Part shown: in pieces, positions 1 to 64,000 of the stretch
How positions within the stretch are numbered: position 1 is the first letter of the stretch
Layout of the letters: each line of letters opens with the position of its first letter
Virus record (IMG/VR): IMGVR_UViG_3300046819_000361
DNA length: 64,000 nucleotides
Origin: a virus
Taxonomy: Duplodnaviria; Caudoviricetes
Direction: 5' to 3' (one strand)
Made by a program: the position numbers and the translations under genes
Notes under the pieces: generated by a model
Told to the model about the DNA's origin: nothing
What the model saw: only the letters and a program-made list of their open reading frames with translations
Databases searched by the model: none

Positions 1-632
1 TGGTCAGTTACTGTATTCCCCCAACACCAACAATAATAGGATGCATCACCAAACCATCCACCACCACCGCCACCACCACCACCAATATACGCAGACGAGT
101 TGGTATTATCGATAGTAATAGTACTAATTCCATTTAACGAAGAAATTTGTATTGCTGGCCCACCATTTTCAGCATCTAGTTGATTTTGGTTATTTGCACC
201 GCCACCACCCTTTCCAATAATATATCCATTATTGATAAGTTTCATGGTATCACCTGTGGCAGTTGTAGTAGAATTTATGGTGAGTCCAGCATTGCTAATA
301 GTTGAAGCCCATAAGTATACACCGCTATTAACAGTAATATAGACATCAGTAGAGCCAGCCACAAATGATCCTGACGTGGTATCGGCAACCGATATAGTAG
401 CATCACTATGACTTGTTGTGAATGTTATATAGTAACTATTTCTACTAGATTTCCCATAAAAGCTACTATAACTAATCTGAGTACCAGAACCAGTAATACC
501 AGCTAAAGCTCTGGCATCAGTATCATTAAGAGAAAGTTGTGCGTTATAAGCTTTGCCTAATTCAGTATTAATTGATTGATTTGCGGGTGAACTAACACCA
601 GCCGAAATTTGTCCTGACGATACTAATGTCAT
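1..632 (-). CDS. Gly-rich virion protein, T-even gp38 adhesin-like (runs off window edge)
   Basis: Manual translation from ATG 632: MTLVSSGQIS...SINTELG...KLINNGYIIGKGGGG...GGPAIQI...YIGGGGGGGG; open to position 1. Confidence 0.65.
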   Translation of the reverse strand, partial: MTLVSSGQISAGVSSPANQSINTELGKAYNAQLSLNDTDARALAGITGSGTQISYSSFYGKSSRNSYYITFTTSHSDATISVADTTSGSFVAGSTDVYITVNSGVYLWASTISNAGLTINSTTTATGDTMKLINNGYIIGKGGGGANNQNQLDAENGGPAIQISSLNGISTITIDNTNSSAYIGGGGGGGGGWFGDASYYCWCWGNTVTD

Positions 633-677
633 TTTTAAATCCTTTAAATATTATACTGTATTTATCAGATTTCAGTG

Positions 678-839
678 TCAATGTCTGAAATGTCTATGAA
701 TATGTTGACGATGTGGTTGAACGTGAATAACCACAGGAGGTGCAGGTGGACCAACATAATCATGATATTGATATCTAACTGGATGTACCGTACATCCAGT
801 TAATCCAAGTAATATTACAACAATTCCTGCTCTAACCAT
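678..839 (-). CDS. Small putative lipoprotein (53 aa)
   Basis: MVRAGIVVILLGLTGC: hydrophobic stretch + LTGC lipobox, Pro/His-rich tail; below ORF-track cutoff. Confidence 0.55.
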   Translation of the reverse strand: MVRAGIVVILLGLTGCTVHPVRYQYHDYVGPPAPPVVIHVQPHRQHIHRHFRH

Positions 840-1327
840 ACCTTACAATCTTCCCAATTTTTATATTGATGTGCTCTACCACCAGCCGCGATCCAATCAT
901 CACAGTTAGATTTACGATCATCAATTAAGATGCTATTATGACCATTACAATGTGAAGCCTTGTCCCAAGAATATGGACCAAATAACACATCTATTCCAGG
1001 AAAATATTTATTGCACCAATGCACCTTATCTTGGATAGCATATGGAAAATTATTCTGACGTGGTATTGCAGTCAAAAATGCTATTTTACCATTGTGTTTA
1101 TTACAATAATTCTCACACCATTCTACTAATTCATTTGCACCATCTTTACGTGCTAACCACCGATACATGCGTTGATTATTAGTCAATTTGGACCATTCAC
1201 TATCTGGCAATCTTTCACCTACTGGAAGTTTATGATTGAAAAACTCTCTAGCATATCCCATCCAATCTGCTACAACATCATCAACATCTATTGCTATTTT
1301 TATGTTATTCATTGTAAGTCTCACCAT
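815..1327 (-). CDS. HAD-family 5'(3')-deoxyribonucleotidase
   Basis: IAIDVDDVVAD motif I, FLTA, LIDD motif; likely start at MNNIK. Confidence 0.85.
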   Translation of the reverse strand: MVRLTMNNIKIAIDVDDVVADWMGYAREFFNHKLPVGERLPDSEWSKLTNNQRMYRWLARKDGANELVEWCENYCNKHNGKIAFLTAIPRQNNFPYAIQDKVHWCNKYFPGIDVLFGPYSWDKASHCNGHNSILIDDRKSNCDDWIAAGGRAHQYKNWEDCKVWLEQELL

Positions 1328-1631
1328 TAATAAAATAATTATATAAAAACGTAGTTAACCTAACTATCTGCCTTTCATTCCCATATGATTCTATCACCTC
1401 ATCATGAATTTCAACCACTATTTCAGAAATTTCTTGAAGAAGATTAGAGTCAAATGCAAGGATTGCGGGTTTTTTGAAATCATCCGTAATAATGGTGTAA
1501 TCAGTGATTACACCATATATCACATGTGCAAGATCAGGATTCACAATTTTATCTAAAAATTCATCAGTTGAAGATACGGTGATTTCATCCAACTGCTCTG
1601 TTAAATTAATTAAATCACGCATTATTTTCAA
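1305..1631 (-). CDS. Hypothetical protein (MRDLINLTE-type N-terminus)
   Basis: ORF track, co-oriented overlapping operon. Confidence 0.65.
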   Translation of the reverse strand: MKIMRDLINLTEQLDEITVSSTDEFLDKIVNPDLAHVIYGVITDYTIITDDFKKPAILAFDSNLLQEISEIVVEIHDEVIESYGNERQIVRLTTFLYNYFINGETYNE

Positions 1632-1806
1632 CTTTCTTGGCTATAATATGTAACTTGTCTGCCAATTTAAGAATTTTATTGTAAGATTCTTGTTTTTGTG
1701 CAGATGATACATCAGAATGAGGACTAGAATTCAACATATCTGTATTGTTAAGAGATTCATTAATCATCTCATCTATTGCTTTTTTATCATATGCCATTGT
1801 ATCCAC
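1615..1806 (-). CDS. Hypothetical protein
   Basis: ORF track, AAGGTGG upstream of ATG. Confidence 0.55.
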   Translation of the reverse strand: MDTMAYDKKAIDEMINESLNNTDMLNSSPHSDVSSAQKQESYNKILKLADKLHIIAKKVENNA

Positions 1807-1848
1807 CTTTGTTATTTTTGGACATTATATCACGATCTTTCGTTATTG

Positions 1849-4800
1849 TCAAACTACTTGAATACCCATATCATTTAGCATCGCTATGATGTCTTCACGT
1901 TGTTCATCATCAAATTCTTCACCTCTGATCTGTGCAACTTGCTGTAATGCGGCATCCAGTTCTTCGTTAGTCAAAGTACCTTGTTCTTTTCCTTTCGCAA
2001 GTAACGCCTTCATTACATCAGTAACAGTTGATGAGTTGGGTTCATCAGATGGTAGTTCAGATGGTAGTTCAGTACTAGTAAAATTCTTTTTTATTGCTTT
2101 TCTCAGATCTGGATTATCGGTTGTTCTATATGTCAAACCTATCATATCATCAGCCAAGTTAATACGTTTAGCATATGCAACAAACACATCAGGTGGTAAT
2201 ATACCCATGTCATTATATAATTGGGTATCAATCACAGGTGTTTTATTATGTTTTGCCATATTCAACAATCTTTTATGTTTTATTTCTTTAATGCGATCAT
2301 CATCACCGTCAGTATCAAGCAGATCCCTTACTCTGATTACCGAATTTTTAATAATTGATTCTTTTACTTCTTCTGATCCTTTACTGTAAATGTATTCAAG
2401 ATCTGAGAATCTGGCATTTGTTTGATTATCCATTACTGTTGGAAATACTTTATCAAGAGGGGAAACATCATCAAGTCTAACATATAAATCATGAAACACA
2501 TTGATAGAATCATGTTTGATAGCCGCTGCTATAATTTTCTTTGTAAGATTGGAGTCATCGCTATCATAGTTATACACCAAATCTCGTAGTTCACTCTCAG
2601 ATCCAGTGTCACAGATATGTGTTAATATGTTACTAATTAGTTTATCTATTTTGTATGAATCTGTAATATAATAACTATCACTGATTCTAGATTTAATGTA
2701 GAATAAAATCTTTGGTGATAATTTGATATGTTTTAATATAGTGTATAAACATTCATCTTCATCATTTTTTCCATAATCGGAATAGTCACCTTTTAAAATT
2801 TTAACAATAACACCCGCTGCATCACTGCCTTTCATTTGATTAGATTTGAGCAATCTATTAATAACAGATAAATCTTTACAGGATTCAGCAACCTGACTGA
2901 TATCTATTCGTTCTTCTTTAACACGTTTAACCCATAGGTTATGTACGGCTTCCCATACAATATCATCATTTAAATTGGTATATGATTCAATATCACTCAA
3001 TATAATGTTAGGTATACTATCATTTTTGATGATCTCGAATATTACATCAGAATCAGCATCTTTTAATATTTTAATAATGATGGTGTCAGTTGCATGTTCA
3101 TTTGTTGCTATTAAATGATATATTTTTGGATCAATAGTATACATAGAATTCAAACGATTAACAACATTAACTACATCCATCAATTCATCGGAATTAGATA
3201 CATTTTTAATATCATTTGTAATGTTTTTAATAATTTCTCGCATTTTATCATCGAGTTTATTATAAAAGTCCATTGAATCACCATGTTGGTATTCATCATT
3301 GGCATATTCAAATATTCTATTCATAGTATCTGCGTCACAATTTGGATTTGATAATATAGTTAAAAATGCATCATTATCAACTAATTCATCTCTTGGATCA
3401 GCCATTCTAATTAATTTTCTAGTAATCGTATTCAACGTACCAGTACCAACCTTAAATTTAATAATATCATATAATTCTTGAATATCGGTAGATCCTTTAA
3501 TGACATGTCTCAATCCATCATTATAATTATCCACAACCATATGATAAAATCTTAATAACTCAGTTCTATGATTTTCATATAATCCCTCTGGTAGGAAACC
3601 AATTACACCCGGTGTGGTTTTATATATTTCTTTAAGCAATTCAAAGAATTCGTTAGGTGCCTCATCAATAAACCTCGGTGGAAATGTTGAGATATCACCG
3701 GATAAAGAATTTTTAATAAAAGTTTTAGTAAGTTCCATTGCTGCTTTCGCGGTTTGAGCTCTTGATACAACAGTTGGGTATTTTGTTGCATCGTTCGCTA
3801 ATACCATTTTTAAATAACCAATAGTTAATAACTCAGGTGGAACTTTAGTTACTTCATTTTGATATGTACTATAGGTTTGTTTATCGGTTTCGTAATTACC
3901 ATGAATTTGTGTTTTGTTTTGATACTCAAATTCATTATAATTATATGCTTCTGGATGCAATGTAAATAAACCATCTAACTCCTGTGAAGCATTAACTGCA
4001 TCAGCCCATTCTTTGACTTTTTCACGAAATTCAGCTGGATATGATGCGCCACGGATATAAACTTTATCATGCACACCTAAAGCAATCTGATGGGTAGTAT
4101 CACTGATAAATGGTTTCATTGAAACACGAGCAATCGGATCATCCAAGTTCATGTCATCTTTCTTAACTAGATAAGCAGCAATTGAGCCAATTGCGACATC
4201 TCTAATAGCGGGTTCAGCATTTTCACCCCGTGCTTTACCTAGCTCATCGAGCCCAGACCAACCACCACCTAGATTCAAACAACTGGTCCATTTCTTGTTG
4301 GTACTTACTTCAGCTACTTCGTATTTGTCACGAGTGATCACAATTACTTGATTACTGGTGTTAAAATCTTCGGAATGTTCTACTTCAAACTTATTAGCAA
4401 TACTAGTGTCAACCTTGTTCGCAGTAAAGATTCGACCAATACTTTCAGGCATTGGTGGTCTGATAAAGATACCTTTGTTATAATCCATAACATCATATTT
4501 CATCTTTGCCAATCCTTGCATAACCGCTTCATTTGGTAATGCTTTTGGATCAGTTCTATGTGGATCATTCTCCCATGCTTGATACAGATTGGGAACACTA
4601 CCGAATACCACATTAGCAGAATATTGTCTTGGTGTTGAACTAATAGCAGTACCCGCTACATAATCCAATATTTTATACCCAAGTTTCGCTAATGCATCAA
4701 CTACTTCTGGACTTGGTTCAGCTGTACCTGACATAGGTAGGTATATACGTGATTCCTTTCCAAATATATGATCCCATTGTGCTGGATTATATTCCATTTT

Positions 4801-4872
4801 TTTAATTAGATCATCAACATATTTCTTTTGGTTTACATTTAATGCTTCATTAAACAATTGTCTTAACTTCAT
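1849..4872 (-). CDS. 1007-aa protein with C-terminal sigma70 region-1.1-like domain; candidate head-packaged protein
   Basis: C-term MKALLAKGKEQGTLTNEEL...EQREDIIAMLNDMGIQVV resembles RpoD region 1.1; MKLRQLFNE N-terminus. Confidence 0.8.
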   Translation of the reverse strand: MKLRQLFNEALNVNQKKYVDDLIKKMEYNPAQWDHIFGKESRIYLPMSGTAEPSPEVVDALAKLGYKILDYVAGTAISSTPRQYSANVVFGSVPNLYQAWENDPHRTDPKALPNEAVMQGLAKMKYDVMDYNKGIFIRPPMPESIGRIFTANKVDTSIANKFEVEHSEDFNTSNQVIVITRDKYEVAEVSTNKKWTSCLNLGGGWSGLDELGKARGENAEPAIRDVAIGSIAAYLVKKDDMNLDDPIARVSMKPFISDTTHQIALGVHDKVYIRGASYPAEFREKVKEWADAVNASQELDGLFTLHPEAYNYNEFEYQNKTQIHGNYETDKQTYSTYQNEVTKVPPELLTIGYLKMVLANDATKYPTVVSRAQTAKAAMELTKTFIKNSLSGDISTFPPRFIDEAPNEFFELLKEIYKTTPGVIGFLPEGLYENHRTELLRFYHMVVDNYNDGLRHVIKGSTDIQELYDIIKFKVGTGTLNTITRKLIRMADPRDELVDNDAFLTILSNPNCDADTMNRIFEYANDEYQHGDSMDFYNKLDDKMREIIKNITNDIKNVSNSDELMDVVNVVNRLNSMYTIDPKIYHLIATNEHATDTIIIKILKDADSDVIFEIIKNDSIPNIILSDIESYTNLNDDIVWEAVHNLWVKRVKEERIDISQVAESCKDLSVINRLLKSNQMKGSDAAGVIVKILKGDYSDYGKNDEDECLYTILKHIKLSPKILFYIKSRISDSYYITDSYKIDKLISNILTHICDTGSESELRDLVYNYDSDDSNLTKKIIAAAIKHDSINVFHDLYVRLDDVSPLDKVFPTVMDNQTNARFSDLEYIYSKGSEEVKESIIKNSVIRVRDLLDTDGDDDRIKEIKHKRLLNMAKHNKTPVIDTQLYNDMGILPPDVFVAYAKRINLADDMIGLTYRTTDNPDLRKAIKKNFTSTELPSELPSDEPNSSTVTDVMKALLAKGKEQGTLTNEELDAALQQVAQIRGEEFDDEQREDIIAMLNDMGIQVV

Positions 4873-4875
4873 TTA

Positions 4876-5472
4876 CTATCCTTGTACAAATCCAGCTGGT
4901 AAATCATAGTGTGCAATTTTATCTTTTGGTGTTACTACTTTGGTACCAACAATTTTATTCATATTGAATAATACAATCATGGTAGCATTACCCCATCCAA
5001 AAGGATTATTTACAACCTGATAATCACAACCATGTTGAACTAGAAACTCACGTTCAATTGCTTTATTACCAGGTCTTACTGCATCTTCATTCACAATAAC
5101 ATTAATGAAATGCTGTGCTAAAACATTATTACCATCTTTAGCTAGGTTGGTCATTCTTGCTGTTACATCTTTACGTTTAGCTGCCACAACATATAAATTG
5201 ACAAAGTTTAATACATCATCCAACGGTATAGTTACTTCTGCAGTTGATCTACCGGTGGCGATAGTAATCATATACAATTTTCTACTACCTTTGGCATATT
5301 TCCTAACCGCTTCATATTTGGTAATCAAATATAATCCTGGCCCATATTCAGATCTACCAGTTTTGTATTTGACAGTTGCATCAAGATTTCCACCATGCCA
5401 AAGACTCATTGTACCAGGTTGTGTAGATGGTTGAATTATTTCTTCTAATAAAATTTCGCTTACTTTCATCAA
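4876..5472 (-). CDS. ADP-ribosyltransferase-fold-like protein
   Basis: LWHGG...EYGPGLYL motif; MKVSEILLEE N-terminus. Confidence 0.5.
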   Translation of the reverse strand: MMKVSEILLEEIIQPSTQPGTMSLWHGGNLDATVKYKTGRSEYGPGLYLITKYEAVRKYAKGSRKLYMITIATGRSTAEVTIPLDDVLNFVNLYVVAAKRKDVTARMTNLAKDGNNVLAQHFINVIVNEDAVRPGNKAIEREFLVQHGCDYQVVNNPFGWGNATMIVLFNMNKIVGTKVVTPKDKIAHYDLPAGFVQG

Positions 5473-5477
5473 TTGCC

Positions 5478-6320
5478 CTACATTACAAATATTCTATTCA
5501 TGCATGCACTTAACACATCTTCAAACATGAATGGCATGGTATTCATCAAATTATTTATTTCATCATTAACATCATCTTCTGGTACATTAGGATCGGCAGT
5601 CATTGAATTTTTACGTCCCCATTTAGAAGAACCATAAGGTATATTACTTGGGAGCATATTCAATTTAATTTTGCCAGTTTGTAAGAATTGTGCAAATAAT
5701 TCATATAAGAATTCGAACGGTCGTTGTAATAACGCTTGTCTGCTACTGCGTTGTGTACCAATGGCATGGAACAATGCAGTATAATATTGATCAAATCTAG
5801 AATTATAACTATCGCCTGGAATATTTACACGATAGACTGTAGATAAGATTTCATGAATTGATCTGAAAAAGAAGGATTCCACATACCTCCATGCTGCACC
5901 CACCGATGAATTCATCCTATCTGCCACTATAGCATGTCCAAAACGATGTGCCATGATCCATGGTGTCATTACTACTTTATCAGCACCGGTATTGGATACA
6001 TAGACAATAGTGATTGCATCACTATCAATATCAGATAATATTTTCTCAGCAATTTCTGGACGTTTGGCAAATGTTTGTTGTATAAATTGTGGTGTTACTG
6101 TACCACGTTCTTGAAATTGGCGTAAACCTGGGTAATTAACAGGGAATATTCTAAAATCAACTCCAGTTTTTTCAAAGAATTTCAAAAGCTTTTGTTCGTG
6201 CTTTGGGTTCTGTATCAATTTCTTATCACGTGGATCATTAAATGAACCAGGTTTTTTAAAATCCCCCAATGGTTCATAATCTGTAATTGGTGCTTCTGTT
6301 ATAATTTCTGTTACTTTCAT
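5478..6320 (-). CDS. Hypothetical protein with HxxGH motif (possible metalloprotein)
   Basis: TPWIMAHRFGHAI; MKVTEIITE N-terminus. Confidence 0.6.
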   Translation of the reverse strand: MKVTEIITEAPITDYEPLGDFKKPGSFNDPRDKKLIQNPKHEQKLLKFFEKTGVDFRIFPVNYPGLRQFQERGTVTPQFIQQTFAKRPEIAEKILSDIDSDAITIVYVSNTGADKVVMTPWIMAHRFGHAIVADRMNSSVGAAWRYVESFFFRSIHEILSTVYRVNIPGDSYNSRFDQYYTALFHAIGTQRSSRQALLQRPFEFLYELFAQFLQTGKIKLNMLPSNIPYGSSKWGRKNSMTADPNVPEDDVNDEINNLMNTMPFMFEDVLSACMNRIFVM

Positions 6321-7048
6321 TTATCATCCTTGATATATTCGTTAATCAGATCGGTTCCTGAATAACTACCGCTGGCTCCAACAGCTGATGCAATTTGGCT
6401 AGCATTCCATGCTACGTAGAAATATTCACCTGATTGATGTTTAAATACCAATCCATCATATTTGGTAATTGCTATGCTATTTTGGAGGAATGCCTCATCT
6501 TGGTTTTTATACAGGTCATAGGCTATAGTGTTTAATTGACGTAATAGTGAATCATTATTTCTATATAAATCAATGACATCCCGTAATGCTTCATTTTTAT
6601 TCATTGAATAAGGAACATCGTAGTTATCTCTTAAATATTCATCAATATTAGGTGAGTTAAGAATAAATTGTTTTACTTGCATGCCGGTAAGTAATTTTTT
6701 AGAATTAGCTGGCATGGGTTTTTTGATGGATAGATATACTGGGATGACATTAGGTGCATCGGCATCTGGGTTAGCATAACCTGATGCGGTTGATGGGAAA
6801 TTGGTGAAGTAAAATCCAGTACCATACTCAGCTGCACCAACACTAGCATGTTCATAACTGAATCTTGTAAAATCTGCATTGGTTCCATGATACATAACCA
6901 ATGGTCTTTTGTGCTCATCTACTACTTTACTACCTTTGAACCATGCCCAAAAATTAGCTAATGCAGTATCATTATAGGCAATAGGTTTACCATTACTATT
7001 TTCATTAGGCAATGTTCTACGTGCCTCAAATAATTCTCTTAAATTCAT
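6317..7048 (-). CDS. ART-PolyVal-like ADP-ribosyltransferase domain protein
   Basis: FWAWFKGSKVVD...PLVMYHGT...GTGFYFT...NVIPVYL...YDG...QIASAVG. Confidence 0.7.
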   Translation of the reverse strand: MNLRELFEARRTLPNENSNGKPIAYNDTALANFWAWFKGSKVVDEHKRPLVMYHGTNADFTRFSYEHASVGAAEYGTGFYFTNFPSTASGYANPDADAPNVIPVYLSIKKPMPANSKKLLTGMQVKQFILNSPNIDEYLRDNYDVPYSMNKNEALRDVIDLYRNNDSLLRQLNTIAYDLYKNQDEAFLQNSIAITKYDGLVFKHQSGEYFYVAWNASQIASAVGASGSYSGTDLINEYIKDDK

Positions 7049-7099
7049 AATATTATTCCGTAATATTACTATTTAACGTTTTTCGTTATCTTTGTCAAA

Positions 7100-7605
7100 G
7101 GTATTAGGTATTACTAAAGGAGAACGGAGTTCTCCTGTTCTTCGCTATCGCTCATCACATTTTTTATAATTTCTATCTTACCTATTCAACTAGATTACGA
7201 TTATATTTTGCCCCATCAAGGGGGCAAAAAAATATTTCAACTGAGTTGACTTCATATCTGATATTACACTATTACAGAGGCGGTCAGCCGGTACCTCGAA
7301 GTGCTGTCTTTATTCTGACGGCGGGAGTATGAATACATATCAGCGCATTCATATCCGTGTGGTTTCTCTCCACTCTTTTAGCCTTTTTTCATTTGTTCAA
7401 ATTTTCGAAATTGGTTGTACTGAAGGCGTATCCAATCATCATTCACAACACTAGGTGTGAGTAGTCGAAAAAGTCACTGCATCAGCTCAGCTGTTTCCCT
7501 CTACGCGAAGCACATTCCGTATCTCGGGGCACCTTAATCCATTTTACCGGTGCTAGTATTATCTGAAGTTTTATTGCCTTTACTATGTCTAAATTTTGCC
7601 TATTT
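7100..7605 (-). ncRNA. Candidate ~500-nt structured non-coding RNA
   Basis: No ORF >=60 aa, locally GC-richer, several hairpins, directly downstream of a perfect sigma70 promoter. Confidence 0.5.
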
Positions 7606-7611
7606 GATGTT

Positions 7612-7640
7612 ATTATACTTTAAAACAAATTCAATGTCAA
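7612..7640 (-). promoter_or_regulatory. Consensus sigma70 promoter TTGACA-17-TATAAT overlapping the stop of the last array gene
   Basis: Minus strand TTGACAttgaatttgttttaaagTATAAT. Confidence 0.85.
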
Positions 7641-7855
7641 GAAAATTTTAATATTAACCAAGTGTAATGTGCTTCACTCTCGAATTCATAACCTGCATCA
7701 CTCAGTTCACATCCATAATCTGCTAATAATTGTCTTTCTGCTTCTACCCAACTCTCGAATGGGACAGATCGATCATTATATCCAGTAATCTCATCTATAT
7801 TCTTCTCTATATTAGGTGGAATATTATTAACAATATATTTTTCATTGGATGTCAT
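7637..7855 (-). CDS. Array micro-protein, subfamily C (distal end)
   Basis: ends WLILKFS. Confidence 0.8.
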   Translation of the reverse strand: MTSNEKYIVNNIPPNIEKNIDEITGYNDRSVPFESWVEAERQLLADYGCELSDAGYEFESEAHYTWLILKFS

Positions 7856-8109
7856 TTAGATCCCCATTGTATTACAAACCAATTGTAATATGATTCATCT
7901 TCAAATAGTAATACATTCACTAGTGACTCCTCATGAAATATATTCTCGGTGTATGTGCCATGATATTTCTTTAGTATGTCATTGACATAATCAATTCTTG
8001 CTGGTCTATCAGGTAATGTAGCAAGTATAGGAAGTAGTGACATTAGAAAATCCTGCCAATAGACAGGACAATTCGGCCATCCATACATAATTATTCTTTT
8101 AGGTTTCAT
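7852..8109 (-). CDS. Array micro-protein, E
   Basis: ATGA-coupled; ends WFVIQWGSK. Confidence 0.8.
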   Translation of the reverse strand: MKPKRIIMYGWPNCPVYWQDFLMSLLPILATLPDRPARIDYVNDILKKYHGTYTENIFHEESLVNVLLFEDESYYNWFVIQWGSK

Positions 8110-8318
8110 GACCATTTTAATACAAACCATGTGTAATCTTTATCATTGTCAAATTGCATACATATACCTGAAATTGTCATATCACGATATATAAATTTGC
8201 AATGATACTCCTCTTCAATTATGCTTCTAACCTTATCACCGTCTTTGAGATTTGCCAAATAATAATCATAGGCATTGGAATAAGGTATGAACCCATAGCA
8301 TCGCTTAATTATAGCCAT
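8106..8318 (-). CDS. Array micro-protein
   Basis: ends WFVLKWS. Confidence 0.8.
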   Translation of the reverse strand: MAIIKRCYGFIPYSNAYDYYLANLKDGDKVRSIIEEEYHCKFIYRDMTISGICMQFDNDKDYTWFVLKWS

Positions 8319-8515
8319 TTCATAGAAAACCATTGAAAGTGTGCTTCACTTTGAAATATAAGATACCGCCAATCATTAACTAATGCTAATCTGCCATTGA
8401 ATGTGGCCAATTCTTCATACAATTTTGATGAATGCCACGTATGGAATTCATCACCTAACTTATCACGCATGCTAGATGGTAAATGGTATATGCTAATTTT
8501 GAATTCTTCAGTCAT
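8309..8515 (-). CDS. Array micro-protein, C
   Basis: ends WFSMKWL. Confidence 0.8.
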   Translation of the reverse strand: MTEEFKISIYHLPSSMRDKLGDEFHTWHSSKLYEELATFNGRLALVNDWRYLIFQSEAHFQWFSMKWL

Positions 8516-8789
8516 GATATTCCCAATTTAGTAAAAACCATGTTTTGTATTGTTCTTTTTCGAATGTCAATTTTAATTGGTCAAATGGTCCATCAGTAGT
8601 CCACTCAACAGCTGAAATGCCTTTAAATTCATCTTTAATAAAATCCCTGATAAACTTATACTGCCCCCCATTAAATTTGCAGTTGCAATATTTCTTCCAT
8701 AAGAGATCTGTATCTTTGCGTGATAACAAAACATAGGGTGGTCGAAACTTAATTAAACCATAATTGTAAATTCTTTTAAAAATATTCAT
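8508..8789 (-). CDS. Array micro-protein
   Basis: ends WFLLNWEYHD. Confidence 0.8.
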   Translation of the reverse strand: MNIFKRIYNYGLIKFRPPYVLLSRKDTDLLWKKYCNCKFNGGQYKFIRDFIKDEFKGISAVEWTTDGPFDQLKLTFEKEQYKTWFLLNWEYHD

Positions 8790-8992
8790 GACCACCTCAA
8801 CACAAACCAATTTCGGTCATCTTGATTTGAAAAATATATTAAATTCCCAGCATATCTATATCGATCAGCCTCGTATTGACTTCCAAATTGATCTACACAC
8901 CATTGCATAATCATGCTTCTATCAGATGATGGTTCTCTGATGATAACTCCGTATGGGTAATTGTCTGTGCCACGGCAGGTGATTACTCTCAT
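8786..8992 (-). CDS. Array micro-protein, D
   Basis: ends WFVLRWS. Confidence 0.8.
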   Translation of the reverse strand: MRVITCRGTDNYPYGVIIREPSSDRSMIMQWCVDQFGSQYEADRYRYAGNLIYFSNQDDRNWFVLRWS

Positions 8993-9180
8993 GACCACCT
9001 CAACACAAACCAAGTATATTCTTCATCATCCATGCACCAGGAATTAATGCCCTTATATATTGCTGTTTTGAAACCGGCAGCTGCTAATATCTCATCCCAT
9101 TGATTCAAATTATTTAGTTCTGGATTGGAGTAAGCATACTCAACAAACTTTGGAAAATTAGATATCTTAAACTGTTTCAT
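8989..9180 (-). CDS. Array micro-protein, A
   Basis: ends WFVLRWS. Confidence 0.8.
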   Translation of the reverse strand: MKQFKISNFPKFVEYAYSNPELNNLNQWDEILAAAGFKTAIYKGINSWCMDDEEYTWFVLRWS

Positions 9181-9446
9181 GACCATCTCAATATAAAAAG
9201 TGTTCTATGATGTTCTTCTTGAAAACTGAAATTATCTTCAGGCGGATCATAAGCTGTATCTAGCCAATAATTCCATTTTAATTTTTTCTTATCAAATTGA
9301 TGTTCACACCAGTCACACATGACCCTGACTATTTCATCATAATCAGTATCACTGTATTCTGGTGGTAATTCCCCTGCATGTTTTCTGAGATCCGCTAAAT
9401 CATCAATTATGACTTTGTAACGTAACCGTTCATCTTCTATTCTCAT
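9177..9446 (-). CDS. Array micro-protein, D
   Basis: ends LFILRWS. Confidence 0.8.
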   Translation of the reverse strand: MRIEDERLRYKVIIDDLADLRKHAGELPPEYSDTDYDEIVRVMCDWCEHQFDKKKLKWNYWLDTAYDPPEDNFSFQEEHHRTLFILRWS

Positions 9447-9655
9447 GACCACCTTAATATAAACCAAGTTCGCAGTGCTTCTGTTTCAAATTTGACAATC
9501 CCCCAATAATCTGGGTGATGTGGATTTCTAATATGCGTTGCGTTATCGTATTGACCACCACATTCTTTAATACATGATTCTATTGATATTTCATGTGCTT
9601 TTGAATAATTAACTATGTTAGCTATTTCAGATCTGCTTAATGAATGCTTAATCAT
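9443..9655 (-). CDS. Array micro-protein
   Basis: ends WFILRWS. Confidence 0.8.
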   Translation of the reverse strand: MIKHSLSRSEIANIVNYSKAHEISIESCIKECGGQYDNATHIRNPHHPDYWGIVKFETEALRTWFILRWS

Positions 9656-9903
9656 GACCAATTCAAAAGAAACCAAGTCATATATTTGTCATCTTCGAAC
9701 TCTAAATATTCGATATAATGTAACTTTTCATTACGGACTAACTTACAATGAAACTCTTTACTAAATTTCTCATCATATTTTTCAAGGTATTCTCCCCAAC
9801 TTATAATTCCAGAAGTCCTCTGCATCGATAACATGACAGTACTAGCATTGGAATCAAACCATTTTATAGCTTTGTATGCTCTAGGTGTTGGTAATTGAAT
9901 CAC
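9652..9903 (-). CDS. Array micro-protein
   Basis: GTGA overlap; ends WFLLNWS. Confidence 0.8.
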   Translation of the reverse strand: MIQLPTPRAYKAIKWFDSNASTVMLSMQRTSGIISWGEYLEKYDEKFSKEFHCKLVRNEKLHYIEYLEFEDDKYMTWFLLNWS

Positions 9904-10088
9904 GCTGACCACCTTAACGTATACCACATTGCATCTTCCTCTCGTCCAAAATAAAATTTTCGTTCAACATGATTATAGAACCATCTTCGGTTCATTTCTG
10001 GTTTTCCGAATTGTTCACAACACCAGTTGAAATCATCGAAATTATCTATAGTGGTGTGACAAACCCACCATCCATGAAAATATTTCAT
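9900..10088 (-). CDS. Array micro-protein, D
   Basis: ends WYTLRWSA. Confidence 0.8.
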   Translation of the reverse strand: MKYFHGWWVCHTTIDNFDDFNWCCEQFGKPEMNRRWFYNHVERKFYFGREEDAMWYTLRWSA

Positions 10089-10090
10089 AA

Positions 10091-10294
10091 TTATCCACTA
10101 TACTTTAATGCAAACCAAGTAAATTCCACTTCATCCATTTCCCAATATGACTCTGTATCAGGTATTTTACTAATGAAATTGCAACTTTTAAATCCTAACT
10201 TCCTGATAAACTCATCAATTGCCATCCATTCATATTCTGGATATACTGATAACGCTTTGTCATATAGGTCCATTTCATAAATCTTGACTTTCAT
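10091..10294 (-). CDS. Array micro-protein, A
   Basis: ends WFALKYSG. Confidence 0.8.
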   Translation of the reverse strand: MKVKIYEMDLYDKALSVYPEYEWMAIDEFIRKLGFKSCNFISKIPDTESYWEMDEVEFTWFALKYSG

Positions 10295-10533
10295 AAAAAC
10301 CTCATTAAGAACCAATTATAGCATGCTACGTTTTCAAATATTATTTTGTCAAATCGGTTGTATTTATGTGCTGGATTTTCATGAAATTCATAAGCTTTGC
10401 ATTCCGAAAACAGCTTTGCCATATTCTTGTGATATTCATCAAGATTCAAATCACTATTAAGAGCACCACATTCTACAAGAAAGTTTTCTCGTGCCGGATC
10501 AGGAATATCATCCCACAATATAGTAACAGTCAT
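10291..10533 (-). CDS. Array micro-protein, C
   Basis: ends WFLMRFL. Confidence 0.8.
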   Translation of the reverse strand: MTVTILWDDIPDPARENFLVECGALNSDLNLDEYHKNMAKLFSECKAYEFHENPAHKYNRFDKIIFENVACYNWFLMRFL

Positions 10534-10772
10534 GAAAACCTCATTACAAACCAAGTGTAATAAGCTTCATTTTCAAATACGACTCTATCAAATTCTATCT
10601 CTCTGAGTGATTCATCATCATATAATTCATAGGCTTTAAATTGGGCAAATGCATCTTCCATATTATCAAGATATTCGTCAGCAGATATAGAATCATCCAT
10701 AGACCCACACTCTCTTGTAAAATTTTCACATACTTGGTCAGATATATCGGACCATTTAACAATAAAACTCAT
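10530..10772 (-). CDS. Array micro-protein, C
   Basis: ends WFVMRFS. Confidence 0.8.
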   Translation of the reverse strand: MSFIVKWSDISDQVCENFTRECGSMDDSISADEYLDNMEDAFAQFKAYELYDDESLREIEFDRVVFENEAYYTWFVMRFS

Positions 10773-11176
10773 GAACTCCACCTCATTACAAACCAATTAC
10801 GATCAGCTTCTGTTTTAAAAACAAAATGACTATTGCCACAATACCATCTGGTATTATCTATAAACTTCCAACCATGAGAATATGGACCAAATGTTTCTGT
10901 CAACCACGCTATCATTTCTTTCATCTCTGATGGTAAGAAATATCCAACCATATATTTAAAATCATGCTGATTGCTTTCTACAGTTTCACATATCATACCG
11001 GTTTCCCATACATCGTCTGATTCTTCTAAATTTAATGGATTACCTGGATGTGTACAATAACTACAAGGTGGGTGCCAATGACAAGAGCAACTTCGATTCC
11101 TATATAATGAATCAAAATCCTCTTGTAATGATAACCCAACTGCATTTAATCTTCTAGATAATTGGTTTATGACCAT
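10769..11176 (-). CDS. Array protein, D, with Cys/His-rich N-terminal extension
   Basis: CSCHWHPPCSYC; ends WFVMRWSS. Confidence 0.75.
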   Translation of the reverse strand: MVINQLSRRLNAVGLSLQEDFDSLYRNRSCSCHWHPPCSYCTHPGNPLNLEESDDVWETGMICETVESNQHDFKYMVGYFLPSEMKEMIAWLTETFGPYSHGWKFIDNTRWYCGNSHFVFKTEADRNWFVMRWSS

Positions 11177-11430
11177 TTTAATAAAAACCAAGTTTGAGTT
11201 TCTTCTTTATTGAACTCTAATGCTGTTAGTTCGTCTCTTCCAGTTTTTGGATTTTGCTCATAAATTTTAACAGCACCGTATTCAGATTGCAAAATATTTG
11301 AAGTGTATATCATAAAATTAACAGTTAAATCACCATGTGTTTTCACAAAGATTTTTTCATGATGGTCGATAAAGTTTTGCCACCATAATGGGGTTTCATA
11401 AAAATTTTCACCTGGAATTTCTAATCTCAT
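11167..11430 (-). CDS. Array micro-protein, E
   Basis: ends WFLLKWS. Confidence 0.8.
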   Translation of the reverse strand: MRLEIPGENFYETPLWWQNFIDHHEKIFVKTHGDLTVNFMIYTSNILQSEYGAVKIYEQNPKTGRDELTALEFNKEETQTWFLLKWS

Positions 11431-11645
11431 TGGCTCCACCTTAATAAAAACCAAGTATAACACGCTTCATTGTTAAAGTAAATAGTACGGTATATCCTGC
11501 CTGAACCGCCATACTTATTGAATTCTGCTTCAACATTCTCAACATATTTTACCGCAGTAACACTTAAGTCAACACTGCCACACTCATAACACAATTTTTC
11601 TATGACATTATCGGGTATGTCACACCACTTTACTATGAAGACCAT
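11427..11645 (-). CDS. Array micro-protein, C
   Basis: ends WFLLRWSQ. Confidence 0.8.
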   Translation of the reverse strand: MVFIVKWCDIPDNVIEKLCYECGSVDLSVTAVKYVENVEAEFNKYGGSGRIYRTIYFNNEACYTWFLLRWSQ

Positions 11646-11911
11646 TTTAACACAAACCAATCACGATGTTCAATTTTTGCAAATCTAAACCGATAGTTAT
11701 GGTCAACTGGATTAACCAGTTTACGTTGAATCAACAACAATTTATTTGCAACATCTAAATTGTCTGTCAATAACTCCATGTTCCATGATCGATCACCAGC
11801 ATGCCCAAATGATTTAGTACACCATCTAGTGCATTCTATAAATTCTTCATCAGTGCATAAAACATTAATGAAGTGATATAATGGATTTGATTTTGCTTTT
11901 GTTAAGACCAT
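11633..11911 (-). CDS. Array micro-protein, D
   Basis: ends WFVLKWSS. Confidence 0.8.
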   Translation of the reverse strand: MVLTKAKSNPLYHFINVLCTDEEFIECTRWCTKSFGHAGDRSWNMELLTDNLDVANKLLLIQRKLVNPVDHNYRFRFAKIEHRDWFVLKWSS

Positions 11912-12132
11912 TTTAATATAAACCAGGTAAAATCTTCTTCTCGTTCAAAAATTGCATACTTTACCTTAAAATGCGTGATTGACTTATACTCACCAACAAC
12001 TCTGAATTTACAAAGTTTTTCTAGAAAGTCAATTTGTAAATTAACATCGGAGTATTCCTCGATTAATACCTTATGTTCGGCAAGAACGTTGTGTAGTTGA
12101 ACACCAATTTCTTTACTTGTTACAAGTTTCAT
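11902..12132 (-). CDS. Array micro-protein
   Basis: ends WFILKWS. Confidence 0.8.
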   Translation of the reverse strand: MKLVTSKEIGVQLHNVLAEHKVLIEEYSDVNLQIDFLEKLCKFRVVGEYKSITHFKVKYAIFEREEDFTWFILKWS

Positions 12133-12353
12133 GACCACCTCAATTTGAACCAATTATATAGTTCAGGTTTTAAATAATATGCCGTTTTGTGATATGGTGG
12201 ATTCATACCATGCCATAATTCTTTGGGTTGTTGTCTAATCCAATTGTGTAATTCGTCGGACTCCAGTAATAATGGGTTTGATGATAATTCAAAACAATAT
12301 ACAAAACCATTATTGATGAATAGCTCATATGCACCATTTCTAGGTAAACTCAT
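12129..12353 (-). CDS. Array micro-protein
   Basis: ends WFKLRWS. Confidence 0.8.
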   Translation of the reverse strand: MSLPRNGAYELFINNGFVYCFELSSNPLLLESDELHNWIRQQPKELWHGMNPPYHKTAYYLKPELYNWFKLRWS

Positions 12354-12550
12354 GACCACCTTATTATAAACCAATTCTTATGAGCGTCGGTTTCAAATGT
12401 AATTATGGTTTCACACGACTCAGATGTAAACCGACATGAGACTATCCCAGTTTCCAGCAATGCAGAACTCATCCAGCGATTGGTCCCATAAAATGCTGAT
12501 ATATTATCTTCCATTTTTGAAAACAATGGTATTTTTAATATATTATTCAA
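12350..12550 (-). CDS. Array micro-protein, B
   Basis: ends WFIIRWS. Confidence 0.8.
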   Translation of the reverse strand: MNNILKIPLFSKMEDNISAFYGTNRWMSSALLETGIVSCRFTSESCETIITFETDAHKNWFIIRWS

Positions 12551-12799
12551 TTATGACCACCTCATTATAAACCAAGTAGCTTTTGCATCATCATGGAATT
12601 CAACTCCCAGTATACCGTCATACTCATCATCTATAAGAATAGCACCAACCTTTGCAAATTCAACTTTAATTAACTGTTCACGTTCTTCATCTTCGTAGTA
12701 GTGAAATGCATCTGGAAATCTATCATCGATATCGTTTATGAAATTCTGCCACCATGAGGGTTGTGTTAAAAACCCGCCGTCTACCAAATGTAATATCAT
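12551..12799 (-). CDS. Array micro-protein, E
   Basis: ends WFIMRWS. Confidence 0.8.
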   Translation of the reverse strand: MILHLVDGGFLTQPSWWQNFINDIDDRFPDAFHYYEDEEREQLIKVEFAKVGAILIDDEYDGILGVEFHDDAKATWFIMRWS

Positions 12800-13017
12800 A
12801 TGTTTAATAGAAACCAAGTTATACGATGTGCTTCACCGGAAACAGTGCCATGGTCTCGACTATTCGTGTAATCTTCTTCATAATCTAATTTATACTCCTG
12901 CATAATCGATTCCTTCCAATAACATATCCGATCACTTCTAACGAGCGACCTGCCAGCTTTTGCGTCAAACTTGCTATCAAGATCTTTCCAATTATCGTGT
13001 GTTAATTTGTATTTCAT
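12796..13017 (-). CDS. Array micro-protein
   Basis: ends WFLLNI. Confidence 0.8.
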   Translation of the reverse strand: MKYKLTHDNWKDLDSKFDAKAGRSLVRSDRICYWKESIMQEYKLDYEEDYTNSRDHGTVSGEAHRITWFLLNI

Positions 13018-13226
13018 ACATTTAATAAAAACCAAGTTAGAAGATGTTCATGTTCAAATGTGATGGTTCCAAAACCTTTTAGTTGATCATAATTTCCATG
13101 ATAGGTATCTTTGATATATTGTTTCATTTCTCGTGATGAACGCATATTCACAATACTAGAATCGGACTCATCACGATAGAATGCTAATTTGTTCCATTGT
13201 TTATGTGTTATATTAATTGATATCAT
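13014..13226 (-). CDS. Array micro-protein
   Basis: ends WFLLNV. Confidence 0.8.
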   Translation of the reverse strand: MISINITHKQWNKLAFYRDESDSSIVNMRSSREMKQYIKDTYHGNYDQLKGFGTITFEHEHLLTWFLLNV

Positions 13227-13465
13227 GTCCATCTCAATAAAAACCAATTACGATCATCAATAGATTTGAAATATACCCTTATGTAGTTTTCACCAACATA
13301 CATTACCCCTGCCCATTTATCCCCATCGGGACCAAACTGTTCTAGGCACCAATTATCAATTTCTATTTTGGTAAAGGTTATCTCATAAGTATCGCCAAAC
13401 ACTTCTAAACATACACCATATGGGTGATCGAGATCAGCCCTACTATCAAATGTCTTAAATTTCAT
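13223..13465 (-). CDS. Array micro-protein, D
   Basis: ends WFLLRWT. Confidence 0.8.
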   Translation of the reverse strand: MKFKTFDSRADLDHPYGVCLEVFGDTYEITFTKIEIDNWCLEQFGPDGDKWAGVMYVGENYIRVYFKSIDDRNWFLLRWT

Positions 13466-13689
13466 GCCCATTGTAATTTGAACTACGTTGCATGTTCTTC
13501 TTTTTCAAAAAAGAAATATATTATATATCTATTACCGGTCCACGTATATCTAGTCATCCAACGATACTTTAACGTAATTGGGCATCGACGGCTACCAAAC
13601 GTTTTGTGACACCATTCTTTTGCCAATAGTACCTTACAGTTTTCATCAGGCCATTCTGGATCAAATGGGATGGTTACTTTATACATTAC
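13462..13689 (-). pseudogene. Array cassette D with TGG>TAG at the conserved Trp
   Basis: ...EEHAT*FKLQWA*. Confidence 0.7.
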
Positions 13690-13910
13690 GAATACCTCAA
13701 TACAAACCAATTATAATGGGCTGCACTTTCAAATTCGTATACCAGCTTGTCATGGCAATTCTTAAACCGTTTACCCTTGAACTTCGCTAATTCTTTATTA
13801 ATTGTTTCGTTAATGTGATTTACACCACTCTGGTGATAATTATCACAATCTATAAGGAAATTCGTTTTAACAATTTGTGGTATGTTTTCAAAATAAATTT
13901 CAAAAGTCAT
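13686..13910 (-). CDS. Array micro-protein, C
   Basis: ends WFVLRYS. Confidence 0.8.
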   Translation of the reverse strand: MTFEIYFENIPQIVKTNFLIDCDNYHQSGVNHINETINKELAKFKGKRFKNCHDKLVYEFESAAHYNWFVLRYS

Positions 13911-14134
13911 GACCACCTCACTACAAACCAATTATAATGGGCTTCACTTTCAAATTCGTATACCAGTTCACCTAGACCATTACTAACCCGGTTACCTTTA
14001 CACTTCGCTAATTCATGATTTCGTCTTGTGTCGAAATCATACTTGGATACAAAATCATCATATTTACCACATGCTGTTAGAAAATTCTCTCTAGTTATGT
14101 CTGGTATGTTTTTAAACTTAACTTCAAAAGTCAT
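13907..14134 (-). CDS. Array micro-protein, C
   Basis: ends WFVVRWS. Confidence 0.8.
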   Translation of the reverse strand: MTFEVKFKNIPDITRENFLTACGKYDDFVSKYDFDTRRNHELAKCKGNRVSNGLGELVYEFESEAHYNWFVVRWS

Positions 14135-14337
14135 GACCACCTCAATACAAACCAATTATAATGGGCTTCTGATTCAAACGCAAGTTCATTTGTTATGTTA
14201 TTATAGGTTGCTTTGAATTTTTCTAGTTCTTGACGAACGTTAACCCAATATCTTGTGCCGTTTTCATTCTTGTTACAATGGTCGTTAAACCGTCTATAGT
14301 TAATGGGTAAATTGTGCTCACTTATTACAAACGTCAT
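14131..14337 (-). CDS. Array micro-protein, C
   Basis: ends WFVLRWS. Confidence 0.8.
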   Translation of the reverse strand: MTFVISEHNLPINYRRFNDHCNKNENGTRYWVNVRQELEKFKATYNNITNELAFESEAHYNWFVLRWS

Positions 14338-14591
14338 GACCACCTCAATAAAAACCACTGGTAGACATCTTCACGTAAATCGAACCCACTGAACAGGTCT
14401 ACCATTCTTCTATTGGCAGAGTAACGCCAACTACCCATAGGTAGTTCAACTATCCAATCGTCCACTTCATGTTTCATAGTAATTACAGTATACCATATAC
14501 CATCTACGTCGGTAATCTTTCTGGTGGTTTTGTAGGGTACCCCAAATGGATTATAGGGTGCGTAATAAAACAACCCATCAGTTTCTGTCAT
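14334..14591 (-). CDS. Array micro-protein
   Basis: ends WFLLRWS. Confidence 0.8.
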   Translation of the reverse strand: MTETDGLFYYAPYNPFGVPYKTTRKITDVDGIWYTVITMKHEVDDWIVELPMGSWRYSANRRMVDLFSGFDLREDVYQWFLLRWS

Positions 14592-14829
14592 AGCCCCACC
14601 TCATTATAAACCAATTACGATCTGATTCTTTTTCAAAATAAAACGTATTATTAAATCTAGTAGGGTCCCAGAAAAATCGAGCTGGCCTTGTAAAAAACCA
14701 CCATGACTTAACGCAACTATTATGGTCAACACACCAATTGTATTGTTCTAACAAGTCATTAGACATGGGTAGGGATGCAATATAATAACGTGCTTTAAGA
14801 CCCTCTAATCTACCTTCCGCAGGGATCAT
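14578..14829 (-). CDS. Array micro-protein, D
   Basis: ends WFIMRWGYDRN. Confidence 0.8.
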   Translation of the reverse strand: MIPAEGRLEGLKARYYIASLPMSNDLLEQYNWCVDHNSCVKSWWFFTRPARFFWDPTRFNNTFYFEKESDRNWFIMRWGYDRN

Positions 14830-15044
14830 TAACTATACCTCATTAAGAACCAATTATAATGGGCAAGACTTTCAAATTCAAGAACATAATCAAACGTAGT
14901 CCTGTATATAATACCATGGCATTCTTCAATTACATCTCGCCAACTTGCCGTATCATACCCTAATTTGTTTCTTATTGAGTTTGGTACATTAGACGCAGTG
15001 ATACGATAGGGTTTAAGTATTAACTTATCTTCGTTGTTTGACAT
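14829..15044 (-). CDS. Array micro-protein, C
   Basis: ends WFLMRYS. Confidence 0.8.
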   Translation of the reverse strand: MSNNEDKLILKPYRITASNVPNSIRNKLGYDTASWRDVIEECHGIIYRTTFDYVLEFESLAHYNWFLMRYS

Positions 15045-15265
15045 TCGAACCTCAAGCAAAACCAGTTATAATCTTGATCATTTAAAAATGATAATCTAAT
15101 TCGGGCTGGGTGTCTTTTGATACCACTACCGGTATAAATGTACATGGTCCATCGATAGTTGTCTGATGGGGTGTACGAGTATCCACCTGGACCAAATTGT
15201 TTTCCACACCATGCACCAACATCGAATGGGCTATTGTTTTTAAGAGTTACATCACAAACGATCAT
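15020..15265 (-). CDS. Array micro-protein, D
   Basis: WFCLRF + short extension. Confidence 0.8.
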   Translation of the reverse strand: MIVCDVTLKNNSPFDVGAWCGKQFGPGGYSYTPSDNYRWTMYIYTGSGIKRHPARIRLSFLNDQDYNWFCLRFECQTTKIS

Positions 15266-15504
15266 CCCCACCTCATCATAAACCAATTACGGTCAACTTC
15301 TTTTTCAAAATACCAGGTTGAATAATAATAACTGTAAACATATCGTGCATCACGTTCAAAAAACCAAAAGAATTTGACCTTACTTTTATGATTATCGCAC
15401 CATTCCTCTTTGGCATCAATAAATGAATTCCAGCCAATATCTTCTTTGATTTGTGCGGTGTAAAACTTTATTTTAACCTCGGTCGTGAAAAATACTTTTT
15501 TCAT
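15262..15504 (-). CDS. Array micro-protein, D
   Basis: ends WFMMRWG. Confidence 0.8.
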   Translation of the reverse strand: MKKVFFTTEVKIKFYTAQIKEDIGWNSFIDAKEEWCDNHKSKVKFFWFFERDARYVYSYYYSTWYFEKEVDRNWFMMRWG

Positions 15505-15707
15505 CCCCACCTCATCATAAACCAATTACGATCTTGTTCTGTCATAAACAGAATCCTAGAATTTTCGAACAACAATTCACTAGCAGCAATAATCCATTTA
15601 TCTTCCTCAAAGGTCTCTTTACACCAATCAAGGTAGTCCTCTATATACTGCTCATCATTTTCCTCTATTTCTACAACATAAATGTCGATATCAGTGTATG
15701 ATTTCAT
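15501..15707 (-). CDS. Array micro-protein, D
   Basis: ends WFMMRWG. Confidence 0.8.
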   Translation of the reverse strand: MKSYTDIDIYVVEIEENDEQYIEDYLDWCKETFEEDKWIIAASELLFENSRILFMTEQDRNWFMMRWG

Positions 15708-15892
15708 TATGCCCACCTCAACACAAACCAGGTGTATTCTGCATCAGTGATCTCTATCTGAAAGGTATCATCAATCCAAGCAATTTGTTTAATACCGGTA
15801 TCTCGTAAACATTCATCCCAGGTATTAAATTGCCATTTCTCCGAATAATAATCGGTGAACTTTTCAAAATCTAATATGTTGATTATTCTCAT
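15707..15892 (-). CDS. Array micro-protein, A
   Basis: ends WFVLRWA. Confidence 0.8.
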   Translation of the reverse strand: MRIINILDFEKFTDYYSEKWQFNTWDECLRDTGIKQIAWIDDTFQIEITDAEYTWFVLRWA

Positions 15893-16146
15893 GACCACCT
15901 CAATAAGAACCAATTGGCTTTAGCTTCATTTTCGAAAGTCATACCAATGATTGATCCTGGAACGTTCGAGCTTCTTAAAATTGGTTCAGCACCTGCCTTG
16001 CGGACTTCATTTATGATGAAATCAACCCGTTCGGAATCTCGGGAATAAGTATCCCAACCACCTCGTTCATCACAATCCTTTATGAAATTAACCCACCAAC
16101 CAGCTTGATCTGCTATAGAACCAACTCTTAAATGTAGTATTTTCAT
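15889..16146 (-). CDS. Array micro-protein, E
   Basis: ends WFLLRWS. Confidence 0.8.
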   Translation of the reverse strand: MKILHLRVGSIADQAGWWVNFIKDCDERGGWDTYSRDSERVDFIINEVRKAGAEPILRSSNVPGSIIGMTFENEAKANWFLLRWS

Positions 16147-16370
16147 GACCACCTCAATACAAACCAATTCTTATCATCTTCATGTCTAAAAAAATACTTA
16201 CCCCAATGATCGGTAAACCATCTATCAAGATCATTACTACGATCAAAGTTTGACAAACACCATTCACAAATTTCGGCATTCATGATACTAGAAATATGAA
16301 CGACATGGTAATAGAATACCTCGCCGTTTGCTTCAAATCTAGTTTGAGTAATATGATTGATTAAGCCCAT
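16143..16370 (-). CDS. Array micro-protein, D
   Basis: ends WFVLRWS. Confidence 0.8.
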   Translation of the reverse strand: MGLINHITQTRFEANGEVFYYHVVHISSIMNAEICEWCLSNFDRSNDLDRWFTDHWGKYFFRHEDDKNWFVLRWS

Positions 16371-16588
16371 TTTAATAGAAACCAAGTAGCTTTTGCATCA
16401 TCATTAAAAATAACAGTTTTGTCAATCGGATCAACCATTGCATCATATTCTTTTAGTATTTGGTTGATTGAATCAAAGCCATACCATGGTTCTATTATAT
16501 CTGAGTAATAATCAACAAAATTAAACCACCATGGTTCACATGCATTTAGATGATTATAATTTTCTTTACTGAAATGAATTATGACCAT
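16361..16588 (-). CDS. Array micro-protein, E
   Basis: ends WFLLKWA. Confidence 0.8.
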   Translation of the reverse strand: MVIIHFSKENYNHLNACEPWWFNFVDYYSDIIEPWYGFDSINQILKEYDAMVDPIDKTVIFNDDAKATWFLLKWA

Positions 16589-16836
16589 TTCATTATAAAC
16601 CAATTCTTATGGGCTTCGCTTTCGAATTTTAAATATCGACGACAAACATTTCCATTTTCACTGTATGCATGGGTATATTCAGCATGATATTTTTTTAATA
16701 ACTCATTTAATCTGGTTATTGCATCAGCTACTGGTAATTCGTAAATATCGGTAGACTCAATTTTAATCTGACTGAATTTACGCCAAACTGCTGGACAATC
16801 TTCTAAAAAAGATGTTAATTCTATTTCTGTATTCAT
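16579..16836 (-). CDS. Array micro-protein, E
   Basis: ends WFIMKWS. Confidence 0.8.
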   Translation of the reverse strand: MNTEIELTSFLEDCPAVWRKFSQIKIESTDIYELPVADAITRLNELLKKYHAEYTHAYSENGNVCRRYLKFESEAHKNWFIMKWS

Positions 16837-17036
16837 GAAAATCTTAATAAAAACCAAGTGTAATATTTTTCGGATTCGAACTCGTAATACAACAAGTGAT
16901 CACGCATAACTCTTTTAAATCGATACTTGCTCATCAATTCTTCATAACCCTCAACTGTCTCAGCAAGTTTGTATTCTTTGATGTAATTATACCTAACACG
17001 ATATGGTATGTCAAAGAATCTTACCGAATACGTCAT
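16833..17036 (-). CDS. Array micro-protein, C
   Basis: ends WFLLRFS. Confidence 0.8.
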   Translation of the reverse strand: MTYSVRFFDIPYRVRYNYIKEYKLAETVEGYEELMSKYRFKRVMRDHLLYYEFESEKYYTWFLLRFS

Positions 17037-17227
17037 GACCATTTTAAAACGAACCACGTGTAATCTTCATCTGACATACGTATATAAGTACCGAAATAAT
17101 TATCGTCAGGATCAGCTCTTGCACTTTTATATCCATTAGCTCTAACACTTTCTTCCCAGGTATCATATTCATCATTTTGACACTCTTTTTTATATTTTGG
17201 GAAATTAGTTATCTTAATCGTTTTCAT
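17033..17227 (-). CDS. Array micro-protein, A
   Basis: ends WFVLKWS. Confidence 0.8.
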   Translation of the reverse strand: MKTIKITNFPKYKKECQNDEYDTWEESVRANGYKSARADPDDNYFGTYIRMSDEDYTWFVLKWS

Positions 17228-17427
17228 GACCACCTCAATACAAACCAATTCTTATGTGCTTCATTTTTAAATGTAATACGTGTATAGGTAGTGTTCCATT
17301 CCGCCTCTATAACATGTGGTAATGATTTTATATATTGTATCCACGGTATCCACGAATCTAAACGATCCCATTCCTTGGAGAGATTATCATCCATGGCTGA
17401 GAAAGTGAATACTTTTAAATGTATCAT
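17224..17427 (-). CDS. Array micro-protein, B
   Basis: ends WFVLRWS. Confidence 0.8.
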   Translation of the reverse strand: MIHLKVFTFSAMDDNLSKEWDRLDSWIPWIQYIKSLPHVIEAEWNTTYTRITFKNEAHKNWFVLRWS

Positions 17428-17642
17428 GACCACCTAATTAGAAACCAAGTTAAATGTTCTTCACTTTCAAATGTTATGGTAATTGACTCATAATCTTCAT
17501 TTGCTTTTGTATTGACGATTATAGGATCAAGTGTGCGAATAAAATCTTCATAATTTAAATAATATTCCCACCAATTCTTATCCCACATCTCCGTTAATTT
17601 TTTATCGAGTTGACAACCATCATATAAAATAAACTCAATCAT
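17424..17642 (-). CDS. Array micro-protein, B
   Basis: ends WFLIRWS. Confidence 0.8.
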   Translation of the reverse strand: MIEFILYDGCQLDKKLTEMWDKNWWEYYLNYEDFIRTLDPIIVNTKANEDYESITITFESEEHLTWFLIRWS

Positions 17643-17866
17643 GACCACCTCAAAATAAACCAGGTGTATTGGTATTCGTGTTCAAATGATAGCCAACGTT
17701 CATCTGCAGAATTTTGCTTATCAGTAGTATACGAGAATGTAGCACCATATTCTTTAAGCCCTTCATTAATTGCAGCTGTATCAGAGTGAAGAATATTTGT
17801 TTCCATTACATAATTCATCCACCAACTAGGGCAAACTCCATTTGTTCTAAATAGTAATATCTTCAT
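17639..17866 (-). CDS. Array micro-protein, E
   Basis: ends WFILRWS. Confidence 0.8.
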   Translation of the reverse strand: MKILLFRTNGVCPSWWMNYVMETNILHSDTAAINEGLKEYGATFSYTTDKQNSADERWLSFEHEYQYTWFILRWS

Positions 17867-18081
17867 GACCACCTCAAAATAAACCAGTTCTTATGTGCTT
17901 CACTTTCAAATGTAATAAGTGTATAGGGATTCAGCAACCTATCAATCCATTCTGCATCCTTAACATAAGTTAATGATTTCAAATAACGTAACCATTCATC
18001 TATATTAATATCTTCTGCTTCCCATTCTGCTTCAAGATTTTCATCTATATTAGATGGTGAAGGTATCCTTAATTGTATCAT
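17863..18081 (-). CDS. Array micro-protein, B
   Basis: ends WFILRWS. Confidence 0.8.
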   Translation of the reverse strand: MIQLRIPSPSNIDENLEAEWEAEDINIDEWLRYLKSLTYVKDAEWIDRLLNPYTLITFESEAHKNWFILRWS

Positions 18082-18275
18082 GACCACCTCAATACAAACC
18101 AAGTGTAGTAAGCTTCGCTTTCAAAAATGGCTAGATAATCACTGGTATATTCACAATGAAACTTTACCAATTCTGCTCTAAAAACACTGAGATCTGTATA
18201 GGGACGAACATATTTGTCACAAAAGTTTTTTCGAGGGGTGAGCGGTATATCTGCCCAATCAATAGTAAAACTCAT
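18078..18275 (-). CDS. Array micro-protein, C
   Basis: ends WFVLRWS. Confidence 0.8.
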   Translation of the reverse strand: MSFTIDWADIPLTPRKNFCDKYVRPYTDLSVFRAELVKFHCEYTSDYLAIFESEAYYTWFVLRWS

Positions 18276-18454
18276 GACCACCTCAATACAAACCAAGTGT
18301 ATTCTTCATCATCCATATACCAAGAACCATAAGATCTAAACTTGGTTGATTTATACCCGGCAGCTATTAGACTATCAGACATTAGCAACGAATTGGGAAA
18401 GTTTTCTCCAGCATAACTCACAAATTTAGGAAAATCTGTCACATCAAATATCAT
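18272..18454 (-). CDS. Array micro-protein, A
   Basis: ends WFVLRWS. Confidence 0.8.
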   Translation of the reverse strand: MIFDVTDFPKFVSYAGENFPNSLLMSDSLIAAGYKSTKFRSYGSWYMDDEEYTWFVLRWS

Positions 18455-18455
18455 T

Positions 18456-18650
18456 CTAACTCCATCTCAACAAAAACCAATTATAATGTGCTTCGCTTTC
18501 AAAAATGGCTAGATTATCACTGGTATATTCACAATGAAACTTTGCTAATTCTGCTTTAAAAATATTCATATTAATAGGAACAGGATATGCAGCACAAAAT
18601 TTCCGTCGAACATCGTATGGTATAGATGGCCATTCAATAGTAAAACTCAT
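18456..18650 (-). CDS. Array micro-protein, C
   Basis: ends WFLLRWS. Confidence 0.8.
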   Translation of the reverse strand: MSFTIEWPSIPYDVRRKFCAAYPVPINMNIFKAELAKFHCEYTSDNLAIFESEAHYNWFLLRWS

Positions 18651-18868
18651 GACCACCTCAATACAAACCAATTATAACAGGATTCGTTTTCAAAAACAAA
18701 CAAATCATTGTTAGATTTATCGTGTATTGCATTAAATTTGGCAAGTTCAACTGCTTCGTTTCGTATACACATCTCATAATCGAGTTGTTTATGTTCCCAC
18801 AAGCAAAAATCTTCAAAATTTTTTTTTACATTTTTAGGTAACATCTTATAATGAATTGTAAAACTCAT
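18647..18868 (-). CDS. Array micro-protein, C
   Basis: ends WFVLRWS. Confidence 0.8.
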   Translation of the reverse strand: MSFTIHYKMLPKNVKKNFEDFCLWEHKQLDYEMCIRNEAVELAKFNAIHDKSNNDLFVFENESCYNWFVLRWS

Positions 18869-19110
18869 GACCACCTCAACACAAACCAAGTCTTATATTC
18901 TTCTTTGTCAAATGCCAAGGCTTCTATATCATTAATACGTCTATCATAAATCTTTGATGCATGATACTCTTCTTTAAGAATTTTAGTAGTTACCCGCCGA
19001 AAATCACTTCCAAAATCATTTGGGTATTTTAATCGGCAATCATGGATAAAGTTTTGCCACCAGATTGGGGTAGATTCGAACATACATCCTGGTATTTCTA
19101 ATCGATGCAT
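18865..19110 (-). CDS. Array micro-protein, E
   Basis: ends WFVLRWS; close paralog of 11167. Confidence 0.8.
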   Translation of the reverse strand: MHRLEIPGCMFESTPIWWQNFIHDCRLKYPNDFGSDFRRVTTKILKEEYHASKIYDRRINDIEALAFDKEEYKTWFVLRWS

Positions 19111-19319
19111 TATGACCACCTCAATAAGAACCAATGATACATAGCTTCATCGTTAAAATGAAAACATGATTTAGAATGATCATATTTCGCACCAAATTTA
19201 TTCAACTCATCATTTATCGTTGCCCAATATTTGCCTGTGCCAACCATATGGCTACATTGATCGTGTAAATTTTTTAAAACAACCTTTGGGACTATCTTCG
19301 AATCAATTTTTATAGTCAT
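19110..19319 (-). CDS. Array micro-protein, C
   Basis: ends WFLLRWS. Confidence 0.8.
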   Translation of the reverse strand: MTIKIDSKIVPKVVLKNLHDQCSHMVGTGKYWATINDELNKFGAKYDHSKSCFHFNDEAMYHWFLLRWS

Positions 19320-19501
19320 GACCACCTCAATAAGAACCAAGTATACTCTTCATCTGATATCCATAATCTTTCACCAAACGCTGAACAAGTAACTGCACTT
19401 TTAAATCCATTAGCCCTAACACTAGCTTCCCATGTACTGTATCCATCGTTTATAAATTCTGTTTTGTATTTTGGAAAATAATATAAATCGAGTATTTTCA
19501 T
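19316..19501 (-). CDS. Array micro-protein, A
   Basis: ends WFLLRWS. Confidence 0.8.
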   Translation of the reverse strand: MKILDLYYFPKYKTEFINDGYSTWEASVRANGFKSAVTCSAFGERLWISDEEYTWFLLRWS

Positions 19502-19719
19502 GAATACCTCAATATAAACCAATTCTTATGTGCTTCATTTTCAAATGTGATCAAGGTATGATTATCACCAGCTCTAAAAACAAGCCTTGCTGATTTAACA
19601 TAAGGTAATGATTCTATATACCTTATCCAATGACTGAATTCATAAAATTCTGATAATTCCCATTCATCTTGAATATTAGAATCCATGGCAGATAATGCTG
19701 GTACTTTTAATTGTATCAT
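19498..19719 (-). CDS. Array micro-protein, B
   Basis: ends WFILRYS. Confidence 0.8.
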   Translation of the reverse strand: MIQLKVPALSAMDSNIQDEWELSEFYEFSHWIRYIESLPYVKSARLVFRAGDNHTLITFENEAHKNWFILRYS

Positions 19720-19916
19720 GACCACCTCAATAAGAACCAAGTATATTCTTCATCATGCTCAAATACATATGTCCAATTTTCTTTATCAAATGTTGCACGA
19801 TATTCATTAAACACCCAATCTAAATAAATTATAGTACACCCAGGCTCCCATACATTCAACGAGTAATATTCACGCATGGCTAAACACGGTGCTGACTCTA
19901 ATGAGATCGACTTCAT
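19716..19916 (-). CDS. Array micro-protein
   Basis: ends WFLLRWS. Confidence 0.8.
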   Translation of the reverse strand: MKSISLESAPCLAMREYYSLNVWEPGCTIIYLDWVFNEYRATFDKENWTYVFEHDEEYTWFLLRWS

Positions 19917-20110
19917 GACCACCTCAAGACAAACCAAGTATATTCTTCTTCACTTAATTGCCATGATTTATTATCTTTTGAAAAAATTACATACATTGCC
20001 GATTTAAAACCCATTCGTCGCATACATTCATCACCCTTTAACCGAGAATAAGGCTCAGATTGCCATGCAGCAATGAATTTTTTAAATTTATAGATGTCAA
20101 TGTTTTTCAT
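19913..20110 (-). CDS. Array micro-protein, A
   Basis: ends WFVLRWS. Confidence 0.8.
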   Translation of the reverse strand: MKNIDIYKFKKFIAAWQSEPYSRLKGDECMRRMGFKSAMYVIFSKDNKSWQLSEEEYTWFVLRWS

Positions 20111-20304
20111 GAATACCTTATTAAAAACCATGTATATTCTTCATCACTCAAGCCCCAACCAACCTCAATATTAACAAACCTTGCTGATTTGAATCCAACC
20201 TGTCTCATATAATCAGCAGCAGCGTGGTGATAACTAGAAAAATCTGGGTATAAAATCCACTCATCTAAAAATCGAGGAAAATCGTTAATATTAAATGTTT
20301 TCAT
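20107..20304 (-). CDS. Array micro-protein, A
   Basis: ends WFLIRYS. Confidence 0.8.
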   Translation of the reverse strand: MKTFNINDFPRFLDEWILYPDFSSYHHAAADYMRQVGFKSARFVNIEVGWGLSDEEYTWFLIRYS

Positions 20305-20513
20305 AACCATCTCAAAATAAATCAATTGATTATTTCATCTGGTACATTATCGCCGAACTCTATTTCCAGAGCAGGTCTATCATATAAATGTTCATGTCTT
20401 ACCCGGTAATCTTCCACTTTATGTGCAATAAGCCAATTCGTAACTGCTGGGGTAAGTTTAAATAGTAAACCCTCTAAATAAAAATTCTCAAACCCTATCT
20501 TAACCTGTTTCAT
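20301..20513 (-). pseudogene. Array cassette with TGG>TGA at the conserved Trp
   Basis: ...PDEIIN*FILRWL*. Confidence 0.7.
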
Positions 20514-20716
20514 GACCACCTCAATAAATAAAACGTTTTTAATTCTGGGGTTCTAAATTTAATCGCACCAAATTCGTAATTCCGAATTCGTGGATAATAA
20601 TCCCCAATATTTTCTGCGCGGATGAAATCACTATTGAAAATGTAACCTTGTCTACGAGCGTCACGTGCCATTTCCCGATACATCGTGCGTGTTAACTCAG
20701 TCCACGTCGTATCCAT
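20510..20716 (-). CDS. Array micro-protein
   Basis: GGAGGTGGT-ATG start; ends FYLLRWS. Confidence 0.75.
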   Translation of the reverse strand: MDTTWTELTRTMYREMARDARRQGYIFNSDFIRAENIGDYYPRIRNYEFGAIKFRTPELKTFYLLRWS

Positions 20717-20909
20717 ACCACCTCCATGCAAAAAACTCGGCACAATGGATTGTGCTAAACTTAACGATATCATCACCCCATGACCATTTATCATTATCTT
20801 GATAAGGGCCGAACACATGATTGAACCACTCCCACATGTCTTGCCTAAATGCACGTCTAATACAGGAAGTATTAATCGAATACGGATACTGTTCTTTTTC
20901 TATGACCAT
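20697..20909 (-). CDS. Array micro-protein, D
   Basis: ends FFAWRWYGYDVD. Confidence 0.75.
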   Translation of the reverse strand: MVIEKEQYPYSINTSCIRRAFRQDMWEWFNHVFGPYQDNDKWSWGDDIVKFSTIHCAEFFAWRWYGYDVD

Positions 20910-21118
20910 TTTAATATAAACCAGGTTAAATATTTTTCGTTTTCAAATGTTAGGGTAATTGACTTATAATTTTCATCTGCTTTTGCATTGACAATGTGCG
21001 GATCTAATGAGCCAACAAACATTTCATAATTTATCCGGTCAGAGTAGTGGTCATCCTCCCACATAGCCATTAATTTTACATCAAGTGGGCTACCATCATA
21101 TAAAATAAAATCAATCAA
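20900..21118 (-). CDS. Array micro-protein, B
   Basis: TTGA overlap; ends WFILKWS; paralog of 17424. Confidence 0.8.
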   Translation of the reverse strand: MIDFILYDGSPLDVKLMAMWEDDHYSDRINYEMFVGSLDPHIVNAKADENYKSITLTFENEKYLTWFILKWS

Positions 21119-21195
21119 GACCACCTCACTAAAACCCAATTATAACAGGATTCATTGTCGAATTCAATAGAACACTCATTAATTTTCATTGACAT
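21115..21195 (-). CDS. 26-aa minimal cassette (C-terminal motif only)
   Basis: MSMKINECSIEFDNESCYNWVLVRWS. Confidence 0.6.
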   Translation of the reverse strand: MSMKINECSIEFDNESCYNWVLVRWS

Positions 21196-21196
21196 C

Positions 21197-21424
21197 TTAA
21201 CTCCATCTCAATAAGAACCAATTACTATGTTCCCTATAATCAAACCGAATATAATGGGTATCCCTACCAGGCGTGTATCCAGTATAATAATAAAAACGAT
21301 CAGTATTAGGGCCACTACAATGGTCAAATAACCACTCCCATACTTCATCTGACAAGCTATTTTCATAGATGCAATTATCATATAAAGTACCAGTCAGCTT
21401 AATAGTATGGGGATCAAAAATCAT
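21197..21424 (-). CDS. Array micro-protein, D
   Basis: ends WFLLRWS. Confidence 0.8.
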   Translation of the reverse strand: MIFDPHTIKLTGTLYDNCIYENSLSDEVWEWLFDHCSGPNTDRFYYYTGYTPGRDTHYIRFDYREHSNWFLLRWS

Positions 21425-21642
21425 GAATACCTCAATATAAACCAATTCTTATGTGCTTCATTTTCAAATGTGATCAAGGTATGATTATCACCAGCTCTAA
21501 AAACAAGCCTTGCTGATTTAACGTGAGGTAATGATTCTATATACATTGTCCAAGTATCGAACCCATATGATTCTGATGATTCCCATTCCGCTTCGATATT
21601 ACTATCCATAGTAGATGGTGAGGGTACTTTTAATTCACTCAT
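21421..21642 (-). CDS. Array micro-protein, B
   Basis: ends WFILRYS. Confidence 0.8.
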   Translation of the reverse strand: MSELKVPSPSTMDSNIEAEWESSESYGFDTWTMYIESLPHVKSARLVFRAGDNHTLITFENEAHKNWFILRYS

Positions 21643-21842
21643 GACCACCTCAAAATAAACCAAGTTGTGTGTGCGTCATCCTTGAACCAAACATTTGTAT
21701 ATGGGGTATCGTAACGAACCCTGATAATATTCTTGTCAAGTGACTTAATAAATATTTCCCATGATGAAACTCCAGCATTTCTCCATGCATCGTATAACTT
21801 CCACTCTATTGTAGAATTATTCTTTATCGTTAATTGACTCAT
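21639..21842 (-). CDS. Array micro-protein, B
   Basis: ends WFILRWS. Confidence 0.8.
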   Translation of the reverse strand: MSQLTIKNNSTIEWKLYDAWRNAGVSSWEIFIKSLDKNIIRVRYDTPYTNVWFKDDAHTTWFILRWS

Positions 21843-22072
21843 GACCACCTCATTATAAACCAGGTTTTATCTTCTTCCCTAGCAAAATCAATACACGTAT
21901 AATAGGGGTCTTCGAAGTATTCAATTTCACATTCAATACCATCTAATAAAAAATTCAACCATTCTACCCACTCTGTAATATCGCCATGATGAAAAGGTAT
22001 ATCAATACCCCATTGTGCTTCCAGATTGTTATCCATTTTACTACACGTGGGTATCTTTAACTTATAACTCAT
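21839..22072 (-). CDS. Array micro-protein, B
   Basis: ends WFIMRWS. Confidence 0.8.
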   Translation of the reverse strand: MSYKLKIPTCSKMDNNLEAQWGIDIPFHHGDITEWVEWLNFLLDGIECEIEYFEDPYYTCIDFAREEDKTWFIMRWS

Positions 22073-22302
22073 GACCACCTCAATACAAACCAATTCTTAT
22101 GTGCTTCACTTTCAAATGTGATCAAAGTATATGATGGATTATCATCACCATTCCATTCACGCTCATGCCAGGTTGCATCAATGACCGTGGGTAATGATTT
22201 CAAATAATCCAACCAATCATCAATCTGATAAAATTCACTAGCCCACCCAGATTCAAGATTAACATCTATCGTTGAACTAGATATTATAATTAACTCACTC
22301 AT
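22069..22302 (-). CDS. Array micro-protein, B
   Basis: ends WFVLRWS. Confidence 0.8.
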   Translation of the reverse strand: MSELIIISSSTIDVNLESGWASEFYQIDDWLDYLKSLPTVIDATWHEREWNGDDNPSYTLITFESEAHKNWFVLRWS

Positions 22303-22514
22303 GAATATTTTAATAAAAACCAAGTCTTATGTGCTTCATTATCAAATTCAATCTGCATAACTTCAACACCACCCAATTTAACACGGTCAACACTAACTAT
22401 ATTGTCATCAAGCGATTTGATAAAACTATACCACCCAACAATACTAGATGCCAAATATAAATCAGACAGTTTCTTATATAATGGTAAATTATTACCCATA
22501 TACAATACACTCAT
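22299..22514 (-). CDS. Array micro-protein, B
   Basis: ends WFLLKYS. Confidence 0.8.
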   Translation of the reverse strand: MSVLYMGNNLPLYKKLSDLYLASSIVGWYSFIKSLDDNIVSVDRVKLGGVEVMQIEFDNEAHKTWFLLKYS

Positions 22515-22717
22515 GAATACCTCAATATAAACCAAGTCTTATGTGCTTCACTTGTAAATGTGATTCGTGTAATACTACCCGATAAACCACTGACATCAAT
22601 AATGTTCTCATCAAGCGATTTAACAAACTTATACCAGGTATAAGTTTGACTACTAAAAAATAGCCGAGTCAGTTTATGATCTAACGCAGTACCCTCTTTT
22701 AAATATAACTCACTCAT
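22511..22717 (-). CDS. Array micro-protein, B
   Basis: ends WFILRYS. Confidence 0.8.
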   Translation of the reverse strand: MSELYLKEGTALDHKLTRLFFSSQTYTWYKFVKSLDENIIDVSGLSGSITRITFTSEAHKTWFILRYS

Positions 22718-22971
22718 GAATACCTCAATAAAAACCAAGTCTTACCTTCAGCACTATCAAATATAATTTCTTTGACCTCATTATCAAGCCTATCTAAACT
22801 CCCATGATATTTCTGTAATTCCTGATTAATTAGATACCAGGTATCATCACGATCTGGCCAATCTGAATACCTGGACATCAGTTCTCTCACCATGGTCTTC
22901 CATTCATTCGTACAACTGTCCCAAGCAGTTGCACCAATAATGCTTGGTTTATAAATGCTTAATCTAATCAT
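22714..22971 (-). CDS. Array micro-protein, E-like
   Basis: ends WFLLRYS. Confidence 0.8.
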   Translation of the reverse strand: MIRLSIYKPSIIGATAWDSCTNEWKTMVRELMSRYSDWPDRDDTWYLINQELQKYHGSLDRLDNEVKEIIFDSAEGKTWFLLRYS

Positions 22972-23153
22972 GACCACCTCAATACAAACCAAGTATATTC
23001 TTCTTCGCTCAACCCCCATGCATTCACAGTACCATTGGCTTTGAATGTTGCAGTTTTATAACCCATTCTTCTCATTTTTTCATTGAGTGTGCCTGAGTAG
23101 CTTTCACTTTCTTTCCTAAATTTGGGAAAATTTGTAATATCAAACCATTTCAT
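22968..23153 (-). CDS. Array micro-protein, A
   Basis: ends WFVLRWS; close paralog of 26118. Confidence 0.8.
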   Translation of the reverse strand: MKWFDITNFPKFRKESESYSGTLNEKMRRMGYKTATFKANGTVNAWGLSEEEYTWFVLRWS

Positions 23154-23353
23154 GACCATCTCAATATAAACCAATTCTTACGTGCATCATCATCAAACCA
23201 AATATCAGTGTATGGATTAGCATACCGAACACTAATAATATTCTTGTCAAGTGACTTAATAAAGGCTACCCATGTTATAGCTGGACTATTCCGCCATTCA
23301 TCATATAACTTTCTCTCCAAAGCAGATTTATTCTTTATCGTTAATTGACTCAT
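23150..23353 (-). CDS. Array micro-protein, B
   Basis: ends WFILRWS; close paralog of 21639. Confidence 0.8.
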   Translation of the reverse strand: MSQLTIKNKSALERKLYDEWRNSPAITWVAFIKSLDKNIISVRYANPYTDIWFDDDARKNWFILRWS

Positions 23354-23544
23354 GACCACCTCAATAAAAACCAAGTCTTGTGTGCTTCAGTTGCAAACTC
23401 AACGTAGGTAATAAATCTGTTATATGTAACACTGGATATCCCAACTTCATGCCTTGCTATATCCAGCCACTCTATTGTACCATAATATTTGGCTATATTG
23501 TCTTCTAAAGTTGATATCACTGGTATCTCCAATATACAACTCAT
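23350..23544 (-). CDS. Array micro-protein, B
   Basis: ends WFLLRWS. Confidence 0.8.
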   Translation of the reverse strand: MSCILEIPVISTLEDNIAKYYGTIEWLDIARHEVGISSVTYNRFITYVEFATEAHKTWFLLRWS

Positions 23545-23768
23545 GACCACCTCAATAAGAACCAAGTCTTATGTTCTTCTGTCTTGAATTTAACTATAGT
23601 ACCATTGACCCCATTAACTGCTCCAGAACGAACATCAATTATACCCTTACTAATCGATAATAAATAATTAGACCATTGAATATCATCAGCACAATCAGGT
23701 ATATACCATTGCTCTTCTAACTTATAGTCCATAACAGAACCATAGGGTATATGTAACATACAACTCAT
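23541..23768 (-). CDS. Array micro-protein, B
   Basis: ends WFLLRWS. Confidence 0.8.
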   Translation of the reverse strand: MSCMLHIPYGSVMDYKLEEQWYIPDCADDIQWSNYLLSISKGIIDVRSGAVNGVNGTIVKFKTEEHKTWFLLRWS

Positions 23769-23956
23769 GACCACCTCAATACAAACCATGTATATTCTTC
23801 GTCCGATATCAATACTCTATCGGCACTTGCGAAAGTCTGGTCTTCAATTACACTTTTAAAGCCATTAGCTCTAAAAGTAGCTTGCCAAGACGGGAGGCCA
23901 TCCCTCCAAAACATTTCTTTAAATTTTGGAAAATCACTTACATATACCTTTTTCAT
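23765..23956 (-). CDS. Array micro-protein, A
   Basis: ends WFVLRWS. Confidence 0.8.
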   Translation of the reverse strand: MKKVYVSDFPKFKEMFWRDGLPSWQATFRANGFKSVIEDQTFASADRVLISDEEYTWFVLRWS

Positions 23957-24174
23957 GACCACCTCAATACAAACCAGGTCTTATGCGCTTCACTTTCAAA
24001 TGTAATAAGCGTATAGGATGATGCCATCTCCCCACCGTTAACCCATTTCGCATCTTTAACACAGGGCAACAATTTCACCTTCCGTATCCAACCTTCAATA
24101 CTTCCATACCCATTAAAGTAGCATTCAAGATTGTAATCTATAGAACTACTTTGTTGTACTTTTAGTTGTATCAT
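23953..24174 (-). CDS. Array micro-protein, B
   Basis: ends WFVLRWS. Confidence 0.8.
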   Translation of the reverse strand: MIQLKVQQSSSIDYNLECYFNGYGSIEGWIRKVKLLPCVKDAKWVNGGEMASSYTLITFESEAHKTWFVLRWS

Positions 24175-24386
24175 GACCACCTCAAAATAAACCAATTATA
24201 ATAGGCTTCTGACTCAAATGTCAAGGTATATTGATGTATATCATACGTGACATGGTATCGATTTAATTCTGATTCGCGTACCACCAATTGTTTTTCAAAG
24301 CTCATTCCAAGCCATCCCTGCTCGTATAACGACATGGTAAAATTAACCCACCATTCATCCATCAGTGAAGGTTTGATGGTTATCAT
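24171..24386 (-). CDS. Array micro-protein, E
   Basis: ends WFILRWS. Confidence 0.8.
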   Translation of the reverse strand: MITIKPSLMDEWWVNFTMSLYEQGWLGMSFEKQLVVRESELNRYHVTYDIHQYTLTFESEAYYNWFILRWS

Positions 24387-24577
24387 GACCACCTCAATAA
24401 GAACCAAGTATAATCTTCATCTGATAAATCTAACACCGTGCCAAAAAAAGGATGGACAGCATTAACTTTTACACTTTTATATCCATTAGCCCTAATACTA
24501 TCTTCCCATGTATCGTATCCATCATTGTGAAACTCGGTTGTGTATTTTGGAAAATCATTTATCTTAATTGTTTTCAT
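24383..24577 (-). CDS. Array micro-protein, A
   Basis: ends WFLLRWS; paralog of 17033/19316. Confidence 0.8.
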   Translation of the reverse strand: MKTIKINDFPKYTTEFHNDGYDTWEDSIRANGYKSVKVNAVHPFFGTVLDLSDEDYTWFLLRWS

Positions 24578-24777
24578 GACCACCTCAATACAAACCAATT
24601 ACGATCTTCTTCATTACTAAACGCCAATCGATAAAATGGCCAGTTTTCCCAGGTTAACATGAATGTACCCTTACAATTCTTTTTCAACCATTCAGAAGTT
24701 TCATAGGTTAACATAACTCTACCACTCGCTTGAATTGTCCAAGTGGTTGTATGCAATATATCTACATAATATATCAT
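24574..24777 (-). CDS. Array micro-protein, D
   Basis: ends WFVLRWS. Confidence 0.8.
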   Translation of the reverse strand: MIYYVDILHTTTWTIQASGRVMLTYETSEWLKKNCKGTFMLTWENWPFYRLAFSNEEDRNWFVLRWS

Positions 24778-24980
24778 GAGTATTTTATTAAGAAAAAAGT
24801 TTTAGATTCGTCTGATTTAAATACAATAGTAGTACAACCGGGTTCACTACCTGATTGAATATATTCGGCATCAATAATTCCATAATACCCAATAATAAGG
24901 TCTTCCCAAACTACGTTGTTGAATTCTTCACGTAATTTATGATCCATGCTTGAATTTATTTTTACTTTTAGTTGTATCAT
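24774..24980 (-). CDS. Array micro-protein, B
   Basis: ends FFLIKYS. Confidence 0.8.
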   Translation of the reverse strand: MIQLKVKINSSMDHKLREEFNNVVWEDLIIGYYGIIDAEYIQSGSEPGCTTIVFKSDESKTFFLIKYS

Positions 24981-25246
24981 GAATACCTCAATATAAACCA
25001 AGTATAATCCGATTTCTTTCTAAATGCAAATTGAGCACTGCCAAAACCCTTACTCCATACATTACGATCAACATTTTTGATGTTTTTATGAATCCAGTCT
25101 ACTACCTCGGCATAACCTTCCAAATCTGCAACAAATCCAAGTAAGTTGAGTTGTTTAACCGTATATACCCCAGCCCATCCTTCTGGAAGATCCATGTAAT
25201 AACCATCTGATGTAATAGGCCAATTGCCTGTAAATATATTCTTCAT
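24977..25246 (-). CDS. Array micro-protein, D-like
   Basis: ends WFILRYS. Confidence 0.8.
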   Translation of the reverse strand: MKNIFTGNWPITSDGYYMDLPEGWAGVYTVKQLNLLGFVADLEGYAEVVDWIHKNIKNVDRNVWSKGFGSAQFAFRKKSDYTWFILRYS

Positions 25247-25470
25247 GAATACCTCAATATAAACCAAGTCTTATGTTCTTCACTATCAAATGTGATCAAG
25301 GTATGATTATCACCCTCCCCATAAACAAACTTTGCATCTTTAACATGCGGTAATGATTCTATATGCCCAGTCCAAGAAATGTCGTACCCATAAAATTTCT
25401 CTGATAACTCCCATTCCGCATAGATATTACGATCCATAGATGAGAAAGTGACTACCTTTAATTGACTCAT
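25243..25470 (-). CDS. Array micro-protein, B
   Basis: ends WFILRYS. Confidence 0.8.
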   Translation of the reverse strand: MSQLKVVTFSSMDRNIYAEWELSEKFYGYDISWTGHIESLPHVKDAKFVYGEGDNHTLITFDSEEHKTWFILRYS

Positions 25471-25715
25471 GACCACCTCAATAAAAACCAAGTCTTATGT
25501 TCTTCATTACCAAATCCATAGGTAGAACCAGTATACTCCCATTTCTCAAACGCCCATACCCGGTCTTTTCTATTGAGTACTAGCCTTCTACCGGACGATA
25601 GTGTTAAATAATCATGCCCAAACTGTGATCTTAACCATGCTGACGCTTCTACACTATCACTTTTTATAGTAGCTTTAAACGGGTATTTCTTTTTCCATCC
25701 TAATTTTTGACTCAT
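25467..25715 (-). CDS. Array micro-protein, D
   Basis: ends WFLLRWS. Confidence 0.8.
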   Translation of the reverse strand: MSQKLGWKKKYPFKATIKSDSVEASAWLRSQFGHDYLTLSSGRRLVLNRKDRVWAFEKWEYTGSTYGFGNEEHKTWFLLRWS

Positions 25716-25915
25716 GCATACCTCAATATAAACCAAGTCTTATGTGCTTCACTCTCAAATGTAATATCAGTGTAGAAGGCATCAACAAACACATCAACTA
25801 TATTATCATCAAGTGTTTTAATAAACTCAGGCCAATTATAATAACTAGATGCCATATATAACTTAACAATGTTAAGACCCACTCGTGATTCCCTATATAA
25901 CGTAAGTACATTCAT
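25712..25915 (-). CDS. Array micro-protein, B
   Basis: ends WFILRYA. Confidence 0.8.
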   Translation of the reverse strand: MNVLTLYRESRVGLNIVKLYMASSYYNWPEFIKTLDDNIVDVFVDAFYTDITFESEAHKTWFILRYA

Positions 25916-26121
25916 GACCACCTCAATACAAACCAAGTAAAATCCACATCATCCATACACCAACCTTGCCCAGGTTCAGCCATAATCGCAGATCTATATC
26001 CTTCACGTATCATTATCTCACTATATAAGGGTCTTTTACCAGTTATCTCCAGTTCATCTTCAGCAATACGTTTTGCATAATAGTAAAAATTTGGGTAGTC
26101 AGTTATATGAAACTGCTTCAT
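25912..26121 (-). CDS. Array micro-protein, A
   Basis: ends WFVLRWS. Confidence 0.8.
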   Translation of the reverse strand: MKQFHITDYPNFYYYAKRIAEDELEITGKRPLYSEIMIREGYRSAIMAEPGQGWCMDDVDFTWFVLRWS

Positions 26122-26300
26122 GAAAACCTCAACACAAACCAGGTATATTCTTCTTCACTTAAACCCCATGCATTAGGACCTTGAAGTCTGAATTTTGCAG
26201 ATTTAAAACCCATTCTTCTCATCGTATCATCGAGCGTACCTGAATAGTTTAGTGCTTCTTTTCTAAAATTGGGAAAATTTGTGACATTAAACCATTTCAT
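26118..26300 (-). CDS. Array micro-protein, A
   Basis: ends WFVLRFS. Confidence 0.8.
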   Translation of the reverse strand: MKWFNVTNFPNFRKEALNYSGTLDDTMRRMGFKSAKFRLQGPNAWGLSEEEYTWFVLRFS

Positions 26301-26479
26301 GACCACCTCAATACAAACCAAGTATACTCAATATCATCCATCTCATATATTAAATCATTCAAATCATGCACCCTGACAGATGGAAACCCATTATTACGTA
26401 AACTTTCACACCATGTATCATACCCATCACCAGCAGCAAACCTACGAAATTTCGGAAACCCCATTAAATTAAAAATCAT
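26297..26479 (-). CDS. Array micro-protein, A
   Basis: ends WFVLRWS. Confidence 0.8.
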   Translation of the reverse strand: MIFNLMGFPKFRRFAAGDGYDTWCESLRNNGFPSVRVHDLNDLIYEMDDIEYTWFVLRWS

Positions 26480-26664
26480 AAAAACCTCAATATAAACCAA
26501 GTCCAATGCTCATCACTCATAGAATACGAATTTTCACGTCCAAACGGCCCATGCTGATCAACTGAACTATATCCAGCCCTTTTTAAACTATCATACCAAG
26601 TACCACTGTCACTTTCATATTCTTCAATAAACTTCGGAAACTCCAGTAAATTAAAATACTTCAT
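26476..26664 (-). CDS. Array micro-protein, A
   Basis: ends WFILRFL. Confidence 0.8.
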   Translation of the reverse strand: MKYFNLLEFPKFIEEYESDSGTWYDSLKRAGYSSVDQHGPFGRENSYSMSDEHWTWFILRFL

Positions 26665-26885
26665 GACCACCTCAATACAAATAACGTATAATACGCTTCA
26701 TTTTCAAATTCGATAACATCATGGTTAGAAATAGTCGCATGAAATTTTAATAACTCATCACGCTCAACTTGCTGACATAACAAGTCACCTATCGATGGAT
26801 CAATACCAGCAGTCCAACCACAATGCTCCTCAAGATTGCTTTTTATTGATGTAGGTAAATCATCATACAATATACAAAATGTCAT
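26661..26885 (-). CDS. Array micro-protein, C
   Basis: ends LFVLRWS. Confidence 0.8.
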   Translation of the reverse strand: MTFCILYDDLPTSIKSNLEEHCGWTAGIDPSIGDLLCQQVERDELLKFHATISNHDVIEFENEAYYTLFVLRWS

Positions 26886-27103
26886 GTCCACCTCAACACA
26901 AACCAATTATAATAGGCTTCTGATTCAAAAATCAAAGTAGTAAACTCGAACGGCTCCCGATCTATAACGATTGCATTAAATTTTGCCAACTCATCTTTAA
27001 CATTAGCATAATATACTGGACCAGATGCTTCATTAATCAAACAATGAACGTTAAACTTGCTCCAATTAATCTTTACATCAACATCTCTTATTACAAAACT
27101 CAT
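26882..27103 (-). CDS. Array micro-protein, C
   Basis: ends WFVLRWT. Confidence 0.8.
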   Translation of the reverse strand: MSFVIRDVDVKINWSKFNVHCLINEASGPVYYANVKDELAKFNAIVIDREPFEFTTLIFESEAYYNWFVLRWT

Positions 27104-27282
27104 GACCACCTCAATATAAACCAGGTATATTCTTCTGCACTCAAACTATGTCTAGGATAACTACTACAATCATATTCATAAGTCTTAAACCCATGCACTT
27201 TAAACGATTCAACCCAATCCAACTCCTGTGTCTCATTCATGAATTTATGGAACGTAGATGCACTAAATTTTACTCGCTTCAT
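27100..27282 (-). CDS. Array micro-protein, A (first, leader-proximal cassette)
   Basis: GAGGTGATC-ATG start; ends WFILRWS. Confidence 0.8.
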   Translation of the reverse strand: MKRVKFSASTFHKFMNETQELDWVESFKVHGFKTYEYDCSSYPRHSLSAEEYTWFILRWS

Positions 27283-27391
27283 GATCACCTCAATATACCA
27301 AAACACAATACTACCACATCTCACTATCACAGTCAATACAAAACCCACTAACTGTCTTCTCCTCACAAACTACAACACTTCCATTATATCA
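27283..27391 (-). promoter_or_regulatory. Array promoter (extended -10 TGnTATAAT) and G/T-rich leader with orphan repeat copy
   Basis: TGATATAAT at 27391-27383; TGGTATATTGAGGTGATCATGA at leader end. Confidence 0.65.
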
Positions 27392-27403
27392 TACATAAAA
27401 CAC

Positions 27404-27432
27404 TTGACACAAACTCCTTTACATTGTACACT
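27404..27432 (+). promoter_or_regulatory. Divergent sigma70 promoter TTGACA-17-TACACT
   Basis: seen; back-to-back with array promoter. Confidence 0.65.
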
Positions 27433-27465
27433 AGGTAAATACTTAATATCTTATAGGATTCAACT

Positions 27466-27675
27466 ATGGAACTATCTTTCGAAATGCACTTCAATACTCA
27501 TAGCGTTAAAGTAACTAAACTCGATAACGGTGAAATTAGATGCTGGAAAATTAAACCTATCGATCAACATAATACCAGAGTAGACTTCCAACTCTTTAAT
27601 AATACTAATGATGCAGCTGACTTCATCATCACTCCATTCCCATCCATCTCATGGAATATCAACATCGATTGCTAG
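27466..27675 (+). CDS. Hypothetical protein
   Basis: AGGA RBS, upstream promoter. Confidence 0.65.
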   Translation: MELSFEMHFNTHSVKVTKLDNGEIRCWKIKPIDQHNTRVDFQLFNNTNDAADFIITPFPSISWNINIDC

Positions 27676-27690
27676 CTGCAACATTAACTT

Positions 27691-27981
27691 ATGCCTATAC
27701 ATACCCAAATAAAACACATCATACAACACTATAAACCAGGTAATGATATTCAACAACTACTCGAAGATGCACTCAATAAAGTCTATGATTCAGCATTCAC
27801 AGAAGGCCATACCGAAGGTGAACAATGGGGGTTTAAACTAGGCGAAGATGAAGGTTACTCTAATGGATTCAATCACGGTAAAGAAAAAGGCTTTCAAGAA
27901 GGCTATGACGAAGGATTCGATAAAGGTAATGAACACGGGTATACTGAAGGCTACAACGCAGGATATCAATCCAATTCATAA
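27691..27981 (+). CDS. Protein with GxxxG (GY/FxxG) repeats
   Basis: EGHTEGEQWGFKLGEDEGYSNGFNHG... Confidence 0.7.
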   Translation: MPIHTQIKHIIQHYKPGNDIQQLLEDALNKVYDSAFTEGHTEGEQWGFKLGEDEGYSNGFNHGKEKGFQEGYDEGFDKGNEHGYTEGYNAGYQSNS

Positions 27982-28073
27982 CATTGCTAGCTGTGTATAC
28001 TATATCCTATACTTTGCTAGCTGTGTATACTACAGTCCAATAACATATCCTTACATAGTGCATATACACATAA

Positions 28074-28165
28074 TATCAACAACAGATAATAGCGAAAAAC
28101 TATAATAGCGATACAATAGTATCAACAACAGATAATATCGAAAAACTATAATAGCGATACAATAG
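28074..28165. repeat. 46-bp tandem duplication
   Basis: TATCAACAACAGATAATAGCGAAAAACTATAATAGCGATACAATAG x2, 1 mismatch. Confidence 0.85.
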
Positions 28166-28324
28166 TATTTTAGCATGGCCAAAAATTTTAGCATAACTCT
28201 ATATTATACCATTTTTACGCTTTGGTGTCAACCCTTTTCTTCACGATTAAAAACTTATTGACAGGATGATATGGATATGGTAGAATGCTAGCTGTACTGT
28301 TTAATGATAAGATAGGAGAGTAGA

Positions 28325-28477
28325 ATGAGTAGGTATGAGCGTATAATGACCTGGGCACGAGAGCGTTATACAGTGGATGGACGATTGATATATGCTATAG
28401 GCAAACATCTGACAGTGTATGCCAGGATAGAAGAGTTGGCTTTTAATCGTTATATATTAAAAGGTATTGACAAATGA
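28325..28477 (+). CDS. Hypothetical protein (50 aa)
   Basis: AGGAG RBS; manual translation MSRYERIMTWARE... Confidence 0.55.
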   Translation: MSRYERIMTWARERYTVDGRLIYAIGKHLTVYARIEELAFNRYILKGIDK

Positions 28478-28513
28478 TATTGCTAGCTGTATCATATGAG
28501 AATATTTACTAGT

Positions 28514-28939
28514 ATGGGGACCAGGAGTACTATTGCTGTGCAGCATGCTACTGGCAGGATCTCGATGATCAGATGCCAATGGGATGGATATCCGCATCAT
28601 GTTGGCTTGTACTTGCACAAGTACTACCCTTCCCTCGCTATAGTGGAAGAGTTGATTAGTTATGGGAACTTAATTTCAATAGACACCAGGATCCATCCAT
28701 ACTCGAAGAAACATACATACAACGATCCTGAGCCAGGTGTTTGTATATATTTTGCGCGAGATAGTGGTCGTGAAGATAGTCAAGTATGTATAGATGAATA
28801 TGCAGATATGGCTGAATATGAGAATGCAATACAGACTATGCCTAATAAGCCACAGTACCAGTATTTGTTTCATAATGAACGTTGGTATTTAAATGGGGAA
28901 TGGTTGAAGTCTGCTATTAAGAGATCACAAAGTAATTGA
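28514..28939 (+). CDS. Conserved-type phage protein (MGTRS...WDGYP)
   Basis: motif MGTRSTIAV...CQWDGYP..VG..L. Confidence 0.7.
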   Translation: MGTRSTIAVQHATGRISMIRCQWDGYPHHVGLYLHKYYPSLAIVEELISYGNLISIDTRIHPYSKKHTYNDPEPGVCIYFARDSGREDSQVCIDEYADMAEYENAIQTMPNKPQYQYLFHNERWYLNGEWLKSAIKRSQSN

Positions 28940-28996
28940 CACAGTGATATTGCTAGCTGTATCATGTACCCATCTTAACGAAACCGGAGAGCAGCG

Positions 28997-29242
28997 ATGA
29001 GCGTAACATTGACAAACGATGAAGTTAAAAGTAAAGCATTACCGATTGCTATGGGGACATTTTTGTCATCATGGGAAGGCACAGCTGAGGAAGCATGGGC
29101 GAGATTGACAGCGGAAGAAACCGTTGATAGTAGCGATGTTGATTACATTGTAGTATGGGAACCATTTGAAAGTGAGTCAGTTGAGGTGTTGTATACTTAC
29201 ATTGAAGAGTTGTATTATTCGATTGTGGAAACTTTTAGTTGA
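28997..29242 (+). CDS. Hypothetical protein
   Basis: own promoter + GGAG RBS. Confidence 0.75.
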   Translation: MSVTLTNDEVKSKALPIAMGTFLSSWEGTAEEAWARLTAEETVDSSDVDYIVVWEPFESESVEVLYTYIEELYYSIVETFS

Positions 29243-29297
29243 CAGGTAGTGATTGCTAGCTGTATCATATGCCCTACCCTATGATTTGGAGATTGCT

Positions 29298-29618
29298 ATG
29301 AAATTTATGAAAGTTTGGTGTGCAGTAGCGGATGAGTTTGGCATTGAGACTGCCGTACTTGTCAGTCAGATTACTACAATTCAGATGACATTAAAGCCTA
29401 CAATGAAAGAACTGCAAGGAGTCAAATCATTTGGAGATCGTGTAATCAAACGAGCTAAAGAGGTGTTATGGGAAGAAAAACCTGAACGAGTTGAGCAAGC
29501 AATTGATATATGGCGAGTATCATATGATTGGCAGATTAGACAAGAGATGGCTGGATTAGGTGGTTGCGAGAAAAAAACTTTTAAAGAGTTATTGACAAAG
29601 TTGAAAACCCCTGTATAA
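29298..29618 (+). CDS. Hypothetical protein
   Basis: own promoter + GGAG RBS; start corrected to MKFMKV. Confidence 0.7.
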   Translation: MKFMKVWCAVADEFGIETAVLVSQITTIQMTLKPTMKELQGVKSFGDRVIKRAKEVLWEEKPERVEQAIDIWRVSYDWQIRQEMAGLGGCEKKTFKELLTKLKTPV

Positions 29619-29652
29619 TTACCCACATCTTAAACGAAGTTGGAGTAGAAAA

Positions 29653-29937
29653 ATGAGTGAGCAAAATTTAGTTGATTGGAAGGTTGAAATGACCTTGCGT
29701 ATTGCCGAAGGCAGTCATCCTGAAAAATGGGTAGGGATGACGATAGTTGATTCGTTAGAAGACGGCGAAGAAGTCATTGATTGTAATTTTACATTGGTTG
29801 AAGATGTAAGTGATTTAAAGAAAGACTTGAAGGCCGCGATAGAACAATTGATGTTATACAGTGATAACAATCTGGTCATTGGTGCAGATGGTCATAAGTT
29901 TAATTTATTGGATAAGTTAAAACAATTGAAAAAATAG
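29653..29937 (+). CDS. Hypothetical protein
   Basis: own promoter + GGAG RBS. Confidence 0.75.
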   Translation: MSEQNLVDWKVEMTLRIAEGSHPEKWVGMTIVDSLEDGEEVIDCNFTLVEDVSDLKKDLKAAIEQLMLYSDNNLVIGADGHKFNLLDKLKQLKK

Positions 29938-29993
29938 TTTGACACAATTTAAAAAACTGCTATACTATACAGACTTTCAACACGGAGCAAAAA

Positions 29994-30677
29994 ATGAAAC
30001 TATTATCTACTGCTAATACCAAAACTTTAAAAGGCGAGAAGTTTGGTTATAAAACCCACATTTTACATCTTGCACCATTTGATGTATCTGGTTATCAAGT
30101 ATGTCCTAAAGCATCGGCTGGGTGTGCTTTGGCTTGTTTGAACACTGCTGGTCGTGGCAAGTTTGATAATGTACAGAATGCCAGAATTAGAAAAACTAAA
30201 ATGTTTTTCGAGGCACGTTCTGAATTTATGGTACAAATTGTTAAGGATATTCGCAAGGCGATTATAAAATCTGCCAATGATGGTATGATACCATTGATTC
30301 GATTAAACGGCACTAGCGATATTGCCTTTGAAAAAATCCGTGTGGTTGATGCTGGTATTGAATATCGTAACTTGATGGAATTGTTCCCAGATGTAAAATT
30401 TTACGATTACACTGCGATTGTAGGTCGCACCGTACCGGATAACTATCATTTGACATTTTCGCGTAAAGAGTCGAATGATAGCGATGTAGAATTAGCGATT
30501 GCTAATGGTTTAAATGTAGCGGTGGTGTTTGACAAATTGCCTAGTCATTATATGGGATTACCAGTTATATCAGGTGATGATACTGACATTCGCATTAATG
30601 ACCCTGCTAATGTCATTATTGGTTTGAAAGCCAAAGGCAAGGCGAAAAAAGATACTACTGGTTTTGTTATTAAGTAG
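29994..30677 (+). CDS. gp88-like Cys-cluster (radical-SAM-related) phage protein
   Basis: CPKASAGCALACL...RLNGTSDI...FYDYT...YHLTFS. Confidence 0.7.
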   Translation: MKLLSTANTKTLKGEKFGYKTHILHLAPFDVSGYQVCPKASAGCALACLNTAGRGKFDNVQNARIRKTKMFFEARSEFMVQIVKDIRKAIIKSANDGMIPLIRLNGTSDIAFEKIRVVDAGIEYRNLMELFPDVKFYDYTAIVGRTVPDNYHLTFSRKESNDSDVELAIANGLNVAVVFDKLPSHYMGLPVISGDDTDIRINDPANVIIGLKAKGKAKKDTTGFVIK

Positions 30678-30733
30678 TTGACATTGTAAAATTGAGCCGT
30701 TATAATAGCGGCTCAATTATTGAATGGTGATAT

Positions 30734-30928
30734 ATGGAATCGCGCGGTATTAAGGTCAATCAGATTTGTTTACATTGTGAAGGTGTTTTTCCAGTTCGCA
30801 AAGCTGAAGTCAATCGTGGCAATGGCAAATATTGTTCGAGATCTTGTAAGTTATCCCACCAGCATCAATTAGGTTATTATCGAGAACATTTATCCGAGTT
30901 GAATAAAAAGGTTGACATAGTAGTTTAA
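30734..30928 (+). CDS. Small zinc-finger protein
   Basis: CLHC...RGNGKYCSRSC; related to 48057. Confidence 0.6.
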   Translation: MESRGIKVNQICLHCEGVFPVRKAEVNRGNGKYCSRSCKLSHQHQLGYYREHLSELNKKVDIVV

Positions 30929-30962
30929 GTTGGTATAATTATATTTTTTATTGGAGCATAAA

Positions 30963-31160
30963 ATGGATAGTTCAAAACGTGATGAGTTAATTGCAAAAAT
31001 GGCTGAGTCTGCTACTGAAAATGCTGATACTGCGGCATTATCTGATTACTTTTACCAAGGTCAGGTTGAAGTCTTGGATGAGAAGGAAGACAACTGGTTA
31101 ATTGATAAGGCTCTTGAAATGGGTGTTATTGATTCTGGTGATCTGGAAGACTACGAATAA
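30963..31160 (+). CDS. Hypothetical acidic protein
   Basis: own promoter + GGAGCA RBS. Confidence 0.7.
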   Translation: MDSSKRDELIAKMAESATENADTAALSDYFYQGQVEVLDEKEDNWLIDKALEMGVIDSGDLEDYE

Positions 31161-31168
31161 ATTGCAGA

Positions 31169-31198
31169 ATGGTAGCGATACGCTACCATTCTTTTTTG
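31169..31198 (+). terminator. Intrinsic terminator; sister copy at 34003-34033
   Basis: ATGGTAGCgatacGCTACCAT followed by T tract. Confidence 0.75.
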
Positions 31199-31393
31199 TA
31201 TTGTATAAAAACAACAGACAAGTTGGTCTGGCCGCTTCTGGGCCGCCTTCACCATCACGTGTAAGTCATCTATTCCGTAGAATGTGGGTTAATTATGTCA
31301 GGTTAAAAGAAGGCTGTCAACAAAAAAGATTTGTTGACATTAGTGATAGATAGTTTATAATGAATCAACTTTTAACGAGATGGAGCAATAAGC

Positions 31394-31570
31394 ATGAAAG
31401 TATACACAGTGATGTTAAATCGTGGTGATGGTGAAGGTGATCGTTTAGTAGGCATTTTTGATAGTGTTGCTACTGCTGAGGCATTTATTGAAGTACAGGA
31501 TTATTCATGGTGGTATGATTGGTATTCATGGGATGTTAAGACCTTATCAGATATTGGAGAAGCAGAATGA
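31394..31570 (+). CDS. Hypothetical protein (58 aa)
   Basis: GGAGCA RBS, ATGA overlap with next gene. Confidence 0.65.
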   Translation: MKVYTVMLNRGDGEGDRLVGIFDSVATAEAFIEVQDYSWWYDWYSWDVKTLSDIGEAE

Positions 31571-31818
31571 CCACATTAAAAACGCAAGTATCATGTGAAG
31601 TTGAAGACCTTATAAGTGCATTACAGTCGCATACTGGTAAACCTTATGGTGAGATCGAAAATGCGTTATTTGTTGCTGGATTGTATCCAGAGGGATGTCC
31701 AACTGCTATTTCAGTTGTCAAGCGAACAACTGATTATCATGCTTGGATTCGTGACCAAATTCAAGAGATCATGACCTTGAATAAAATTGAATTTTTGTAT
31801 ATCACCGAAGCAATTTAA
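31567..31818 (+). CDS. Hypothetical protein
   Basis: ORF track, GGAG RBS. Confidence 0.7.
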   Translation: MTTLKTQVSCEVEDLISALQSHTGKPYGEIENALFVAGLYPEGCPTAISVVKRTTDYHAWIRDQIQEIMTLNKIEFLYITEAI

Positions 31819-31876
31819 TAGTTGACATCAATCTGGGGTTATGAGAGAATAGCCCCATCTTAACACGGAGCAAGAC

Positions 31877-32134
31877 ATGAGTGAATTTACAGTAAGGTAT
31901 ATTGGTGGTACTTCTGAAAATATCAGTTCAGCAGATACCAAACAGGAATTGATTGATAGTGGTGTTTATGTAAAAGGCATCGCGATATATGATGAGGGAT
32001 ACGATACATGGGAAGCTGATTATGATTTACAATTTGTTGACATAGTGAAAGCGGCTGTGTTATTATACAATCATGAGCTAATTGATTGGCTTCAATTACG
32101 CGATATGTTACAGCAATTTGAAACTGATATTTAA
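31877..32134 (+). CDS. Hypothetical protein
   Basis: own promoter module. Confidence 0.75.
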   Translation: MSEFTVRYIGGTSENISSADTKQELIDSGVYVKGIAIYDEGYDTWEADYDLQFVDIVKAAVLLYNHELIDWLQLRDMLQQFETDI

Positions 32135-32146
32135 TGGAGTAGAAAG

Positions 32147-32569
32147 ATGAGTATAGATTATAAAATAACCGTAATGATTCCATCTGATGTTGATCGTGTT
32201 TTCAGTAGTGATGATGAGTTTAGAGAGGCGATTGCTCGAAGACTAACACACAGTACCGTTAGTGATATTTCATGTGGTAATATCATTGCTGAGTTTGATG
32301 TACTTGCTTATGCTGAAACGGCAGAATTGGAATTAAACGAGTTAATGGAAGCATATCAAAGCAGTTATGACTTGCTGGTAGCGGATATTAAAAAGGTGTT
32401 TTATGACATAGAAGAATTAGCGGCTTGTCATAATGTCAGTCGGATAAAACGAGTTTTATCAGGTATTGAAACAAGTCAAGCGTTTGTTACTTTCCTGATT
32501 GACCAAACCGTAGCCTATGCTAATGAGCAAGCAAAAGCCAAAGGTGAATTTGATTACAATAACGATTGA
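32147..32569 (+). CDS. Hypothetical protein
   Basis: GGAG RBS. Confidence 0.75.
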   Translation: MSIDYKITVMIPSDVDRVFSSDDEFREAIARRLTHSTVSDISCGNIIAEFDVLAYAETAELELNELMEAYQSSYDLLVADIKKVFYDIEELAACHNVSRIKRVLSGIETSQAFVTFLIDQTVAYANEQAKAKGEFDYNND

Positions 32570-32623
32570 CAGTGATTTGGGGTTATGTAATAATAACCCC
32601 ATCTTAACGTGATGGAGCAGAAA

Positions 32624-32830
32624 ATGAGTGAATTAAAAGAATATCAAGTAGTATGGCAAAATCAACCGCATTGCAATTATCCACGCAGAGTTGATTTTGT
32701 AATGGCTGATAGTGAAGCCAATGCACGTAACGTGGTTACCGATCATATTAGACGAACTACTGGTCTGGTGATGACAACCATTCATAGTGTAGCATTATAT
32801 GAAAAACCTACTGTTGGGTATGTAAAGTAG
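32624..32830 (+). CDS. Hypothetical protein
   Basis: own promoter module. Confidence 0.7.
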   Translation: MSELKEYQVVWQNQPHCNYPRRVDFVMADSEANARNVVTDHIRRTTGLVMTTIHSVALYEKPTVGYVK

Positions 32831-32890
32831 TTGACACTAGTTTGGGGTTATGTAATAATAGCCCCATCTTAACGTGATGGAGCAATCATA

Positions 32891-33277
32891 ATGATTATTA
32901 AAACCACCGAATTGAGTGGGCTGGCGCTGGACTATGCTGTTGCCATGTGTGAATATCCACATCTGGTATACGGAGACACTATTGGATTGCACCATGCCTC
33001 GCACCAGCTTACTATCCCTGAATTTAAAGTGCCAGATTGTTTTTACAATCCATCAGTTAATTGGTCAGTGGGTGGTGTTATCGTTGAACGGGAACGTATC
33101 ACATTAGATGCACGGGAATCAGATTGGCAAGCTAGAATCTGGGATGATAGTATTGTTGATTTTATCGAAGTTGGCAAACGTGGTCCATACTGTAATACTG
33201 CATTAATAGCGGCTATGCGCTGTTATGTTACAAGTAAATTGGGTAATGAAGTTGAAATTCCTGATGAATTAGTTTGA
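32891..33277 (+). CDS. NinX/DUF2591-family phage protein
   Basis: KTTELSGLALDYAVA...YNPSVNW..GG.IVERERI...LIAAMRCYV.SKLG.EVEIP. Confidence 0.75.
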   Translation: MIIKTTELSGLALDYAVAMCEYPHLVYGDTIGLHHASHQLTIPEFKVPDCFYNPSVNWSVGGVIVERERITLDARESDWQARIWDDSIVDFIEVGKRGPYCNTALIAAMRCYVTSKLGNEVEIPDELV

Positions 33278-33333
33278 CACCAGTTTGGGGTTATGTAATA
33301 ATAGTCCCATCTTAACACAGCGGAGCAAATGAA

Positions 33334-33561
33334 ATGACTGTAAGATTAGTAATTAGTATAGAATGCGGATCGGTTCAAGCGGTATATACCAACAACAAAG
33401 CTATCAAGGTTGATGTTGCAATCGTTGATTATGATTTTGAAGATGGTGATCTGGATGAAATTAAAACTGATGATTGTGGCAATGAGTACATTGGTAGACT
33501 TGAAACTACCTGCGAAGCGCAACCCTATGTAAATGAAGTATTTGAAAAACTATTAGCATAG
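33334..33561 (+). CDS. Hypothetical protein
   Basis: own promoter module. Confidence 0.75.
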   Translation: MTVRLVISIECGSVQAVYTNNKAIKVDVAIVDYDFEDGDLDEIKTDDCGNEYIGRLETTCEAQPYVNEVFEKLLA

Positions 33562-33619
33562 TTGACATTTAGTAAGAACCTAGTATAATAACCCAATATT
33601 AACACAGCGGAGCAAGGCG

Positions 33620-33880
33620 ATGATTGAAAGACAAATTGAGTTTAAAGAGTTATTGGAAATTTTAAATCAAGCTGAGGCTATTCAGTTCGATGGTTCATTG
33701 GTTTACCCAGCGGTATATGAAGATAAGTTTGAGGTCAGCCCATTAGATGATGATGAATCATTAATGATAGAAGCGGATGACATTGAAAATCTTTATATCA
33801 ATGATTACGGTAACATCGAATTTGAAATGGGTGATGATGTTTATATGATTTCAGTATTGGTTCGTAAAGAATTAGTTTGA
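33620..33880 (+). CDS. Hypothetical acidic protein
   Basis: own promoter module. Confidence 0.75.
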   Translation: MIERQIEFKELLEILNQAEAIQFDGSLVYPAVYEDKFEVSPLDDDESLMIEADDIENLYINDYGNIEFEMGDDVYMISVLVRKELV

Positions 33881-34114
33881 CATTATTCTGGGGTTATGTA
33901 ATAATAATCCCATCTTTTAACTGGCCAACTAGGATGCGAGATGCATAAAATTAGAGATTCTACCGTAAATTAAACATAACCCCCAGTGCATAGAGGATTA
34001 AAGAAGATGGTAGCGATTCACTACCATCTTTTCGAAAAAAGTAGTTGACACGATCAACCGGAGTGGTATAATGACCGCTCATTAACACACACTTAAACGG
34101 AAAAGGAAATAATT

Positions 34115-34303
34115 ATGTTAGTATTATCAAGAAAAGTTGGCGAAACTATTGTTATTGGTGATGATGTAACTGTAACGGTATTGGCGATCAATGGTGGACA
34201 AATTAAATTTGGTATTGCGGCACCGAAGGATGTATCGGTGCATAGACAGGAAATATATGAAAAGATTCAACGTGAAGGCGATTTGAGAGCAGAAAAGGTC
34301 TAG
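34115..34303 (+). CDS. csrA: Carbon storage regulator CsrA/RsmA
   Basis: [23 protein letters not shown]...[18 protein letters not shown]. Confidence 0.95.
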
Positions 34304-34361
34304 TTGACAAATCATTTCAGAGCCATTATTATGATGGCTCTATCAATTCATGGAGCGTATC

Positions 34362-34565
34362 ATGTCATTAACAAAAAAGCAATATCTGAGAGTTCACGGT
34401 GAAAAATGTCCACATTGTGAGAGTTTTAATTTAGAGGCTGGTCATACTGCCTTTGATGGATTTATTTTAACACAAGCGATCTATTGTAATGATTGTCATG
34501 CTGAATGGGATGATGAGTATGAAACAAAATTAAAAGGTTATGATAACCTAGAGGTTAAAGAATAA
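34362..34565 (+). CDS. Zinc-ribbon protein
   Basis: CPHC...CNDC. Confidence 0.7.
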   Translation: MSLTKKQYLRVHGEKCPHCESFNLEAGHTAFDGFILTQAIYCNDCHAEWDDEYETKLKGYDNLEVKE

Positions 34566-34729
34566 TGGCGATTTATAAGCGTGTAGCGTGGAATGTGATT
34601 GAAAATGGTATTGTTAGGGATACTGTATTCTTTCCAGCGAGTTTTGATGAGAAATCAATCAAGCGTAGTTTGATTTTGAATTATGGATACAAAGGGAATT
34701 TCACAGTAGTTAAAAAATAATAATTTGAG

Positions 34730-34966
34730 GTGTATATGGAGATACTGCAAATAGATGAAACCGAATTAGAAGATTCAGAGGTTATCATGGAAACTAAAGA
34801 TAATGATGTAATTAAGAAGGTTTTTTGGGAAGTTTATCTTGACAACAAGTTGGTTGATACTGTATTATATGACAGTCAATTAACAGATAAACAGGTAAGA
34901 TGTCGATTGATTACGATTGATGGTTATCCATCAGATATTACAGTTTCGTTATTGGAGGTTGCATGA
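34730..34966 (+). CDS. Hypothetical protein
   Basis: ORF track, GAGG RBS. Confidence 0.65.
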   Translation: MYMEILQIDETELEDSEVIMETKDNDVIKKVFWEVYLDNKLVDTVLYDSQLTDKQVRCRLITIDGYPSDITVSLLEVA

Positions 34967-35032
34967 TTGTGTATTCCATGATAGTATTATTCGTTATTGG
35001 TTTTTTGATTGGTCAATATTTCAGGGGGTAAT

Positions 35033-35203
35033 ATGTTTCAAGTCTATATTAATGGCACTACCAGTTTATTTCCATTTTTAAAGATGGCGAAAGCATTTGC
35101 AAAAGCATCAGGTGTTTGGTATTATATAGCTGATGGGTTTGAAATCATTTGGACCCAAGATGATGACATTATGGAAGTATTGAAGGCTGACAACTTCAAA
35201 TAA
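35033..35203 (+). CDS. Hypothetical protein
   Basis: AGGGGG RBS. Confidence 0.55.
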   Translation: MFQVYINGTTSLFPFLKMAKAFAKASGVWYYIADGFEIIWTQDDDIMEVLKADNFK

Positions 35204-35936
35204 GTTTATTGCTCTTTTTAAGATTGTCTATAGCCCACAGTGGTTGGAAATTTGTATAATGATTGAGTCGGATAAGGTCAGCTTCGTCAATTGCTGATGA
35301 CACTGGAATGATATGGTCTAAATGCCATTCAGCCCGATTTTCCCAAGACATACCCGATGCAAATTGTGCCTCAATATGAAGTTTGAAATCTTCATATGAA
35401 CATCCTAATATCTCGTGGGTTTTAGATTTTTTTGAATACCCGTTATTACGGAATGAACTACCAATTCGTGATCTTAAAGTTTTTCGTAGTTTAAATAATG
35501 GATCGGTTGAACAACGTACGGATTCTTTTTCAGATATGGTTTTACGATTTAGTTTAACACGTTGTCTTACTTTTTCTTTATTATTAGCATACCATACATT
35601 TGATTTATTACGGTAATGTTCTGAATTTAATTGACGATATTCTTTATCTCGAATAGATGTACACGATTTGCAGATTGATTTGAATCCATCTTTAGAATAG
35701 CTAGATTTATGAAAAGTATCGGTGGGCAGTACGTTATCACATTTTACACAATGCTTATATCCTACTTGTATTATAGATTCGCTTCTGTTATACTTTACAT
35801 CGTTATAGCGTCTATCACAGTTTTTACACATTGATCTAACACCATGTTTACCATATTTGTTTTTACTAAATTGGTCAATTGCTAAACTCTGATTACATTT
35901 TTTACAATGCTTGTGAATTGGTTGATAAATATCCAT
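35196..35936 (-). CDS. HNH homing endonuclease with N-terminal CxxC zinc fingers
   Basis: WHLDHIIP...LNHYTNFQPLWAIDNLKKS; inserted antisense to its neighbours. Confidence 0.85.
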   Translation of the reverse strand: MDIYQPIHKHCKKCNQSLAIDQFSKNKYGKHGVRSMCKNCDRRYNDVKYNRSESIIQVGYKHCVKCDNVLPTDTFHKSSYSKDGFKSICKSCTSIRDKEYRQLNSEHYRNKSNVWYANNKEKVRQRVKLNRKTISEKESVRCSTDPLFKLRKTLRSRIGSSFRNNGYSKKSKTHEILGCSYEDFKLHIEAQFASGMSWENRAEWHLDHIIPVSSAIDEADLIRLNHYTNFQPLWAIDNLKKSNKLI

Positions 35937-36009
35937 GCTGATAGTTCCTTATAAACTGTTAGAGTAGTTGGGACTGTCAATCCGCGAACTACTTTTTATT
36001 TAGCTTTTT

Positions 36010-36231
36010 ATGAATGACAAACAAAAAACATTTCAATCTGATGCTGAGTTAATGCAGGCATTACTAGATGGTCAAGAATTACAATCAGTATATAACAACG
36101 GGTTTATTAAGTTGGATACTAATGGTAATTTGATATTTATTAAAAAACATTGGCAATATATAAATCGTCGAGATTGGCTAATAAATAAGCCGGAGGATGA
36201 TGAAGGTGGAGCGACCGAGAATAAAGATTGA
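36010..36231 (+). CDS. Hypothetical protein
   Basis: ORF track. Confidence 0.55.
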   Translation: MNDKQKTFQSDAELMQALLDGQELQSVYNNGFIKLDTNGNLIFIKKHWQYINRRDWLINKPEDDEGGATENKD

Positions 36232-36535
36232 CAAAGGTATCTGGATCTGCGAAGATATTGAAGGTAATACAGGAAAAGGCAGAACACCACGAGAAGCGTG
36301 GTATGAATATAAAATAAAAATTGTTGACAAGATAATGGAGCTGGTGTATAATAATGAAACATTTAGTTGAAGGCATGGCGGTAGTATTGTTATTGGGCAT
36401 ATGTGTAGTATTATATGCAGAGCGCCAGCGAAGACTACCAATGCCAGATAAGCATACGGTGGAAGTTGAGCAGGTTGAAGATAAGCAACCGCCTATGTAC
36501 ATAATGCAACCAGTAAGATCAAAATAGGAATAACC

Positions 36536-36745
36536 ATGACCAACGTACCAGAAGATTCAATGTTAAGACGACATTATTTAACCGAGTTAAGAAACAAACA
36601 AACTGCCAATTTCGATGCCTTTATTAGTGCGACTAAAACGGTATTAGAGCCGGAGAGTGAAGTACATTATTATCCATTTTGGAGTAATGCAGTATTATTA
36701 CCTTTGATTGGTTTTGTATTCATGATGTGTGTAGTATTCCTATGA
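36536..36745 (+). CDS. Hypothetical protein with C-terminal TM helix
   Basis: PEDSMLRRHY motif; hydrophobic tail. Confidence 0.65.
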   Translation: MTNVPEDSMLRRHYLTELRNKQTANFDAFISATKTVLEPESEVHYYPFWSNAVLLPLIGFVFMMCVVFL

Positions 36746-36958
36746 AACAATGGCATAATGGATTATTAGAAGATATATTAATGGTTATTTCAGCATTGAT
36801 GCCATTAGTAATGACTACAGGATTAGTTTGGTTGCTTTATCTTGTATTACAATGAAAGAGTTCTTTAACAATTTGGGAATATCGATCATACTTACATTAG
36901 TAACGGTATTAGTAGTATCATTGCTTTATGCTCTTATATTTAAGACTTGAGGATTCTA

Positions 36959-37312
36959 ATGGATGATCAATTAGAAAAAAGAAAACAAGAAATCATGCAA
37001 GCGTATGAAGCAAGTAATGATAAAGCGGCATTTGAAGCGGCAATCCATGAAATTGGTGATTTGTCAAGGAAAATGACTGAAATAGTCAAAACTGCTCGAA
37101 AAAGAATGATTGACAAAGGATTATTGGAAGCCACTGATGAAGATGCAGGAATTAACATGGAAACACAACTTAAAGAAAAAATCGGTGATACTGTCAATGG
37201 TGAATCTATAACAAGCATTCAGCAAGATGAATATAACAACTGGGTTGACATCCATAATTCAGCTATAAGATTGAATGAATTACTAGACAAATTGAAAGTA
37301 ACACCAAAATGA
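36959..37312 (+). CDS. Hypothetical protein
   Basis: GAGGA RBS. Confidence 0.7.
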   Translation: MDDQLEKRKQEIMQAYEASNDKAAFEAAIHEIGDLSRKMTEIVKTARKRMIDKGLLEATDEDAGINMETQLKEKIGDTVNGESITSIQQDEYNNWVDIHNSAIRLNELLDKLKVTPK

Positions 37313-37587
37313 AAATTTCTGAAATATTAGACGCTGAAAATAGCATCGATGATATGCTTGATTCGATAAAGTTTTCCTCATTGCCGACTATCGATAAATT
37401 TATCGATAATATATTAGGATTTACTAATAATTTTAATGTACCAGTCGATGTATTTAATGATGAATTAATTCAAGAAATGTTAGATGAGGCAACTCATCTA
37501 AAATCGGTATTAGAAAAAGAATTTGATGATGGTTCTAGGTGGATTGTAAAGATAAATGCTGTAATTGCATATCTATCTGGTAATTAA
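37309..37587 (+). CDS. Hypothetical protein (MKISEILDAE N-terminus)
   Basis: ATGA overlap. Confidence 0.7.
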   Translation: MKISEILDAENSIDDMLDSIKFSSLPTIDKFIDNILGFTNNFNVPVDVFNDELIQEMLDEATHLKSVLEKEFDDGSRWIVKINAVIAYLSGN

Positions 37588-37619
37588 ACTTGATAAGTAA
37601 GAAAATTGTAGTATAATGT

Positions 37620-37715
37620 AATTCATCATGATAAGCCTCTTAACAATGCTCAAACCGATCATGATTAAAAAACCCTATCATGCCTCTTGACAATGCACAA
37701 ACTGATAGGGTTAAA
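37620..37715 (+). ncRNA. Candidate twin-hairpin small RNA
   Basis: promoter TTGATA..TATAAT; two stems each looping GCCTCTT(A/G)ACAATGC(T/A)CAAAC. Confidence 0.45.
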
Positions 37716-37778
37716 ATAAAGATTGACAATGTAGTAAAATGTAGTATAATAAATAACATATAAATTAGAGTGTTTTGT

Positions 37779-37852
37779 GGATCTATAATTTAAACGGAAA
37801 AAATACTCGACTCATAATCGATGAGATTTCGGATCATACCCGAATGGATCCA
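37779..37852 (+). tRNA. Atypical tRNA with CAT anticodon (Met/Ile2-like), no encoded CCA
   Basis: GGATCTA/TGGATCC acceptor, ATTT/AAAT D arm, TCGA-CTCATAA-TCGA anticodon arm, TTCGG-ATCATAC-CCGAA T arm; promoter TTGACA-16-TATAAT at 37723-37750. Confidence 0.6.
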
Positions 37853-37865
37853 CAAAACACTTTAA

Positions 37866-38023
37866 AATCAACAACTTACGAAAAATTGCCCTTCCTACGT
37901 GAATAGAATGGGCAATGATACTGCAAAAACAATTTCATGCAACACTTTTTTAGTTAAGTTATTGATTTATAAGGAAAAAGTGATTTAAGTGAATTCATTT
38001 TCCTTACATGTAAGTCATTGATT
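37866..38023. promoter_or_regulatory. Three IHF-consensus sites (WATCAANNNNTTR)
   Basis: 37866-37878 (+), 37955-37967 (-), 38011-38023 (-). Confidence 0.55.
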
Positions 38024-38036
38024 TTTATAGAGTTTT

Positions 38037-38801
38037 TTATCTAGTAATTCTTGATTGAATGAGTTTATCATACAATGGATGATTTAACGAATCTTCTGTT
38101 ATTGTATCACTTTTGATGATATTATCAATAGCCCATAATGGTCTTAAATTAGTATAATGATTTAACATTATTATTTCATGTTCCGATTGAGCAAACGCAA
38201 TTGGTATAATGTGGTCAATATGCCATTCACCATTAGTAGACCATGTCATGCCTTCTAAAAACTGCTTTTCAATATGTGTTTTAAACTCATCATAACTACA
38301 ACCTAATATCTCATAAGTTATAGATGTCTTTTTATATCCATTTCTAGTTATTGAACTCTTAATAAGAACTCTTATTCTTTTTCTTATTTGATATAACGTA
38401 TCAGTCAACATTCTTTCTTTATGACGAAGTGAGCGCTGTTTATTATACATATCTGTATTAGCTAATCTATATTGTTTTATCTTGTCTTTATTGGCAATAT
38501 AGTGTTCTTTTTTGTATTCTGCAATTTTGTCTTTATTGGCAATATAGTGTTCTTTTTTGTATTCTGCAATTTTGTTTTTATTAGATTGGTAATAAAGTTT
38601 ACTGTTGTCTTTATTAGTTTTATAATACAATTTACATGTTTCTTTTCTTTTTGAATGATTGGCTAAAACGTATTCTTTTGAACATGATTTGCATTGGTAT
38701 TTGTAACCATCTTTAGTATTTTTATCTTTATAAAAATTTTCTATTGACTTTGTAGTGTTGCATTTGTTACAATGCTTCTGATGTATTGGATAAATACCCA
38801 T
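38037..38801 (-). CDS. HNH homing endonuclease with 15-aa tandem repeat
   Basis: CNKC/CKSC, KIAEYKKEHYIANKD x2, WHIDHIIP...NHYTNLRPLWA. Confidence 0.85.
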   Translation of the reverse strand: MGIYPIHQKHCNKCNTTKSIENFYKDKNTKDGYKYQCKSCSKEYVLANHSKRKETCKLYYKTNKDNSKLYYQSNKNKIAEYKKEHYIANKDKIAEYKKEHYIANKDKIKQYRLANTDMYNKQRSLRHKERMLTDTLYQIRKRIRVLIKSSITRNGYKKTSITYEILGCSYDEFKTHIEKQFLEGMTWSTNGEWHIDHIIPIAFAQSEHEIIMLNHYTNLRPLWAIDNIIKSDTITEDSLNHPLYDKLIQSRITR

Positions 38802-38964
38802 GTGATGACCTCCTAGTCGTTACTGCCAATGGGTATTCCACTACCGCGATTGGCTTTTTTTGTGCTTTGTATTTATCTTTATGCTTGACAATAGTATGAA
38901 TTATTGATACTATACAACTCTTAAAAAATATTATTTTAATAGGCAACTGTAAAGGGAACTTTGA

Positions 38965-39756
38965 ATGAAAGATATAGAAACTGATGATCAAATAATTGAA
39001 CGACTACGAGTGAGATTTGAATGTCTCGAAGATATGACACGAGCAGTAAAAGGTGGTAAGGTCAGATCAATGATAGTATCTGGTAGTCCAGGTGTTGGCA
39101 AATCATTTGGTATTGAAAAAGTATTAGGGTATCATGATTTATTTGCAACTATTGCGAACGATCAATCATTGAAAAAATATGAAATCGTAAAAGGTGCAAT
39201 GTCACCATTAGGATTATATGTTAAATTACATCAATTCAAAAATGACAAAAATGTTCTAGTAATTGATGATTGTGATAATATCTATAGCGATGAACAATCA
39301 TTAAATTTATTAAAAACGTGTTTGGATACTGGAAAGAAACGAGTAGTAAGCTGGAATTATGATAGCTATAAATTGAAAGACGAAGGTGTACCAAATTCGT
39401 TTGAATTTAATGGCGGTATCATATTCATTACTAATGTTGATTTTGATCACGTTAAAAGTAGAAAGATAAAAAGCCATTTAAAAGCATTGGAAAGCAGATG
39501 TCATTTTATCAACTTAACTTGTCATTCCAATAGAGAAAAGTTATTGAGAATTAGACAAATTGTTAATGATGGGATGTTAGATGGTCATGGCATAGATAAT
39601 GAAAAAAAGCTTGACGTAGTTGATTTTATATGCGATAATCATACTGCATTACGAGAATTATCATTAAGAACTGTTATTAAAGCTGCTGATTTGGCTAGTT
39701 CTTTTCCAGATCGATGGAAGGACGTAGCTAAAATAACATTAATGAAAAGTCGTTAA
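38965..39756 (+). CDS. Phage AAA+-type P-loop ATPase
   Basis: GSPGVGKS Walker A, LVIDDCD Walker B, FITN, ALESR. Confidence 0.85.
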   Translation: MKDIETDDQIIERLRVRFECLEDMTRAVKGGKVRSMIVSGSPGVGKSFGIEKVLGYHDLFATIANDQSLKKYEIVKGAMSPLGLYVKLHQFKNDKNVLVIDDCDNIYSDEQSLNLLKTCLDTGKKRVVSWNYDSYKLKDEGVPNSFEFNGGIIFITNVDFDHVKSRKIKSHLKALESRCHFINLTCHSNREKLLRIRQIVNDGMLDGHGIDNEKKLDVVDFICDNHTALRELSLRTVIKAADLASSFPDRWKDVAKITLMKSR

Positions 39757-39759
39757 AGA

Positions 39760-39956
39760 TTCGCCAAATATTACCCATGCTCCGGTAATATTTGGCAATA
39801 CCCCTGCTCCTGACGCAACTGCTCCTGCGATCAGTTGAGCAACCCTAGGCATTCAATATTATATATCATTTGCTCCGGTAATTAATATTGAATCGCTACT
39901 ACCCCTCAACCCCTATTAGTATATCATTTGCTCCGGTATGCTAATAGGGGTTTTTC
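39760..39956 (+). ncRNA. Multi-hairpin RNA with anti-RBS (TGCTCC) loops ending in an intrinsic terminator
   Basis: 5 TGCTCC copies; stems GCCAAATATTACC/GGTAATATTTGGC, ATTCAATATTA/TAATATTGAAT, AACCCCTATTAG/CTAATAGGGGTT + T run. Confidence 0.65.
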
Positions 39957-40016
39957 TACTTGACAACCCAGATTGCTAGCTGTATCATGTACACATCATA
40001 ACGCGGAGTATTAAGT

Positions 40017-40247
40017 ATGTTAACATTTAATCTAAATGGCAATATCTTGGAAGTCATCGAAACTACTATGACATTCCATCAAGACTTGAAATCATATTGG
40101 TATTATGATCTAGTGAGCTGGCGCAAATCAAGCACTGGTAGACAAGGTGCGATGATCGACCGCGATATTGAGCCTTGGCAGATTGAATGGATTAAAAAAC
40201 ATTATTATTCAAAAGTCGGGTTGACATCAGATTTGGGTGCTGTATAA
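40017..40247 (+). CDS. Hypothetical protein
   Basis: own promoter module. Confidence 0.7.
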   Translation: MLTFNLNGNILEVIETTMTFHQDLKSYWYYDLVSWRKSSTGRQGAMIDRDIEPWQIEWIKKHYYSKVGLTSDLGAV

Positions 40248-40274
40248 TACAACCATCTTAAGAAGGAGCGAAGT

Positions 40275-40451
40275 ATGAACACTTACACAGTTATCTTATC
40301 TTATCACAATGGCAAACGTTCGTTTGTTGATAAGATTTTTAAAAACATCACGGCTGATAACCTTATTCAAGCTGGTGAATTGGCATTAGCCAATTGGAAT
40401 AAACCGGATGCAGTTATCAATATGTGCTGGCTCAACTGGAGTAAAGCATGA
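40275..40451 (+). CDS. Hypothetical protein (58 aa)
   Basis: own promoter, AAGGAG RBS. Confidence 0.65.
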   Translation: MNTYTVILSYHNGKRSFVDKIFKNITADNLIQAGELALANWNKPDAVINMCWLNWSKA

Positions 40452-40651
40452 CATACCAACAACCAGCATTAGGTACATTAAATGCACGGTTAACCCCAGC
40501 AGATAAACCTACTGTTATCGTTAAAATGTTTAAGTTCGATAGCATTAGACAGGAAGCCTACTGGGTTACACAATACGTTAAACAGTTCAAGACCATTGAA
40601 CAAGCCAATAATTATATAAATCGAGTGATGGAGCAAAAAAATGATTTATAA
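40448..40651 (+). CDS. Hypothetical protein
   Basis: ATGA-coupled. Confidence 0.65.
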   Translation: MTYQQPALGTLNARLTPADKPTVIVKMFKFDSIRQEAYWVTQYVKQFKTIEQANNYINRVMEQKNDL

Positions 40652-40828
40652 AGACTTATTAAACCAACTTAACCAAATGTCGCAAGAAGACTTAAATAAA
40701 CCTGTGACTGTTCTTTTAGTTGAGGCTGGAGAGTTTTTGGGTGCATGGGGTGATCTTGTATATTCAGATGAATCTGACACATTAGAAGTCGGCACACCCT
40801 ATTTAATGATTGATTAAAGGAATAAAAC

Positions 40829-41074
40829 ATGAAACAGGAATATAGAGATTTATTAGCAAGAATTCAACGTCCAGCAATCAAAGCTGAATTAATCGCATAT
40901 GCTAGACAAGTAATCGAGAATGATGGTAACCTAACAGACGATTGGTTTTCATTCAATGATTGGATTGACATTAACGTATTTGATAACATCAATGCTACTG
41001 CTTACCCAGTAATATTAGGTGAACCATCAACAGAAAAAGGTATAAAGTTAATTGTTGACAATATAGACCAATAA
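40829..41074 (+). CDS. Hypothetical protein
   Basis: AAGGA RBS. Confidence 0.7.
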   Translation: MKQEYRDLLARIQRPAIKAELIAYARQVIENDGNLTDDWFSFNDWIDINVFDNINATAYPVILGEPSTEKGIKLIVDNIDQ

Positions 41075-41108
41075 CAGTATTATACAGTTTTTATCTGGAG
41101 CATAACCT

Positions 41109-41417
41109 ATGAAATACGAAACAATTAAAACCAAAATGAAAATTCATATTGATAATCAATTTGAACAACACGGCTTTGATCTTTCAACCCATGCTATTAG
41201 ATTATTTCTTGATAGAAAACCATTAGATTACTACAAAAAGAAAAAATACGCTAAAGAAGCGTGTTTTGAAATCATTGACAATTGGGATGTTCGCGCGGTA
41301 CCATCACTGTTCACAATGTTTCCAACCGTTTACCCATCAATGGTAGGAAAACCATTAGTCATCACCTATGATGAAAATGGTGAATGGGTAGTAGAAAAAG
41401 CAAAACAAACAGCTTGA
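41109..41417 (+). CDS. Hypothetical protein
   Basis: own promoter, GGAGCA RBS. Confidence 0.7.
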   Translation: MKYETIKTKMKIHIDNQFEQHGFDLSTHAIRLFLDRKPLDYYKKKKYAKEACFEIIDNWDVRAVPSLFTMFPTVYPSMVGKPLVITYDENGEWVVEKAKQTA

Positions 41418-41473
41418 CATTGATTTGGGGTTATGTAATAATAGCCCCATCTTAACTCGATGGAGCAAAAATC

Positions 41474-41833
41474 ATGAAAGTATTCGTATATTTCAACCTA
41501 CACAAAAAATTGTTTAGTATCAAAGCAATGGAAGGTGAAAACAAAGGTAAGGTGATCGGTCACTCACCAGTGGTATTATTGGATGATGTAACCTTTAAAG
41601 TATCCGAAGCAGGTAGACAGCGTGTTATCAGAGAACGCAAAAAGAATGTTCATGCAGGTGTAATGGGACACCTTAACGCACAAGGCATAAGATTAGTAAT
41701 TGCGACCCGTGATCTAACAACCAAAGTAACTTATAACCCATACAAATATCAATCATTCGTTGAGGTTGAAACATCTGAGCCGGTATTGACTGCTAACAAT
41801 GCATTGTTAGTGAACAAACGAATTTATATTTGA
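41474..41833 (+). CDS. Conserved-type phage protein (VYFNLHK...KNVHAGV...YNPY)
   Basis: motif pattern, own promoter module. Confidence 0.75.
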   Translation: MKVFVYFNLHKKLFSIKAMEGENKGKVIGHSPVVLLDDVTFKVSEAGRQRVIRERKKNVHAGVMGHLNAQGIRLVIATRDLTTKVTYNPYKYQSFVEVETSEPVLTANNALLVNKRIYI

Positions 41834-41893
41834 TTGACATCATGCTGGGGTTATGTAATAATAACCCCATCTTAACACAGCGGAGCAAACGCA

Positions 41894-42103
41894 ATGACAC
41901 CAGAACAAACAAAACGTTTATTACAAGGGGCATCATTCCTATCGATTGAAGGTGAATTTTATCGAATAGACCTTTGTGATGAAACCGAATTTTATTACAC
42001 TGATGAAGACAGTGGTGAACAATATTGTGATACCTATGATAAGATTGATTTGTATAACCCAGAAGTTGAGATATACAAACTTGAAAAAATAAACATTAAG
42101 TAA
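41894..42103 (+). CDS. Hypothetical protein
   Basis: own promoter module. Confidence 0.7.
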   Translation: MTPEQTKRLLQGASFLSIEGEFYRIDLCDETEFYYTDEDSGEQYCDTYDKIDLYNPEVEIYKLEKINIK

Positions 42104-42162
42104 TTGACACCAGTTTGGGGTTATGTAATAATAACCCCATCTTAACATGATGGAGCAAAGCA

Positions 42163-42711
42163 ATGAACAAATACCATGTCAACCTGCAAGAAAAATTAGA
42201 TGATGAGTTTTTAGATAAAATGTGGTTTGAATGTGATGCTGATAATGCAGAACACGCCAAAGAACAAGCCACCAATGCTTATCCTGATTGCAAAATCAAT
42301 GCAGTTCAAACCAGTATCACATGGACAGAATTCGAGGAAAGATTCAAACCAATCAAGAACCATTTAGATGATAATGCCTCATTCGATGGTTATATGTTTG
42401 AAACATTTGATTCTGAGCTTGATGCAGTCAAACAGGCATATAGTGTCAATCGTGATACTGTTTGGACGGTTATGTGTGATTCAGGTAATGTCGATGTTTC
42501 TAGTGGGTTTTACTTTTGTAATCGTCTAGGTTACATTATCACAGAGATACCAGCAGATTGCACCATTGATGTTATCAATGACGATTATAACGAAATTACA
42601 GAGTTCTACGATTACGAATGTCCATCATGTAATAGTTACATCAATGGTGACCCAAAAGTTGGTGATTCATGCTCGTGTGGCTTTGTATTCACAATGGAAG
42701 ATTACGATTAG
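42163..42711 (+). CDS. Hypothetical protein with C-terminal zinc ribbon
   Basis: CPSC...CSCG; own promoter module. Confidence 0.75.
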   Translation: MNKYHVNLQEKLDDEFLDKMWFECDADNAEHAKEQATNAYPDCKINAVQTSITWTEFEERFKPIKNHLDDNASFDGYMFETFDSELDAVKQAYSVNRDTVWTVMCDSGNVDVSSGFYFCNRLGYIITEIPADCTIDVINDDYNEITEFYDYECPSCNSYINGDPKVGDSCSCGFVFTMEDYD

Positions 42712-43426
42712 TAGTTGACAGCATTTTGGGGTTATGTAATAATAACCCCATCTTAACACAGCGGAGAAAATACAATGTCAGAAAAAATGATTGAATATCT
42801 AATTGAATTAGCTAAAAACAACGATGATTCAGAAACACTTGATGACTATGCACAAGGTCAAGTTGATTTAGCTAAACATATCTTGTATGATATGGATATT
42901 GAAGTCGAATAAGCACTTGACAGCATTCTGGGGTTATGTAATAATAGCCCCATCTTAACACACCGGAGCGAACACCATGACACCTATTACAATTGAACAA
43001 AAACGTGATGCAGTTATCAACGACACATTCGATACTTGTTTAAATGATAGTGGTTATTTATTATCAGTTATTCAGGATTTGTACCGTGATAAATCCGATG
43101 AAGAAATCGAACGAGCTTATAACGATGCTTTCGATTTTTAATTGACATAAACAATGGGCTATGAAATAATAACCCCATCTTAACACAACGGAGCAAACCA
43201 TGACATCTTACAAAGTAACTTATACCATTGACGTTGATGCTGAAAGTGCATTAGATGCAGCATTGGAAGTTGAAGAATACTTAAAAAACCCATCCAGCAG
43301 ACCTTACTTAACAGTATCATCATCAACTGAAACTGTTGATATTGATTTAGAAGATCTAGTCTAGTTGACAAATCATTAATGAGCCATTATAATGATGGCT
43401 CTTTTCAAACATTCGGAGCAAACGAT

Positions 43427-43972
43427 ATGCCAAATTGGTGTCAAAACACAGTAACATTCACCCACAACGATGCTACACAATTAAACAGATTGGTGGAAGC
43501 TGGTAATTCAGGAAAGCTATTTAATGAGTTCGTACCAGTGCCTAAAGCATTGTTCAAGATCATCAATACCAGACTTGGCGATAAACGCAGATTTAGACGG
43601 TCATTACGCATTACAACCCGTAATGAAAAGAAGTATAGCTATGCTAGTGCTTATTACTTTTGCAAAGCAAATTGGGGTACAAAGTGGGATGCTGATTGCT
43701 TCACGTTATATGATAGCGGTGTAGGTCATGTCAGAGTCGGATTTAATACCGCTAATACACCACCAATTGAATTCTATAATCAAATGGTTGAGCTTGGCTT
43801 TGGTGTCGATGCCTTTTATTATGAAGGTGGCAATTGCTATTGTGGTGAGTATTGTGATGGCTCATACACTGATTACGAATGGGATGACCTAGAATCAGCT
43901 AAAGCTAACATTCCCGACTATATCGATGAAGAATTCGCCATTACCGAGAACATGGAAGAATACGAAGAATAG
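43427..43972 (+). CDS. DUF1281/Api92-like ferredoxin-fold protein
   Basis: MPNWCQN...NWGTKWD...FNTANTPP...YYEGG..YCG. Confidence 0.75.
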   Translation: MPNWCQNTVTFTHNDATQLNRLVEAGNSGKLFNEFVPVPKALFKIINTRLGDKRRFRRSLRITTRNEKKYSYASAYYFCKANWGTKWDADCFTLYDSGVGHVRVGFNTANTPPIEFYNQMVELGFGVDAFYYEGGNCYCGEYCDGSYTDYEWDDLESAKANIPDYIDEEFAITENMEEYEE

Positions 43973-44034
43973 TTGACAATTACATCAAGAGCCATTATAA
44001 TGATGGCTCTTTTAACGCATCTGGAGCAAATCAA

Positions 44035-44235
44035 ATGGCTAGAATTGAAATCGAATACCAGTATAACGAATCAGCACCTAATGAGCAAGTCGCGGAAGAA
44101 CGCAATGACCATGCGATTGAACGTATTGCAAACGCTTTAGAAATGGGGCTTGTTCAAGGCGAATTGAATTATTATGATTCTGATTCTGACATTGATTATC
44201 ATGGTTGGTATTCAATAGTTCACTTCGTCGATTAG
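44035..44235 (+). CDS. Hypothetical protein
   Basis: own promoter module. Confidence 0.7.
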   Translation: MARIEIEYQYNESAPNEQVAEERNDHAIERIANALEMGLVQGELNYYDSDSDIDYHGWYSIVHFVD

Positions 44236-44293
44236 ACTTGATAGGCACATAATGCTAGCTGTATTGTGTGCCATTACTCATGCAGGTAAACAC

Positions 44294-44476
44294 ATGGCAA
44301 CTATACTAGCAGTTATTCTAATTTTAGCAATCCTTTGGCTAGTGCTGGAAATATCAATCATTCTAATGATTGGCTTATTCATTGTGGCAGCGTTTGGTAG
44401 TCATACCGAAGCTGGCAATCTAATTGGTTTTATTGGCTTGATAATCGCTGGTTATGCAATGGTAGGCGAAGCATGA
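44294..44476 (+). CDS. Small membrane protein
   Basis: 2-3 hydrophobic helices. Confidence 0.6.
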   Translation: MATILAVILILAILWLVLEISIILMIGLFIVAAFGSHTEAGNLIGFIGLIIAGYAMVGEA

Positions 44477-44715
44477 AATATGATGATTTATACACCAACG
44501 CAAAGAATACCAAACCAGTTTATAACATCAAAAAACATATTGTAGTTGATTCTAAAGTGGTTTATAATACAGGCAAACCACCATACGAAACCACGGTTAT
44601 ATTTTATGTAATGGCGGCTTTTATTTTACTATGTGCATTGCATAACGCAATATCAATAGTATTAACAATTTACAATGGTATTTTAGATTTATTTGGAGCA
44701 GATGATGACTATTGA
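44473..44715 (+). CDS. Hypothetical membrane protein
   Basis: ATGA-coupled, hydrophobic segment. Confidence 0.6.
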   Translation: MKYDDLYTNAKNTKPVYNIKKHIVVDSKVVYNTGKPPYETTVIFYVMAAFILLCALHNAISIVLTIYNGILDLFGADDDY

Positions 44716-44893
44716 TGATGTAATACAAGCAAAAACAAATCTAGGTAAGGTTATCAATTCCTTGGAAAACTTCAACCATATAGCCGAGATTGATGTACAA
44801 TTAGGAATCCCGACCAAAGTTAAACTGTTTGAGTTATATCGCCTATGTCAAGAATTCAGTGTTGAATTCGAGCGAATCGTACCAGATGAATAA
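44702..44893 (+). CDS. Hypothetical protein
   Basis: GGAGCA RBS. Confidence 0.6.
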   Translation: MMTIDDVIQAKTNLGKVINSLENFNHIAEIDVQLGIPTKVKLFELYRLCQEFSVEFERIVPDE

Positions 44894-44953
44894 AAGTTGA
44901 CAAGCAGTAATGCTAGCTGTATCATAGGCACAAATCAACATTGGAGCATATCA

Positions 44954-45103
44954 ATGCCAAATGGAAAAACAGCACGATATATTGTAAAAGTATGGGATGG
45001 TTATACTAATAGTTCCTTTGAAAGAATCGCTACTTATGATTATTTGGCTAATGTGTGCCGTGCTTATCCACCAAGTTATATTTGGAGCATAGAACCAGCT
45101 TGA
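44954..45103 (+). CDS. Hypothetical protein
   Basis: own promoter module; start corrected. Confidence 0.6.
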   Translation: MPNGKTARYIVKVWDGYTNSSFERIATYDYLANVCRAYPPSYIWSIEPA

Positions 45104-45155
45104 CAAGCAATAATGCTAGCTGTATCATAGGCACACATCAACACCGGAGCATCAC

Positions 45156-45392
45156 ATGTCAATAACAGAATTAAGAAAAGAGTTGAAAGCCATTGGTTTT
45201 AAAGTTAAACTGACCAGCATGAGTTGGGGCAGAGCCGCAACCTATACTGATATGGACGGCAACCAACGACCAATGATATTTTTTTGTGATGAAAAGATAA
45301 AAGCATGGCGGCCATTAACTCATTACATAAACGACAACCATGAAAGATTACGATCATTGGCTAATAGTGAAAAAATCACTGGCTTAATTTAG
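45156..45392 (+). CDS. Hypothetical protein
   Basis: own promoter module. Confidence 0.7.
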   Translation: MSITELRKELKAIGFKVKLTSMSWGRAATYTDMDGNQRPMIFFCDEKIKAWRPLTHYINDNHERLRSLANSEKITGLI

Positions 45393-45401
45393 GAGCGAAT
45401 T

Positions 45402-45725
45402 ATGTTATATGCATTTAGAATAGTTCAAGAAGACAACACCATTTCACATCATGGCATGGTTACAGCGAATTCCAATTATGATTTGTTTTGGATGATTGAT
45501 CAGTTTGTTGATCCTTATGCAGTAGAAGTTAAGAAGATCACCGGATTAACTGGTTTTTGTTCTCGCACACAGGAATTGATTGACGATGATGGTGATATGA
45601 CAACCCCTATCCCACACGAAGAAGGCGCAGATCTTGAATTCGCGGAGGAATTCACTAACACAATTAGTGAGTCAGATGGATGGTACAGACCAAAATGGAC
45701 TAAAAAACAAATAATTGGTTATTGA
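45402..45725 (+). CDS. Hypothetical protein
   Basis: AGGAG RBS. Confidence 0.7.
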   Translation: MLYAFRIVQEDNTISHHGMVTANSNYDLFWMIDQFVDPYAVEVKKITGLTGFCSRTQELIDDDGDMTTPIPHEEGADLEFAEEFTNTISESDGWYRPKWTKKQIIGY

Positions 45726-46136
45726 CACTGCCCTGCCCTACTGCGATAATAAACCACCTTAACAAACCGGAGCAAAAACAATGTATGACCGTTATTTGAT
45801 TTATGTGGCACAAGCCGAGGCATTAGGATGGTATGTTTTACCTTTCGATGAGTGGCTAAACAGTTAAAAAAGATTTGACAGGTTTAACATGAGTCGCTAT
45901 TATAGTGGCTCATTCAAACAACACCGGAGCAAATCAAATGAAAAAATTTAAACTGGATGGTTTAACAGGATACATTGACCAAAACAATTTTATTCGCTGG
46001 TCTACTATCAGTTGCCATTTTGACTCATTAGCTGATTGTCCGCTAAAAAAAGCAGCAGCTAAAGCAAAATAAAGTTTGACAATAGTTTAGGATGGTGCGA
46101 GAATAGCACCATCTTAACAAATTGATGGAGCAAATC

Positions 46137-46397
46137 ATGGGAATGTATAAAGATAAAACTGGTGTTGTTGGCGAGTTTCAAGAGAAAGAATTCAAACAGC
46201 ATTTTGAATTCAAACAGACTGAGCCGGATTCTTGGGGGGATTTATTTGGTTTCCCATACCGTGTAGCAGTCGGCCCACTAGGGGAAACCAGATATGCAAA
46301 AATTTCAAAAACTGTTGCTTATGTGGTTGTCGATCAAGATGATAATGGTGATCCAGTTTTAGAAAAATGGCAAATCAAACTACTTTGGAAAAAATAG
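46137..46397 (+). CDS. Hypothetical protein
   Basis: own promoter module. Confidence 0.7.
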   Translation: MGMYKDKTGVVGEFQEKEFKQHFEFKQTEPDSWGDLFGFPYRVAVGPLGETRYAKISKTVAYVVVDQDDNGDPVLEKWQIKLLWKK

Positions 46398-46459
46398 TTT
46401 GACAATCGCTTAAAGAGCCGTTAATATAGCGGCTCATTCAAACATTACCGGAGCAAGTC

Positions 46460-46885
46460 ATGGATAGAATAATCAACCACTTTCAAGCTGATTTCAAACA
46501 AGTTTTCCCTAATAGTCCAACTGGTGTGACTAATTCAGTTTTTGGACTATCAACCAGATTTATTAGCTTTACACTAGCACAAAAAAAGGATTATCCAAAC
46601 GGCATTATTAACAATGATCCGTTGCATACATCATTTAGTTTAACAGTAAATGCTGATGGTTCATATACTGTTGAACATACACAAGGTGCTTTATATGTCA
46701 ACCCACGAGAACGATTCATTGCCATGAGTTCTATCAAGACCAGATTAACTAAAAAAACTGGCAATGAAGATCAGGTAATAAAGCACTTGACAAAATGGAT
46801 TAACAAAGTAAAATCTATCGTCGTAGAAAATAAGAATGACATTTACGGTGGTTTGGAAAAATACCAAAAATACATCGTCGAATAA
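46460..46885 (+). CDS. Hypothetical protein
   Basis: own promoter module. Confidence 0.75.
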   Translation: MDRIINHFQADFKQVFPNSPTGVTNSVFGLSTRFISFTLAQKKDYPNGIINNDPLHTSFSLTVNADGSYTVEHTQGALYVNPRERFIAMSSIKTRLTKKTGNEDQVIKHLTKWINKVKSIVVENKNDIYGGLEKYQKYIVE

Positions 46886-46951
46886 AACTTGACAATAGTT
46901 TAAAGAGCCGTTAATATAGCGGCTCAATCAAACAATAATGGAGCAATAAAA

Positions 46952-47263
46952 ATGAACACAGTTTATACCAATGGTTATTATGGTCATAAAATGGAAACAA
47001 AAATTGACCTAGATAATAGCAGATTAGTTACCATTTCAACTATGAAAAGAAGTAGCGGGTTATTAGTAACCTTTGCCAGTGTCGGTACTAGAAACGGTGA
47101 TTTTATTAGTAGCATCATGTTTCAAGATTTTACTAAAAATCTTGCGTCACAAAAAATTCGTGTAACTGAAAAAGCAGTTAGACTACAACACCAACAAGCC
47201 TTGGACGGTATCGAATCGCTATTGGCTGAGATTGAAGACTTTTACAGTAAAGAAACAGCATAA
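46952..47263 (+). CDS. Hypothetical protein
   Basis: own promoter module. Confidence 0.75.
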   Translation: MNTVYTNGYYGHKMETKIDLDNSRLVTISTMKRSSGLLVTFASVGTRNGDFISSIMFQDFTKNLASQKIRVTEKAVRLQHQQALDGIESLLAEIEDFYSKETA

Positions 47264-47330
47264 AAAGCTTGACAGGTGCAATTATAGTGAATTATAATTG
47301 CACCATCTTAACAACACCGGAGCAAAAACC

Positions 47331-47651
47331 ATGTCGGTATCAGAGCAAAACATTCAAGATTATTTAACCCATATCGGCAACAAATACGCTGAGTTCCATG
47401 ATCGCATGGGCTTCACTTCCGAAGCAAACCGAGTTCAAAAATTCCGTGATTATTTGCGTACCACCGATGGCAAATCATACATCAAAGTAATTAAGGAAGG
47501 ATCGGTTCACAGTTTCATCGTAAAAGCCGATAATGGCAAATTCAAAGCCGGTGACGTGCTAAAAGCCGCCAGCTTTAACGCACCAGCTAAAAACTTCAAG
47601 CGTGGTAATGTGGTCACCGGTGATCTGGATAACATCGATTGGTCAATGTAA
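47331..47651 (+). CDS. Conserved-type T4-like phage protein (GDVLKAASFNAPAK..RGN)
   Basis: motif pattern, own promoter module. Confidence 0.75.
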   Translation: MSVSEQNIQDYLTHIGNKYAEFHDRMGFTSEANRVQKFRDYLRTTDGKSYIKVIKEGSVHSFIVKADNGKFKAGDVLKAASFNAPAKNFKRGNVVTGDLDNIDWSM

Positions 47652-47719
47652 AAAAAGACTTGACAGGTGCATGATGCTAGCTGTATCATGCACCTTTCTT
47701 ACATGACGGAGCAAATAAT

Positions 47720-47992
47720 ATGTGGTGGTGTACTTCATCAGGTGGCATTGAGTTAAACATTACTTTAAACAATGCAAAAAAATGCTTTCACTCAGGTGAT
47801 TGTGAATTGGATGTAATCGAGTTATCCAAAAAAGCATCAATCAAAAAACAAACCAAATTGATTGATAAAGAGCTATTAATTAAAGAGTTATCCGAGTATG
47901 GTGCATGGAATAACGAAGAGTTACAAGACCACGAACAAAATATAATTAGATTGTTATGGCTTGCCACTGCTGATATAGCAGAAAATAATTAA
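47720..47992 (+). CDS. Hypothetical protein
   Basis: own promoter module. Confidence 0.7.
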   Translation: MWWCTSSGGIELNITLNNAKKCFHSGDCELDVIELSKKASIKKQTKLIDKELLIKELSEYGAWNNEELQDHEQNIIRLLWLATADIAENN

Positions 47993-48056
47993 TCACTTGA
48001 CAGGTGCATGATGCTAGCTGTATCATGTGCCTTTCTTAACATGATGGAGCAAAACA

Positions 48057-48371
48057 ATGGTTGATTTAATCGCAAAAACCGGACACGTTTGGGTAAAATG
48101 CAAAAAATGCGATTGCGATTTTCAAGCTAGAATAGCTGATCGCAATCGTGGCTGGGGGAAGTTTTGTTCAAAATCATGTAAAGCTAAAGAGCAGGAAAAC
48201 CGCACTGGCCAATATCGTGCATACGCATCAAGACAGGTTCAAAAAATCAACGGCAGTACAATCAGCCGTGAATTAGCTAAAAAATCTAAAGACCTAGTTG
48301 AAGTTTATGATGATGGCAGTTTTACTTATATCAATCATTTTGGTGGCTGGGATGACCATAAATTTGATTGA
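48057..48371 (+). CDS. Zinc-finger protein
   Basis: CKKC...RGWGKFCSKSCKA. Confidence 0.7.
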   Translation: MVDLIAKTGHVWVKCKKCDCDFQARIADRNRGWGKFCSKSCKAKEQENRTGQYRAYASRQVQKINGSTISRELAKKSKDLVEVYDDGSFTYINHFGGWDDHKFD

Positions 48372-48428
48372 CAGATTAAATAATAGCCGCTAATATAGCC
48401 GCTCTTTTAACAACACCGGAGTAAAAAA

Positions 48429-48734
48429 ATGGCATTAACACCATTAACCGAACGCCAAAAAACCTTGATCGTGAACAACGTGGTGAAGGCTGTTAAGGAT
48501 ATTACAAAGCTTAACAAAACAGGATATAACTTCCTATATCTTGCCAGTGGTTTTATCGCCTATCATAACCTGTATGGATTTATCGAGCATTTTAAAGATT
48601 ATGACTTAAAGCGCGATATTTTGGCCAACCATCGCCAAAACCAATGGCTTAATTTTCGCCTAGGCGATAATGATTATGACTATTACAAGTCAAAAGCCGA
48701 TGTTTATAATCGTATTGTGGAAGCGATAAAATAA
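48429..48734 (+). CDS. Hypothetical protein
   Basis: own promoter module. Confidence 0.75.
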   Translation: MALTPLTERQKTLIVNNVVKAVKDITKLNKTGYNFLYLASGFIAYHNLYGFIEHFKDYDLKRDILANHRQNQWLNFRLGDNDYDYYKSKADVYNRIVEAIK

Positions 48735-49243
48735 TTTGACACGAGCGGCTAATTTGGATTATATTAGCCGCTCTTTTAACAACACCGGAGCAAAAAAATG
48801 GATGCCCACGTTAAAGCCTTTTATGATGATATAGAGGCAAATTATGACGAGATTCAAGCAAAAGCTATGCGGGAAGCCGAAGACCGCTGGCTTGATGCTG
48901 GATGCCCTAGTAACGGGTTCGATGAGTTTGGCGATTAAATAATTTGACACGAGCGGCTAATTTGGATTATATTAGCCGCTCATTCATTCACACATTACCA
49001 TAAAGAGGTTTTATGTCTATAACACGGGGCGACTTGTTAGATAAAGGCGGGATTGAAGTTTCTAACTCATGGGATATTATCCTAGACGGTGTACGATGGA
49101 TTGAAAAACCATCCGATAATGGCAATGGTTGGTATGCAGGTTCGTCGGATAATACCGACAACCTAATTTACATCAAGGCTTGATTTTAAAATAAGAGCGG
49201 TTTATAATAGCCGCTCTTTTAACAACAACACCGGAGCAAAATC

Positions 49244-49432
49244 ATGATTGAAATAAAAAAAGGCGTTTCAAAAACGACCTTCCCTATCGATAAAATCGCG
49301 GCGGTAGCGCTACAATTAGCTGGTGGCGGCTATACAGTCGCACAAACAGCTAAAGCTATGGAAATCCAAGCTGATTTGAAAGCTGGAAAAACTGTAAAAG
49401 CCAAAGGCTTTACAGTTAAAATTATCGATTGA
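49244..49432 (+). CDS. Hypothetical protein
   Basis: own promoter module. Confidence 0.7.
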   Translation: MIEIKKGVSKTTFPIDKIAAVALQLAGGGYTVAQTAKAMEIQADLKAGKTVKAKGFTVKIID

Positions 49433-49488
49433 TTTTAAAATAAGAGCGGTTTATAATAGCCGCTCTTTTAATAAAACCGGAGCAAACC

Positions 49489-49653
49489 ATGTTTGATTAC
49501 GACGTTACTGACGACCCTTATTATGACCCAGCACCAGATGAGCCAGAGGGCGATTTTGATGACGATGGTACTTGCAATGCCTGTGATGGTACAGGCGAAG
49601 GCCATAATGATTATACATCATGCGGCTCATGCGGTGGCTCAGGCCACCGCTAA
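49489..49653 (+). CDS. Acidic micro-protein with DnaJ-type CxxCxGxG zinc finger
   Basis: manual translation ...CNACDGTG...CGSCGGSG. Confidence 0.65.
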   Translation: MFDYDVTDDPYYDPAPDEPEGDFDDDGTCNACDGTGEGHNDYTSCGSCGGSGHR

Positions 49654-49677
49654 TTATTGCTAGCTGTATTAGCGCCA

Positions 49678-49811
49678 CTATATCCGGTGGCGTTAATACA
49701 TCAGGTGCATATTATGCTAGCTGTGATTATCATCCAGCGCTTGATTATGCGATATTATACGCTATATCCGGTGGCGTTAATACATCAGGTGCATATTATG
49801 CTAGCTGTGAT
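49678..49811. repeat. ~50-bp direct repeat containing the TGCTAGCTG box
   Basis: CTATATCCGGTGGCGTTAATACATCAGGTGCATATTATGCTAGCTGTGAT x2. Confidence 0.85.
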
Positions 49812-50094
49812 AATCATATAGTGCTATTATAAGCGCTCACATAACAAAGGATTACATTATGACCACGTTACAATTATTGCAAAAAGCTAACGAGTTAAAC
49901 ATCATGATTAACGAGTTATTATCATTACCAGATGATACACTACTGGGATTATTAGATAATCCTAATGCGGCTATTTCAAGCGATTTGCGGCTCTTGATTG
50001 AAAACCGTTTAGGCTGGATAAAATAATTTGACACGAGCGGCTAAAGCTGTGATAAACTAGCCGCTCTTTCAACCACTTTACAAAGGATTTTATT

Positions 50095-50271
50095 ATGAGC
50101 GTTTACACAGATAACGGCTACAAAAACCGCAAGGATTATCTTAAAAACCTTGCAGACGAGATGGGTATCGATACCGATACCGTTTTTATGATGGCCTCTG
50201 TACTGGGTGCAAGTGAAGACTTTGATGGCCTTGTTACTAGCCTTGAAGACATGGCCGATGGGTATTTTTGA
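50095..50271 (+). CDS. Hypothetical protein (58 aa)
   Basis: MSVYTDNGYKNRKDYL...EDFDGLVTSLED; own promoter. Confidence 0.7.
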   Translation: MSVYTDNGYKNRKDYLKNLADEMGIDTDTVFMMASVLGASEDFDGLVTSLEDMADGYF

Positions 50272-50279
50272 TTGATAAC

Positions 50280-50307
50280 AGCGCCGCCGTAACAGGTGGC
50301 GCTTTTG
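50280..50307 (+). terminator. Intrinsic terminator
   Basis: GCGCCGCC gtaaca GGTGGCGC TTTT. Confidence 0.7.
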
Positions 50308-50309
50308 TC

Positions 50310-50417
50310 GCTGGTGCTGGTGCTGGTGCTGGTGCTGGTGCTGGTGCTGGTGCTGGTGCTGGTGCTGGTGCTGGTGCTGGTGCTGGTGCTGGTGCTGGTG
50401 CTGGTGCTGGTGCTGGT
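50310..50417 (+). repeat. (GCTGGT)18 microsatellite, Chi-like
   Basis: 18 perfect hexamer units. Confidence 0.95.
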
Positions 50418-50728
50418 GCGTACTATACGCACCAGAACAAGGATATAAACCACGCTGATTCGATTTGAGCGGTTTTTTGTCCCTTCCCTTCCCTTCCCTA
50501 TTGCCTCGATTTTTTCGCGGTTTGTAGGCGATTGTTTATAAGCAATTGCTTATTTTTGTCGTGCGTGAAAAAAAATCTTGACAGGTTTAAAAAAATCGCT
50601 AGAATGCCTAACCAAGCCAACCGGCTGACGCTCTTTAACAATTTGGGATATTAACCACGGGGTTATTCATTACCTTTAGTGGAACGTATCAAAACTAAAA
50701 TTATTTTTCAATTTGTTAGGGGATTATC

Positions 50729-51190
50729 ATGGAAGTCAATAGTTTTTTCGTGGCCATTATTGATGGCTACAATAAAGGGGTTTTTTCCATTGTCGAAATG
50801 GAAAAACAATTGAAAGTCAAAAAAGGCTTTCAACCGATTACCAAAAAATCATCGTTCCAAGTGCAACTTGGCGTTGAATACGACAATAAAAAGTCGGTTC
50901 AAGAGAAAAGGGCAGACGGTAGTTTACCGTCTGAAAATCAGGGCTTGCCGTGGGGCGAGTGGTTGCAATATCCTTATGTGATAACTCATAAGGGCGAGCA
51001 GTATTTGAGAGTTTCGCTTTTTAACGGCTCTTATAAGCCTACGGCAATTTATTTGCAGAATGGGGTTGAAATAAGCCGCGAGCAGGCGCAGGCGCAGGCC
51101 TACGCAAGCGAATTTCAAGACCATTCAGGGGCTGATTGTTTCAGTCTGAAAGCTTCAAACATTGTTCGAGTCGGTAAATTCGAACAATAA
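50729..51190 (+). CDS. Hypothetical protein (LPWGEW..YP...HKG..YLR)
   Basis: ORF track; promoter TTGACA..TAGAAT at 50578-50605. Confidence 0.75.
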   Translation: MEVNSFFVAIIDGYNKGVFSIVEMEKQLKVKKGFQPITKKSSFQVQLGVEYDNKKSVQEKRADGSLPSENQGLPWGEWLQYPYVITHKGEQYLRVSLFNGSYKPTAIYLQNGVEISREQAQAQAYASEFQDHSGADCFSLKASNIVRVGKFEQ

Positions 51191-51459
51191 ATTTCAATAG
51201 GGCAGGGGATAGCGTTTAGTTATCCCCTCTTAATGGGGGCTATCAACATGATTTTTTTATTATTGTTTTTCGCGGTGCTGATTACTTCAGTTTCCGCGTT
51301 ATTATCTGAGAGCGGCAAGCAATTTGCCGCTCTTTTAGTCACATTAGCTTTTCTGGTGGGATTCACTAGCGGCTTAATCACGGCTTAAATTTCAATAGGG
51401 CAGGGGATAGCGTTTAGTTATCCCCGCGCCTTCAATAAACTATTTAAAAAGGATTAAAA

Positions 51460-51651
51460 ATGAAAACCTTTAAAACGCAACAAAACGCGGTAGACCGCGC
51501 GAAGCGGTTATTGACTGCCGTTTTTAACGGCAAGCCTTTATTCCAAGAGTCTTGGAATAAAGACTGTACAGTCTTTATTTTCATTCCTAACGTGGGCGGC
51601 TATCACGTTAGGAATGTGAACAATATGTTCACGTTAATTTTTGATAGATAG
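51460..51651 (+). CDS. Hypothetical protein
   Basis: AAGGA RBS. Confidence 0.6.
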   Translation: MKTFKTQQNAVDRAKRLLTAVFNGKPLFQESWNKDCTVFIFIPNVGGYHVRNVNNMFTLIFDR

Positions 51652-51667
51652 CGGGTAAGAGGGTATT

Positions 51668-51922
51668 ATGAAAAAAGCAACAGTACACGCCACAGACTTT
51701 TTTTCGGTGGCATTTAAACCGTTTAATACATTAAACGGATTTTTACGGTGGTACACTACCGCAACTTATGCGGGGGCATTTATTAACCCGCAAATCATAC
51801 GGGTAGTGTTACCCGTGTTCAATCGAAAAGACGATATTTTGCCGCGCTCAGTATTACGGCAAGCTCAATCAGAGCTGATTGAGCTGGGGATTTTAACCCC
51901 AGATAGTACGCTGGGCGTTTAG
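51668..51922 (+). CDS. Hypothetical protein
   Basis: GAGGG RBS. Confidence 0.6.
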   Translation: MKKATVHATDFFSVAFKPFNTLNGFLRWYTTATYAGAFINPQIIRVVLPVFNRKDDILPRSVLRQAQSELIELGILTPDSTLGV

Positions 51923-52048
51923 TAGGGCAGGGGATAACATAATGTTATCCCCACTAATTCAATTCAAGAGCAAAGTCGAGTAGGGCAGGGGGGTCGGGGG
52001 TGTAAATGAGAATGATTCGCGTTTGCGCGAGCTGCGCGTAAATTTTTT

Positions 52049-52097
52049 ATTTTCTTTTTATTTTCTTTTTATTTTCTTTTTATTTTCTTTTTATTTT
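52049..52097. repeat. (ATTTTCTTTTT)4 phased T-tract repeat
   Basis: 11-bp period. Confidence 0.9.
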
Positions 52098-52164
52098 AGA
52101 CCCCTATATGTTGAAAAACAAGTCCCTTCGCCGGGAAGTACCTCTCCCCAATTTTTTGCGCGGG

Positions 52165-52346
52165 TTATTTTTTCGAAAAAAATCCGAAAATTTTGATTGA
52201 CCGTTGATTGAGTATATATTTATATATAGGATGTTGTATTACATCTTCTGTCAACGTGTCGCCTTTAACGATATTATCTTTTGCCCACAATGGTCGAATA
52301 TTAGTATAATGATACAATGCTTATAAGTTGGTTGATAAATATTCAT
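52165..52346 (-). pseudogene. Internally deleted HNH endonuclease
   Basis: MNIYQPTYKHC joined out of frame to LYHYTNIRPLWAKDNIVKGDTLTEDVIQHPIY, matching both ends of the 35196/38037 HNHs. Confidence 0.8.
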
Positions 52347-52584
52347 GTTGATACTCCGTTAAAGTATTAAAGTAGTTGGGAATTGCCGTTCCGCGAGCTA
52401 CATCATTATTTATCCTTCCTAAAAAGTAAGTCGTCTAAATCGTTAAGTACCTTATAAAATTTTTGCGCCGAAAAATTTTTTTCTATGGAAATAGAAAATT
52501 GTGGTATATATTATTCTACCCTGCTAGCTCTATCTAATATTTTTATTGAATATGGATGATGGCATTTAGGGTATAAATAATATT

Positions 52585-52932
52585 ATGAACAATATAAGTC
52601 TAATAAATGAAATGGTTATTGATGGTGAATTAATCATAATGAGAATCATAGAAGAAGAGTTGATCTCTATTAAATTTGATAATCCAATGAAGGTTAATTT
52701 TGAATTAAGTCATATGACCTTATTATCATTAGGTGTTTATCGTGAATTAAAGCAGATAATTAATAGCTATCCTAACAAGCAGTTTTTATTATGTTCTGAA
52801 TCGGATAACGAAACAGTTAAGGCATTATATCAAGATACTGCCTATTATTTATCAAAACGATTGGGCATGAGTAAACGATGTATTGATAATGGGTATGTAT
52901 TAACATCTAGGAAGAATAAAATTGAAAATTAG
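52585..52932 (+). CDS. Hypothetical protein
   Basis: follows TATAAATA. Confidence 0.65.
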   Translation: MNNISLINEMVIDGELIIMRIIEEELISIKFDNPMKVNFELSHMTLLSLGVYRELKQIINSYPNKQFLLCSESDNETVKALYQDTAYYLSKRLGMSKRCIDNGYVLTSRKNKIEN

Positions 52933-53455
52933 GGAAATCATAAATCAGTTCACGGAAACATTAGATACGAAAGCTGACGTCAATTGGTCAACAAACGGCC
53001 AATATTTACAAGGCACGTTTATCCGCGATAACCATGAGTACTTGATTACTGCCAAATCGATAAACTTGTCAAAATTAATTGATAGTCGATTTATAAATTG
53101 TATTGAAATATCATTTCAAATATTGGATAAGTATGGTGAATATTCGTATGATGCAGGGAGATCTTCAAAAAATATGTTTTCAATTTTGGCTATAGTGTAT
53201 AACGCAATTATACAAAAAATCACCAATTTATCAACATATGATGCTATTATTTTCACAGCAACTGCATATGATGGGGCATTTCTTCAAAGATCATCCTTAT
53301 ATAACCGGTTATCAAGTACTTTAGCGAAAAAGCATAATTTAAATTCGTATAGTATTCGTTCAACACAAGAGTTATTGCAATTCTATATTATTACTAAACA
53401 TTATATTTCCGATATCTTGATTGGTAAACTACAGAACATCATTCATGACTATTAA
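52922..53455 (+). CDS. Hypothetical protein (MKIREII..TE N-terminus)
   Basis: ORF track. Confidence 0.65.
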   Translation: MKIREIINQFTETLDTKADVNWSTNGQYLQGTFIRDNHEYLITAKSINLSKLIDSRFINCIEISFQILDKYGEYSYDAGRSSKNMFSILAIVYNAIIQKITNLSTYDAIIFTATAYDGAFLQRSSLYNRLSSTLAKKHNLNSYSIRSTQELLQFYIITKHYISDILIGKLQNIIHDY

Positions 53456-53537
53456 AGATGATATTATTCTACCCTGCTAGCTCTATCTAATATTTTTATT
53501 GAATATGGATGATGGCATTTAGGGTATAAATAGACGT

Positions 53538-54188
53538 ATGAAAATAAAAGAATTATTTGAAAATGGGATGATCATATCTCCACAGTTTAAGTCTTGGTTT
53601 GGTAATAGTATTGTTATAGATAGTGTTGGCAATCCGATACCGATGTATCATGGTACAGCGGGTGATATTGGTCAATTTACTGGTTTTGTAAATTGGTTTG
53701 CTAGTAGTCCTAAATTTGCGAGTGACTATGCTGATATGCGAGATTTTAATAAAGGTGGTGGAGGCAATGTTGTAAAGGCGTATATCAAAGCTGAGCGACC
53801 ATTTAATGCTGATAGATTGAGTAAAGGTTCGAACACCATTCCGATGTTTGTAATGGAATTAGTTAAGCAAGCAGATGAGAATGGGGTTAATTTTGATGAG
53901 CGGGTTGCTAGACATTTATTAGATGTTATAAAGGCTAGTGCTAGGGAAGAGGAATCTGGTCCGCATTATTCTGCTCATGATTTTTGGTTTAATACTGGTT
54001 CATCCTTTGGTGAGCGTGGTAGTAATGCGATTAGAGAATTATTTAAGATTTTGGGATTTGATAGTATCAAGTATACTGAAGATGGTGAGTTCACTATTGG
54101 TGTGTTTCGGGGTAATCAAATCAAATCTGCAGTGGGTAATAGTGGGATCTATGATCCCACTAGTGATGATATTGTGAAAGAGTGGTGA
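53538..54188 (+). CDS. ART-PolyVal-like ADP-ribosyltransferase domain protein
   Basis: FKSWFGNS.VID..G.P..MYHGT...GFDSI...QIKSAVGN.G.Y; paralog of 6317. Confidence 0.7.
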   Translation: MKIKELFENGMIISPQFKSWFGNSIVIDSVGNPIPMYHGTAGDIGQFTGFVNWFASSPKFASDYADMRDFNKGGGGNVVKAYIKAERPFNADRLSKGSNTIPMFVMELVKQADENGVNFDERVARHLLDVIKASAREEESGPHYSAHDFWFNTGSSFGERGSNAIRELFKILGFDSIKYTEDGEFTIGVFRGNQIKSAVGNSGIYDPTSDDIVKEW

Positions 54189-54254
54189 TTAGTTAAATAG
54201 GAATCGGTAATGATTTTTATTGCATTATTACCTATAGTTTATAATATTTTCATC

Positions 54255-54626
54255 TTATGTCCTATTAATTGGTTTAGCGCCAATAATTTGTTGTGGTACT
54301 TGAGCCTGTTGTCTTAATTTCAAGTCATCTTCACGAGCGTTTGGATTTTTTGAAATAGTTGGTGCAATAGCTTGCCAACCTTTTTGTGTCATTAGTTGTG
54401 CTTGTAATCTGCCATTTCTAAAAGAAGGTCGTGTTAAATCTTCATCGGCTGACACTGGATCATGTGGGTTTGCAAGTTGATAATTTAGACCGGCTTTATG
54501 TCCTGGGCAATTTGGGTCATTCTGGTCAACACAGGGGTGCATATCGTTTGGTCCTTTAGGAGGTTTAGGACCGTAACGAAAGAATGAGCCGTTGCCGATT
54601 GATTCTGTAATTTCTTTAATTTTCAT
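54255..54626 (-). CDS. Hypothetical protein (MKIKEITE N-terminus)
   Basis: ORF track. Confidence 0.65.
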   Translation of the reverse strand: MKIKEITESIGNGSFFRYGPKPPKGPNDMHPCVDQNDPNCPGHKAGLNYQLANPHDPVSADEDLTRPSFRNGRLQAQLMTQKGWQAIAPTISKNPNAREDDLKLRQQAQVPQQIIGAKPINRT

Positions 54627-55212
54627 AAGTAGCTCCGACGATTGGATCTAGGATAACTGGGGTATTGTTACGTAATAGGACGTTACCTTTATGTAGGTCC
54701 AACACGGGTTGAGATGGTAATTTATCCATATCGTCAATAATTTCAAAAATACCTGGATAGTGTTGCAGTAGGAATTCTTTTTGGTCAGTTGTTAATTCAC
54801 GTGCGTAGAATAGTGGTTTAATAACTGCCATTAGATCTGAAAGATTCTTACCGACAATTGGTTCTAATTTTTCCAATCTAATCACGAATGTATTTTTATT
54901 GATTCTAATGATAGGCCCGGTAGTTTTTGGTACATTTGGATTAGACTGATGCAATCTAATATATTTAATATACTGTAGAAATGCTGGATCGTGAGTAAAG
55001 ATTTTTAAAACCCAGGGATAAGTTGGGTGAATATAAGCTGAACCGTAGGATCCGGTACCCAGGTGTTTAAATCCGTTATCCAACATATATTTTTGAAACT
55101 GTTCCAATTTATCAATACGGGGGTTAAAAGCGCTCAAATCACCTTGAAATGTTTGAGATGCTTGTTGGAAATGTGGATGGCTTTTATATCCGGTTAATTC
55201 TTTAATTTTCAT
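54616..55212 (-). CDS. Protein-kinase-like protein
   Basis: LGTGSYGSAY Gly loop, VLK, DLHKGNVL catalytic loop, ILDP. Confidence 0.75.
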   Translation of the reverse strand: MKIKELTGYKSHPHFQQASQTFQGDLSAFNPRIDKLEQFQKYMLDNGFKHLGTGSYGSAYIHPTYPWVLKIFTHDPAFLQYIKYIRLHQSNPNVPKTTGPIIRINKNTFVIRLEKLEPIVGKNLSDLMAVIKPLFYARELTTDQKEFLLQHYPGIFEIIDDMDKLPSQPVLDLHKGNVLLRNNTPVILDPIVGATYEN

Positions 55213-55216
55213 ATTC

Positions 55217-55459
55217 TTATTTATCGTAAGCTAAAATGAAATATGTTTTATGTTCTGGTTTTTTGAAAGCGATTTGTAGGTTATGGTTAGAAGAGAATGC
55301 CCAGAGTTCCATATGGTCACCTATATGTTGGTTTAGCCAAGTTTCCAGGTGGTTTATATTATCCATCCAATCGGTGATTGAGGTATATTTTTGTTGAGGT
55401 AATGTGAATATATATTTGAACTCTTCCATATTGTTATTTACATTGATAGAAGAGTTCAT
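55217..55459 (-). CDS. Stand-alone homolog of the array micro-proteins (D-like)
   Basis: WLNQHIG....W.....IAFKKPEHKTYFILAY. Confidence 0.6.
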   Translation of the reverse strand: MNSSINVNNNMEEFKYIFTLPQQKYTSITDWMDNINHLETWLNQHIGDHMELWAFSSNHNLQIAFKKPEHKTYFILAYDK

Positions 55460-55462
55460 AAT

Positions 55463-56860
55463 TTATTCTGGTAGATTATTAAGTAATGAGCGAAGTTTAG
55501 AGCTTTGTACTTCTGCTTTAATTTTTGGAGCGTTCATACCTGTGGTTGGGTCATCTACGATTGATCGTTGTTTAATTGAATTTAGAATTGCTGAACCTGC
55601 TGATTGGGATGGTGAGTCTAATTCATAATCTTCGCAATCACTAATTCTTAAAGAATCGATATTAAATTCCAGATCTATTTTTTGACCTACGCCGGAAGAG
55701 CTTCTAGTTTTCATTAATTGTATTTGGTATCTACCGCGTTCTCGCATAGCACGTGAGGTAAAGATACCGAATACGTTATCAGCGGTTTGTATTTTAGATA
55801 GGCCGCCTGAGATATGAGAGTGGTCGAATTCTACTTCTTCTACTGCGCCGCGATTAAGCTGTGAAGCGGTGACGAACACGCAATTTTTTTCCACTGCCAG
55901 GTTTCTTAATTCTTCAGAGACGTATTTGTCTTTGATGAATAGATCTGCTGGTGAGATTTTTTTGCTCATTGGCATTAGTAAGTCTAGGTAGTCTACTAGT
56001 AGTACATCTAATTTTTTACCGGTTTTTATTTCATATTCTTTAAGGTAGGCACGAACATCGTTAGCGGTTTTTCCTGAAGGCATATATTTGACTTGTAGGG
56101 ACCCTGCTTTTTTGCCTATCATTTTGACTTTCATTTCTACTTCATCGAGTTGTTTGAATACATCTCGTGTAGGCACCCCTGTCATCATTGAATCGATACG
56201 CATTGATACGAGTTCTTCTGAGAGCTCTAAAGTCAGGTATAGTACGTTCATACCGGCTAGTGCCCAATTCACGCCCAGATTAGCTAGGAATAGAGATTTA
56301 CCTGCACCTGAGCCACCGGCGAAGATATTAAGTTCACCGCGATTCATTCCACCGAATAATTTTTCATCTACTGCTTTCCATCCGGTTGAGACTTGTCCAT
56401 TTTTATCTTTAATTTTAAGTAGTCTAGATCGTGGGTTATCGAAGTAATCGGTACCCATATCTTTTTGTAGGCCGACTTGAACTGCTTGTTTAATTTTATC
56501 TTCTACTGATCCGTATTCACCTTTTTCTAGCATATCGGCTGATTCTAGGATTGCTCGTTCAAGTCCTTTATGACGAGTAAAGGTTTCAAATTCGTTTAAG
56601 AGCCAATCGAAATTAGCTTCAAGAAGATTTTGTGGTTGTTTAAAATCTGACCCGGTAGCGGCATTAATTATTTCGTATGTAGGCATTACGTTATAATTTT
56701 CTGCATACTGATAGAGAAATTCAGCTGGCATTTGTAATTTTCTATCAAATAGAGATGAGTCGAAGATTGATTGGCATCTAACGAAAGTACTAGCATCTGC
56801 CAACATCATTTCTAGGTACAATTTTTGAATATCATATCCATAATCTATATTTTGTTTCAT
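55463..56860 (-). CDS. Replicative DNA helicase, T4 gp41/DnaB-like
   Basis: GGSGAGKS, LVDYLDL, TASQLNR. Confidence 0.92.
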   Translation of the reverse strand: MKQNIDYGYDIQKLYLEMMLADASTFVRCQSIFDSSLFDRKLQMPAEFLYQYAENYNVMPTYEIINAATGSDFKQPQNLLEANFDWLLNEFETFTRHKGLERAILESADMLEKGEYGSVEDKIKQAVQVGLQKDMGTDYFDNPRSRLLKIKDKNGQVSTGWKAVDEKLFGGMNRGELNIFAGGSGAGKSLFLANLGVNWALAGMNVLYLTLELSEELVSMRIDSMMTGVPTRDVFKQLDEVEMKVKMIGKKAGSLQVKYMPSGKTANDVRAYLKEYEIKTGKKLDVLLVDYLDLLMPMSKKISPADLFIKDKYVSEELRNLAVEKNCVFVTASQLNRGAVEEVEFDHSHISGGLSKIQTADNVFGIFTSRAMRERGRYQIQLMKTRSSSGVGQKIDLEFNIDSLRISDCEDYELDSPSQSAGSAILNSIKQRSIVDDPTTGMNAPKIKAEVQSSKLRSLLNNLPE

Positions 56861-56898
56861 AATCCCTCATGTTTTAAATCCATATCCTTATAGATTTA

Positions 56899-57897
56899 TT
56901 AGAACCATTTTTTTGCTCGTAGTTGTATTTTGAGCGCATTTGATTGTTTATATTTCATAATTAGCCAGATAGTAGCCAATCGACCTATTTTATTTACTGC
57001 ATCATTAACATCTTTTATGGGGTGATCCCAAGATGGATCATATGGCCATTCTGGTAGTGAGACTGACCATCCGTATTCGATTGCTTGTTTAACAGTTGTT
57101 GGACCTTCATGGTCTCTATCTGGGACTAATATAATTTCTTTCCCTAGTTGTCGTAGTAGCCAATCTTGGCTATCTTTAATATGTGCTCCGAGTATAGCGC
57201 AACCTTCTATACTGATAGCATCAATTGGGCCTTCTAAAACAATAACTGAATTTCTAGTATTGTGTTGTTTATCCAAATTGAATACATAACCTGGTTGTTG
57301 ATCTGACAGGTATTTTGGTTTAGCATCATTAATTGCTCTTGCAGTATGACCTACTATTTGGTTATTGTAATAGAATGGCATAATTAATCTATTAGAATAT
57401 CCTGGTTTTGGAGTCCAATGAAAGTCATAATCTTCCAGATATAGATTTCGTTCTGTCATATATTTCAATATTGGCATTAATTTTTCTGGTGGGTTATCCA
57501 GATAATCAATGATAGGTTTAGTATCTGGTGGTAGTGCCATTATATTGAAAGTTGGTATAATAGTACTAACAGTAGTATTAGATTGTTCATTCAGTAATCT
57601 TAACGCATCAATACTTAATTTATTAATAGTATCATCACTAATGCCCAACCATCTCATTAGAGATTTCATTTTAGGACTTAATTGTCTTCCTGGTTGCCAA
57701 CTTGCTTTGAATTGGCAGTTAAAGCAATGATACGTCACTACATCACCAGAATTGATAATAAATCCGCCACGTTGTCTTGTGTCAGGTGTGTGTCCGGTAT
57801 GGGGGCAACAAACTGCGTTAAACACCCACCAACCGCTGGGTGTTTTTTTTCTTTTTAATGGTAAGAAGTTTTGTATTGTTTCTGGTATTATTGACAT
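56899..57897 (-). CDS. DNA primase, T4 gp61-like
   Basis: Zn finger YHCFNC, TOPRIM EGPIDA...PDRD, KDVND. Confidence 0.9.
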   Translation of the reverse strand: MSIIPETIQNFLPLKRKKTPSGWWVFNAVCCPHTGHTPDTRQRGGFIINSGDVVTYHCFNCQFKASWQPGRQLSPKMKSLMRWLGISDDTINKLSIDALRLLNEQSNTTVSTIIPTFNIMALPPDTKPIIDYLDNPPEKLMPILKYMTERNLYLEDYDFHWTPKPGYSNRLIMPFYYNNQIVGHTARAINDAKPKYLSDQQPGYVFNLDKQHNTRNSVIVLEGPIDAISIEGCAILGAHIKDSQDWLLRQLGKEIILVPDRDHEGPTTVKQAIEYGWSVSLPEWPYDPSWDHPIKDVNDAVNKIGRLATIWLIMKYKQSNALKIQLRAKKWF

Positions 57898-57933
57898 TGC
57901 TACATTATAGTCTATTGTAATGTCAATGTCAAG

Positions 57934-58779
57934 TTAGTTTACAACAATTTTTGTTATTTTTCCATATGCTGCTTGAATCTGATCTGTGTATGAAATCAGG
58001 TCGTTACGCAATACTTGGAGTTTAGGATTAGTCCAATATACACGAAAATGACAGAAATCCCCAACTGGAACGTTGCTAAATGTAATAGTATTAGACGTTG
58101 CAACTGTTGTTGTCCATGTTTGAAGAGTGGTTGCCTTTTTAAATGAATCGACTGAAATAGTTGATGCGGTAGTGCCTTCTAAATATATGGTACCGATAAA
58201 GTTATCACATTTAATACTAAACGATAAGGTGGTTGTTGGGATTGCTTCATAAAATCTAGCTGGAATTGCGCTACTATGATGGGTGGGATTTCCAAGGTAA
58301 TCCAACTCAGCAGTAAATGTATTAAAGACACGAGAAGGTTTAGTTGTTGGTATAGCCGATGCCACTAATTCTAGAATTCCCACGGCAGAAAAATGACCAT
58401 CTGTATATAATGGCATGATTAATCCATCCTTTTCTGCAACTACTGTGTATTTGAAGAATTGTGGTGTGAAGTCTACCAAGTCATCTGATGGTATTATTAC
58501 TGTTGATATTCCTTTTATATCACTTATTTCTACGTCATATGGGCTATTAGGCAGAGCGTTACCTGCTGCATCCATTACATTAAGTTGGATTGAATCGAAT
58601 GTTGTTAGATCGATCCGTTTCTGATCAGCATTTTTTATATCGAATTCCAAAGTGTTATCGATACCGTTATATATTTTTACATTTCTTTGATACACGTTAG
58701 TATACTCCACGGTAAAACCTGCCAGATCAGCCAGTAATTGAATTCTATTTGGGTATGAATATGTTATTATTTTTTGCAT
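57934..58779 (-). CDS. Hypothetical, probably virion beta-sandwich protein
   Basis: late-type ATAAATA upstream; beta-rich. Confidence 0.55.
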   Translation of the reverse strand: MQKIITYSYPNRIQLLADLAGFTVEYTNVYQRNVKIYNGIDNTLEFDIKNADQKRIDLTTFDSIQLNVMDAAGNALPNSPYDVEISDIKGISTVIIPSDDLVDFTPQFFKYTVVAEKDGLIMPLYTDGHFSAVGILELVASAIPTTKPSRVFNTFTAELDYLGNPTHHSSAIPARFYEAIPTTTLSFSIKCDNFIGTIYLEGTTASTISVDSFKKATTLQTWTTTVATSNTITFSNVPVGDFCHFRVYWTNPKLQVLRNDLISYTDQIQAAYGKITKIVVN

Positions 58780-58820
58780 CTGGCAAATCCTGTTAATTAA
58801 AGTATTTATCGAAAATCGAT

Positions 58821-59210
58821 ATGATAAATATGCACATGACTACATTAAGAAATAACATGAAAAACAATCTGCCATTCATCAGTGTATTGACCTATGGCGG
58901 GAATGAATATGTTGGTATTATCATCAACCAGGATCAGAATGTGACTAGTTTTTATGATTTGAATTCAATAAAAACGGAATCTGAGCGTGAGCAATTTTTA
59001 GAGATTGGTGAGGTTTGGTGGTGGGAATCGAATCGTCAATTCCCTATTTCAATATTTTGCAAGGATCAATTGGTTCCATTCCAATATATAATTAAAACGT
59101 TTAATAGTAAAGACACTCGCGTAATATTAGGTCCGGTAGTTAATTTAATGGACTTAACAGTTAAGCGAGTGAAACGTAAATCGATTACATTAGTTCGTAC
59201 TACTAGATAA
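58821..59210 (+). CDS. Hypothetical protein
   Basis: PFISV...EYVGII...WWWESNR..PISIF; likely start at MTTLR. Confidence 0.7.
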   Translation: MINMHMTTLRNNMKNNLPFISVLTYGGNEYVGIIINQDQNVTSFYDLNSIKTESEREQFLEIGEVWWWESNRQFPISIFCKDQLVPFQYIIKTFNSKDTRVILGPVVNLMDLTVKRVKRKSITLVRTTR

Positions 59211-59765
59211 TTGTTCCACTAGTAAATTCATCTGTACTATGACAACCATGGCATAGCTAATAGCATGAGCATGTTTGAAGTAGTACCCGCCATTAGTGGG
59301 TTTTACCCAAACCTCGTTCATAATCGTCGTCCAATCTTTCCCAATCAGATAGCGTTTCGCTGGCCGTATCATAGCTAGGACGGCAGCTAATTGCTCCACT
59401 GAAGTCGGCAAGGTCTGTTTCAGAATATCGCCGTGCCCGTTCAAATGAAATAGTAGATTTACAAATTCTTCGTTTAGTAAAAGATCCCATATAGGTTCCG
59501 CCTCCATTAGTGATAATAGATGATTGTTGTCTTTGACACCATCATAAACATTGACATTAAGAAAGTCAATTTTAAAATAACCACGATCTTCTGCACTTTT
59601 ATAATCTATTGTTGATAGATTAGTTAATGGATTATACGGGATGTTTTGAACGTAAATCCCCGTATTATGTGCAACCATACCAGTATCTGTGTGTCTACCT
59701 GCCACAATATGTTTCAGGTGTTTAAGCGCATCTTGGCGATTGAGAAAATCAATATCAATATCCAT
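59190..59765 (-). CDS. Miniature DNA polymerase III alpha (DnaE)-like protein
   Basis: DIDIDF, HNTGIY, GYFKIDFL, LAMIRP, FKHAHAISYA in DnaE motif order. Confidence 0.75.
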   Translation of the reverse strand: MDIDIDFLNRQDALKHLKHIVAGRHTDTGMVAHNTGIYVQNIPYNPLTNLSTIDYKSAEDRGYFKIDFLNVNVYDGVKDNNHLLSLMEAEPIWDLLLNEEFVNLLFHLNGHGDILKQTLPTSVEQLAAVLAMIRPAKRYLIGKDWTTIMNEVWVKPTNGGYYFKHAHAISYAMVVIVQMNLLVEQLSSSTN

Positions 59766-59935
59766 TAATGAATCACCGTTGATTGGAATAACATCAATGG
59801 TAGATACTCTGATAAAAATATCGCATAATTATCAGCTTGATCAAGATCGTTGAATCCAGAAAATTTAACATATACTGAATTATCTTCTTCTGATACGATA
59901 ACATCTACATCAAGCGGTGTGTCATTTTCATTCAT
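59765..59935 (-). CDS. Hypothetical protein (56 aa)
   Basis: manual translation MNENDTPLDVDVIVSEEDNSVYVKF...; overlaps both neighbours. Confidence 0.6.
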   Translation of the reverse strand: MNENDTPLDVDVIVSEEDNSVYVKFSGFNDLDQADNYAIFLSEYLPLMLFQSTVIH

Positions 59936-60618
59936 AAATTCGACTCTTTGACTAATTGTTTAACAAGTTCGGTGTCTGATTTCAGACGATTAAATTTTGA
60001 AAACCAAAATTGAGGATCAATCATTGGGCTTATTGCGTTTAACTGATCATCTGACAATTTTTTAAGTAAATCTTTCCCTGTGGGAGAATTCAATATCAAC
60101 CATGGACTAATTTTACCATCTTTAATATCAAATGTTGCCCGTGAAAGACTAACATATAAAAAATAATGTTCCCATTTAGAATTATTATTATCAGCCCATT
60201 CTATCATATGTGCGATGCTTCTTTCAAGTGCGGTTTCCGCATGTTCTGTGCGAATAAGTTCAACTACATATTTGTCATATAGTTGGTCACTACACCAATG
60301 ATCTAGTTTTACACCACTATTTATAACATATTCAATGAAGTGGTATGGATATAATGGATTTACATTACTAACAAAACTTCCAAATTTTACGAATGCATTA
60401 TAGTATGGGCTTTTGCAAAAATCCTCATATGATTTAGGTTGCTTCACATTCTGTGACATTTGGAAGAACTTGTTATAAGCATTATATCCAATCACAACGT
60501 GTTTATCATTACGTGCAATAGCACGACGTTTTGGTTCACAAACGTGGGTGAACAACGTGCTTTCCCTAGAATACCCATGATTGCAATATTGGCAGATGTA
60601 TGGTTTTAATTCACTCAT
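59932..60618 (-). CDS. Hypothetical protein with N-terminal zinc finger
   Basis: CQYC...HVC. Confidence 0.75.
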   Translation of the reverse strand: MSELKPYICQYCNHGYSRESTLFTHVCEPKRRAIARNDKHVVIGYNAYNKFFQMSQNVKQPKSYEDFCKSPYYNAFVKFGSFVSNVNPLYPYHFIEYVINSGVKLDHWCSDQLYDKYVVELIRTEHAETALERSIAHMIEWADNNNSKWEHYFLYVSLSRATFDIKDGKISPWLILNSPTGKDLLKKLSDDQLNAISPMIDPQFWFSKFNRLKSDTELVKQLVKESNL

Positions 60619-61097
60619 TTTAACAATTTTTTAATGTCGTTATCGGTATATCCATGACTGATCGCTAATTCTTTAAAGTCGTTATCAGTCATAATATCGG
60701 CTAGCATATAGACTTCATCGAGTTTCATACTAGGATATAATTCTTCTAAAAATTTCAATTTACTATTTGATGATTTTGTGTCTTTTTTCTTCAATCCAAT
60801 CCATTCATGGTACATAACTGTATTCCCATCAAGACTACACATGCATATTAGTAACCATAGCAATTTAGGATGTTTACTCAGAACATGCCAATTTTTATTG
60901 AAATATTCATTTACAGTAAGAACAAAATGTTCTTTGGTTTCTCTATTTCCACGTTGCACGTTACTAATGTATCGGTTAAGTCGAAATAAATCACCTTGAA
61001 TCACCTTTTGTTGATCTTCTCCTGCAACATCCCATAATTCACGTGTGTTAGTATCAACTGCTGCTAATATCTCTGATAGTTGTAATCTTTCGGTCAT
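60615..61097 (-). CDS. Probable clamp-loader small subunit (T4 gp62-like)
   Basis: LNRYIS...VNE..N...KHPKL...HEWI pattern; replication-module context. Confidence 0.5.
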   Translation of the reverse strand: MTERLQLSEILAAVDTNTRELWDVAGEDQQKVIQGDLFRLNRYISNVQRGNRETKEHFVLTVNEYFNKNWHVLSKHPKLLWLLICMCSLDGNTVMYHEWIGLKKKDTKSSNSKLKFLEELYPSMKLDEVYMLADIMTDNDFKELAISHGYTDNDIKKLLK

Positions 61098-61128
61098 CGG
61101 TTTATTGTACCATGAATGTTTGTTTTTG

Positions 61129-61656
61129 TTATAAAAGTTTATCTAAATGAATCATTTCACTTTGTCTCGATATTTCTTTGACAAAGTACGCACATTCTGG
61201 TGCATCCCCATCAGCCAATGGCATTGCCAATAATTGGCCGTTTTTCATTTTTGGAAAATACCATTTAATATCATTGTAAAAATTAACTATTTCAATTGGC
61301 TTGAATTCCAATCGATGTGAACTCAGTGGATTGAATACTAATGCTTCAAATCCCCTATCATTTAAACTAGTTAACGGTATTATTTCAATATTAGTTGCAC
61401 TAGTACTGTCACCCACTGCAATGTGCCAATCAAGTGGCATGGTGATTTCTTGATCCCCAATTCTTAACACCATTGCTGGCGCATTGAATGATTCCAAAAA
61501 AATTAATGGCACGAAAAAGAAATCTGGATTCAATGGTGCACTGTTATCTAAAACAGCAAATCTGGTATCATCATCAACTGTGTCAGGTAAATTATTCAAT
61601 GAGACCGCTTTATTATCTAATGTTAATATATTCATTATTATCCTTATTTCTGCCAA
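61129..61656 (-). CDS. Hypothetical protein
   Basis: ORF track; likely start at MNILTLDN. Confidence 0.7.
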   Translation of the reverse strand: MAEIRIIMNILTLDNKAVSLNNLPDTVDDDTRFAVLDNSAPLNPDFFFVPLIFLESFNAPAMVLRIGDQEITMPLDWHIAVGDSTSATNIEIIPLTSLNDRGFEALVFNPLSSHRLEFKPIEIVNFYNDIKWYFPKMKNGQLLAMPLADGDAPECAYFVKEISRQSEMIHLDKLL

Positions 61657-64000
61657 TCAACTTTTTCTATCGTAAATGGATATTGAGCTTCTCGGTAAAA
61701 TTTCTTTCTCTCCGTAAGGTGACGCTTCGCAAACTTACAGGTGGAGGTAATATCCCAGATTTGGACGAAGTCTTTGTCTTTGGCTTTTCTAACTCCACGC
61801 CCAATCGATTGTATAACTCTTGTAAAGCTTTTACCGGGCTCAAGAAGAACCAAATTAAATACACGGGGAATATTAAGACCAACAGCAGCAACACCATAAG
61901 TGGCGACAATAATCTTGTTATCACTTGTTCTAATTTCATCATATTCATCTTTTCTGTCTTTTGATTTTACCTTACCTGATATGAATACCGAATCAGGTAT
62001 TTTATTTACAATGAAATTGCCAGTATCGATTCGATTAACTAATACCAACGTATTACCCGTTTCAGCTATTGAACTTATCATATTACTAATAAAAGTCATT
62101 CTTTTTGAATCAGTTACCAAATAGGTTAATTCTTCTGAATACGATTGGAAAGCTGCTAGATCATACAGTTGTGTTATATTAACATGACACCCAGATAATA
62201 CACCCATTTCTTGTAATTCATGCGCCTTAATACCACCGACCACTGGTCCAATACTAGCAAAAATACTTTCAAACTCATGTGATTCTTTTGGCACTGTACC
62301 AGTAAGTCCCCATCTAATTGGTGCATTACAAAGATTTTGAGTAAGTAGATTTTTCAAAACTTCTGCTTTTGCCATATGTACTTCATCAACAATTACGGCT
62401 TTTACATCGTCTAAAAATTCTGCTAATGTAATAATATCATGCTGATTGTTTTTACTTTTCTTATCAAGAATATTAAGACTTTGCCATGTACATATAGTGT
62501 GAGTTTTGTACAAATCTTTTCTGTCACCATAATATACACCGACATCTAGTCCACAATTGATGAAATCTTCTTCGGTTTGTTCTACCAGTGATTTATTTGG
62601 GACAATAATAATAGTTCTACCATATTGCTCACATAACTGTGATAATGTTGCAGTAGTAATAGTGTTGTGTGTTACAATATAATCATCTGTAATATATAAA
62701 TGATCTGGACTATCGATTAAAATACATTTAACACATTCAGTAGATACCTGTTTGATATCAGTTACATTAAGCTTCAATGTATTGCCATATTGATATTTAA
62801 AATTAGTAGCATTAACTTTCCGAGTCAATGAAGCAAGAATCCAAGGTTTCGGAAATTTAGTCGTAACAAGATAGGCATCTTTACATGATTTACGAGTTCC
62901 ATTATACATATATGTTCTATTAGTTTTATGTTTTATTTTAGCAATACCACCAACACTACGAATAAGTTGTTGAAATCCTTTAGCTAATTCTAAACTAGTA
63001 CTAGTGAAAGTAACACTAGATTTATCAATGGTTCCGTCACTATCAACCAATCCTCTTATTAATTCAAATCTCTGTTCTAAACTTGCAGTGAAATAAATTT
63101 CAGGTATAAATTTAGAATGACTATATGTTTCCATCAAATTTAGTTCTTTTAAAATGTGTACATATTTGTGAAATGAACTGTTAACATCAGTAATATTGTC
63201 ATTCGAATTTCTATCTTTGTTTTTCAGGTAGTTGGATTTACTATCTTGCAAAATTTCATTGGTTGCAAATGTGATATTATAATCATACCTGGATATATGG
63301 TTAACCTTGTAATTAACATCCAATTTCGATGAAACCTTATCAATTAACTCTTGATCTGCAGAAGTAAATGAAACTTTGTTATTTCTAAAACTACCATCAC
63401 CCAATAAAAACCCAAGCAACCACGGATCCATTGGTAACACAATATCAACATTATCATCTTCCATTGTAACTAATGGAACACCGATGTTACGTTTAGTAGA
63501 TGATTTTAATTTGATTAATTCATTAGTTGAAATATTTCGATATGGACCCGTACTTGATCTTTTCCAATCAATATTATATATTCTCCAAATATGATCACCA
63601 CATGATCTAGTAGATCTTCCATCACTAAATGTTAATTCATATACATCCTTAATGCCAGGTTCATATGTATCTAGTATCTTTGCTGGTTTACCGGTCGGTG
63701 TTATGACATAGTCACCAACTTGTAACTCCCCCATAGTTTTCCAACCGAAATTTGTCAATACCTTACTAGAATAGGGCTGACATTTACCAGCACCTGTTGC
63801 GATTTCTTGCAAACTCTGTGGATTTTCCAAAAATCGATTAATTGCATCGACTTGGTAGTCTCGTAACATGATCGGTGTACCTTCAGCTGGGTGTCCAGGT
63901 GGCCATACTTTACCTTGATCTGCCCAATATGTTTCCGTAACCTTATTAAAATGCAAGTTAATCGAGTTGCGTCGATCATCGACTTCTTCAATGTCAATTC
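61644..64000 (-). CDS. uvsW: UvsW-like SF2 helicase with intein (5' end beyond window)
   Basis: LRDYQ, ATGAGK|T, DEVH, GLTGT, QSIGRG; frame stays open to 64000. Confidence 0.85.
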   Translation of the reverse strand, partial: IDIEEVDDRRNSINLHFNKVTETYWADQGKVWPPGHPAEGTPIMLRDYQVDAINRFLENPQSLQEIATGAGKCQPYSSKVLTNFGWKTMGELQVGDYVITPTGKPAKILDTYEPGIKDVYELTFSDGRSTRSCGDHIWRIYNIDWKRSSTGPYRNISTNELIKLKSSTKRNIGVPLVTMEDDNVDIVLPMDPWLLGFLLGDGSFRNNKVSFTSADQELIDKVSSKLDVNYKVNHISRYDYNITFATNEILQDSKSNYLKNKDRNSNDNITDVNSSFHKYVHILKELNLMETYSHSKFIPEIYFTASLEQRFELIRGLVDSDGTIDKSSVTFTSTSLELAKGFQQLIRSVGGIAKIKHKTNRTYMYNGTRKSCKDAYLVTTKFPKPWILASLTRKVNATNFKYQYGNTLKLNVTDIKQVSTECVKCILIDSPDHLYITDDYIVTHNTITTATLSQLCEQYGRTIIIVPNKSLVEQTEEDFINCGLDVGVYYGDRKDLYKTHTICTWQSLNILDKKSKNNQHDIITLAEFLDDVKAVIVDEVHMAKAEVLKNLLTQNLCNAPIRWGLTGTVPKESHEFESIFASIGPVVGGIKAHELQEMGVLSGCHVNITQLYDLAAFQSYSEELTYLVTDSKRMTFISNMISSIAETGNTLVLVNRIDTGNFIVNKIPDSVFISGKVKSKDRKDEYDEIRTSDNKIIVATYGVAAVGLNIPRVFNLVLLEPGKSFTRVIQSIGRGVRKAKDKDFVQIWDITSTCKFAKRHLTERKKFYREAQYPFTIEKVDWQK
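62664..63782 (-). mobile_element. LAGLIDADG intein (373 aa) in helicase Walker A
   Basis: starts CQPY, ends VTHN followed by Thr; LLGFLLGDG and GLVDSDG motifs. Confidence 0.92.

Follow-up and report, generated by a model that had tools for sequence, protein, structure and literature searches.

A sigma70 region 1.1 domain at the C terminus of a leader-bearing protein in a large tailed phage

Architecture and C-terminal domain of the fusion protein

The phage DNA analysed here (64,000 nucleotides; the window) is part of a large Caudoviricetes genome (IMG/VR record IMGVR_UViG_3300046819_000361), and the sequencing runs that match it best are mostly freshwater metagenomes. Three of its genes are read as encoding a UvsW-type helicase, a gp41-type helicase and a primase. 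Near one end lies a cluster of leader-bearing genes, the last of which encodes a protein that carries a sigma70 region 1.1 at its C terminus (Table 1). The perfect sigma70 promoter at the end of this gene reads towards the downstream genes and not into the fusion gene itself. RNA runs yielded short contig pieces only, and no expression was seen in them.

Table 1. Features of the fusion gene and of the cluster to which it belongs
Feature	Position	Strand	Remarks
Fusion-protein gene, 1007 aa, 114 kDa	1849..4872	-	last of four-gene cluster, all leader-bearing
Leader MKLRQLFNE↓A at N terminus	4846..4872	-	resembles T4 capsid targeting sequence
N-terminal domain, aa 10-325	3898..4845	-	aa 172-325 predicted as divergent GNAT/PcfJ-like fold; unnamed jumbo-phage family
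Alpha-helical solenoid, aa 326-930	2083..3897	-	fast-evolving; from AF2 and comparison with relatives
Disordered Ser/Pro/Glu linker, aa 931-950	2023..2082	-	AF2 low confidence at aa 933-947
12-bp repeat inside linker	2045-2068	-	one to three copies, varies among strains
Sigma70 region 1.1 core, aa 951-1007	1852..2022	-	Pfam match 954-1007; net charge -8; 6-aa insertion
Perfect sigma70 promoter TTGACA-17-TATAAT with TG	1824..1852	-	overlaps stop codon of fusion gene
Upstream neighbour, 197 aa, leader-bearing	4876..5469	-	weak ART-PolyVal match, E 0.011, below cut-off
Upstream neighbour, 280 aa, leader-bearing	5478..6320	-	no family match
First gene of cluster, 243-aa ADP-ribosyltransferase, leader-bearing	6317..7048	-	ART-PolyVal, 81.9 bits
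TAAATA motif, T4-type late-promoter-like	7070..7075	-	27 nt ahead of cluster

The initial annotation had described the end of this 1007-residue protein as a region 1.1 mimic behind a Ser/Pro linker. The length of the open reading frame and the quoted ending both proved correct, the linker corresponds to the disordered Ser/Pro/Glu stretch, and the Pfam profile Sigma70_r1_1 (PF03979) matches aa 954-1007 (window positions 2013-1852) with 47.6 bits (E 1.7e-12, cut-off 22.5), spanning positions 7-54 of the 81-position model. A scan of all six frames across the window gave no other such match. Among PDB entries, RpoD chains are matched at E 1e-5 with the single sequence as query, and at 1e-14 with a profile of five phage sequences, which covers residues 5-55 of E. 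coli sigma70. AF2 places three helices (aa 950-964, 969-983 and 989-1001) and two short strand bridges in the domain, with a pLDDT of about 80. By score, predicted fold and charge, the domain belongs to PF03979, known from the E. coli (4LK1) and T. maritima (2K6X) structures, with which it shares sequence, a predicted three-helix fold, acidity and a flexible tether. In sigma the domain is N-terminal, whereas the phage copy is C-terminal and comes with neither sigma regions 1.2-4 nor the linker of residues 57-95.

The net charge of -8 compares with -5.3 ± 1.3 in bacterial cores (n=76), and the phage copies as a group (-5 to -8) equal or exceed the bacterial mean. What has been retained is the folded core, since the protein ends at model position 54, short of the acidic linker that follows in RpoD (charge -9 to -12). 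Most positions conserved in RpoD are kept or conservatively substituted; the equivalents of Tyr24 and Pro32 are altered, and 6 residues are inserted relative to RpoD. Identity is 46% to enteric RpoD and up to 57% to that of other Gammaproteobacteria. The closest bacterial domains are gammaproteobacterial RpoD N termini (50-57% identity, in a search with biased seeds), which supports the earlier view of a captured host domain. Its resemblance to RpoD identifies the domain as a homologous copy and not as a mimic that arose by convergence. A single origin of the phage copies has a p-AU of 0.33 on a 52-column tree that is itself without resolution.

Judged by its sequence, the protein as a whole is not a sigma factor; regions 1.2, 2, 3 and 4 are absent from its 1007 residues, and the C-terminal PF03979 match is its sole Pfam match. 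A fold search with the full-length protein returned generic helical repeats and nothing else. Polyvalent proteins combine several hallmark domains (MPTase, LPD, ART and others) on a single chain (Iyer et al. 2017, PMC5512222); none of these has a Pfam match in the fusion protein.

Distribution and conservation of the fusion

The fusion is real, conserved and, apparently, previously undescribed. An assembly chimera or misassembly is ruled out: the identical protein occurs in two Logan runs and on a contig of 367,267 bp, and in two further studies the fusion junction is covered by single contigs. We rejected a transduced rpoD fragment because the domain is in frame, its GC3 is like that of the fusion gene and the window contains no other sigma region. 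The same C-terminal domain is found in three related phage proteins (P0001, P0002 and P0003, with 99, 88 and 66% protein identity), and a C-terminal region 1.1 is also carried by P0007 and P0008 (about 35% identity; 46 and 53 bits). Pfam scores among the relatives range from 38 to 53 bits. Together with P0004, these five proteins form one well-supported clade, the pattern of which requires either one gain and one loss of the domain or two gains. P0004 is encoded at the orthologous locus, where the downstream genes are the same, but it stops just before the linker and lacks region 1.1; the putative enzyme therefore does not need the domain.

Comparison with P0007 and P0008 gives 42% and 36% identity for region 1.1 as against 21% and 17% for the adjacent solenoid, so that the domain is about twice as conserved as its neighbour; it is intact and in frame in five clusters. 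pN is lower than pS in all three comparisons of region 1.1, with synonymous sites near saturation. The most conserved part of the fusion protein is its N-terminal domain. From the conservation of region 1.1 and its absence in P0004, we conclude that it is kept under constraint, yet is dispensable for the family.

Among the best 120 of 5556 profile matches, the five phage fusions come first and are followed by RpoD and RpoD fragments. We did not find region 1.1 outside rpoD in cultured phage records, two to three unannotated records aside, and its matches in IMG/VR are intact rpoD genes or unannotated records only. In the literature searched, no report was found of this fusion or of a phage protein that carries its own region 1.1.

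Met954 is a possible separate internal start, with no clear ribosome-binding site ahead of it. Cleavage by the head protease to free the domain was considered and rejected: the last 130 residues contain no [ILF]-x-E site, and none is conserved in the linkers of the relatives. In P0007 (L008:200-3544), about 20 extra residues follow region 1.1 and begin with an L-S-E site, where the head protease might cut and so place region 1.1 almost at the end of the protein. Another contig encodes two tandem family paralogues of 1034 and 1148 aa (L097:6001-12565). The second of these, P0009 and P0010 each finish with a helix-strand segment. Its likeness to the final portion of region 1.1 is faint and not significant, and these ends may be decayed copies of the domain. 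In the phage that encodes P0003, genes for a TctC-like protein and a TonB-dependent receptor lie near the orthologous locus (L096:12475-15015).

Leader sequence, virion homologues and N-terminal domain

T4-type head leaders are cleaved after a hydrophobic-x-Glu motif. The leader of the fusion protein ends with F-N-E at aa 7-9 and fits the concept of a capsid targeting sequence developed for T4 (PMC3012670). A leader-type motif lies within the first 25 residues of 104 of the 154 family proteins, compared with a mean of 2.3 in internal windows, a count made with a pattern that was picked after inspection of the data. TAAATA occurs ahead of 8 of the 189 open reading frames in the window, and it is also found 26-38 nt ahead of the orthologous clusters and of the homologues in phages Atu_ph07 and RsoM2USA.

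Both of these homologues are virion proteins. ORF132 of RsoM2USA is among the ten main virion bands (PMC8504454), and gp394 of Atu_ph07 was detected in purified virions with 18 peptides and 41% coverage (PMC6102473). We equated gp394 with AUZ95153 by its mass (55.10 kDa) and that of its neighbour (11.30 kDa). The two proteins have only the N-terminal domain in common with the fusion protein and lack region 1.1, and we therefore infer packaging of the fusion protein rather than observe it. The earlier suggestion of possible injection from the virion is supported indirectly by the leader of the protein, the late-type promoter motif and the homologues in two virion proteomes.

Further leader-bearing genes are found at 37309-37587 and 52922-55212. 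They include a second ART-PolyVal gene (53538-54188, 66.6 bits) and a kinase-looking open reading frame with no Pfam match (54616-55212). In run X4, a 176-nt part of the ADP-ribosyltransferase gene of the cluster (6513-6690) is swapped for 197 other letters, forming a variable segment.

The N-terminal domain, which the initial annotation had overlooked, belongs to a family of 1508 relatives (counted as representatives) that matches phrog_17056 and has homologues in RsoM2USA, Atu_ph07, Lu11, JA11 and Erwinia jumbo phages. The fusion protein shares the leader and the homologous N-terminal domain with this jumbo-phage virion family (RsoM2USA ORF132, Atu_ph07 gp394, Lu11_0207/0208, JA11_176/177), with E values to 1e-16 by sequence and 1e-15 by fold. 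Region 1.1 is missing from all cultured members, whose helical tails also differ from that of the fusion protein.

AF2 models the domain with a pLDDT of 91 when given 134 sequences. For its second half, all of the top 50 VIA rows are GNAT folds (best Z 6.0, rmsd 3.6 over 110 residues), at Z values that VIA itself classes as a common arrangement. GNAT-like matches by other programs are weak (best Foldseek E 0.0095; Atlas TM 0.3-0.5), and so are the leads to PcfJ-like proteins (PF14284; features 0.88, Foldseek E 0.0025, TM 0.29-0.38). No Pfam match to GNAT or PF14284 is listed among 134 family members, and a PDB sequence search with the profile of the domain returned no match. The canonical Q/R-x-x-G-x-G/A CoA loop is absent from the family; at the position that we take as its equivalent, based on sequence and secondary structure, a V-Y-G...F...V..W pattern is conserved. 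W195 and C198 are invariant across the family, which suggests an active site. Taken as modelled, the domain has a GNAT-like fold and is a putative acyltransferase. Such a domain suggests a purpose for docking on a host target.

Possible roles of the displaced region 1.1

Region 1.1 is the cis gatekeeper of housekeeping sigma factors. In the holoenzyme it occupies the downstream channel of RNA polymerase (RNAP) and is ejected by DNA (PMC6970531), and in free sigma it touches regions 2 and 4 (PMC7641759). Its deletion raised thrABC activity about 32-fold, which makes it a barrier to the open complex at some promoters (PMC6970531). The isolated E. coli domain, supplied in trans as residues 1-100 at up to about 8-fold excess, restores inhibition by T7 Gp2 of holoenzymes that lack region 1.1 or contain sigma38, and does not inhibit transcription by itself (PMC3778932). 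On this evidence, region 1.1 can enter an empty channel without being tethered to sigma, but it blocks poorly. The phage copy ends near RpoD residue 56, compared with residue 100 for the fragment used in these experiments.

The window contains 18 perfect TTGACA-N16-18-TATAAT promoters (1824-57932), where 0.21 would be expected, and the phage therefore appears to depend on the host sigma70 holoenzyme. This apparent reliance, the missing acidic linker and the harmlessness of region 1.1 alone in trans (PMC3778932) weaken the earlier proposal that the protein blocks RNAP; our analysis leaves docking on RNAP, the other half of that proposal, plausible. As we weigh the sequence evidence, the copy most likely serves to steer the protein to the host polymerase.

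Our preferred reading, which we hold tentatively, is that of a virion-delivered acyltransferase-like effector in which region 1.1 would be a weak docking arm for the RNAP channel. The protein would be made late as head cargo of a T4-like jumbo phage. Its leader would take it into the head, where the prohead protease would trim it, and it would enter the host together with the DNA. Its N-terminal domain, with a predicted GNAT fold, would act as a transferase. Region 1.1, on its flexible linker, would bind, weakly, inside the basic channel for downstream DNA in host RNAP, as does the host's own domain, and so bring the enzyme to RNAP or a nearby protein, tilting transcription towards the phage. 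Because the channel is filled by the cis region 1.1 in the sigma70 holoenzyme, and by DNA during elongation, the arm should favour free core and alternative-sigma holoenzymes and would spare the sigma70 enzyme that the early promoters of the phage require. About 600 residues separate the arm from the enzyme, so that the substrate need not be RNAP. We count in favour of this reading the ADP-ribosyltransferase genes beside the fusion gene in the cluster, and against it the other partners of region 1.1, namely sigma regions 2 and 4 (PMC7641759).

Three known systems resemble this proposed effector in part. T4 Alt, a head-packaged ADP-ribosyltransferase that acts on RNAP alpha, is likewise a large late protein with a head leader from a phage that uses host RNAP; delivery and target would be alike, both being putative for the protein studied here. 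The two are not homologous, and ADP-ribosyl transfer in Alt contrasts with the GNAT-like domain of our protein. We know of no captured sigma domain in T4 Alt. Rac (gp28) of the phiKMV-like phage LUZ19 is a phage GNAT that affects host RNAP, with a predicted and required acetyl-CoA pocket (PMC7552054). Compared by description, it differs in being made during infection and in having no reported region 1.1, leader or solenoid. T7 Gp2 also exploits region 1.1 and the downstream channel, but it locks the region 1.1 of the host, whereas this phage carries its own copy.

In a more specific version, which we regard as doubtful, region 1.1 of a virion-injected transferase would be a state sensor: it would enter only RNAP with an empty channel (core and stress-sigma forms), which the enzyme would then modify or disable, while the sigma70 enzyme would be spared. 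If true, this would give a first function to a jumbo-phage virion family of more than 1500 members. The protein might instead be a steric inhibitor that acts with no enzymatic step, its region 1.1 sitting in the channel of core or alternative-sigma RNAP and held there by the bulky solenoid. Region 1.1 does bar open complexes at some promoters, as the thrABC effect illustrates (PMC6970531), and inhibition becomes full when T7 Gp2 provides a second anchor for the domain in trans (PMC3778932), a part that the solenoid could play. This explanation is nevertheless unlikely: by itself the trans domain does not inhibit (PMC3778932), the 18 perfect sigma70 promoters imply that a general RNAP block would hurt the phage, and conservation in the protein is highest in the N-terminal domain.

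Quite improbable is a role in binding free sigma70, in which the copy would contact sigma regions 2 and 4 and either sequester sigma70 or recruit the GNAT-like domain to it. The contacts of region 1.1 in free sigma (PMC7641759) and the retention of most of its conserved positions would suit such a partner, but the copy would have to outcompete the tethered cis domain, and the phage itself appears to need sigma70. We give the same low probability to a generic acidic appendage, that is, a captured fragment that mimics DNA non-specifically, aids solubility or has no function. The orthologue P0004, which does without the domain, and the possibly decayed ends of P0009 and P0010 speak for such a passenger, but five clusters keep the domain whole and in frame, it is conserved twice as strongly as the solenoid beside it, pN lies below pS, and its GC3 is similar to that of the gene that carries it.

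Least probable, by a small margin, is a decoy or bait for proteins that engage region 1.1 (Gp2-like inhibitors of rival phages, or a host factor); the GNAT-like domain might then modify the protein so caught. T7 Gp2 uses region 1.1 for full inhibition (PMC3778932), and the patchy presence and long phage branches suit a conflict role, but the main Gp2 site is the beta-prime jaw (PMC3778932), no soluble binder of region 1.1 is known to us, and we found no direct evidence for a decoy.

A naturally selected free-standing region 1.1 makes its action in trans in vivo, and its discrimination between RNAP forms, open to test. The fusion also hints, for the first time, at what a large and so far unannotated family of jumbo-phage virion proteins, predicted to be GNAT-like in fold, may act on, and the cultured members RsoM2USA, Atu_ph07, Lu11 and JA11 make the predicted enzyme accessible to assay.

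Several of the perfect sigma70 promoters overlap the stop codon of the preceding gene. Behind another (7640-7612) lies a stretch of about 560 nt on the minus strand that is free of open reading frames (7049-7610). It contains a match to the Rfam family Polynucleobacter-1 (7558-7399; 57.3 bits, gathering threshold 37), and its conservation in two related phages reaches well past the Rfam model; it is possibly a larger structured RNA. From 7637 to 12153 and beyond, the minus strand carries a long array of genes for proteins of 60-100 aa, nearly all with a terminal W-F-x-L-x-W-S-type motif, and the orthologous loci are likewise preceded by runs of small genes. At 61644-63998 on the same strand, the UvsW-like helicase gene reads as though split by an intein with a homing endonuclease.

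Follow-up and report, generated by a model that had tools for sequence, protein, structure and literature searches.

A repeated stop/start junction formats a tandem array of micro-genes and bounds their whole-gene turnover in a freshwater jumbo phage

Tandem array of micro-genes

The window, i.e. the whole stretch of 64,000 nucleotides that was analysed, belongs to an uncultured freshwater (lake) jumbo phage of roughly 367 kb. In its early, divergently transcribed region lies the following array, which was delimited using the gene list and motif-bearing ORFs:

7637..27282, minus strand: tandem array of ~87-90 paralogous micro-genes, head to tail

The micro-genes encode 47-135 aa. A C-terminal motif is present on 86 ORFs between 7637 and 27282, and 3-4 further ORFs in this range are without it; in nearly all array genes it reads ...F-E-x-E-A-x-x-[T/N]-W-F-x-L-R-W-S. 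The gene bodies are strongly diverged (25-75% amino-acid identity), and upstream of the last ~seven codons the tails are subfamily-specific, without homogenisation across the array. Structures predicted for two body subfamilies (pLDDT 91.6 and 94.6) have a common topology, a compact beta-alpha-alpha-beta-beta-alpha domain with the motif as C-terminal helix. According to these models, the last helix of the family ends in the peptide encoded by the 27-mer repeat described below. A family profile search of public data matched at least 414 clusters (50% identity), and the 150 matches listed are all 50-135 aa long. Related phages have family genes at the same syntenic locus, with ~30 (L018) and ~35 (L020) motif-bearing genes compared to ~88 here.

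Junction repeat and its three functions

The 27-mer ACTTGGTTTGTATTGAGGTGGTCATGA was searched in the window allowing ≤3 mismatches, which gave 41 matches (shuffled sequences: 0), all on the minus strand and spanning 8786-8812 up to 27100-27126. Six copies are exact, and every copy forms the 3' end of a small ORF. Three matches from this search are listed:

8786..8812, minus strand: lowest-coordinate match, junction g85/g86
18078..18104, minus strand: exact consensus 27-mer, junction g44/g45
27100..27126, minus strand: highest-coordinate match, junction g01/g02

At 18078..18104, the repeat covers the TGA stop of g44 and the 8 codons before it (T W F V L R W S), while its Shine-Dalgarno (SD) sequence GAGGTGG and the ATGA overlap supply the start of g45. 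The last four sense codons, TTG AGG TGG TCA, followed by TGA, thus double as SD GAGGTGG(TC) and as the stop/start overlap of the next gene. The triple use as peptide, SD and overlap, which the original prediction had claimed, applies to most of the array: the 89 junctions divide into 67 ATGA, 5 TAATG-type, 1 GTGA and 16 other, with GAGGTGG upstream at 42 and GAGGT at 13 more. GAGG is found 5 nt upstream of the ATG and within the preceding ORF, which is a functional spacing. The aromatic residue before the final Ser is kept, as had also been proposed (W 55, Y 11 and F 5 in 71 canonical tails). Distant relatives keep GAGGTGG, whereas their overlap varies (ATGA, GTGA or TAATG).

At 51 junctions, the true ATG is preceded at a distance of 21 nt by a TTG, ATG or GTG in the same frame, from which (M)VCIEVVM or a similar sequence is read. 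The recurrent MVCIEVVM N-termini are, as suspected earlier, artefacts of the ORF caller, which takes this in-frame start upstream of the true ATG. For the annotation of such arrays, the start should be placed at ATGA and not at the upstream TTG.

RNAalifold gave no consensus structure for the junctions, their energies match those of shuffled controls (-6.83 vs -6.84 kcal/mol), and no hairpin sequestering the ribosome binding site was predicted at them.

Leader, promoters and terminators

Signals preceding and within the array were as follows:

27280..27305, minus strand: g01 leader with the relic junction TTTTGGTATATTGAGGTGATCATGA (array gene list)
27383..27410, minus strand: candidate array promoter by consensus match only, GTGTCA, 16 nt spacer, TG-n-TATAAT (extended -10)
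24195..24224, minus strand: perfect σ70 consensus in the g15 tail, TTGACA, 18 nt spacer, TATAAT (motif scan)

The g01 leader contains GAGGTGATC, which is fully complementary to the textbook 3' tail of bacterial 16S rRNA. The candidate array promoter is situated in the divergent intergenic region. Within the g15 tail, the Tyr and Asn codons of the motif together supply the -10 hexamer, and TATAAT is found at this position in ten junctions. Neither promoter-like sites (123 vs 108.6 in shuffles) nor terminator-like sites (4 vs 7.2 in shuffles) are enriched in the array.

Codon usage in the conserved tails

Codons were counted over the 71 canonical tails and compared to background usage. The mostly fixed codons named by the original prediction were recovered: Leu is TTG in 49/58 tails (background 18%), Arg is AGG in 56/61 (background 15%) and Ser is TCA in 56/60 (background 30%). 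For tails with an overlapping start, the values are 51/54 for TCA and 48/54 for AGG. Four tails without an overlapping start served as controls, i.e. g90 of the window, the last genes of L018 and L020, and g29, which is followed by a 126-nt gap. The peptide is kept in 4/4 of these, but Ser TCA occurs in 0/4 (AGT or TCT in its place) and Arg AGG is changed to AGA or AAA in 3/4. Since array-terminal genes keep the peptide and drop the SD/overlap codons, peptide constraint together with translation signals explains most of the nucleotide conservation.

An evolved cassette-exchange site, whose nucleotides are selected for recombination (evolvability) beyond the needs of peptide and translation in the manner of an integron without integrase, is an unlikely alternative. 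It would agree with the concentration of breakpoints in the junction (see below) and with synonymous biases outside the SD/overlap codons. At codon -9, Lys is encoded by AAG in 19/19 cases (background 29%), and AAG was likewise found in every Lys tail read in L018 and L020 (about 20); sequence context does not account for it. GTT does not occur for Val at codon -5 (0/24; background 51%), and the third base of this codon is mostly A. The remaining leftover bias, Thr not encoded by ACA, is attributed to avoidance of an in-frame upstream ATG and speaks against such a site, as do the synonymous sites of codons -12 to -6, most of which are at background usage (F, Y, H and A, p>0.1). Furthermore, an exchange site is at odds with the unhomogenised, subfamily-specific tails and with a variability between strains that is merely ~two-fold lower in the last 27 nt (0.79%) than in the gene bodies (1.46%). 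Evolvability selection is, moreover, hard to tell from a by-product. Hence, the proposed selection on both protein and nucleotide stands for the codons which carry translation signals, where the strong bias against background usage is exactly located; the few leftovers such as Lys AAG point weakly to nucleotide selection beyond protein and translation signals.

Natural variants and position of crossovers

The window was compared to 12 metagenome contigs of 92-100% identity and, in addition, a second phage lineage was examined. Relative to stop codons, the homology blocks shared with the contigs begin 23-39 nt upstream and terminate 0-9 nt downstream. Four sites from the strain comparison are listed:

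26887..27104, minus strand: g02, 218-bp whole-gene indel with the crossover within the junction
23765..24171, minus strand: g16 and g17, 406-bp two-gene indel
21839..22072, minus strand: g26 cassette
17424..17866, minus strand: g46 and g47 cassettes, other cassette in sister strains

The gene g02 occurs in the window and L015, but L010, L011, L012 and L014 lack it. The crossover interval of the g16-17 indel is TTGAGGTGGTCATGA (15 nt); the same 406-bp deletion joint recurs in an independent lake sample of 2020 (23764>24171, 15 letters fit either side). Deletion of g40-41 is a precise whole-gene event as well. At the g26 site, homology blocks end 2-9 nt past the stop and resume 38 nt before the stop. 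An extra gene follows g26 in L013, L014, L016 and L017, whereas the block boundaries indicate that in L004, L005, L006, L010 and L011 g26 is replaced by the body of the extra gene alone; L003 has a 215-bp gap without a called gene at this place. Judged from these alignments, g26 and its neighbour are lost alternatively among sister strains. At the g46-47 site (block boundaries +1 and -28 relative to stop codons), a g60-like tail is joined to the start of g48 in the contigs (joint 17428>14596, CATGA between). A g10-like copy is inserted between g19 and g20 in L017, with both joints in junctions. The independent lineage (L020 vs L021) differs by a 454-bp two-gene indel and one cassette replacement. 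Natural variants thus agree with the original prediction that crossovers in the repeat delete, insert or rearrange whole genes and leave the format unchanged.

Because the block edges of cassette replacements necessarily fall at the edges of conserved sequence, the crossover is located only by precise indels and insertions. The crossover intervals measure 3-15 nt and lie within the conserved tail or junction. Joints between -47 and +9 of the stop codon account for 8/8 joints of the precise whole-gene events and for ~18/19 boundaries overall. This zone makes up ~26% of the period, which gives binomial estimates of ~2e-5 (8 joints) and ~4e-10 (all boundaries). Breakpoints, on whose position the earlier proposal had been made to depend, are therefore enriched in the repeat.

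It is very improbable that the repeat has no role in rearrangement and that the junction-bounded appearance reflects selection against broken genes combined with alignment blocks which end where conservation ends. Purifying selection on reading frames is plausible, and the block edges of cassette replacements are uninformative by construction. However, the flanks of the precise indels are 98-100% identical on both sides and the ambiguous interval coincides exactly with the shared stretch, the independent lineage has the same pattern, and both joints of the ectopic L017 copy are in junctions. In addition, sister strains tolerate gene-free stretches such as the gap in L003, which means that broken cassettes are not strictly selected against.

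Three crossover intervals are just 5-6 nt long, and two of those are (T)CATGA; for the downstream joint in L017, the interval is TCATGA or CATGA, and two bases immediately upstream distinguish the parental tails. Cassettes could be excised and re-ligated site-specifically if a sequence-specific nuclease or recombinase cut and rejoined at TCATGA. This palindrome is located exactly at the stop/start overlap in 56 junctions, and 2/6 mapped crossover intervals narrow to it or to CATGA. Nevertheless, we consider such an enzyme highly unlikely. Whenever Ser TCA and TGA meet an ATG start, the palindrome arises automatically. In the window outside the array, its frequency equals the expectation (15 observed vs 15.0 expected), and no conserved hairpin accompanies it. 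No recombinase or integrase was detected among the nine larger window ORFs scanned against Pfam and PHROGs. Other crossover intervals lie upstream of TCATGA (TGGTTT in L020, ~-34 in L017), and some events used long body homology.

Indeed, the paralogues g28, g37 and g10 have recombined across longer body homology. Exchange away from junctions is also seen in g37, where a patch ends 48 nt into the gene, and in divergent patches which end mid-gene (g21). Between strains, paralogue-like tracts occur in patches, which suggests gene conversion among g10, g28, g37, g06 and g21.

Proposed explanation

Most probably, the genes of one very large tandem micro-gene family have the 27-mer in common as their 3' end, crossovers in the junction turn over whole genes, and this property is a by-product of peptide and translation constraints. 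When crossovers fall in the only stretch common to diverged neighbours, each recombinant retains a complete gene along with a ribosome site of its own. The array genes would be translated by coupling, i.e. termination followed by re-initiation, along long polycistronic early mRNAs. Rearrangement would proceed by ordinary homology- or microhomology-driven exchange using the replication and recombination machinery of the phage, and a dedicated site-specific system would not be required. Identity of junction pairs through ATGA has a median run of 7 nt and reaches ≥15 nt in 26% of pairs; as these shared runs are short, classical homologous recombination would be inefficient. The crossover intervals of 5-6 nt could stem from another mechanism or from later point changes.

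The junction may simply be the only homology which diverged neighbours share. With respect to the proposed self-formatting recombination site, the crossovers in the repeat were confirmed, and an evolved role as recombination site would go beyond them. The recombination property most likely originated as a by-product of the constraints on peptide and translation, and selection for gene turnover may then reinforce it. The array may represent a fast-turnover library of host-interaction proteins. A more far-reaching reading, to which we assign a rather low probability, is a pan-library of several hundred cassettes maintained by the phage population, with the coding junction shaped as a universal, integrase-free docking site. 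The recombination system of the phage itself could then shift, duplicate or lose any cassette, and coupling would lead to its immediate translation. If true, this would be the translational counterpart of integrons and of the promoter-early stem-loops (PeSLs) discussed below, diversifying an early host-takeover or anti-defence arsenal.

The natural variants show that the phage holds ~88 diverged small early genes in an operon-like arrangement, which is turned over gene by gene. Within the same ~15-27 nucleotides, one protein ends, the next begins and crossovers take place. The array also flags a large unstudied protein family, which is probably host-directed, as an experimental target.

Comparison with known systems

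The closest analogue of the array is PeSL-mediated shuffling in T4-type phages. PeSLs are mobile regulatory cassettes in hyperplastic regions of these phages, which are intergenic, about 100 bp long and carry a σ70 promoter and a terminator (PMC2839356, PMC4122927). In both systems, short conserved repeats flank small non-essential early ORFs, the repeats delimit the indels and replacements that distinguish close relatives, and an expression signal travels with the repeat, giving ready-formatted recombinants. However, PeSLs format transcription, whereas the array repeat formats translation (SD and stop/start overlap). It is just ~15-27 nt long and itself coding sequence, the genes overlap without intergenic DNA, and all flanked genes are paralogues of one family; enriched promoter- or terminator-like sites and a conserved stem-loop are absent from the array.

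Coupling by overlapping stop and start codons (ATGA, TAATG) with the SD in the upstream gene is known from the trp, gal, ribosomal-protein and many phage operons. The array resembles these in the ATGA found at 67/89 junctions and in the SD within the preceding ORF. It differs in that this layout, for which coupling is predicted, recurs nearly 70 times in succession and relies on the same nine codons, which also encode a conserved structural peptide.

Tandem multigene families of large DNA viruses change by unequal crossing-over, for instance in the poxvirus 'genomic accordion' and in gene-array homogenisation, and accordion copies are near-identical and transient (PMC6115191, PMC9973261). Head-to-tail paralogues, copy numbers differing among close relatives, recombination between copies and breakpoints in shared sequence are common features. 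In contrast to the accordion, the array bodies are old and highly diverged, and the junction alone is shared.

Integrons likewise are long arrays in which small promoterless cassettes all point in one direction and whose content varies by whole units among relatives. Unlike integron cassettes, those of the array are homologous to one another and lack folded sites of the attC type, as judged by RNAalifold. Neither an IntI tyrosine recombinase nor attI was found among the nine larger window ORFs scanned.

Conserved boundary or linker sequences have reportedly been proposed by Susskind and Botstein in 1978 and by Clark et al. in 2001 to guide the exchange of modules in lambdoid phages. As in the array, short conserved sequences at gene borders act as crossover points for mosaic exchange. 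Those boundary sequences are sporadic and lie between unrelated genes, whereas the array sequence recurs regularly through ~88 genes, where its roles in coding and translation are defined. What is new is that repeat-guided modular shuffling is extended from intergenic transcription signals, i.e. the PeSLs of T4-type phages, to translation signals in coding DNA.

Organization of the array and phage context

The 27-nt junction consensus (the last eight codons of a gene plus its TGA stop) was found in 41 copies at ≤ 3 mismatches, with 0 expected by chance. All are located on the minus strand (8786-27126), and each closes a small ORF at its 3’ end; a search of the whole window gave no copies outside the array. 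On protein level, the motif W-F-x-[LIMV]-[RK]-[WYF] terminates 86 minus-strand ORFs. The array, including three to four filler ORFs without the motif, extends from 27282 to 7637 and comprises ~87-90 genes (47-135 AA) arranged head to tail, numbered from g01 at the high-coordinate end. The following array ORFs have no C-terminal motif:

20697-20909, minus strand, g31
20322-20513, minus strand, g33
13483-13686, minus strand, g65

The g65 product ends in ...FFEKEEHAT right before the expected start of the motif, as if a premature stop had truncated this gene.

The window belongs to a contig of ~367 kb, whose replicative helicase is nearest to those of the jumbo phages PA5oct and Atu_ph07 (~50% identity). 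The array stretch is present in public lake and freshwater metagenome runs from 16 studies. Megablast and tblastn searches of the INPHARED phage collection gave no match to the array, and IMG/VR scans with its two flanking genes gave distant relatives only, or none. In contigs of two related phages, ~30 (L018) and ~35 (L020) motif-bearing genes are found at a position syntenic with the window array, bounded by a divergent early region and a gene whose product has 1,082-1,110 AA and ends in sigma-70 region 1.1. In a more distant relative (L001/L002, a 162-kb contig), the family is split into two sub-arrays (9071-12702 and 226-2962). Further genes of the window are:

6317-7048, minus strand, ART-PolyVal ADP-ribosyltransferase-like gene directly downstream of the array
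1849-4872, minus strand, 1007-AA protein with a C-terminal sigma-70 region 1.1 domain, downstream of the array; position kept in L018 and L020
61644-63956, minus strand, DEAD/ResIII helicase of 770 AA with a LAGLIDADG or Hom_end homing-endonuclease domain inside (residues ~284-360)

This domain has the appearance of an intein or of an endonuclease insertion. A 62-AA ORF at 34115-34303 (plus strand), recognized by eye from its N-terminus, is presumably a CsrA-like carbon-storage regulator; a 62-AA gene of the sister-strain contig L012 (756-944) has a precomputed Pfam CsrA match.

Coding and translational roles of the junction

Codon usage was counted over 71 canonical tails, i.e. C-termini ending in [T/N]-W-F-x-L-R-W-S or a variant, with paralogues counted as independent though related; codons are numbered back from the stop.

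Codon choice in canonical tails compared with background usage
Leu (-4), TTG: 49/58, background 18%
Arg (-3), AGG: 56/61, background 15%
Ser (-1), TCA: 56/60, background 30%

Binomial p-values for these biases range from 1e-25 to 1e-40 when paralogues are treated as independent. Together with the Trp codon TGG, the preferred codons read GAGGTGGTC, which is complementary to the textbook 3’ end of 16S rRNA from bacteria, one pair being G-U. Since Ser TCA precedes the TGA stop, the ATGA overlap with the next start arises. The 89 junctions comprise 67 of type ATGA, 5 of TAATG type, one GTGA and 16 others. Variants keep an aromatic residue before the final Ser, as had been claimed, in 71/71 tails (W 55, Y 11, F 5).

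Four tails without an overlapping start downstream served as a natural control, namely those of the genes that close the arrays of the window, L018 and L020, and of g29, which precedes a 126-nt gap. The peptide is retained in 4/4, Ser TCA is changed to AGT or TCT in 4/4 and Arg AGG to AGA or AAA in 3/4. Thus, tails without the overlap change their codons and hold the peptide, which argues for translation as the reason for the codon choice. More distant relatives retain GAGGTGG, and the overlap varies (TCGTGA, TCGTAATG). In L001/L002, many tails read T-L-F-V-L-R-W-S, the first Trp being replaced by Leu, yet the nucleotides ttgaggtggtc are retained.

The divergently transcribed early genes on the plus strand (27466-34000) have the ribosome-binding motif GGAGCA 5-7 nt before ATG. 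The array, with GAGGTGG, therefore has its own type of ribosome-binding site, giving two classes in the early region. A small RNA with several loops (39763-39955) was rejected as a partner of the array, since its GCUCCGG loops match GGAGCA of the early genes and not GAGGTGG. The recurrent MVCIEVVM N-termini are spurious, as suspected: at 51 junctions, the ORF caller started at an in-frame TTG 21 nt ahead of the actual ATG.

Gene turnover at junctions

The sister set consisted of 12 contigs from other lake metagenomes, found by exact-protein look-up and 92-100% identical to the array. They form a gene-by-gene mosaic, in which identity is 99-100% for most genes and 87-93% for some; further genes are missing or replaced. 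Relative to stop codons, blocks of homology begin 23-39 nt upstream and terminate 0-9 nt downstream. For cassette replacements, conservation fixes the block edges, hence these edges do not locate the crossover.

Precise whole-gene events among sister strains
g02 indel, 218 bp
g16-g17 indel, 406 bp
g40-g41 deletion in L013
g10-like copy inserted between g19 and g20 in L017
g26 or its neighbor (found in L013-type strains) lost alternatively
g46-g47 replaced by a g60-like cassette

An independent lineage, the related phages L020 and L021, differs by an indel of 454 bp comprising two genes and by the replacement of a cassette, with like geometry. Comparison of every hybrid junction with both parents placed the crossovers within TTGAGGTGGTCATGA (15 nt), TATTGAGGTGGTCAT (15 nt), TGGTTT (6 nt), TCATGA (6 nt), CATGA (5 nt) and 3 nt at ~-34. 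Joints lie between -47 and +9 of the stop codon in 8/8 cases for the precise events, as do ~18/19 boundaries overall; this zone is ~26% of the 215-nt period, giving binomial estimates of ~2e-5 (joints) and ~4e-10 (boundaries). The 406-bp deletion joint recurs in contigs from an independent 2020 lake run, and the fusion of a g60-like tail to the start of g48 via ...CATGA is found in two runs. Many short-sided joints (20-50 nt) ending at junctions were read as contig breaks at the repeat and not as rearrangements.

Exchange also takes place within the bodies of closer paralogues. In L013, g29-g36 were lost via recombination in the 3’ part common to g28 and g37, and a g10-like conversion patch is present. 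The patch in g37 stops 48 nt inside the gene. Two junctions have little sequence in common: the identical run has a median length of 7 nt, and a shared stretch of ≥ 15 nt is found in only 26% of pairs. Most sister strains have an extra 214-AA gene (insertion of ~680 bp) upstream of g01, outside any junction; in L015 it occurs together with g02, g16 and g17.

Window 27346-27386 (gene absent), L010 6530-7246: insertion of the 214-AA gene between the promoter region and g01

The original prediction had interpreted the repeat as serving peptide, Shine-Dalgarno sequence and stop/start overlap and, beyond this, as a self-formatting recombination site. The repeat itself is confirmed, and this reading of it holds in part: the three roles and the junction-bounded gene turnover are shown here, and selection for recombination as such is only a possibility.

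Synonymous bias beyond peptide and ribosome binding

Selection on the nucleotide sequence beyond peptide and Shine-Dalgarno sequence, also proposed originally, is mostly absent. Tail codons for Phe, Tyr, His and Ala follow background usage. Thr at codon -8 is ACA in 3/42 (background 35%; 5/17 for Thr before TGG in gene bodies), which is a translation constraint too, since ACA-TGG would create an in-frame ATG 24 nt upstream of the start. Three biases are left over. Lys at codon -9 (subfamily-A tails ...E-A-H-K-[T/N]-W-F, e.g. 17887-17889) is AAG in 19/19 (background 29%) and likewise in all of the ~20 Lys tails read from L018 and L020, with the neighboring synonymous sites (ACT/ACC, ATT/ATA) free to vary. 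At codon -5, GTT never occurs for Val, and most tails have A as the third base. Context comparison ruled out sequence context as the cause of Lys AAG, Thr ACT and both codon -5 biases. A hairpin of CAU..GACC with GGUCAUG as the cause of Lys AAG was unsupported by alifold and shuffle comparison, and alifold with shuffled controls gave no conserved RNA structure at the junction.

Promoters and transcription

Perfect 12/12 matches to the sigma-70 consensus were found at:

24195-24224, minus strand (array coding strand), promoter
16986-17014, minus strand (array coding strand), promoter
7612-7640, minus strand (array coding strand), promoter

At 24195-24224, the tail-motif codons for Tyr and Asn form the -10 element TATAAT. 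Because TATAAT occurs at the Tyr-Asn position in ten junctions, some junctions may, judged from sequence, also be internal promoters, the short leader being just the Shine-Dalgarno sequence. The array has no excess of promoter-like or terminator-like sites. RNA-library contigs cover the array in part and at low depth and were discarded as evidence of transcription.

Array proteins

BLAST clustering of the array bodies without tail gave subfamilies of 17, 14, 11, 5 and 4 members and many singletons, with best identities between members of 25-75%; the gene bodies are old and diverse. Neither Pfam nor PHROGs gave a credible family for six members searched, nor did Pfam for all 87 aligned members. 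In public data, 414 clusters (50% identity) match the family profile, and 150/150 of those listed are 50-135 AA long. Confident AlphaFold models from two different subfamilies (pLDDT 91.6 and 94.6) have the common topology beta-alpha-alpha-beta-beta-alpha, the last helix being the conserved tail (E-A-H-K-N-W-F-I-L-R-W-S or D-E-E-Y-T-W-F-V-L-R-W-S). For these folds, Foldseek against the PDB gave nothing at E ≤ 0.001, VIA-align only matches of a generic ferredoxin-like or RRM-like kind (Z ≤ 5.9) and the Atlas fold search only viral hypothetical proteins. Codon differences between strains comprise 96 nonsynonymous and 43 synonymous changes, i.e. relaxed or diversifying change; this and the adjoining divergent early region suggest that the array proteins are early and host-directed.

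Comparison with known systems

The array resembles poxvirus gene arrays (PMC6115191) in unequal crossing-over; unlike there, the copies in the phage are ancient and have diverged. The array does not qualify as an integron either: folded attC-like sites are absent from its junctions, and no recombinase was found among the window ORFs scanned. In T4-type phages, promoter-early stem-loops (PeSLs) are conserved promoter-terminator cassettes on either side of small ORFs, through which insertions, deletions and mini-circles arise (PMC2839356). This is the closest described system, as the array junction also bounds insertion and deletion of small ORFs. The junction is not itself a PeSL, because it is coding, ~15-27 nt long and formats translation, whereas the PeSL, with the promoter and terminator sites for which the array shows no enrichment, formats transcription. 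The array junction is a variant of a kind already described, with the PeSL as its nearest counterpart.

What the first reader, a model, noticed from the sequence alone, without database searches (positions are those of the whole stretch)
27279..27432. Leader with an orphan repeat, and polarity along the array
Seen: upstream of cassette 1 is a repeat copy not ending any gene (TGGTATATTGAGGTGATCATGA) and a second partial one (TGGGTTTTGTATTGA), in a G/T-rich leader behind an extended -10 promoter. By eye, repeats are closest to consensus at 17-27 kb, where subfamilies A and B dominate, and more degenerate at 7.6-16 kb, where D and singletons dominate. Inference: newer cassettes enter or expand near the promoter, as in CRISPR leaders and integron attI sites. 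Caveat: GAGGTGATC is also simply a 9-nt match to the 16S 3' end.
Basis: partly seen in the sequence, partly recalled or inferred. Interest (0 to 1): 0.7.

Follow-up and report, generated by a model that had tools for sequence, protein, structure and literature searches.

The report
Start region of a 90-gene phage array
The flagged 154 bases are the promoter and ribosome-binding region at the head of a 90-gene operon of small look-alike genes in a giant lake phage. The array does change more near its promoter, but by ordinary homologous recombination at the shared gene junctions, not by CRISPR- or integron-like insertion at a leader.

Summary

**What the array is.** Window 7637-27282 (minus strand) is a chain of 90 homologous small genes. 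The "repeat" encodes the conserved C-terminal peptide WFxLRWS, and also serves as the next gene's Shine-Dalgarno site and an ATGA stop/start overlap.

**The two leader motifs.**
- The "orphan repeat" (27279-27300) is the ribosome-binding site of gene 1. Only its last 19 nt match the junction without a gap. Relic status for the rest is weakly supported.
- The "second partial repeat" (27334-27348) is better read as the T-run plus -35 box of a second promoter. It lies at the edge of a strain polymorphism: five other strain contigs carry a 214-aa His-Me (EndoVII-like) nuclease gene there.

**Polarity.** It is real (junction PWM score against gene index, rho -0.44, p 1e-5). SD strength, paralogue similarity and family composition support it. 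It is a plateau over genes 1-45 followed by decay, not a gradient from the leader.

**Strain differences.**
- 18 strain contigs show about 15 cassette-level changes in genes 1-48 and 3 in genes 49-90.
- Breakpoints fall at junctions or at matched positions in paralogues.
- The only clear recent duplicate found (gene 45, in L111) lies mid-array.
- Gene 2 is variable, but genes 3-15 are invariant.
- No integrase was found.

**Verdict.** This is a birth-and-death gene family driven by homologous recombination, possibly helped by the leader nuclease.

The parts
7637..27282 (-). Chain of 90 homologous small genes (60-135 aa). 69 of 89 junctions are ATGA stop/start overlaps.
   Evidence: No Pfam or PHROG family matched in ten members tested. 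AlphaFold models of two subfamilies give the same beta-alpha-alpha-beta-beta-alpha fold.
27279..27300 (-). 'Orphan repeat' TGGTATATTGAGGTGATCATGA: the Shine-Dalgarno site and start codon of gene 1. Here it is in the form fully complementary to the 16S 3' end (GAGGTGATC), whereas internal junctions have GAGGTGGTC because they must encode Trp.
   Evidence: Identical in all four aligned alleles: the window and three other strain contigs (A4).
27308..27336 (-). Promoter-like site P1b: TTGACT, 17 nt, TGgTAGTAT. It would give a 5' UTR of about 20 nt that consists essentially of the orphan repeat.
   Evidence: It lies in the 75 nt that are 100% conserved in all four alleles. The head of the array in phage record G003 has the same layout of terminator, T-run and TTGACA.
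27334..27348 (-). 'Second partial repeat' TGGGTTTTGTATTGA: a T-run plus the first bases of the P1b -35 box. In nuclease-bearing strains it is the 3' arm and U-tract of a terminator hairpin.
   Evidence: The terminator hairpin folds at -17.7 kcal/mol, z -2.75.
27347..27385 (-). 39-nt segment specific to the window. In other strains its place is taken by a roughly 0.72-kb cassette holding a promoter, a 214-aa His-Me/EndoVII-like nuclease gene and a terminator.
   Evidence: The nuclease matches phrog_1035 at E 3.9e-25. Contigs of two further lake metagenomes depart from the window at 27346/27380.
27383..27410 (-). Promoter-like site P1a: GTGTCA, 16 nt, TGaTATAAT (extended -10).
27404..27432 (+). 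Divergent promoter-like site TTGACA-17-TACACT for the plus-strand early genes that begin at 27466.
27100..27282 (-). Gene 1 (60 aa, subfamily A). Its homologue in phage record G003 is an internal array member preceded by a complete junction.
   Evidence: alignment A3.
26882..27103 (-). Gene 2, a variable cassette. It is absent from 4 of 5 other strain contigs, with the deletion exactly at the junction.
23765..24174 (-). Genes 16-17, a variable pair of cassettes. They are absent from 9 of 11 strain contigs, and the deletion joins junction to junction.
   Evidence: Joint 23764>24171 shares 15 letters on both sides.
17424..17866 (-). Genes 46-47. In most strains they are replaced by one 146-148-aa gene that carries a patch identical to gene 60.
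24195..24224 (-). Internal perfect sigma-70 consensus (12 of 12), formed by the coding motif TLTFESEAYYNW of gene 15.
16986..17014 (-). Internal perfect sigma-70 consensus (12 of 12) inside gene 50.
7612..7640 (-). Perfect sigma-70 consensus overlapping the stop codon of gene 90. It would serve the genes after the array (the ART-PolyVal gene and others).

Best explanation
**What the interval is.** It is the transcription and translation start region of a roughly 19.6-kb operon of 90 translationally coupled, homologous small genes in an uncultured lake jumbo phage.

**What the repeat is.** The repeat at each junction does three jobs. It encodes the last helix of the protein (WFxLRWS), it is the next gene's Shine-Dalgarno site (GAGGTGG), and it carries the ATGA stop/start overlap.

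**The orphan copy.** It is the same start module placed before gene 1. No upstream Trp codon needs to be encoded there, so it takes the fully 16S-complementary form GAGGTGATC. It may also be the decayed 3' end of a lost upstream cassette.

**The second partial copy.** It is not a repeat. It is the T-run and -35 box of a second promoter (P1b). It lies at the boundary where most other strains carry a mobile His-Me nuclease gene with its own promoter and terminator.

**The polarity.** It is a two-zone pattern. Genes 1-48 hold the two recently expanded subfamilies, which have near-identical junctions. Homologous recombination between junctions and between paralogues deletes, duplicates, swaps and converts whole cassettes there. 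In genes 49-90 the junctions have drifted at the nucleotide level (a weaker SD, Arg to Lys) while the peptide is kept, and the gene order is stable.

**Status of each step.**
- Shown: the anatomy, the statistical trend, the strain differences and the positions of breakpoints.
- Inferred: promoter use, that recombination causes the polarity, and that uniform junctions and recombination reinforce each other.
For: **Anatomy.**
- There are 40 GAGGTG-N(1-4)-ATG sites on the minus strand of the window against 2 on the plus strand.
- The 90 genes form one chain.
- Two subfamilies share one fold, with pLDDT 93 and 88.

**Orphan copy.** Only the SD/ATGA half matches the junction profile.

**Polarity.**
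- PWM score against gene index: rho -0.44, p 1.2e-5.
- SD duplex energy: rho 0.27, p 0.01. Best-paralogue identity: rho -0.34, p 0.004. The peptide motif is kept along the whole array, in 13, 15, 12, 14, 12 and 10 genes per bin of 15.
- The trend holds within families.

**Strains.**
- 18 contigs were mapped gene by gene.
- The variable cassettes are 2, 16-17, 24, 26, 29-41 and 46-48. In the distal half only 68-73 and 77-79 vary, all in one contig.
- That gives about 15 events against 3: binomial p 0.07 with a contig-coverage null and p 0.008 with a per-gene null.

**Breakpoints.**
- 63 of 110 segment ends lie within 30 nt of a junction, against 27.8% expected (p 9e-11).
- Whole-cassette indels have both ends within 15 nt of a junction.
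- Chimeras join paralogues at matched offsets, for example 42/44, 10/28 and 6/21.
- A joint with 15 letters shared on both sides appears in an independent metagenome.

**Leader.**
- The nuclease cassette and the conserved 75 nt are shown in alignment A4.
- The terminator hairpin folds significantly.
- G003 has the same terminator-promoter layout.

**Recombination machinery.** A RecA-family gene is present in three related phage records.
Against: - Promoter use and transcript starts are not measured. The RNA-library contigs that cover parts of the array give neither strand nor ends.
- The event count is small, the strain contigs are not independent lineages, and the coverage-weighted test is only p 0.07.
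- Only five other contigs reach the leader, and they represent perhaps two or three lineages.
- Nucleotide identity of orthologous genes between strains shows no positional trend (rho 0.04). The polarity is therefore seen in structure and junction quality, not in substitution rate.
- The PWM was trained on the majority junction type, which is commoner in the proximal half. The SD-energy and paralogue measures are independent of it but weaker.
- The window is a metagenomic assembly of a repeat-rich region. Long collinear stretches in independent assemblies argue against gross misassembly but do not exclude local chimeras.
Confidence: 0.68

Rival explanations
1. **Nuclease-primed polarity.** The free-standing His-Me nuclease gene at the array head cuts nuclease-free leaders during mixed infection. 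Repair of the break drives co-conversion, unequal recombination and segmental amplification, with a rate that falls with distance from the leader. That gradient creates the hot proximal zone. This adds a cause to the best explanation rather than excluding it.
For: - The nuclease gene is present in 5 of 6 other leader-spanning contigs and absent from the window and from L113, which is 100% identical to the window.
- It matches phrog_1035 at E 3.9e-25.
- The window carries two paralogues, at 38037-38801 and 35196-35936. This is typical of homing-endonuclease families.
- Homologues of 54-55% identity lie directly at the head of the independent array in G003.
- Gene 1, next to the insertion, is among the most divergent orthologues (91% in three strains).
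- Published precedent: the SegB homing endonuclease drives segmental amplification of a neighbouring small-gene cluster in T-even phages (PMC13096335). Nuclease genes also bound regions of genetic exchange in phages (PMC10448857).
Against: - No cleavage site or activity is known.
- The hot zone extends about 10 kb from the leader, while genes 3-15 nearest the nuclease are invariant.
- G002 has 39 family copies and no homologue of the nuclease in its 76-kb fragment.
- With four copies in 60 kb of G003, having one near the array head has roughly a 1-in-8 chance.
Confidence: 0.2
2. **Leader-directed acquisition, as in CRISPR leaders or integron attI.** New cassettes are inserted next to the promoter by a dedicated enzyme, the orphan repeat is the insertion site, and older cassettes are pushed downstream and decay.
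For: - A repeat-like element lies upstream of cassette 1.
- Junctions are more degenerate distally.
- Cassette 2, next to the leader, is present or absent between strains.
Against: - Best-paralogue identity peaks at genes 16-45, not 1-15.
- Genes 3-15 are invariant in 7-10 contigs.
- Cassette 2 has no close paralogue (48%).
- The recent duplication of gene 45 in L111 is mid-array.
- Indels use many different junctions.
- No PF00589 integrase is found in four related records, one of them 97% complete.
- The junction forms no hairpin.
- The repeat is coding sequence.
- Other arrays show no polarity.
Confidence: 0.05
3. **Expression-driven polarity only.** Promoter-proximal genes are translated more or earlier, so selection keeps their SD and ATGA coupling perfect. 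Distal genes are under weaker selection and their junctions drift. Recombination rate is uniform, and the strain pattern is a sampling effect.
For: - SD duplex energy weakens distally, from -10.6 to -7.6 kcal/mol. ATGA overlaps fall from 39 of 45 to 30 of 45, while the peptide motif persists.
- The coverage-weighted event test is only p 0.07.
Against: - Perfect sigma-70 consensus sites inside the array, at 24224 and 17014, would re-supply transcription distally.
- Family composition differs between the halves.
- All three distal structural events come from one contig that also carries an IS605 TnpB insertion.
- Gene-conversion patches are concentrated among proximal paralogues.
Confidence: 0.12
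4. **Artefact.** The apparent strain differences and the polarity come from misassembly of a repeat-rich region in short-read metagenomes.
For: - Many contigs end inside the proximal array.
- Several joints in Logan contigs have short sides of 23-38 nt at junctions.
Against: - The same events recur in contigs from independent assemblies and sources (JGI, ENA, Logan). For example, genes 16-17 are absent from 9 of 11 contigs.
- Collinear stretches of 10-16 kb agree with the window at 98-99% identity.
- The PWM trend is a property of the window sequence itself.
Confidence: 0.04

Closest known systems
Integron cassette array (attI, Pc promoter, attC, IntI)
   Same: - A promoter at one end drives a row of mostly promoterless single-gene units.
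- Each unit ends in a repeat.
- Whole units are gained, lost and swapped between strains, with breakpoints at the repeats.
   Different: - No integrase was found.
- The repeat is coding sequence plus a ribosome-binding site and has no attC hairpin.
- All cassettes are homologues of one another.
- Variation is not focused at the promoter-proximal site.
- The exchange looks like homologous rather than site-specific recombination.
CRISPR leader-repeat-spacer array
   Same: - A leader with a promoter is followed by regularly spaced repeats.
- Repeats are more degenerate at the far end.
   Different: - The units are 180-400-nt protein-coding genes of variable length.
- The repeat is translated.
- No cas genes were seen next to the array (only the adjacent ORFs were scanned with Pfam and PHROGs, not with Cas models).
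- There is no sign of leader-end novelty.
Viral tandem multigene families that evolve by unequal recombination (poxvirus 'genomic accordions', ASFV MGF families, hyperplastic regions of T4-like phages). Cited from general knowledge, not checked in a paper here.
   Same: - Tandem paralogues are probably expressed early (the early timing is inferred here, not shown).
- Copy number and order vary between strains through homologous recombination and gene conversion.
   Different: - The scale is larger: 90 genes in one operon, against 4 to 39 in related phage records.
- The genes are tightly coupled in translation.
- One 24-36-nt junction acts at once as peptide code, SD site, stop/start overlap and recombination homology.
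SegB homing-endonuclease-driven segmental amplification in T-even phages (PMC13096335); nuclease-bounded exchange regions (PMC10448857)
   Same: A free-standing nuclease gene, present in some strains and absent from others, sits next to a cluster of small tandem genes whose copy number varies.
   Different: - The nuclease family differs: His-Me/EndoVII-like here, GIY-YIG for SegB.
- No cleavage or amplification has been shown here.
- The genes nearest the nuclease are the stable ones.

Membership tests
Integron | Tyrosine recombinase IntI encoded next to attI and the Pc promoter | tested here: not met
   The ORFs flanking the array have no recombinase domain. PF00589 is absent from four related viral records that carry the family, one of them 97% complete, while the control genomes all gave hits. 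The window's own complete genome is not held.
Integron | attC: an imperfect inverted repeat at the 3' end of each cassette that folds as single-stranded DNA | tested here: not met
   Three 61-nt junction regions, one of them folded on both strands, give -0.5 to -1.4 kcal/mol, no better than shuffles. The only palindrome is TCATGA.
Integron | New cassettes enter at the promoter-proximal attI site | tested here: not met
   Genes 3-15 are invariant and the duplication of gene 45 is mid-array. Cassette 2 is variable but has no close paralogue.
CRISPR array | Non-coding repeats of fixed length separated by spacers of nearly fixed length | tested here: not met
   The repeat encodes WFxLRWS and the units are ORFs of 183-408 nt.
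CRISPR array | Leader-proximal units are the newest and strain differences are concentrated there | tested here: not met
   The hot zone is genes 16-48, plus cassette 2.
Translationally coupled polycistronic operon | Overlapping stop/start codons with an SD inside the upstream gene, and few internal promoters | tested here: met
   69 of 89 junctions are ATGA overlaps with GAGGTGG 3 nt upstream. There are about 45 near-consensus promoters in 23 kb of the opposite-strand early region, against 3-4 in the 19.6-kb array. Coupling itself has not been measured.
Tandem paralogue family evolving by homologous recombination (birth-and-death with gene conversion) | Members are homologous, strains differ by whole-unit indels with ends in shared sequence, and paralogues form chimeras at matched positions | tested here: met
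   Single-linkage BLAST clustering joins 75 of the 90 genes. Two subfamilies share one fold. Breakpoint statistics and mosaics are, and a joint with 15 shared letters is.
Free-standing homing endonuclease gene (His-Me / EndoVII / HNH superfamily), for the 214-aa gene in other strains' leaders | A nuclease domain, presence/absence polymorphism at one site between close strains, its own expression signals, and several paralogues per genome | tested here: met
   - It matches phrog_1035 'endonuclease VII' at E 3.9e-25.
- It has a C-terminal HxxxH...N...N motif.
- The indel carries its own promoter and terminator.
- Paralogues occur in the window and in G003.
- Pfam gave no nuclease hit at E below 0.1.
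- Cleavage and homing are not testable here.

The most novel reading that the evidence does not exclude
The array would be an integrase-free cassette system. The triple-duty junction would serve as a portable 24-36-nt homology that lets whole micro-genes be deleted, duplicated and swapped in frame without breaking translation. A mobile His-Me nuclease parked at the array head (seen in other strains of this phage and at the head of an unrelated array in G003) would supply the double-strand breaks, and so set the promoter-proximal hot zone. That would make it a phage-built diversification locus for a library of early proteins.
Probability: 0.2. Interest if true: 0.8.

Novelty: new variant of a known kind. 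Interest (0 to 1): 0.55.

Why it matters
A 90-gene, single-family, translationally coupled operon is unusual for a phage, and I found no description of it. Ten members tested matched no Pfam or PHROG family, and the literature searches found no paper. This report settles how the array starts and how it changes.

- Whole genes move in and out precisely at a junction that is at once protein code, ribosome-binding site and stop/start signal. Every recombinant therefore stays translatable.
- That is a simple route to a fast-evolving library of early proteins, presumably aimed at the host, without any dedicated recombinase.
- The mobile nuclease at the array head gives a testable link to the recent finding that homing endonucleases amplify neighbouring anti-defence genes.
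- The specific idea of CRISPR- or integron-like entry at the leader can be set aside.

Tried and rejected
**Similarity and family searches**
- Megablast of 26-30 kb and tblastn of one array protein against 50,697 phage records found no match. The helicase places the phage only distantly near PA5oct and Atu_ph07.
- Pfam and PHROGs on ten array proteins gave nothing. A profile search against PDB sequences gave nothing.
- Foldseek and VIA-align gave only generic ferredoxin/RRM-like matches (Z up to 5.7, E at least 0.1). No function can be inferred from them.

**The leader as a junction relic**
- nhmmer does not extend the match beyond 19 nt.
- Comparison with the tail of the gene upstream of the gene-1 homologue in G003 gives p 0.043. 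This is suggestive only.
- The leader RNA fold is unremarkable (z -1.33).

**Strain and neighbour searches**
- Loci neighbouring the GP88 gene: the near-identical strain contig stops before the leader, and distant relatives lack an adjacent array.
- The 96-aa neighbour protein found no viral contig.
- The exact-protein look-up of gene 1 failed, probably because gene callers chose an upstream GTG start.
- Nucleotide identity of orthologous genes along the array shows no trend. The lower block identity of the proximal half reflects gaps and mosaic alleles, not faster substitution.

**Other arrays.** Polarity in the arrays of G002 and G003 is absent, but those arrays are short and incomplete.

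**Transcription.** RNA-library contigs cover scattered parts of the array at low depth. They give neither strand nor ends, and DNA carry-over cannot be excluded, so transcription is not shown.

**Literature.** Three searches found no paper on such arrays.

**Own genome.** The window's whole genome is not held, so a recombinase elsewhere in it cannot be excluded.
Full report
**1. What is at the coordinates**

Read on the minus strand, 27440 to 27279 contains the following elements:
- a promoter-like site, GTGTCA-16-TGaTATAAT (27410..27383, here P1a);
- a G/T-rich stretch (A22 C3 G36 T39 per 100 nt);
- the string TGGGTTTTGTATTGA (27348..27334);
- a second promoter-like site, TTGACT-17-TGgTAGTAT (27336..27308, here P1b);
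- TGGTATATTGAGGTGATCATGA (27300..27279), whose ATG at 27282 opens the first gene of the array.

A divergent TTGACA-17-TACACT on the plus strand (27404..27432) faces the early genes that begin at 27466.

**2. What the repeat is**

Walking from ATG 27282 gives a chain of 90 genes of 60-135 aa, ending at 7637. In this chain 69 of 89 junctions are ATGA overlaps.

Nearly every product ends in ...[EA]x[KY][TN]WFxLRWS. The junction TGGTTTGTATTGAGGTGGTCATGA therefore reads W-F-V-L-R-W-S-stop in one frame. In the frame of the next gene it carries GAGGTGG plus ATG.

GAGGTG-N(1-4)-ATG occurs 40 times on the minus strand of the window and twice on the plus strand.

The genes are true homologues:
- Single-linkage BLAST clustering joins 75 of the 90.
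- AlphaFold models of two subfamilies (pLDDT 93 and 88) have the same beta-alpha-alpha-beta-beta-alpha topology. The conserved motif forms the last strand and helix.
- Ten members tested match no Pfam or PHROG family.
- Fold searches give only generic ferredoxin/RRM-like matches.

The host genome is a jumbo phage from lake water. Its helicase is 52% identical to that of PA5oct. Contigs carrying the same proteins reach 367 kb. More than 12 lake or freshwater studies hold the sequence.

**3. The orphan repeat**

Scored with a 36-nt PWM of the junction, the copy before gene 1 gets 3.0 bits in all. The SD/ATGA half scores +20.8 bits and the upstream half -17.9 bits, and 17.7% of random positions do as well on that half. 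A profile HMM aligns only TATATTGAGGTGATCATGA (5.0 bits, E 2.1).

The orphan is thus the array's standard start module placed in front of gene 1. It differs from internal copies at one base, GAGGTGATC against GAGGTGGTC. Internal copies must encode Trp (TGG). The leader copy has no such need, so it takes the form fully complementary to the 16S 3' end.

Two weak hints suggest the copy is also a relic of a lost upstream cassette:
- TGGT lines up with the consensus if 2 nt are deleted.
- In another phage (G003) the homologue of gene 1 (76% nt identity) is an internal array member. It is preceded by a full junction with the same TATATTGAGGTG. The sequence further upstream resembles that gene's tail only at p 0.043.

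**4. The second partial repeat and the leader polymorphism**

The 10-mer shared with the consensus is marginal (p 0.06 against composition-matched shuffles). Strain comparison gives a better reading.

Five contigs from other samples span the leader (L114, L115, L116, L119, L120). Of the six other leader-spanning contigs, only L113 lacks the cassette described below, and it is 100% identical to the window.

The alignment of the window with L114, L115 and L120 shows three things:
- The last 75 nt before the ATG are 100% identical.
- Upstream of GGGTTTTGTATTGA the window has 39 nt of its own (27347-27385).
- The other strains instead carry about 0.72 kb that holds a consensus promoter, a 214-aa gene and a hairpin, CCCGG-loop-CCGGG, followed by TTTTGTATT. 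That hairpin folds at -17.7 kcal/mol, z -2.75.

The gene tables show the same 214-aa gene in L116 and L119.

The 214-aa product matches PHROG 1035 'endonuclease VII' (E 3.9e-25) and ends in a His-Me/HNH-type motif. The window has two paralogues elsewhere (38037-38801 and 35196-35936). It therefore behaves as a free-standing homing-endonuclease-type gene.

In nuclease-bearing strains the 'second partial repeat' is the 3' arm and U-tract of the terminator, running into the -35 box of P1b. The head of the G003 array has the same layout of terminator, T-run and TTGACA-17-TGaTAAGAT. I therefore read 27334-27348 as promoter context, not as a junction remnant.

Contigs of two further lake metagenomes also depart from the window at 27346/27380.

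**5. Polarity**

- Junction PWM score falls with gene index (rho -0.44, p 1.2e-5). Bin means are 40.2, 42.6, 33.8, 26.4, 22.9 and 19.9 bits.
- SD-antiSD duplex energy, which is independent of the PWM, gives rho 0.27, p 0.01.
- ATGA overlaps number 39 of 45 in the proximal half and 30 of 45 in the distal half.
- Best-paralogue identity gives rho -0.34, p 0.004.
- The peptide motif itself is kept evenly along the array.

The decay is therefore at the nucleotide level. A typical change is TTG AGG TGG becoming TTA AAA TGG, which keeps L-K-W.

Proximal/distal counts are A 13/6, B 16/4, D 1/6 and others 4/15. The trend remains after centring on family (rho -0.26, p 0.015).

The shape is a plateau over genes 1-45 followed by decline. 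Paralogue similarity peaks at genes 16-45, not next to the leader.

Arrays of the same family in other phage records show no trend (rho -0.07, -0.10 and 0.06), though they are short.

**6. Strain comparison**

Exact-protein look-ups returned 18 contigs of close strains. I mapped them gene by gene and by k-mer mosaics.

Relative to the window, the differences in the proximal part are:
- the nuclease cassette in the leader;
- cassette 2 absent from 4 of 5 contigs;
- cassettes 16-17 absent from 9 of 11;
- an extra cassette after gene 19;
- gene 24 absent;
- gene 26 replaced, and an extra cassette after it;
- deletions of genes 29-37, 37-41 and 40-41;
- divergent alleles of genes 31 and 37;
- four extra cassettes between genes 43 and 45;
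- a tandem duplicate of gene 45;
- genes 46-47 replaced by a 146-148-aa gene;
- genes 47-48 absent.

In genes 49-90 there are only three differences, all in one contig: a divergent gene 68, an IS605 TnpB insertion with loss of genes 69-73, and replacement of genes 77-79.

That is about 15 events against 3. The binomial p is 0.07 if weighted by contig coverage and 0.008 per gene. The contigs are not independent, so this is suggestive rather than conclusive.

Genes 3-15 are invariant in 7-10 contigs. Substitution divergence of orthologues shows no trend.

**7. Mechanism of change**

- Segment ends fall within 30 nt of a junction in 63 of 110 cases, against 27.8% expected (p 9e-11).
- Whole-cassette indels (2; 16-17; 24; 26; 40-41; the duplicate of 45; 47) have both ends within 15 nt of junctions.
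- An independent metagenome shows the 16-17 deletion with 15 letters shared by both sides.
- Chimeric genes join paralogues at matching offsets (89/89 for 44 and 42; 106/105 for 28 and 10; 89/77 for 6 and 21).
- Short patches identical to one paralogue sit inside another.

This is the signature of homologous recombination and gene conversion. Other findings point the same way:
- No tyrosine recombinase is found in four related viral records, one of them 97% complete.
- The junction has no hairpin.
- RecA-family genes are present in three of those four records.

My inference is that near-identical junctions and young paralogues in the proximal half make it recombinogenic, and that conversion in turn keeps those junctions uniform. 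Drifted distal junctions recombine less.

**8. A possible extra cause**

The nuclease family also lies directly at the head of the independent G003 array, at 7440-8069 and 8143-8793, next to the first array gene at 7322. A homing endonuclease has been shown to drive segmental amplification of a neighbouring small-gene cluster in T-even phages (PMC13096335), and nuclease genes bound exchange regions in other phages (PMC10448857). Break-induced recombination starting at the leader could therefore contribute to the polarity.

Against this:
- The genes nearest the nuclease are the stable ones.
- G002 has 39 family copies and no such nuclease in its fragment.
- Chance adjacency in G003 is about 1 in 8.

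I give this 0.2.

**9. Transcription architecture**

The plus-strand early region (28-51 kb) has about 45 near-consensus sigma-70 promoters, roughly one per small gene. The 19.6-kb array has P1a and P1b, plus perfect 12-of-12 sites at 24224 and 17014, a 10-of-12 site with TG in the only 57-nt gap (21167), and a perfect site at its end (7640).

Three perfect sites on one strand are far more than the roughly 0.03 expected from base composition (my estimate). The 'single promoter' reading is therefore uncertain. The site at 24224 is built from the codons of the conserved peptide TLTFESEAYYNW.

**10. Verdict**

The sequences and the polarity are real. The orphan is an RBS with at most weak relic status. 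The second copy is promoter and terminator context.
There is a promoter-proximal hot zone, but no leader-directed entry.
- The closest known kind is a tandem paralogue family that evolves by homologous birth-and-death within a translationally coupled operon. It resembles an integron only in layout.
- It is a new variant of a known kind. The interesting open possibility is a nuclease-primed, integrase-free cassette system.

The scan had already noted the array and the triple-duty junction on this same window (e1-5643205, e1-5643206). My results agree with both.

Noticed in passing
window 28200-51000 (+): About 45 near-consensus sigma-70 promoters (TTGACA, 16-18 nt, TATAAT-like), roughly one per small early gene. 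Many have stereotyped spacers (GGGGTTATGTAATAAT or TTGCTAGCTGTATCAT) and leaders (CCCCATCTTAAC...GGAGCAA). This architecture is the opposite of the 90-gene operon on the other strand.
   Followed up: partly
window 24195-24224 (-) and 16986-17014 (-): Perfect 12-of-12 sigma-70 consensus sites lie inside array genes. The first is spelled by the codons of the conserved peptide TLTFESEAYYNW (TTG ACA ... TAT TAT AAT). The C-terminal motif of one subfamily can therefore double as a promoter.
   Followed up: partly
L107:5583-6764 (strain contig; corresponds to window about 11750-12890): An IS605-family OrfB/TnpB gene (393 aa; PF01385, PF07282) is inserted inside the array in one strain, together with loss of cassettes 69-73.
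   Followed up: partly
window 38037-38801 (-) and 35196-35936 (-); fragment at 52258-52320: Two full paralogues (46% and 40% identity) and one fragment of the His-Me/EndoVII-like nuclease that occupies the array leader in other strains. They lie antisense within the plus-strand early region, as free-standing homing-endonuclease genes often do.
   Followed up: partly
G001, G002, G003, G004 (IMG/VR records behind L002, L007, L008, L013): Copy number of the WFxLRWS family ranges from 4 in a 97%-complete 338-kb phage to 20-39 in 60-88-kb fragments and 90 in this window. The 24-nt junction is identical at the nucleotide level in 23 viral contigs, most of which share little or no other nucleotide similarity with the window.
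   Followed up: partly
window 17424-17866 (-), against L104:6049-6489 and others: Most strains have a single 146-148-aa gene where the window has genes 46 and 47. It contains a patch identical to gene 60, so it looks like a fusion or mosaic cassette.
   Followed up: partly
window 6317-7048 (-): The first gene after the array encodes an ART-PolyVal ADP-ribosyltransferase domain (PF18760, E 1e-22). It is served by the perfect promoter that overlaps the stop codon of gene 90.
   Followed up: no
window 61644-63956 (-): The helicase gene carries a LAGLIDADG homing-endonuclease (intein-like) insert at residues about 284-360.
   Followed up: no
L114:752-940 and L116:2085-2273: A 62-aa CsrA-family protein (PF02599) is called in the early region of sister strains. 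I did not check whether the window has it.
   Followed up: no
window 20322-20909 (-): Genes 31 and 33 lack the C-terminal motif. They sit near the only sizeable intergenic gap (21140-21196), which holds a promoter-like site, and near a terminator-like hairpin (20755-20740). This may be a seam between two transcription units.
   Followed up: no

Follow-up and report, generated by a model that had tools for sequence, protein, structure and literature searches.

The 64,000-nucleotide stretch of DNA analysed here (the window) belongs to an uncultured freshwater phage and is detected in many lake metagenomes. Directly behind an ATPase gene lie about 200 nt with several copies of TGCTCC, a motif complementary to the GGAGCA that precedes many start codons of the same phage. 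Is this segment a regulatory RNA, which strand is at work, and does it act on its own messenger or on other genes? An earlier note, written from the sequence alone, had read it as a single multivalent plus-strand RNA that silences the early genes in trans by covering their ribosome binding sites (RBSs), or alternatively as a minus-strand sponge for a CsrA protein assumed to be encoded by the phage.

The protein encoded upstream of the element (Table 1) is 43% identical to a protein of jumbo phage PA5oct and ~40% identical to proteins of T4-like phages. From this similarity it is taken to be NrdC.10-like, an inference; NrdC.10 is an AAA ATPase of unknown function (PMC1524935). PA5oct, the best cultured match, has no such element behind the gene nor in the nearby annotated ncRNA004. 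In some strains the promoter of the ATPase gene has lost its -35 box and retained the extended -10 box. The terminator-like hairpin that precedes this promoter might limit read-through from upstream tagged genes, but its role is ambiguous because it is also part of the leader of a divergent HNH-like gene. Two related HNH-like genes are found on the minus strand (35196-35936 and 38037-38801); strains with the same ATPase lack them or have a GIY-YIG gene instead. The closest ATPase (76% identity) is encoded at locus L341, on a phage-like contig from a Methylococcaceae genome bin, a weak hint that the phage may have a methanotroph host.

Table 1. Window coordinates of the element, of the gene that carries it, of the phage CsrA gene and of the predicted target leaders.
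Feature	Coordinates	Strand	Remarks
Left target group	29984..33614	+	8 GGAGCA leaders: 29984, 30953, 31382, 31867, 32614, 32879, 33322, 33609
Leader with 12-nt exact complement of the hairpin 3/4 loop region	33321..33332	+	predicted net pairing -13.4 kcal/mol
Phage CsrA homologue, 62 aa	34115..34303	+	Pfam PF02599, E 1.5e-26; own promoter, untagged leader
Weak terminator-like hairpin with T7	38817..38861 (start approximate)	+	-10.3 kcal/mol; just upstream of the ATPase promoter
Sigma-70-type promoter	38885..38913	+	TTGACA-17-TACTAT, TG extension; likely start of the ATPase-plus-element transcript
AAA-type ATPase, NrdC.10-like, 263 aa	38965..39756	+	weak AAA Pfam matches; carries the element in its 3' UTR
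Whole element	39757..39956	+	3' UTR of the ATPase mRNA, ~200 nt; four hairpins and terminal U-tract
Hairpin 1	39763..39796	+	13-bp stem; loop 39776-39783 CAUGCUCC
Hairpin 2	39805..39841	+	loop 39818-39825 ACUGCUCC
Hairpin 3	39848..39897	+	loop 39868-39876 AUUUGCUCC, weak apical stem
Hairpin 4	39908..39955	+	loop 39926-39934 AUUUGCUCC; also intrinsic terminator, T-tract 39951-39955
Right target group	40630..49484	+	22 GGAGCA leaders
Near-tags, in addition to the right group		+	GGAGCG 40275, 42977; GGAGTA 40017, 40448, 48429 (gene starts)

The element begins right after the ATPase stop codon. Its five TGCTCC copies (39778, 39805, 39820, 39871 and 39929; motif scan) are exactly where the earlier note had placed them. 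GGAGCA is matched by chance 14.7 times per 64 kb, both strands counted (shuffles), that is ~0.05 times per 200 nt, so that five TGCTCC in 200 nt are far above expectation. The plus strand between positions 39740 and 39980 is predicted to fold into four hairpins (-78.7 kcal/mol, z = -7.8). The claim that the motif lies mostly in loops also held: four of the five copies have an unpaired probability of 0.92-1.0 and are predicted open loops, whereas that at 39805 forms part of the basal stem of hairpin 2. The note's proposal of a plus-strand terminator at the end of the element was likewise right. A terminator scan gives hairpin 4, followed by five T, as the strongest plus-strand terminator of the region, and it is the only one of the four hairpins with a U-tail. 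A stock scan, limited to loops of 8 nt, did not report it, probably on account of its 9-nt loop.

Sequence variation supports this fold. Among strains with an identical ATPase protein, hairpin 1 has a compensatory pair (A39768G/T39791C) and a change, C39774T, that preserves pairing (U-G) on the plus strand only. Hairpin 4 features two U-G pairs on the plus strand. The consensus fold of five homologues from the GGAGCA clade, to which the window belongs, has 15 of its 62 predicted pairs changed on both sides, in an alignment where hairpin 2 is misaligned in two distant homologues. At two loci (L467 and L470) a G-to-C change equivalent to position 39821 turns loop 2 into CUCCUCC, a canonical anti-Shine-Dalgarno sequence.

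No family for the element was found in Rfam, at gathering score or at E up to 10, and blastn against 50,697 phage records gave chance matches only. The open-access literature searched holds no account of this RNA, although the large catalogues of candidate RNAs were not checked row by row. At the level of sequence and structure the segment is a real, conserved RNA element without description in the literature searched; its expression is inferred. One unstranded freshwater metatranscriptome contig runs from a diverged ATPase allele through into 39753-39884, without information on strand or level, and may be DNA. This contig (contig 7 of RNA run X17) was excluded as proof of transcription since it apparently includes promoter DNA. 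Both it and L235:175-1170 join a 62%-identical ATPase allele to a near-identical copy of the element, which shows that gene and RNA are exchanged separately. No conserved promoter of the element's own was found; a promoter-like site at 39611-39639 was rejected for that role, its position not being conserved in relatives.

The complementary sites have a defined place in the genome. GGAGCA occurs in 30 plus-strand copies spanning 29984-49484 and set 4-6 nt before an ATG (spacing window 3-11 nt), in agreement with the roughly 30 leaders that the earlier note had counted. The complements that it had listed are also exact: besides the 12-nt match of Table 1, six leaders near 45767, 45924, 47316, 48784, 49230 and 49476 have 11-nt matches. 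These 11-12 nt matches extend into the closing stem of the loops and only hairpin 3, which forms the longest predicted target duplexes (11-15 bp), opens cheaply (~3 kcal/mol); most predicted contacts are therefore of 7-9 bp. The median accessibility-corrected net pairing is -9.2 kcal/mol for the 30 tagged leaders, compared to -4.6 kcal/mol for other plus-strand genes, -2.4 kcal/mol for the left gene array and 0 kcal/mol for replication genes. Predicted pairing is then selective for the tagged genes, as a check of the RNA against the phage leaders proposed in the earlier note would have it, although the contrast is partly circular because the tag itself defined the target set.

The tagged genes are small promoter-RBS-gene cassettes with a -35 box 30-62 nt upstream in 28 of 31 tags (background 12%), and their assignment as early genes is inferred from these sigma-70-type promoters. 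Outside the tagged island GGAGC precedes only 2 of 114 minus-strand ORFs, and in long relatives the tags are concentrated beside the ATPase gene. Many early-promoter -10 boxes between 31830 and 49470 lie within short palindromes with varying arms, e.g. GGGGTTAT...ATAGCCCC, which might be operators or processing hairpins. The minus strand between 7637 and 27366 bears ~85-90 tandem ORFs of 60-100 aa whose similar 3' ends provide the RBS of the next gene (consensus TGAGGTGGTC-ATG). This array has no GGAGCA tags and is not among the predicted targets.

If the loops pair with the tags, the two should change together during evolution. Each of the 21 first relatives (53-65% identity) has GCTCC just behind the ATPase gene; in most cases the motif occupies hairpin loops whose stems are unrelated, and a U-tract comes after it. 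A 15-nt loop pattern retrieved 120 viral stretches, the majority behind the same ATPase, directly or after three small genes. At seven loci of one clade (L024, L027, L029, L046, L066, L096 and L103) the loop-hairpin is located 600-930 nt after the ATPase gene, behind a conserved gene for a 90-aa basic protein with a promoter of its own and an RBS without the tag. For co-variation, 232 ATPase loci were thinned to 113 at <93% identity. The dominant RBS tag agrees with the loop class in all 45 classifiable lineages (37 GGAGCG, 4 GGAGCA and 4 GAGGGC), and the base after GGAGC agrees in 40 of 43 when mixed loci and L341 are counted. Each tag class is a single clade on the ATPase tree, so that the 45 concordant rows amount to about two independent joint switches. 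With this qualification, the co-variation between loop and RBS that the earlier note had proposed to look for in relatives is present. Deeper lineages have further pairs between ATPase leader and loop, e.g. GAGTGAG with CTCACT, and leader-loop complements of at least 7 nt are found in 46% of own pairs against 13% of crossed pairs. There are exceptions. The leaders of L341 are mostly GGAGCA, yet two of its three loops read CGCTCC; L207 and L138 have mixed tags; L145 has GGAGCA tags, including in the ATPase leader, without a hairpin element directly behind the ATPase gene.

These data bear on a first rival explanation, in which the element is merely a series of terminators or DNA palindromes and its loop motif a functionless leftover of inverted leader fragments. 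Hairpin 4 is indeed a terminator and the early island is made of repeated cassettes. Against this, the stems vary freely with compensation and share no sequence with the leaders, yet the loop sequences persist and change in step with the tag from clade to clade, and only the last hairpin has a U-tail. This explanation is all but excluded. It is very likely that the function of the loops rests on loop-tag pairing of some kind, though pairing in the cell is inferred.

The strand at work was assessed by two signals. The loop motif leads into a U-tail in 76 of the 120 stretches and comes after an A-run in one. Single mismatches in Watson-Crick stems, read on the plus strand, are G-T in 27 cases and A-C in 3 (p = 8e-6, lineages treated as independent), with 6 against 0 within the GGAGCA clade alone. 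Raw G-U counts in energy-minimum folds point the other way (298 on the minus strand, 209 on the plus strand), probably because the minus strand is G/U-rich; the composition-neutral mismatch count was given more weight. U-tails and wobble direction together indicate that the working RNA is most likely the plus strand, with antisense loops, although there are no stranded RNA data.

Reading the opposite strand leads to the second rival explanation, in which a minus-strand transcript with GGAGCA loops would sponge the phage CsrA in the manner of CsrB/RsmZ. The CsrA gene assumed by the earlier note does exist, 5.5 kb away (Table 1); it was recovered by an HMM after being missed by a regex search, and ORF 28997 was rejected as a CsrA candidate. 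The minus strand also folds well (z = -4.9), has weak promoter-like sites at 40023 and 39966, is favoured by the raw G-U counts and reads CAGGA in two of its copies. CsrB repeats read CAGGA. Against the sponge stand the plus-strand signals, the probable inflation of the raw G-U count by composition, the absence of a minus-strand terminator at the end of the element (terminator scan) and the lack of any match to Rfam CsrB, CsrC or Rsm families. The distribution of CsrA is a further difficulty. The gene is found within ~5 kb of the ATPase gene in the window and at L020, L143 and L016, all of the GGAGCA clade, and at no other locus. It is absent from eight other contigs (two estimated complete), and no CsrA is present in relatives that retain the element and whose genomes are 72-100% complete; within the GGAGCA clade it was not seen in the available stretches of L012 (short) and L341. 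Searches based on CsrA and on gapped patterns added no ATPase-bearing loci to the clade. Since the element persists in phages that lack a CsrA gene and in those with the GAGGGC tag, which has no GGA, sponging of a phage CsrA is unlikely to be its general role, and the sponge is very unlikely as an explanation of the element. CsrA could nonetheless be a second regulator of the same GGA-containing sites in the GGAGCA clade.

If the plus-strand RNA pairs with RBSs, its own messenger could be the target. The third rival explanation, modelled on the icaR mRNA (PMC3868564), holds that the element acts in cis, with 3' loops folding back onto the RBS of the same mRNA and so limiting ATPase translation, and the other matches a by-product of a shared RBS style. 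In its favour, the core tag is present in the ATPase leader of 47 of 51 GGAGCG and 6 of 7 GAGGGC lineages (53 of 58 together). Deep lineages have leader-loop matches without a visible tagged island, and action in cis may be the ancestral role. The window's clade is the one where the self-target was lost, and it separates the two models: none of its six members has the core tag in the ATPase leader, and 2-5 copies of the loop motif are retained. A partial site, GAGCAA, is left in the leader of some members. The ATPase leader of the window has no GGAGC tag and is predicted to pair with the element at only -1.9 kcal/mol; the nearest upstream tag is 5.3 kb away, beyond a divergent gene and a terminator-like hairpin. 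Loss of the leader tag with retention of the loops is better explained by action in trans than by a 5'-3' loop within one mRNA. A role in cis alone probably fails to explain the element of the window and is unlikely as an alternative, with the reservation that the tag loss is one evolutionary event.

The trans reading can be laid out as follows. Transcription from the ATPase promoter would end at hairpin 4 and produce an mRNA whose 3' UTR displays four single-stranded GCUCC loops on stable stems of variable sequence. Their trans partner would be the GGAGCA tag that ~30-35 promoter-proximal early genes carry in leaders which are short and free of structure. In this tag a Shine-Dalgarno core (GGAG) is followed by a private extension (CAA), so that pairing would hide the ribosome site of tagged mRNAs and spare genes with other sites. 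The structured 3' end, whole or as a nuclease-resistant fragment after cleavage, would accumulate, and early translation would be damped or shut off as a class while untagged genes, the ATPase and CsrA genes included, would be spared. The ATPase gene and the targets share one promoter type, sigma-70, so any delay would have to arise from accumulation, which is an assumption. The structure, strand signals, complementarity, co-variation and loss of the tag from the ATPase gene are established, and the sequence tests thus support the main inference of the earlier note. Expression, processing, pairing, repression, timing and the existence of a stable separate RNA are inferred; the small size of most contacts (7-9 bp) and the single event behind the loss of the cis site count against the model. 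On balance, repression of the early genes in trans by a 3'-UTR anti-RBS RNA is the favoured reading and more likely than not.

A fourth explanation remains possible, in which the loops do pair with the tags but for a purpose other than the timed shut-off of the phage's own early genes. The RNA might act against a superinfecting relative that bears the same tag by silencing its early genes, keep early expression low during a dormant or carrier state, or alter mRNA stability, possibly with or against CsrA at the same GGA. This explanation predicts identical co-variation and strand signals; the c4 RNA of phages P1 and P7 gives heteroimmunity through loop-RBS pairing (PMC12197685), and CsrA lies near the ATPase gene in four contigs of the GGAGCA clade and at no other locus. 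Against it, an RNA transcribed from a promoter of early type, within the island that also holds its targets, could hardly avoid self-targeting. Pairing across a Shine-Dalgarno site usually blocks initiation, the link to CsrA concerns one clade and may reflect host type, and tags shared by wide clades are a coarse code for immunity.

Several known RNAs resemble the element in part. The cuckoo or RSs0680 (CcsR) RNAs of Alphaproteobacteria (PMC4615179; Rfam RF02344) consist, like the element, of 2-4 neighbouring hairpins whose stems vary and whose loops repeat a single motif of anti-Shine-Dalgarno type. The loops of the element read (A/U)UGCUCC and not the cuckoo CCUCCUCCC, one strain variant having CUCCUCC in loop 2 only. 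Also unlike cuckoo, the element has no Rfam match, is encoded by a phage, and its loop complements a private gene tag of that phage and changes with the tag between clades. RNAIII of Staphylococcus aureus seeds trans pairing with target RBSs by several C-rich (UCCC) loops (PMC4615179). The element likewise has unpaired C-rich loops complementary to the RBSs of its predicted targets, and RNAIII is a regulatory RNA on a coding transcript, as is proposed for the element. There is no sequence relation between them, and RNAIII is a host virulence regulator that forms long duplexes, whereas the element has ~30 predicted targets with one short tag. The icaR mRNA of S. aureus also features an anti-Shine-Dalgarno motif in its 3' UTR, but pairs with its own 5' UTR, while the ATPase leader of the window is untagged and the motif is present in four loops. 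The c4 antisense RNA is a trans-acting phage RNA whose loop sequences block an RBS with a specificity that differs between related phages (PMC12197685); it targets one operon for immunity, whereas the element matches a whole gene class and gives no Rfam c4 match. Read on its minus strand, the element has GGA repeats in hairpin loops as CsrB and RsmZ do, and a CsrA gene is nearby; the plus-strand evidence and the relatives without CsrA or with a GGA-free tag set it apart. By these criteria the element stands outside the cuckoo, icaR-type and CsrB families, as a variant of anti-Shine-Dalgarno loop RNAs for which no description was found.

The job proposed for the element, inactivation of early mRNAs as a class, is carried out in T4 by the RegB endoribonuclease, which acts via GGAG Shine-Dalgarno sites, and by the RegA repressor, which acts on ~30 initiation regions (PMC3014915, PMC1702504). 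The T4 regulators are proteins, while the specificity of the element would rest on RNA base pairing. A RegB search in five long relatives gave no match, but the control was likewise silent. T4 is the main source of knowledge on how large lytic phages end early expression, with RegB and RegA as the proteins involved. The route suggested here would run through RNA, and its code can be read from sequence: dozens of mRNAs carry a tag of 6-8 nt, a loop matches it, and tag and loop co-switch between clades. A bolder reading is that widespread uncultured large phages label their early mRNAs with a private RBS address, and that one multivalent RNA borne by the ATPase mRNA switches the class off as an RNA counterpart of RegB/RegA; in the window's clade the site on its own mRNA would have been lost and the RNA would act purely in trans, alongside the phage CsrA at the same sites. 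The evidence falls slightly short of making this reading the probable one. If the RNA route holds, it would add a class-wide regulatory RNA to lytic phage biology, allow the early genes of uncultured phages to be called by a sequence rule and offer orthogonal tag-loop pairs for translational control.

The window has other features of note. An Rfam abiF motif above gathering score lies next to a tRNA (37674-37710 and 37779-37852); a similar hairpin is found just upstream, near 37626-37665, and strong promoters flank them. A GP88 family gene is located at 29994-30677 and a gene for an ART-PolyVal ADP-ribosyltransferase at 53538-54188. The ORF at 1849-4872 codes for a 1007-aa protein with a sigma-70 region 1.1 domain at its end, and a helicase with an intein-like LAGLIDADG insert is encoded at 61644-63956.
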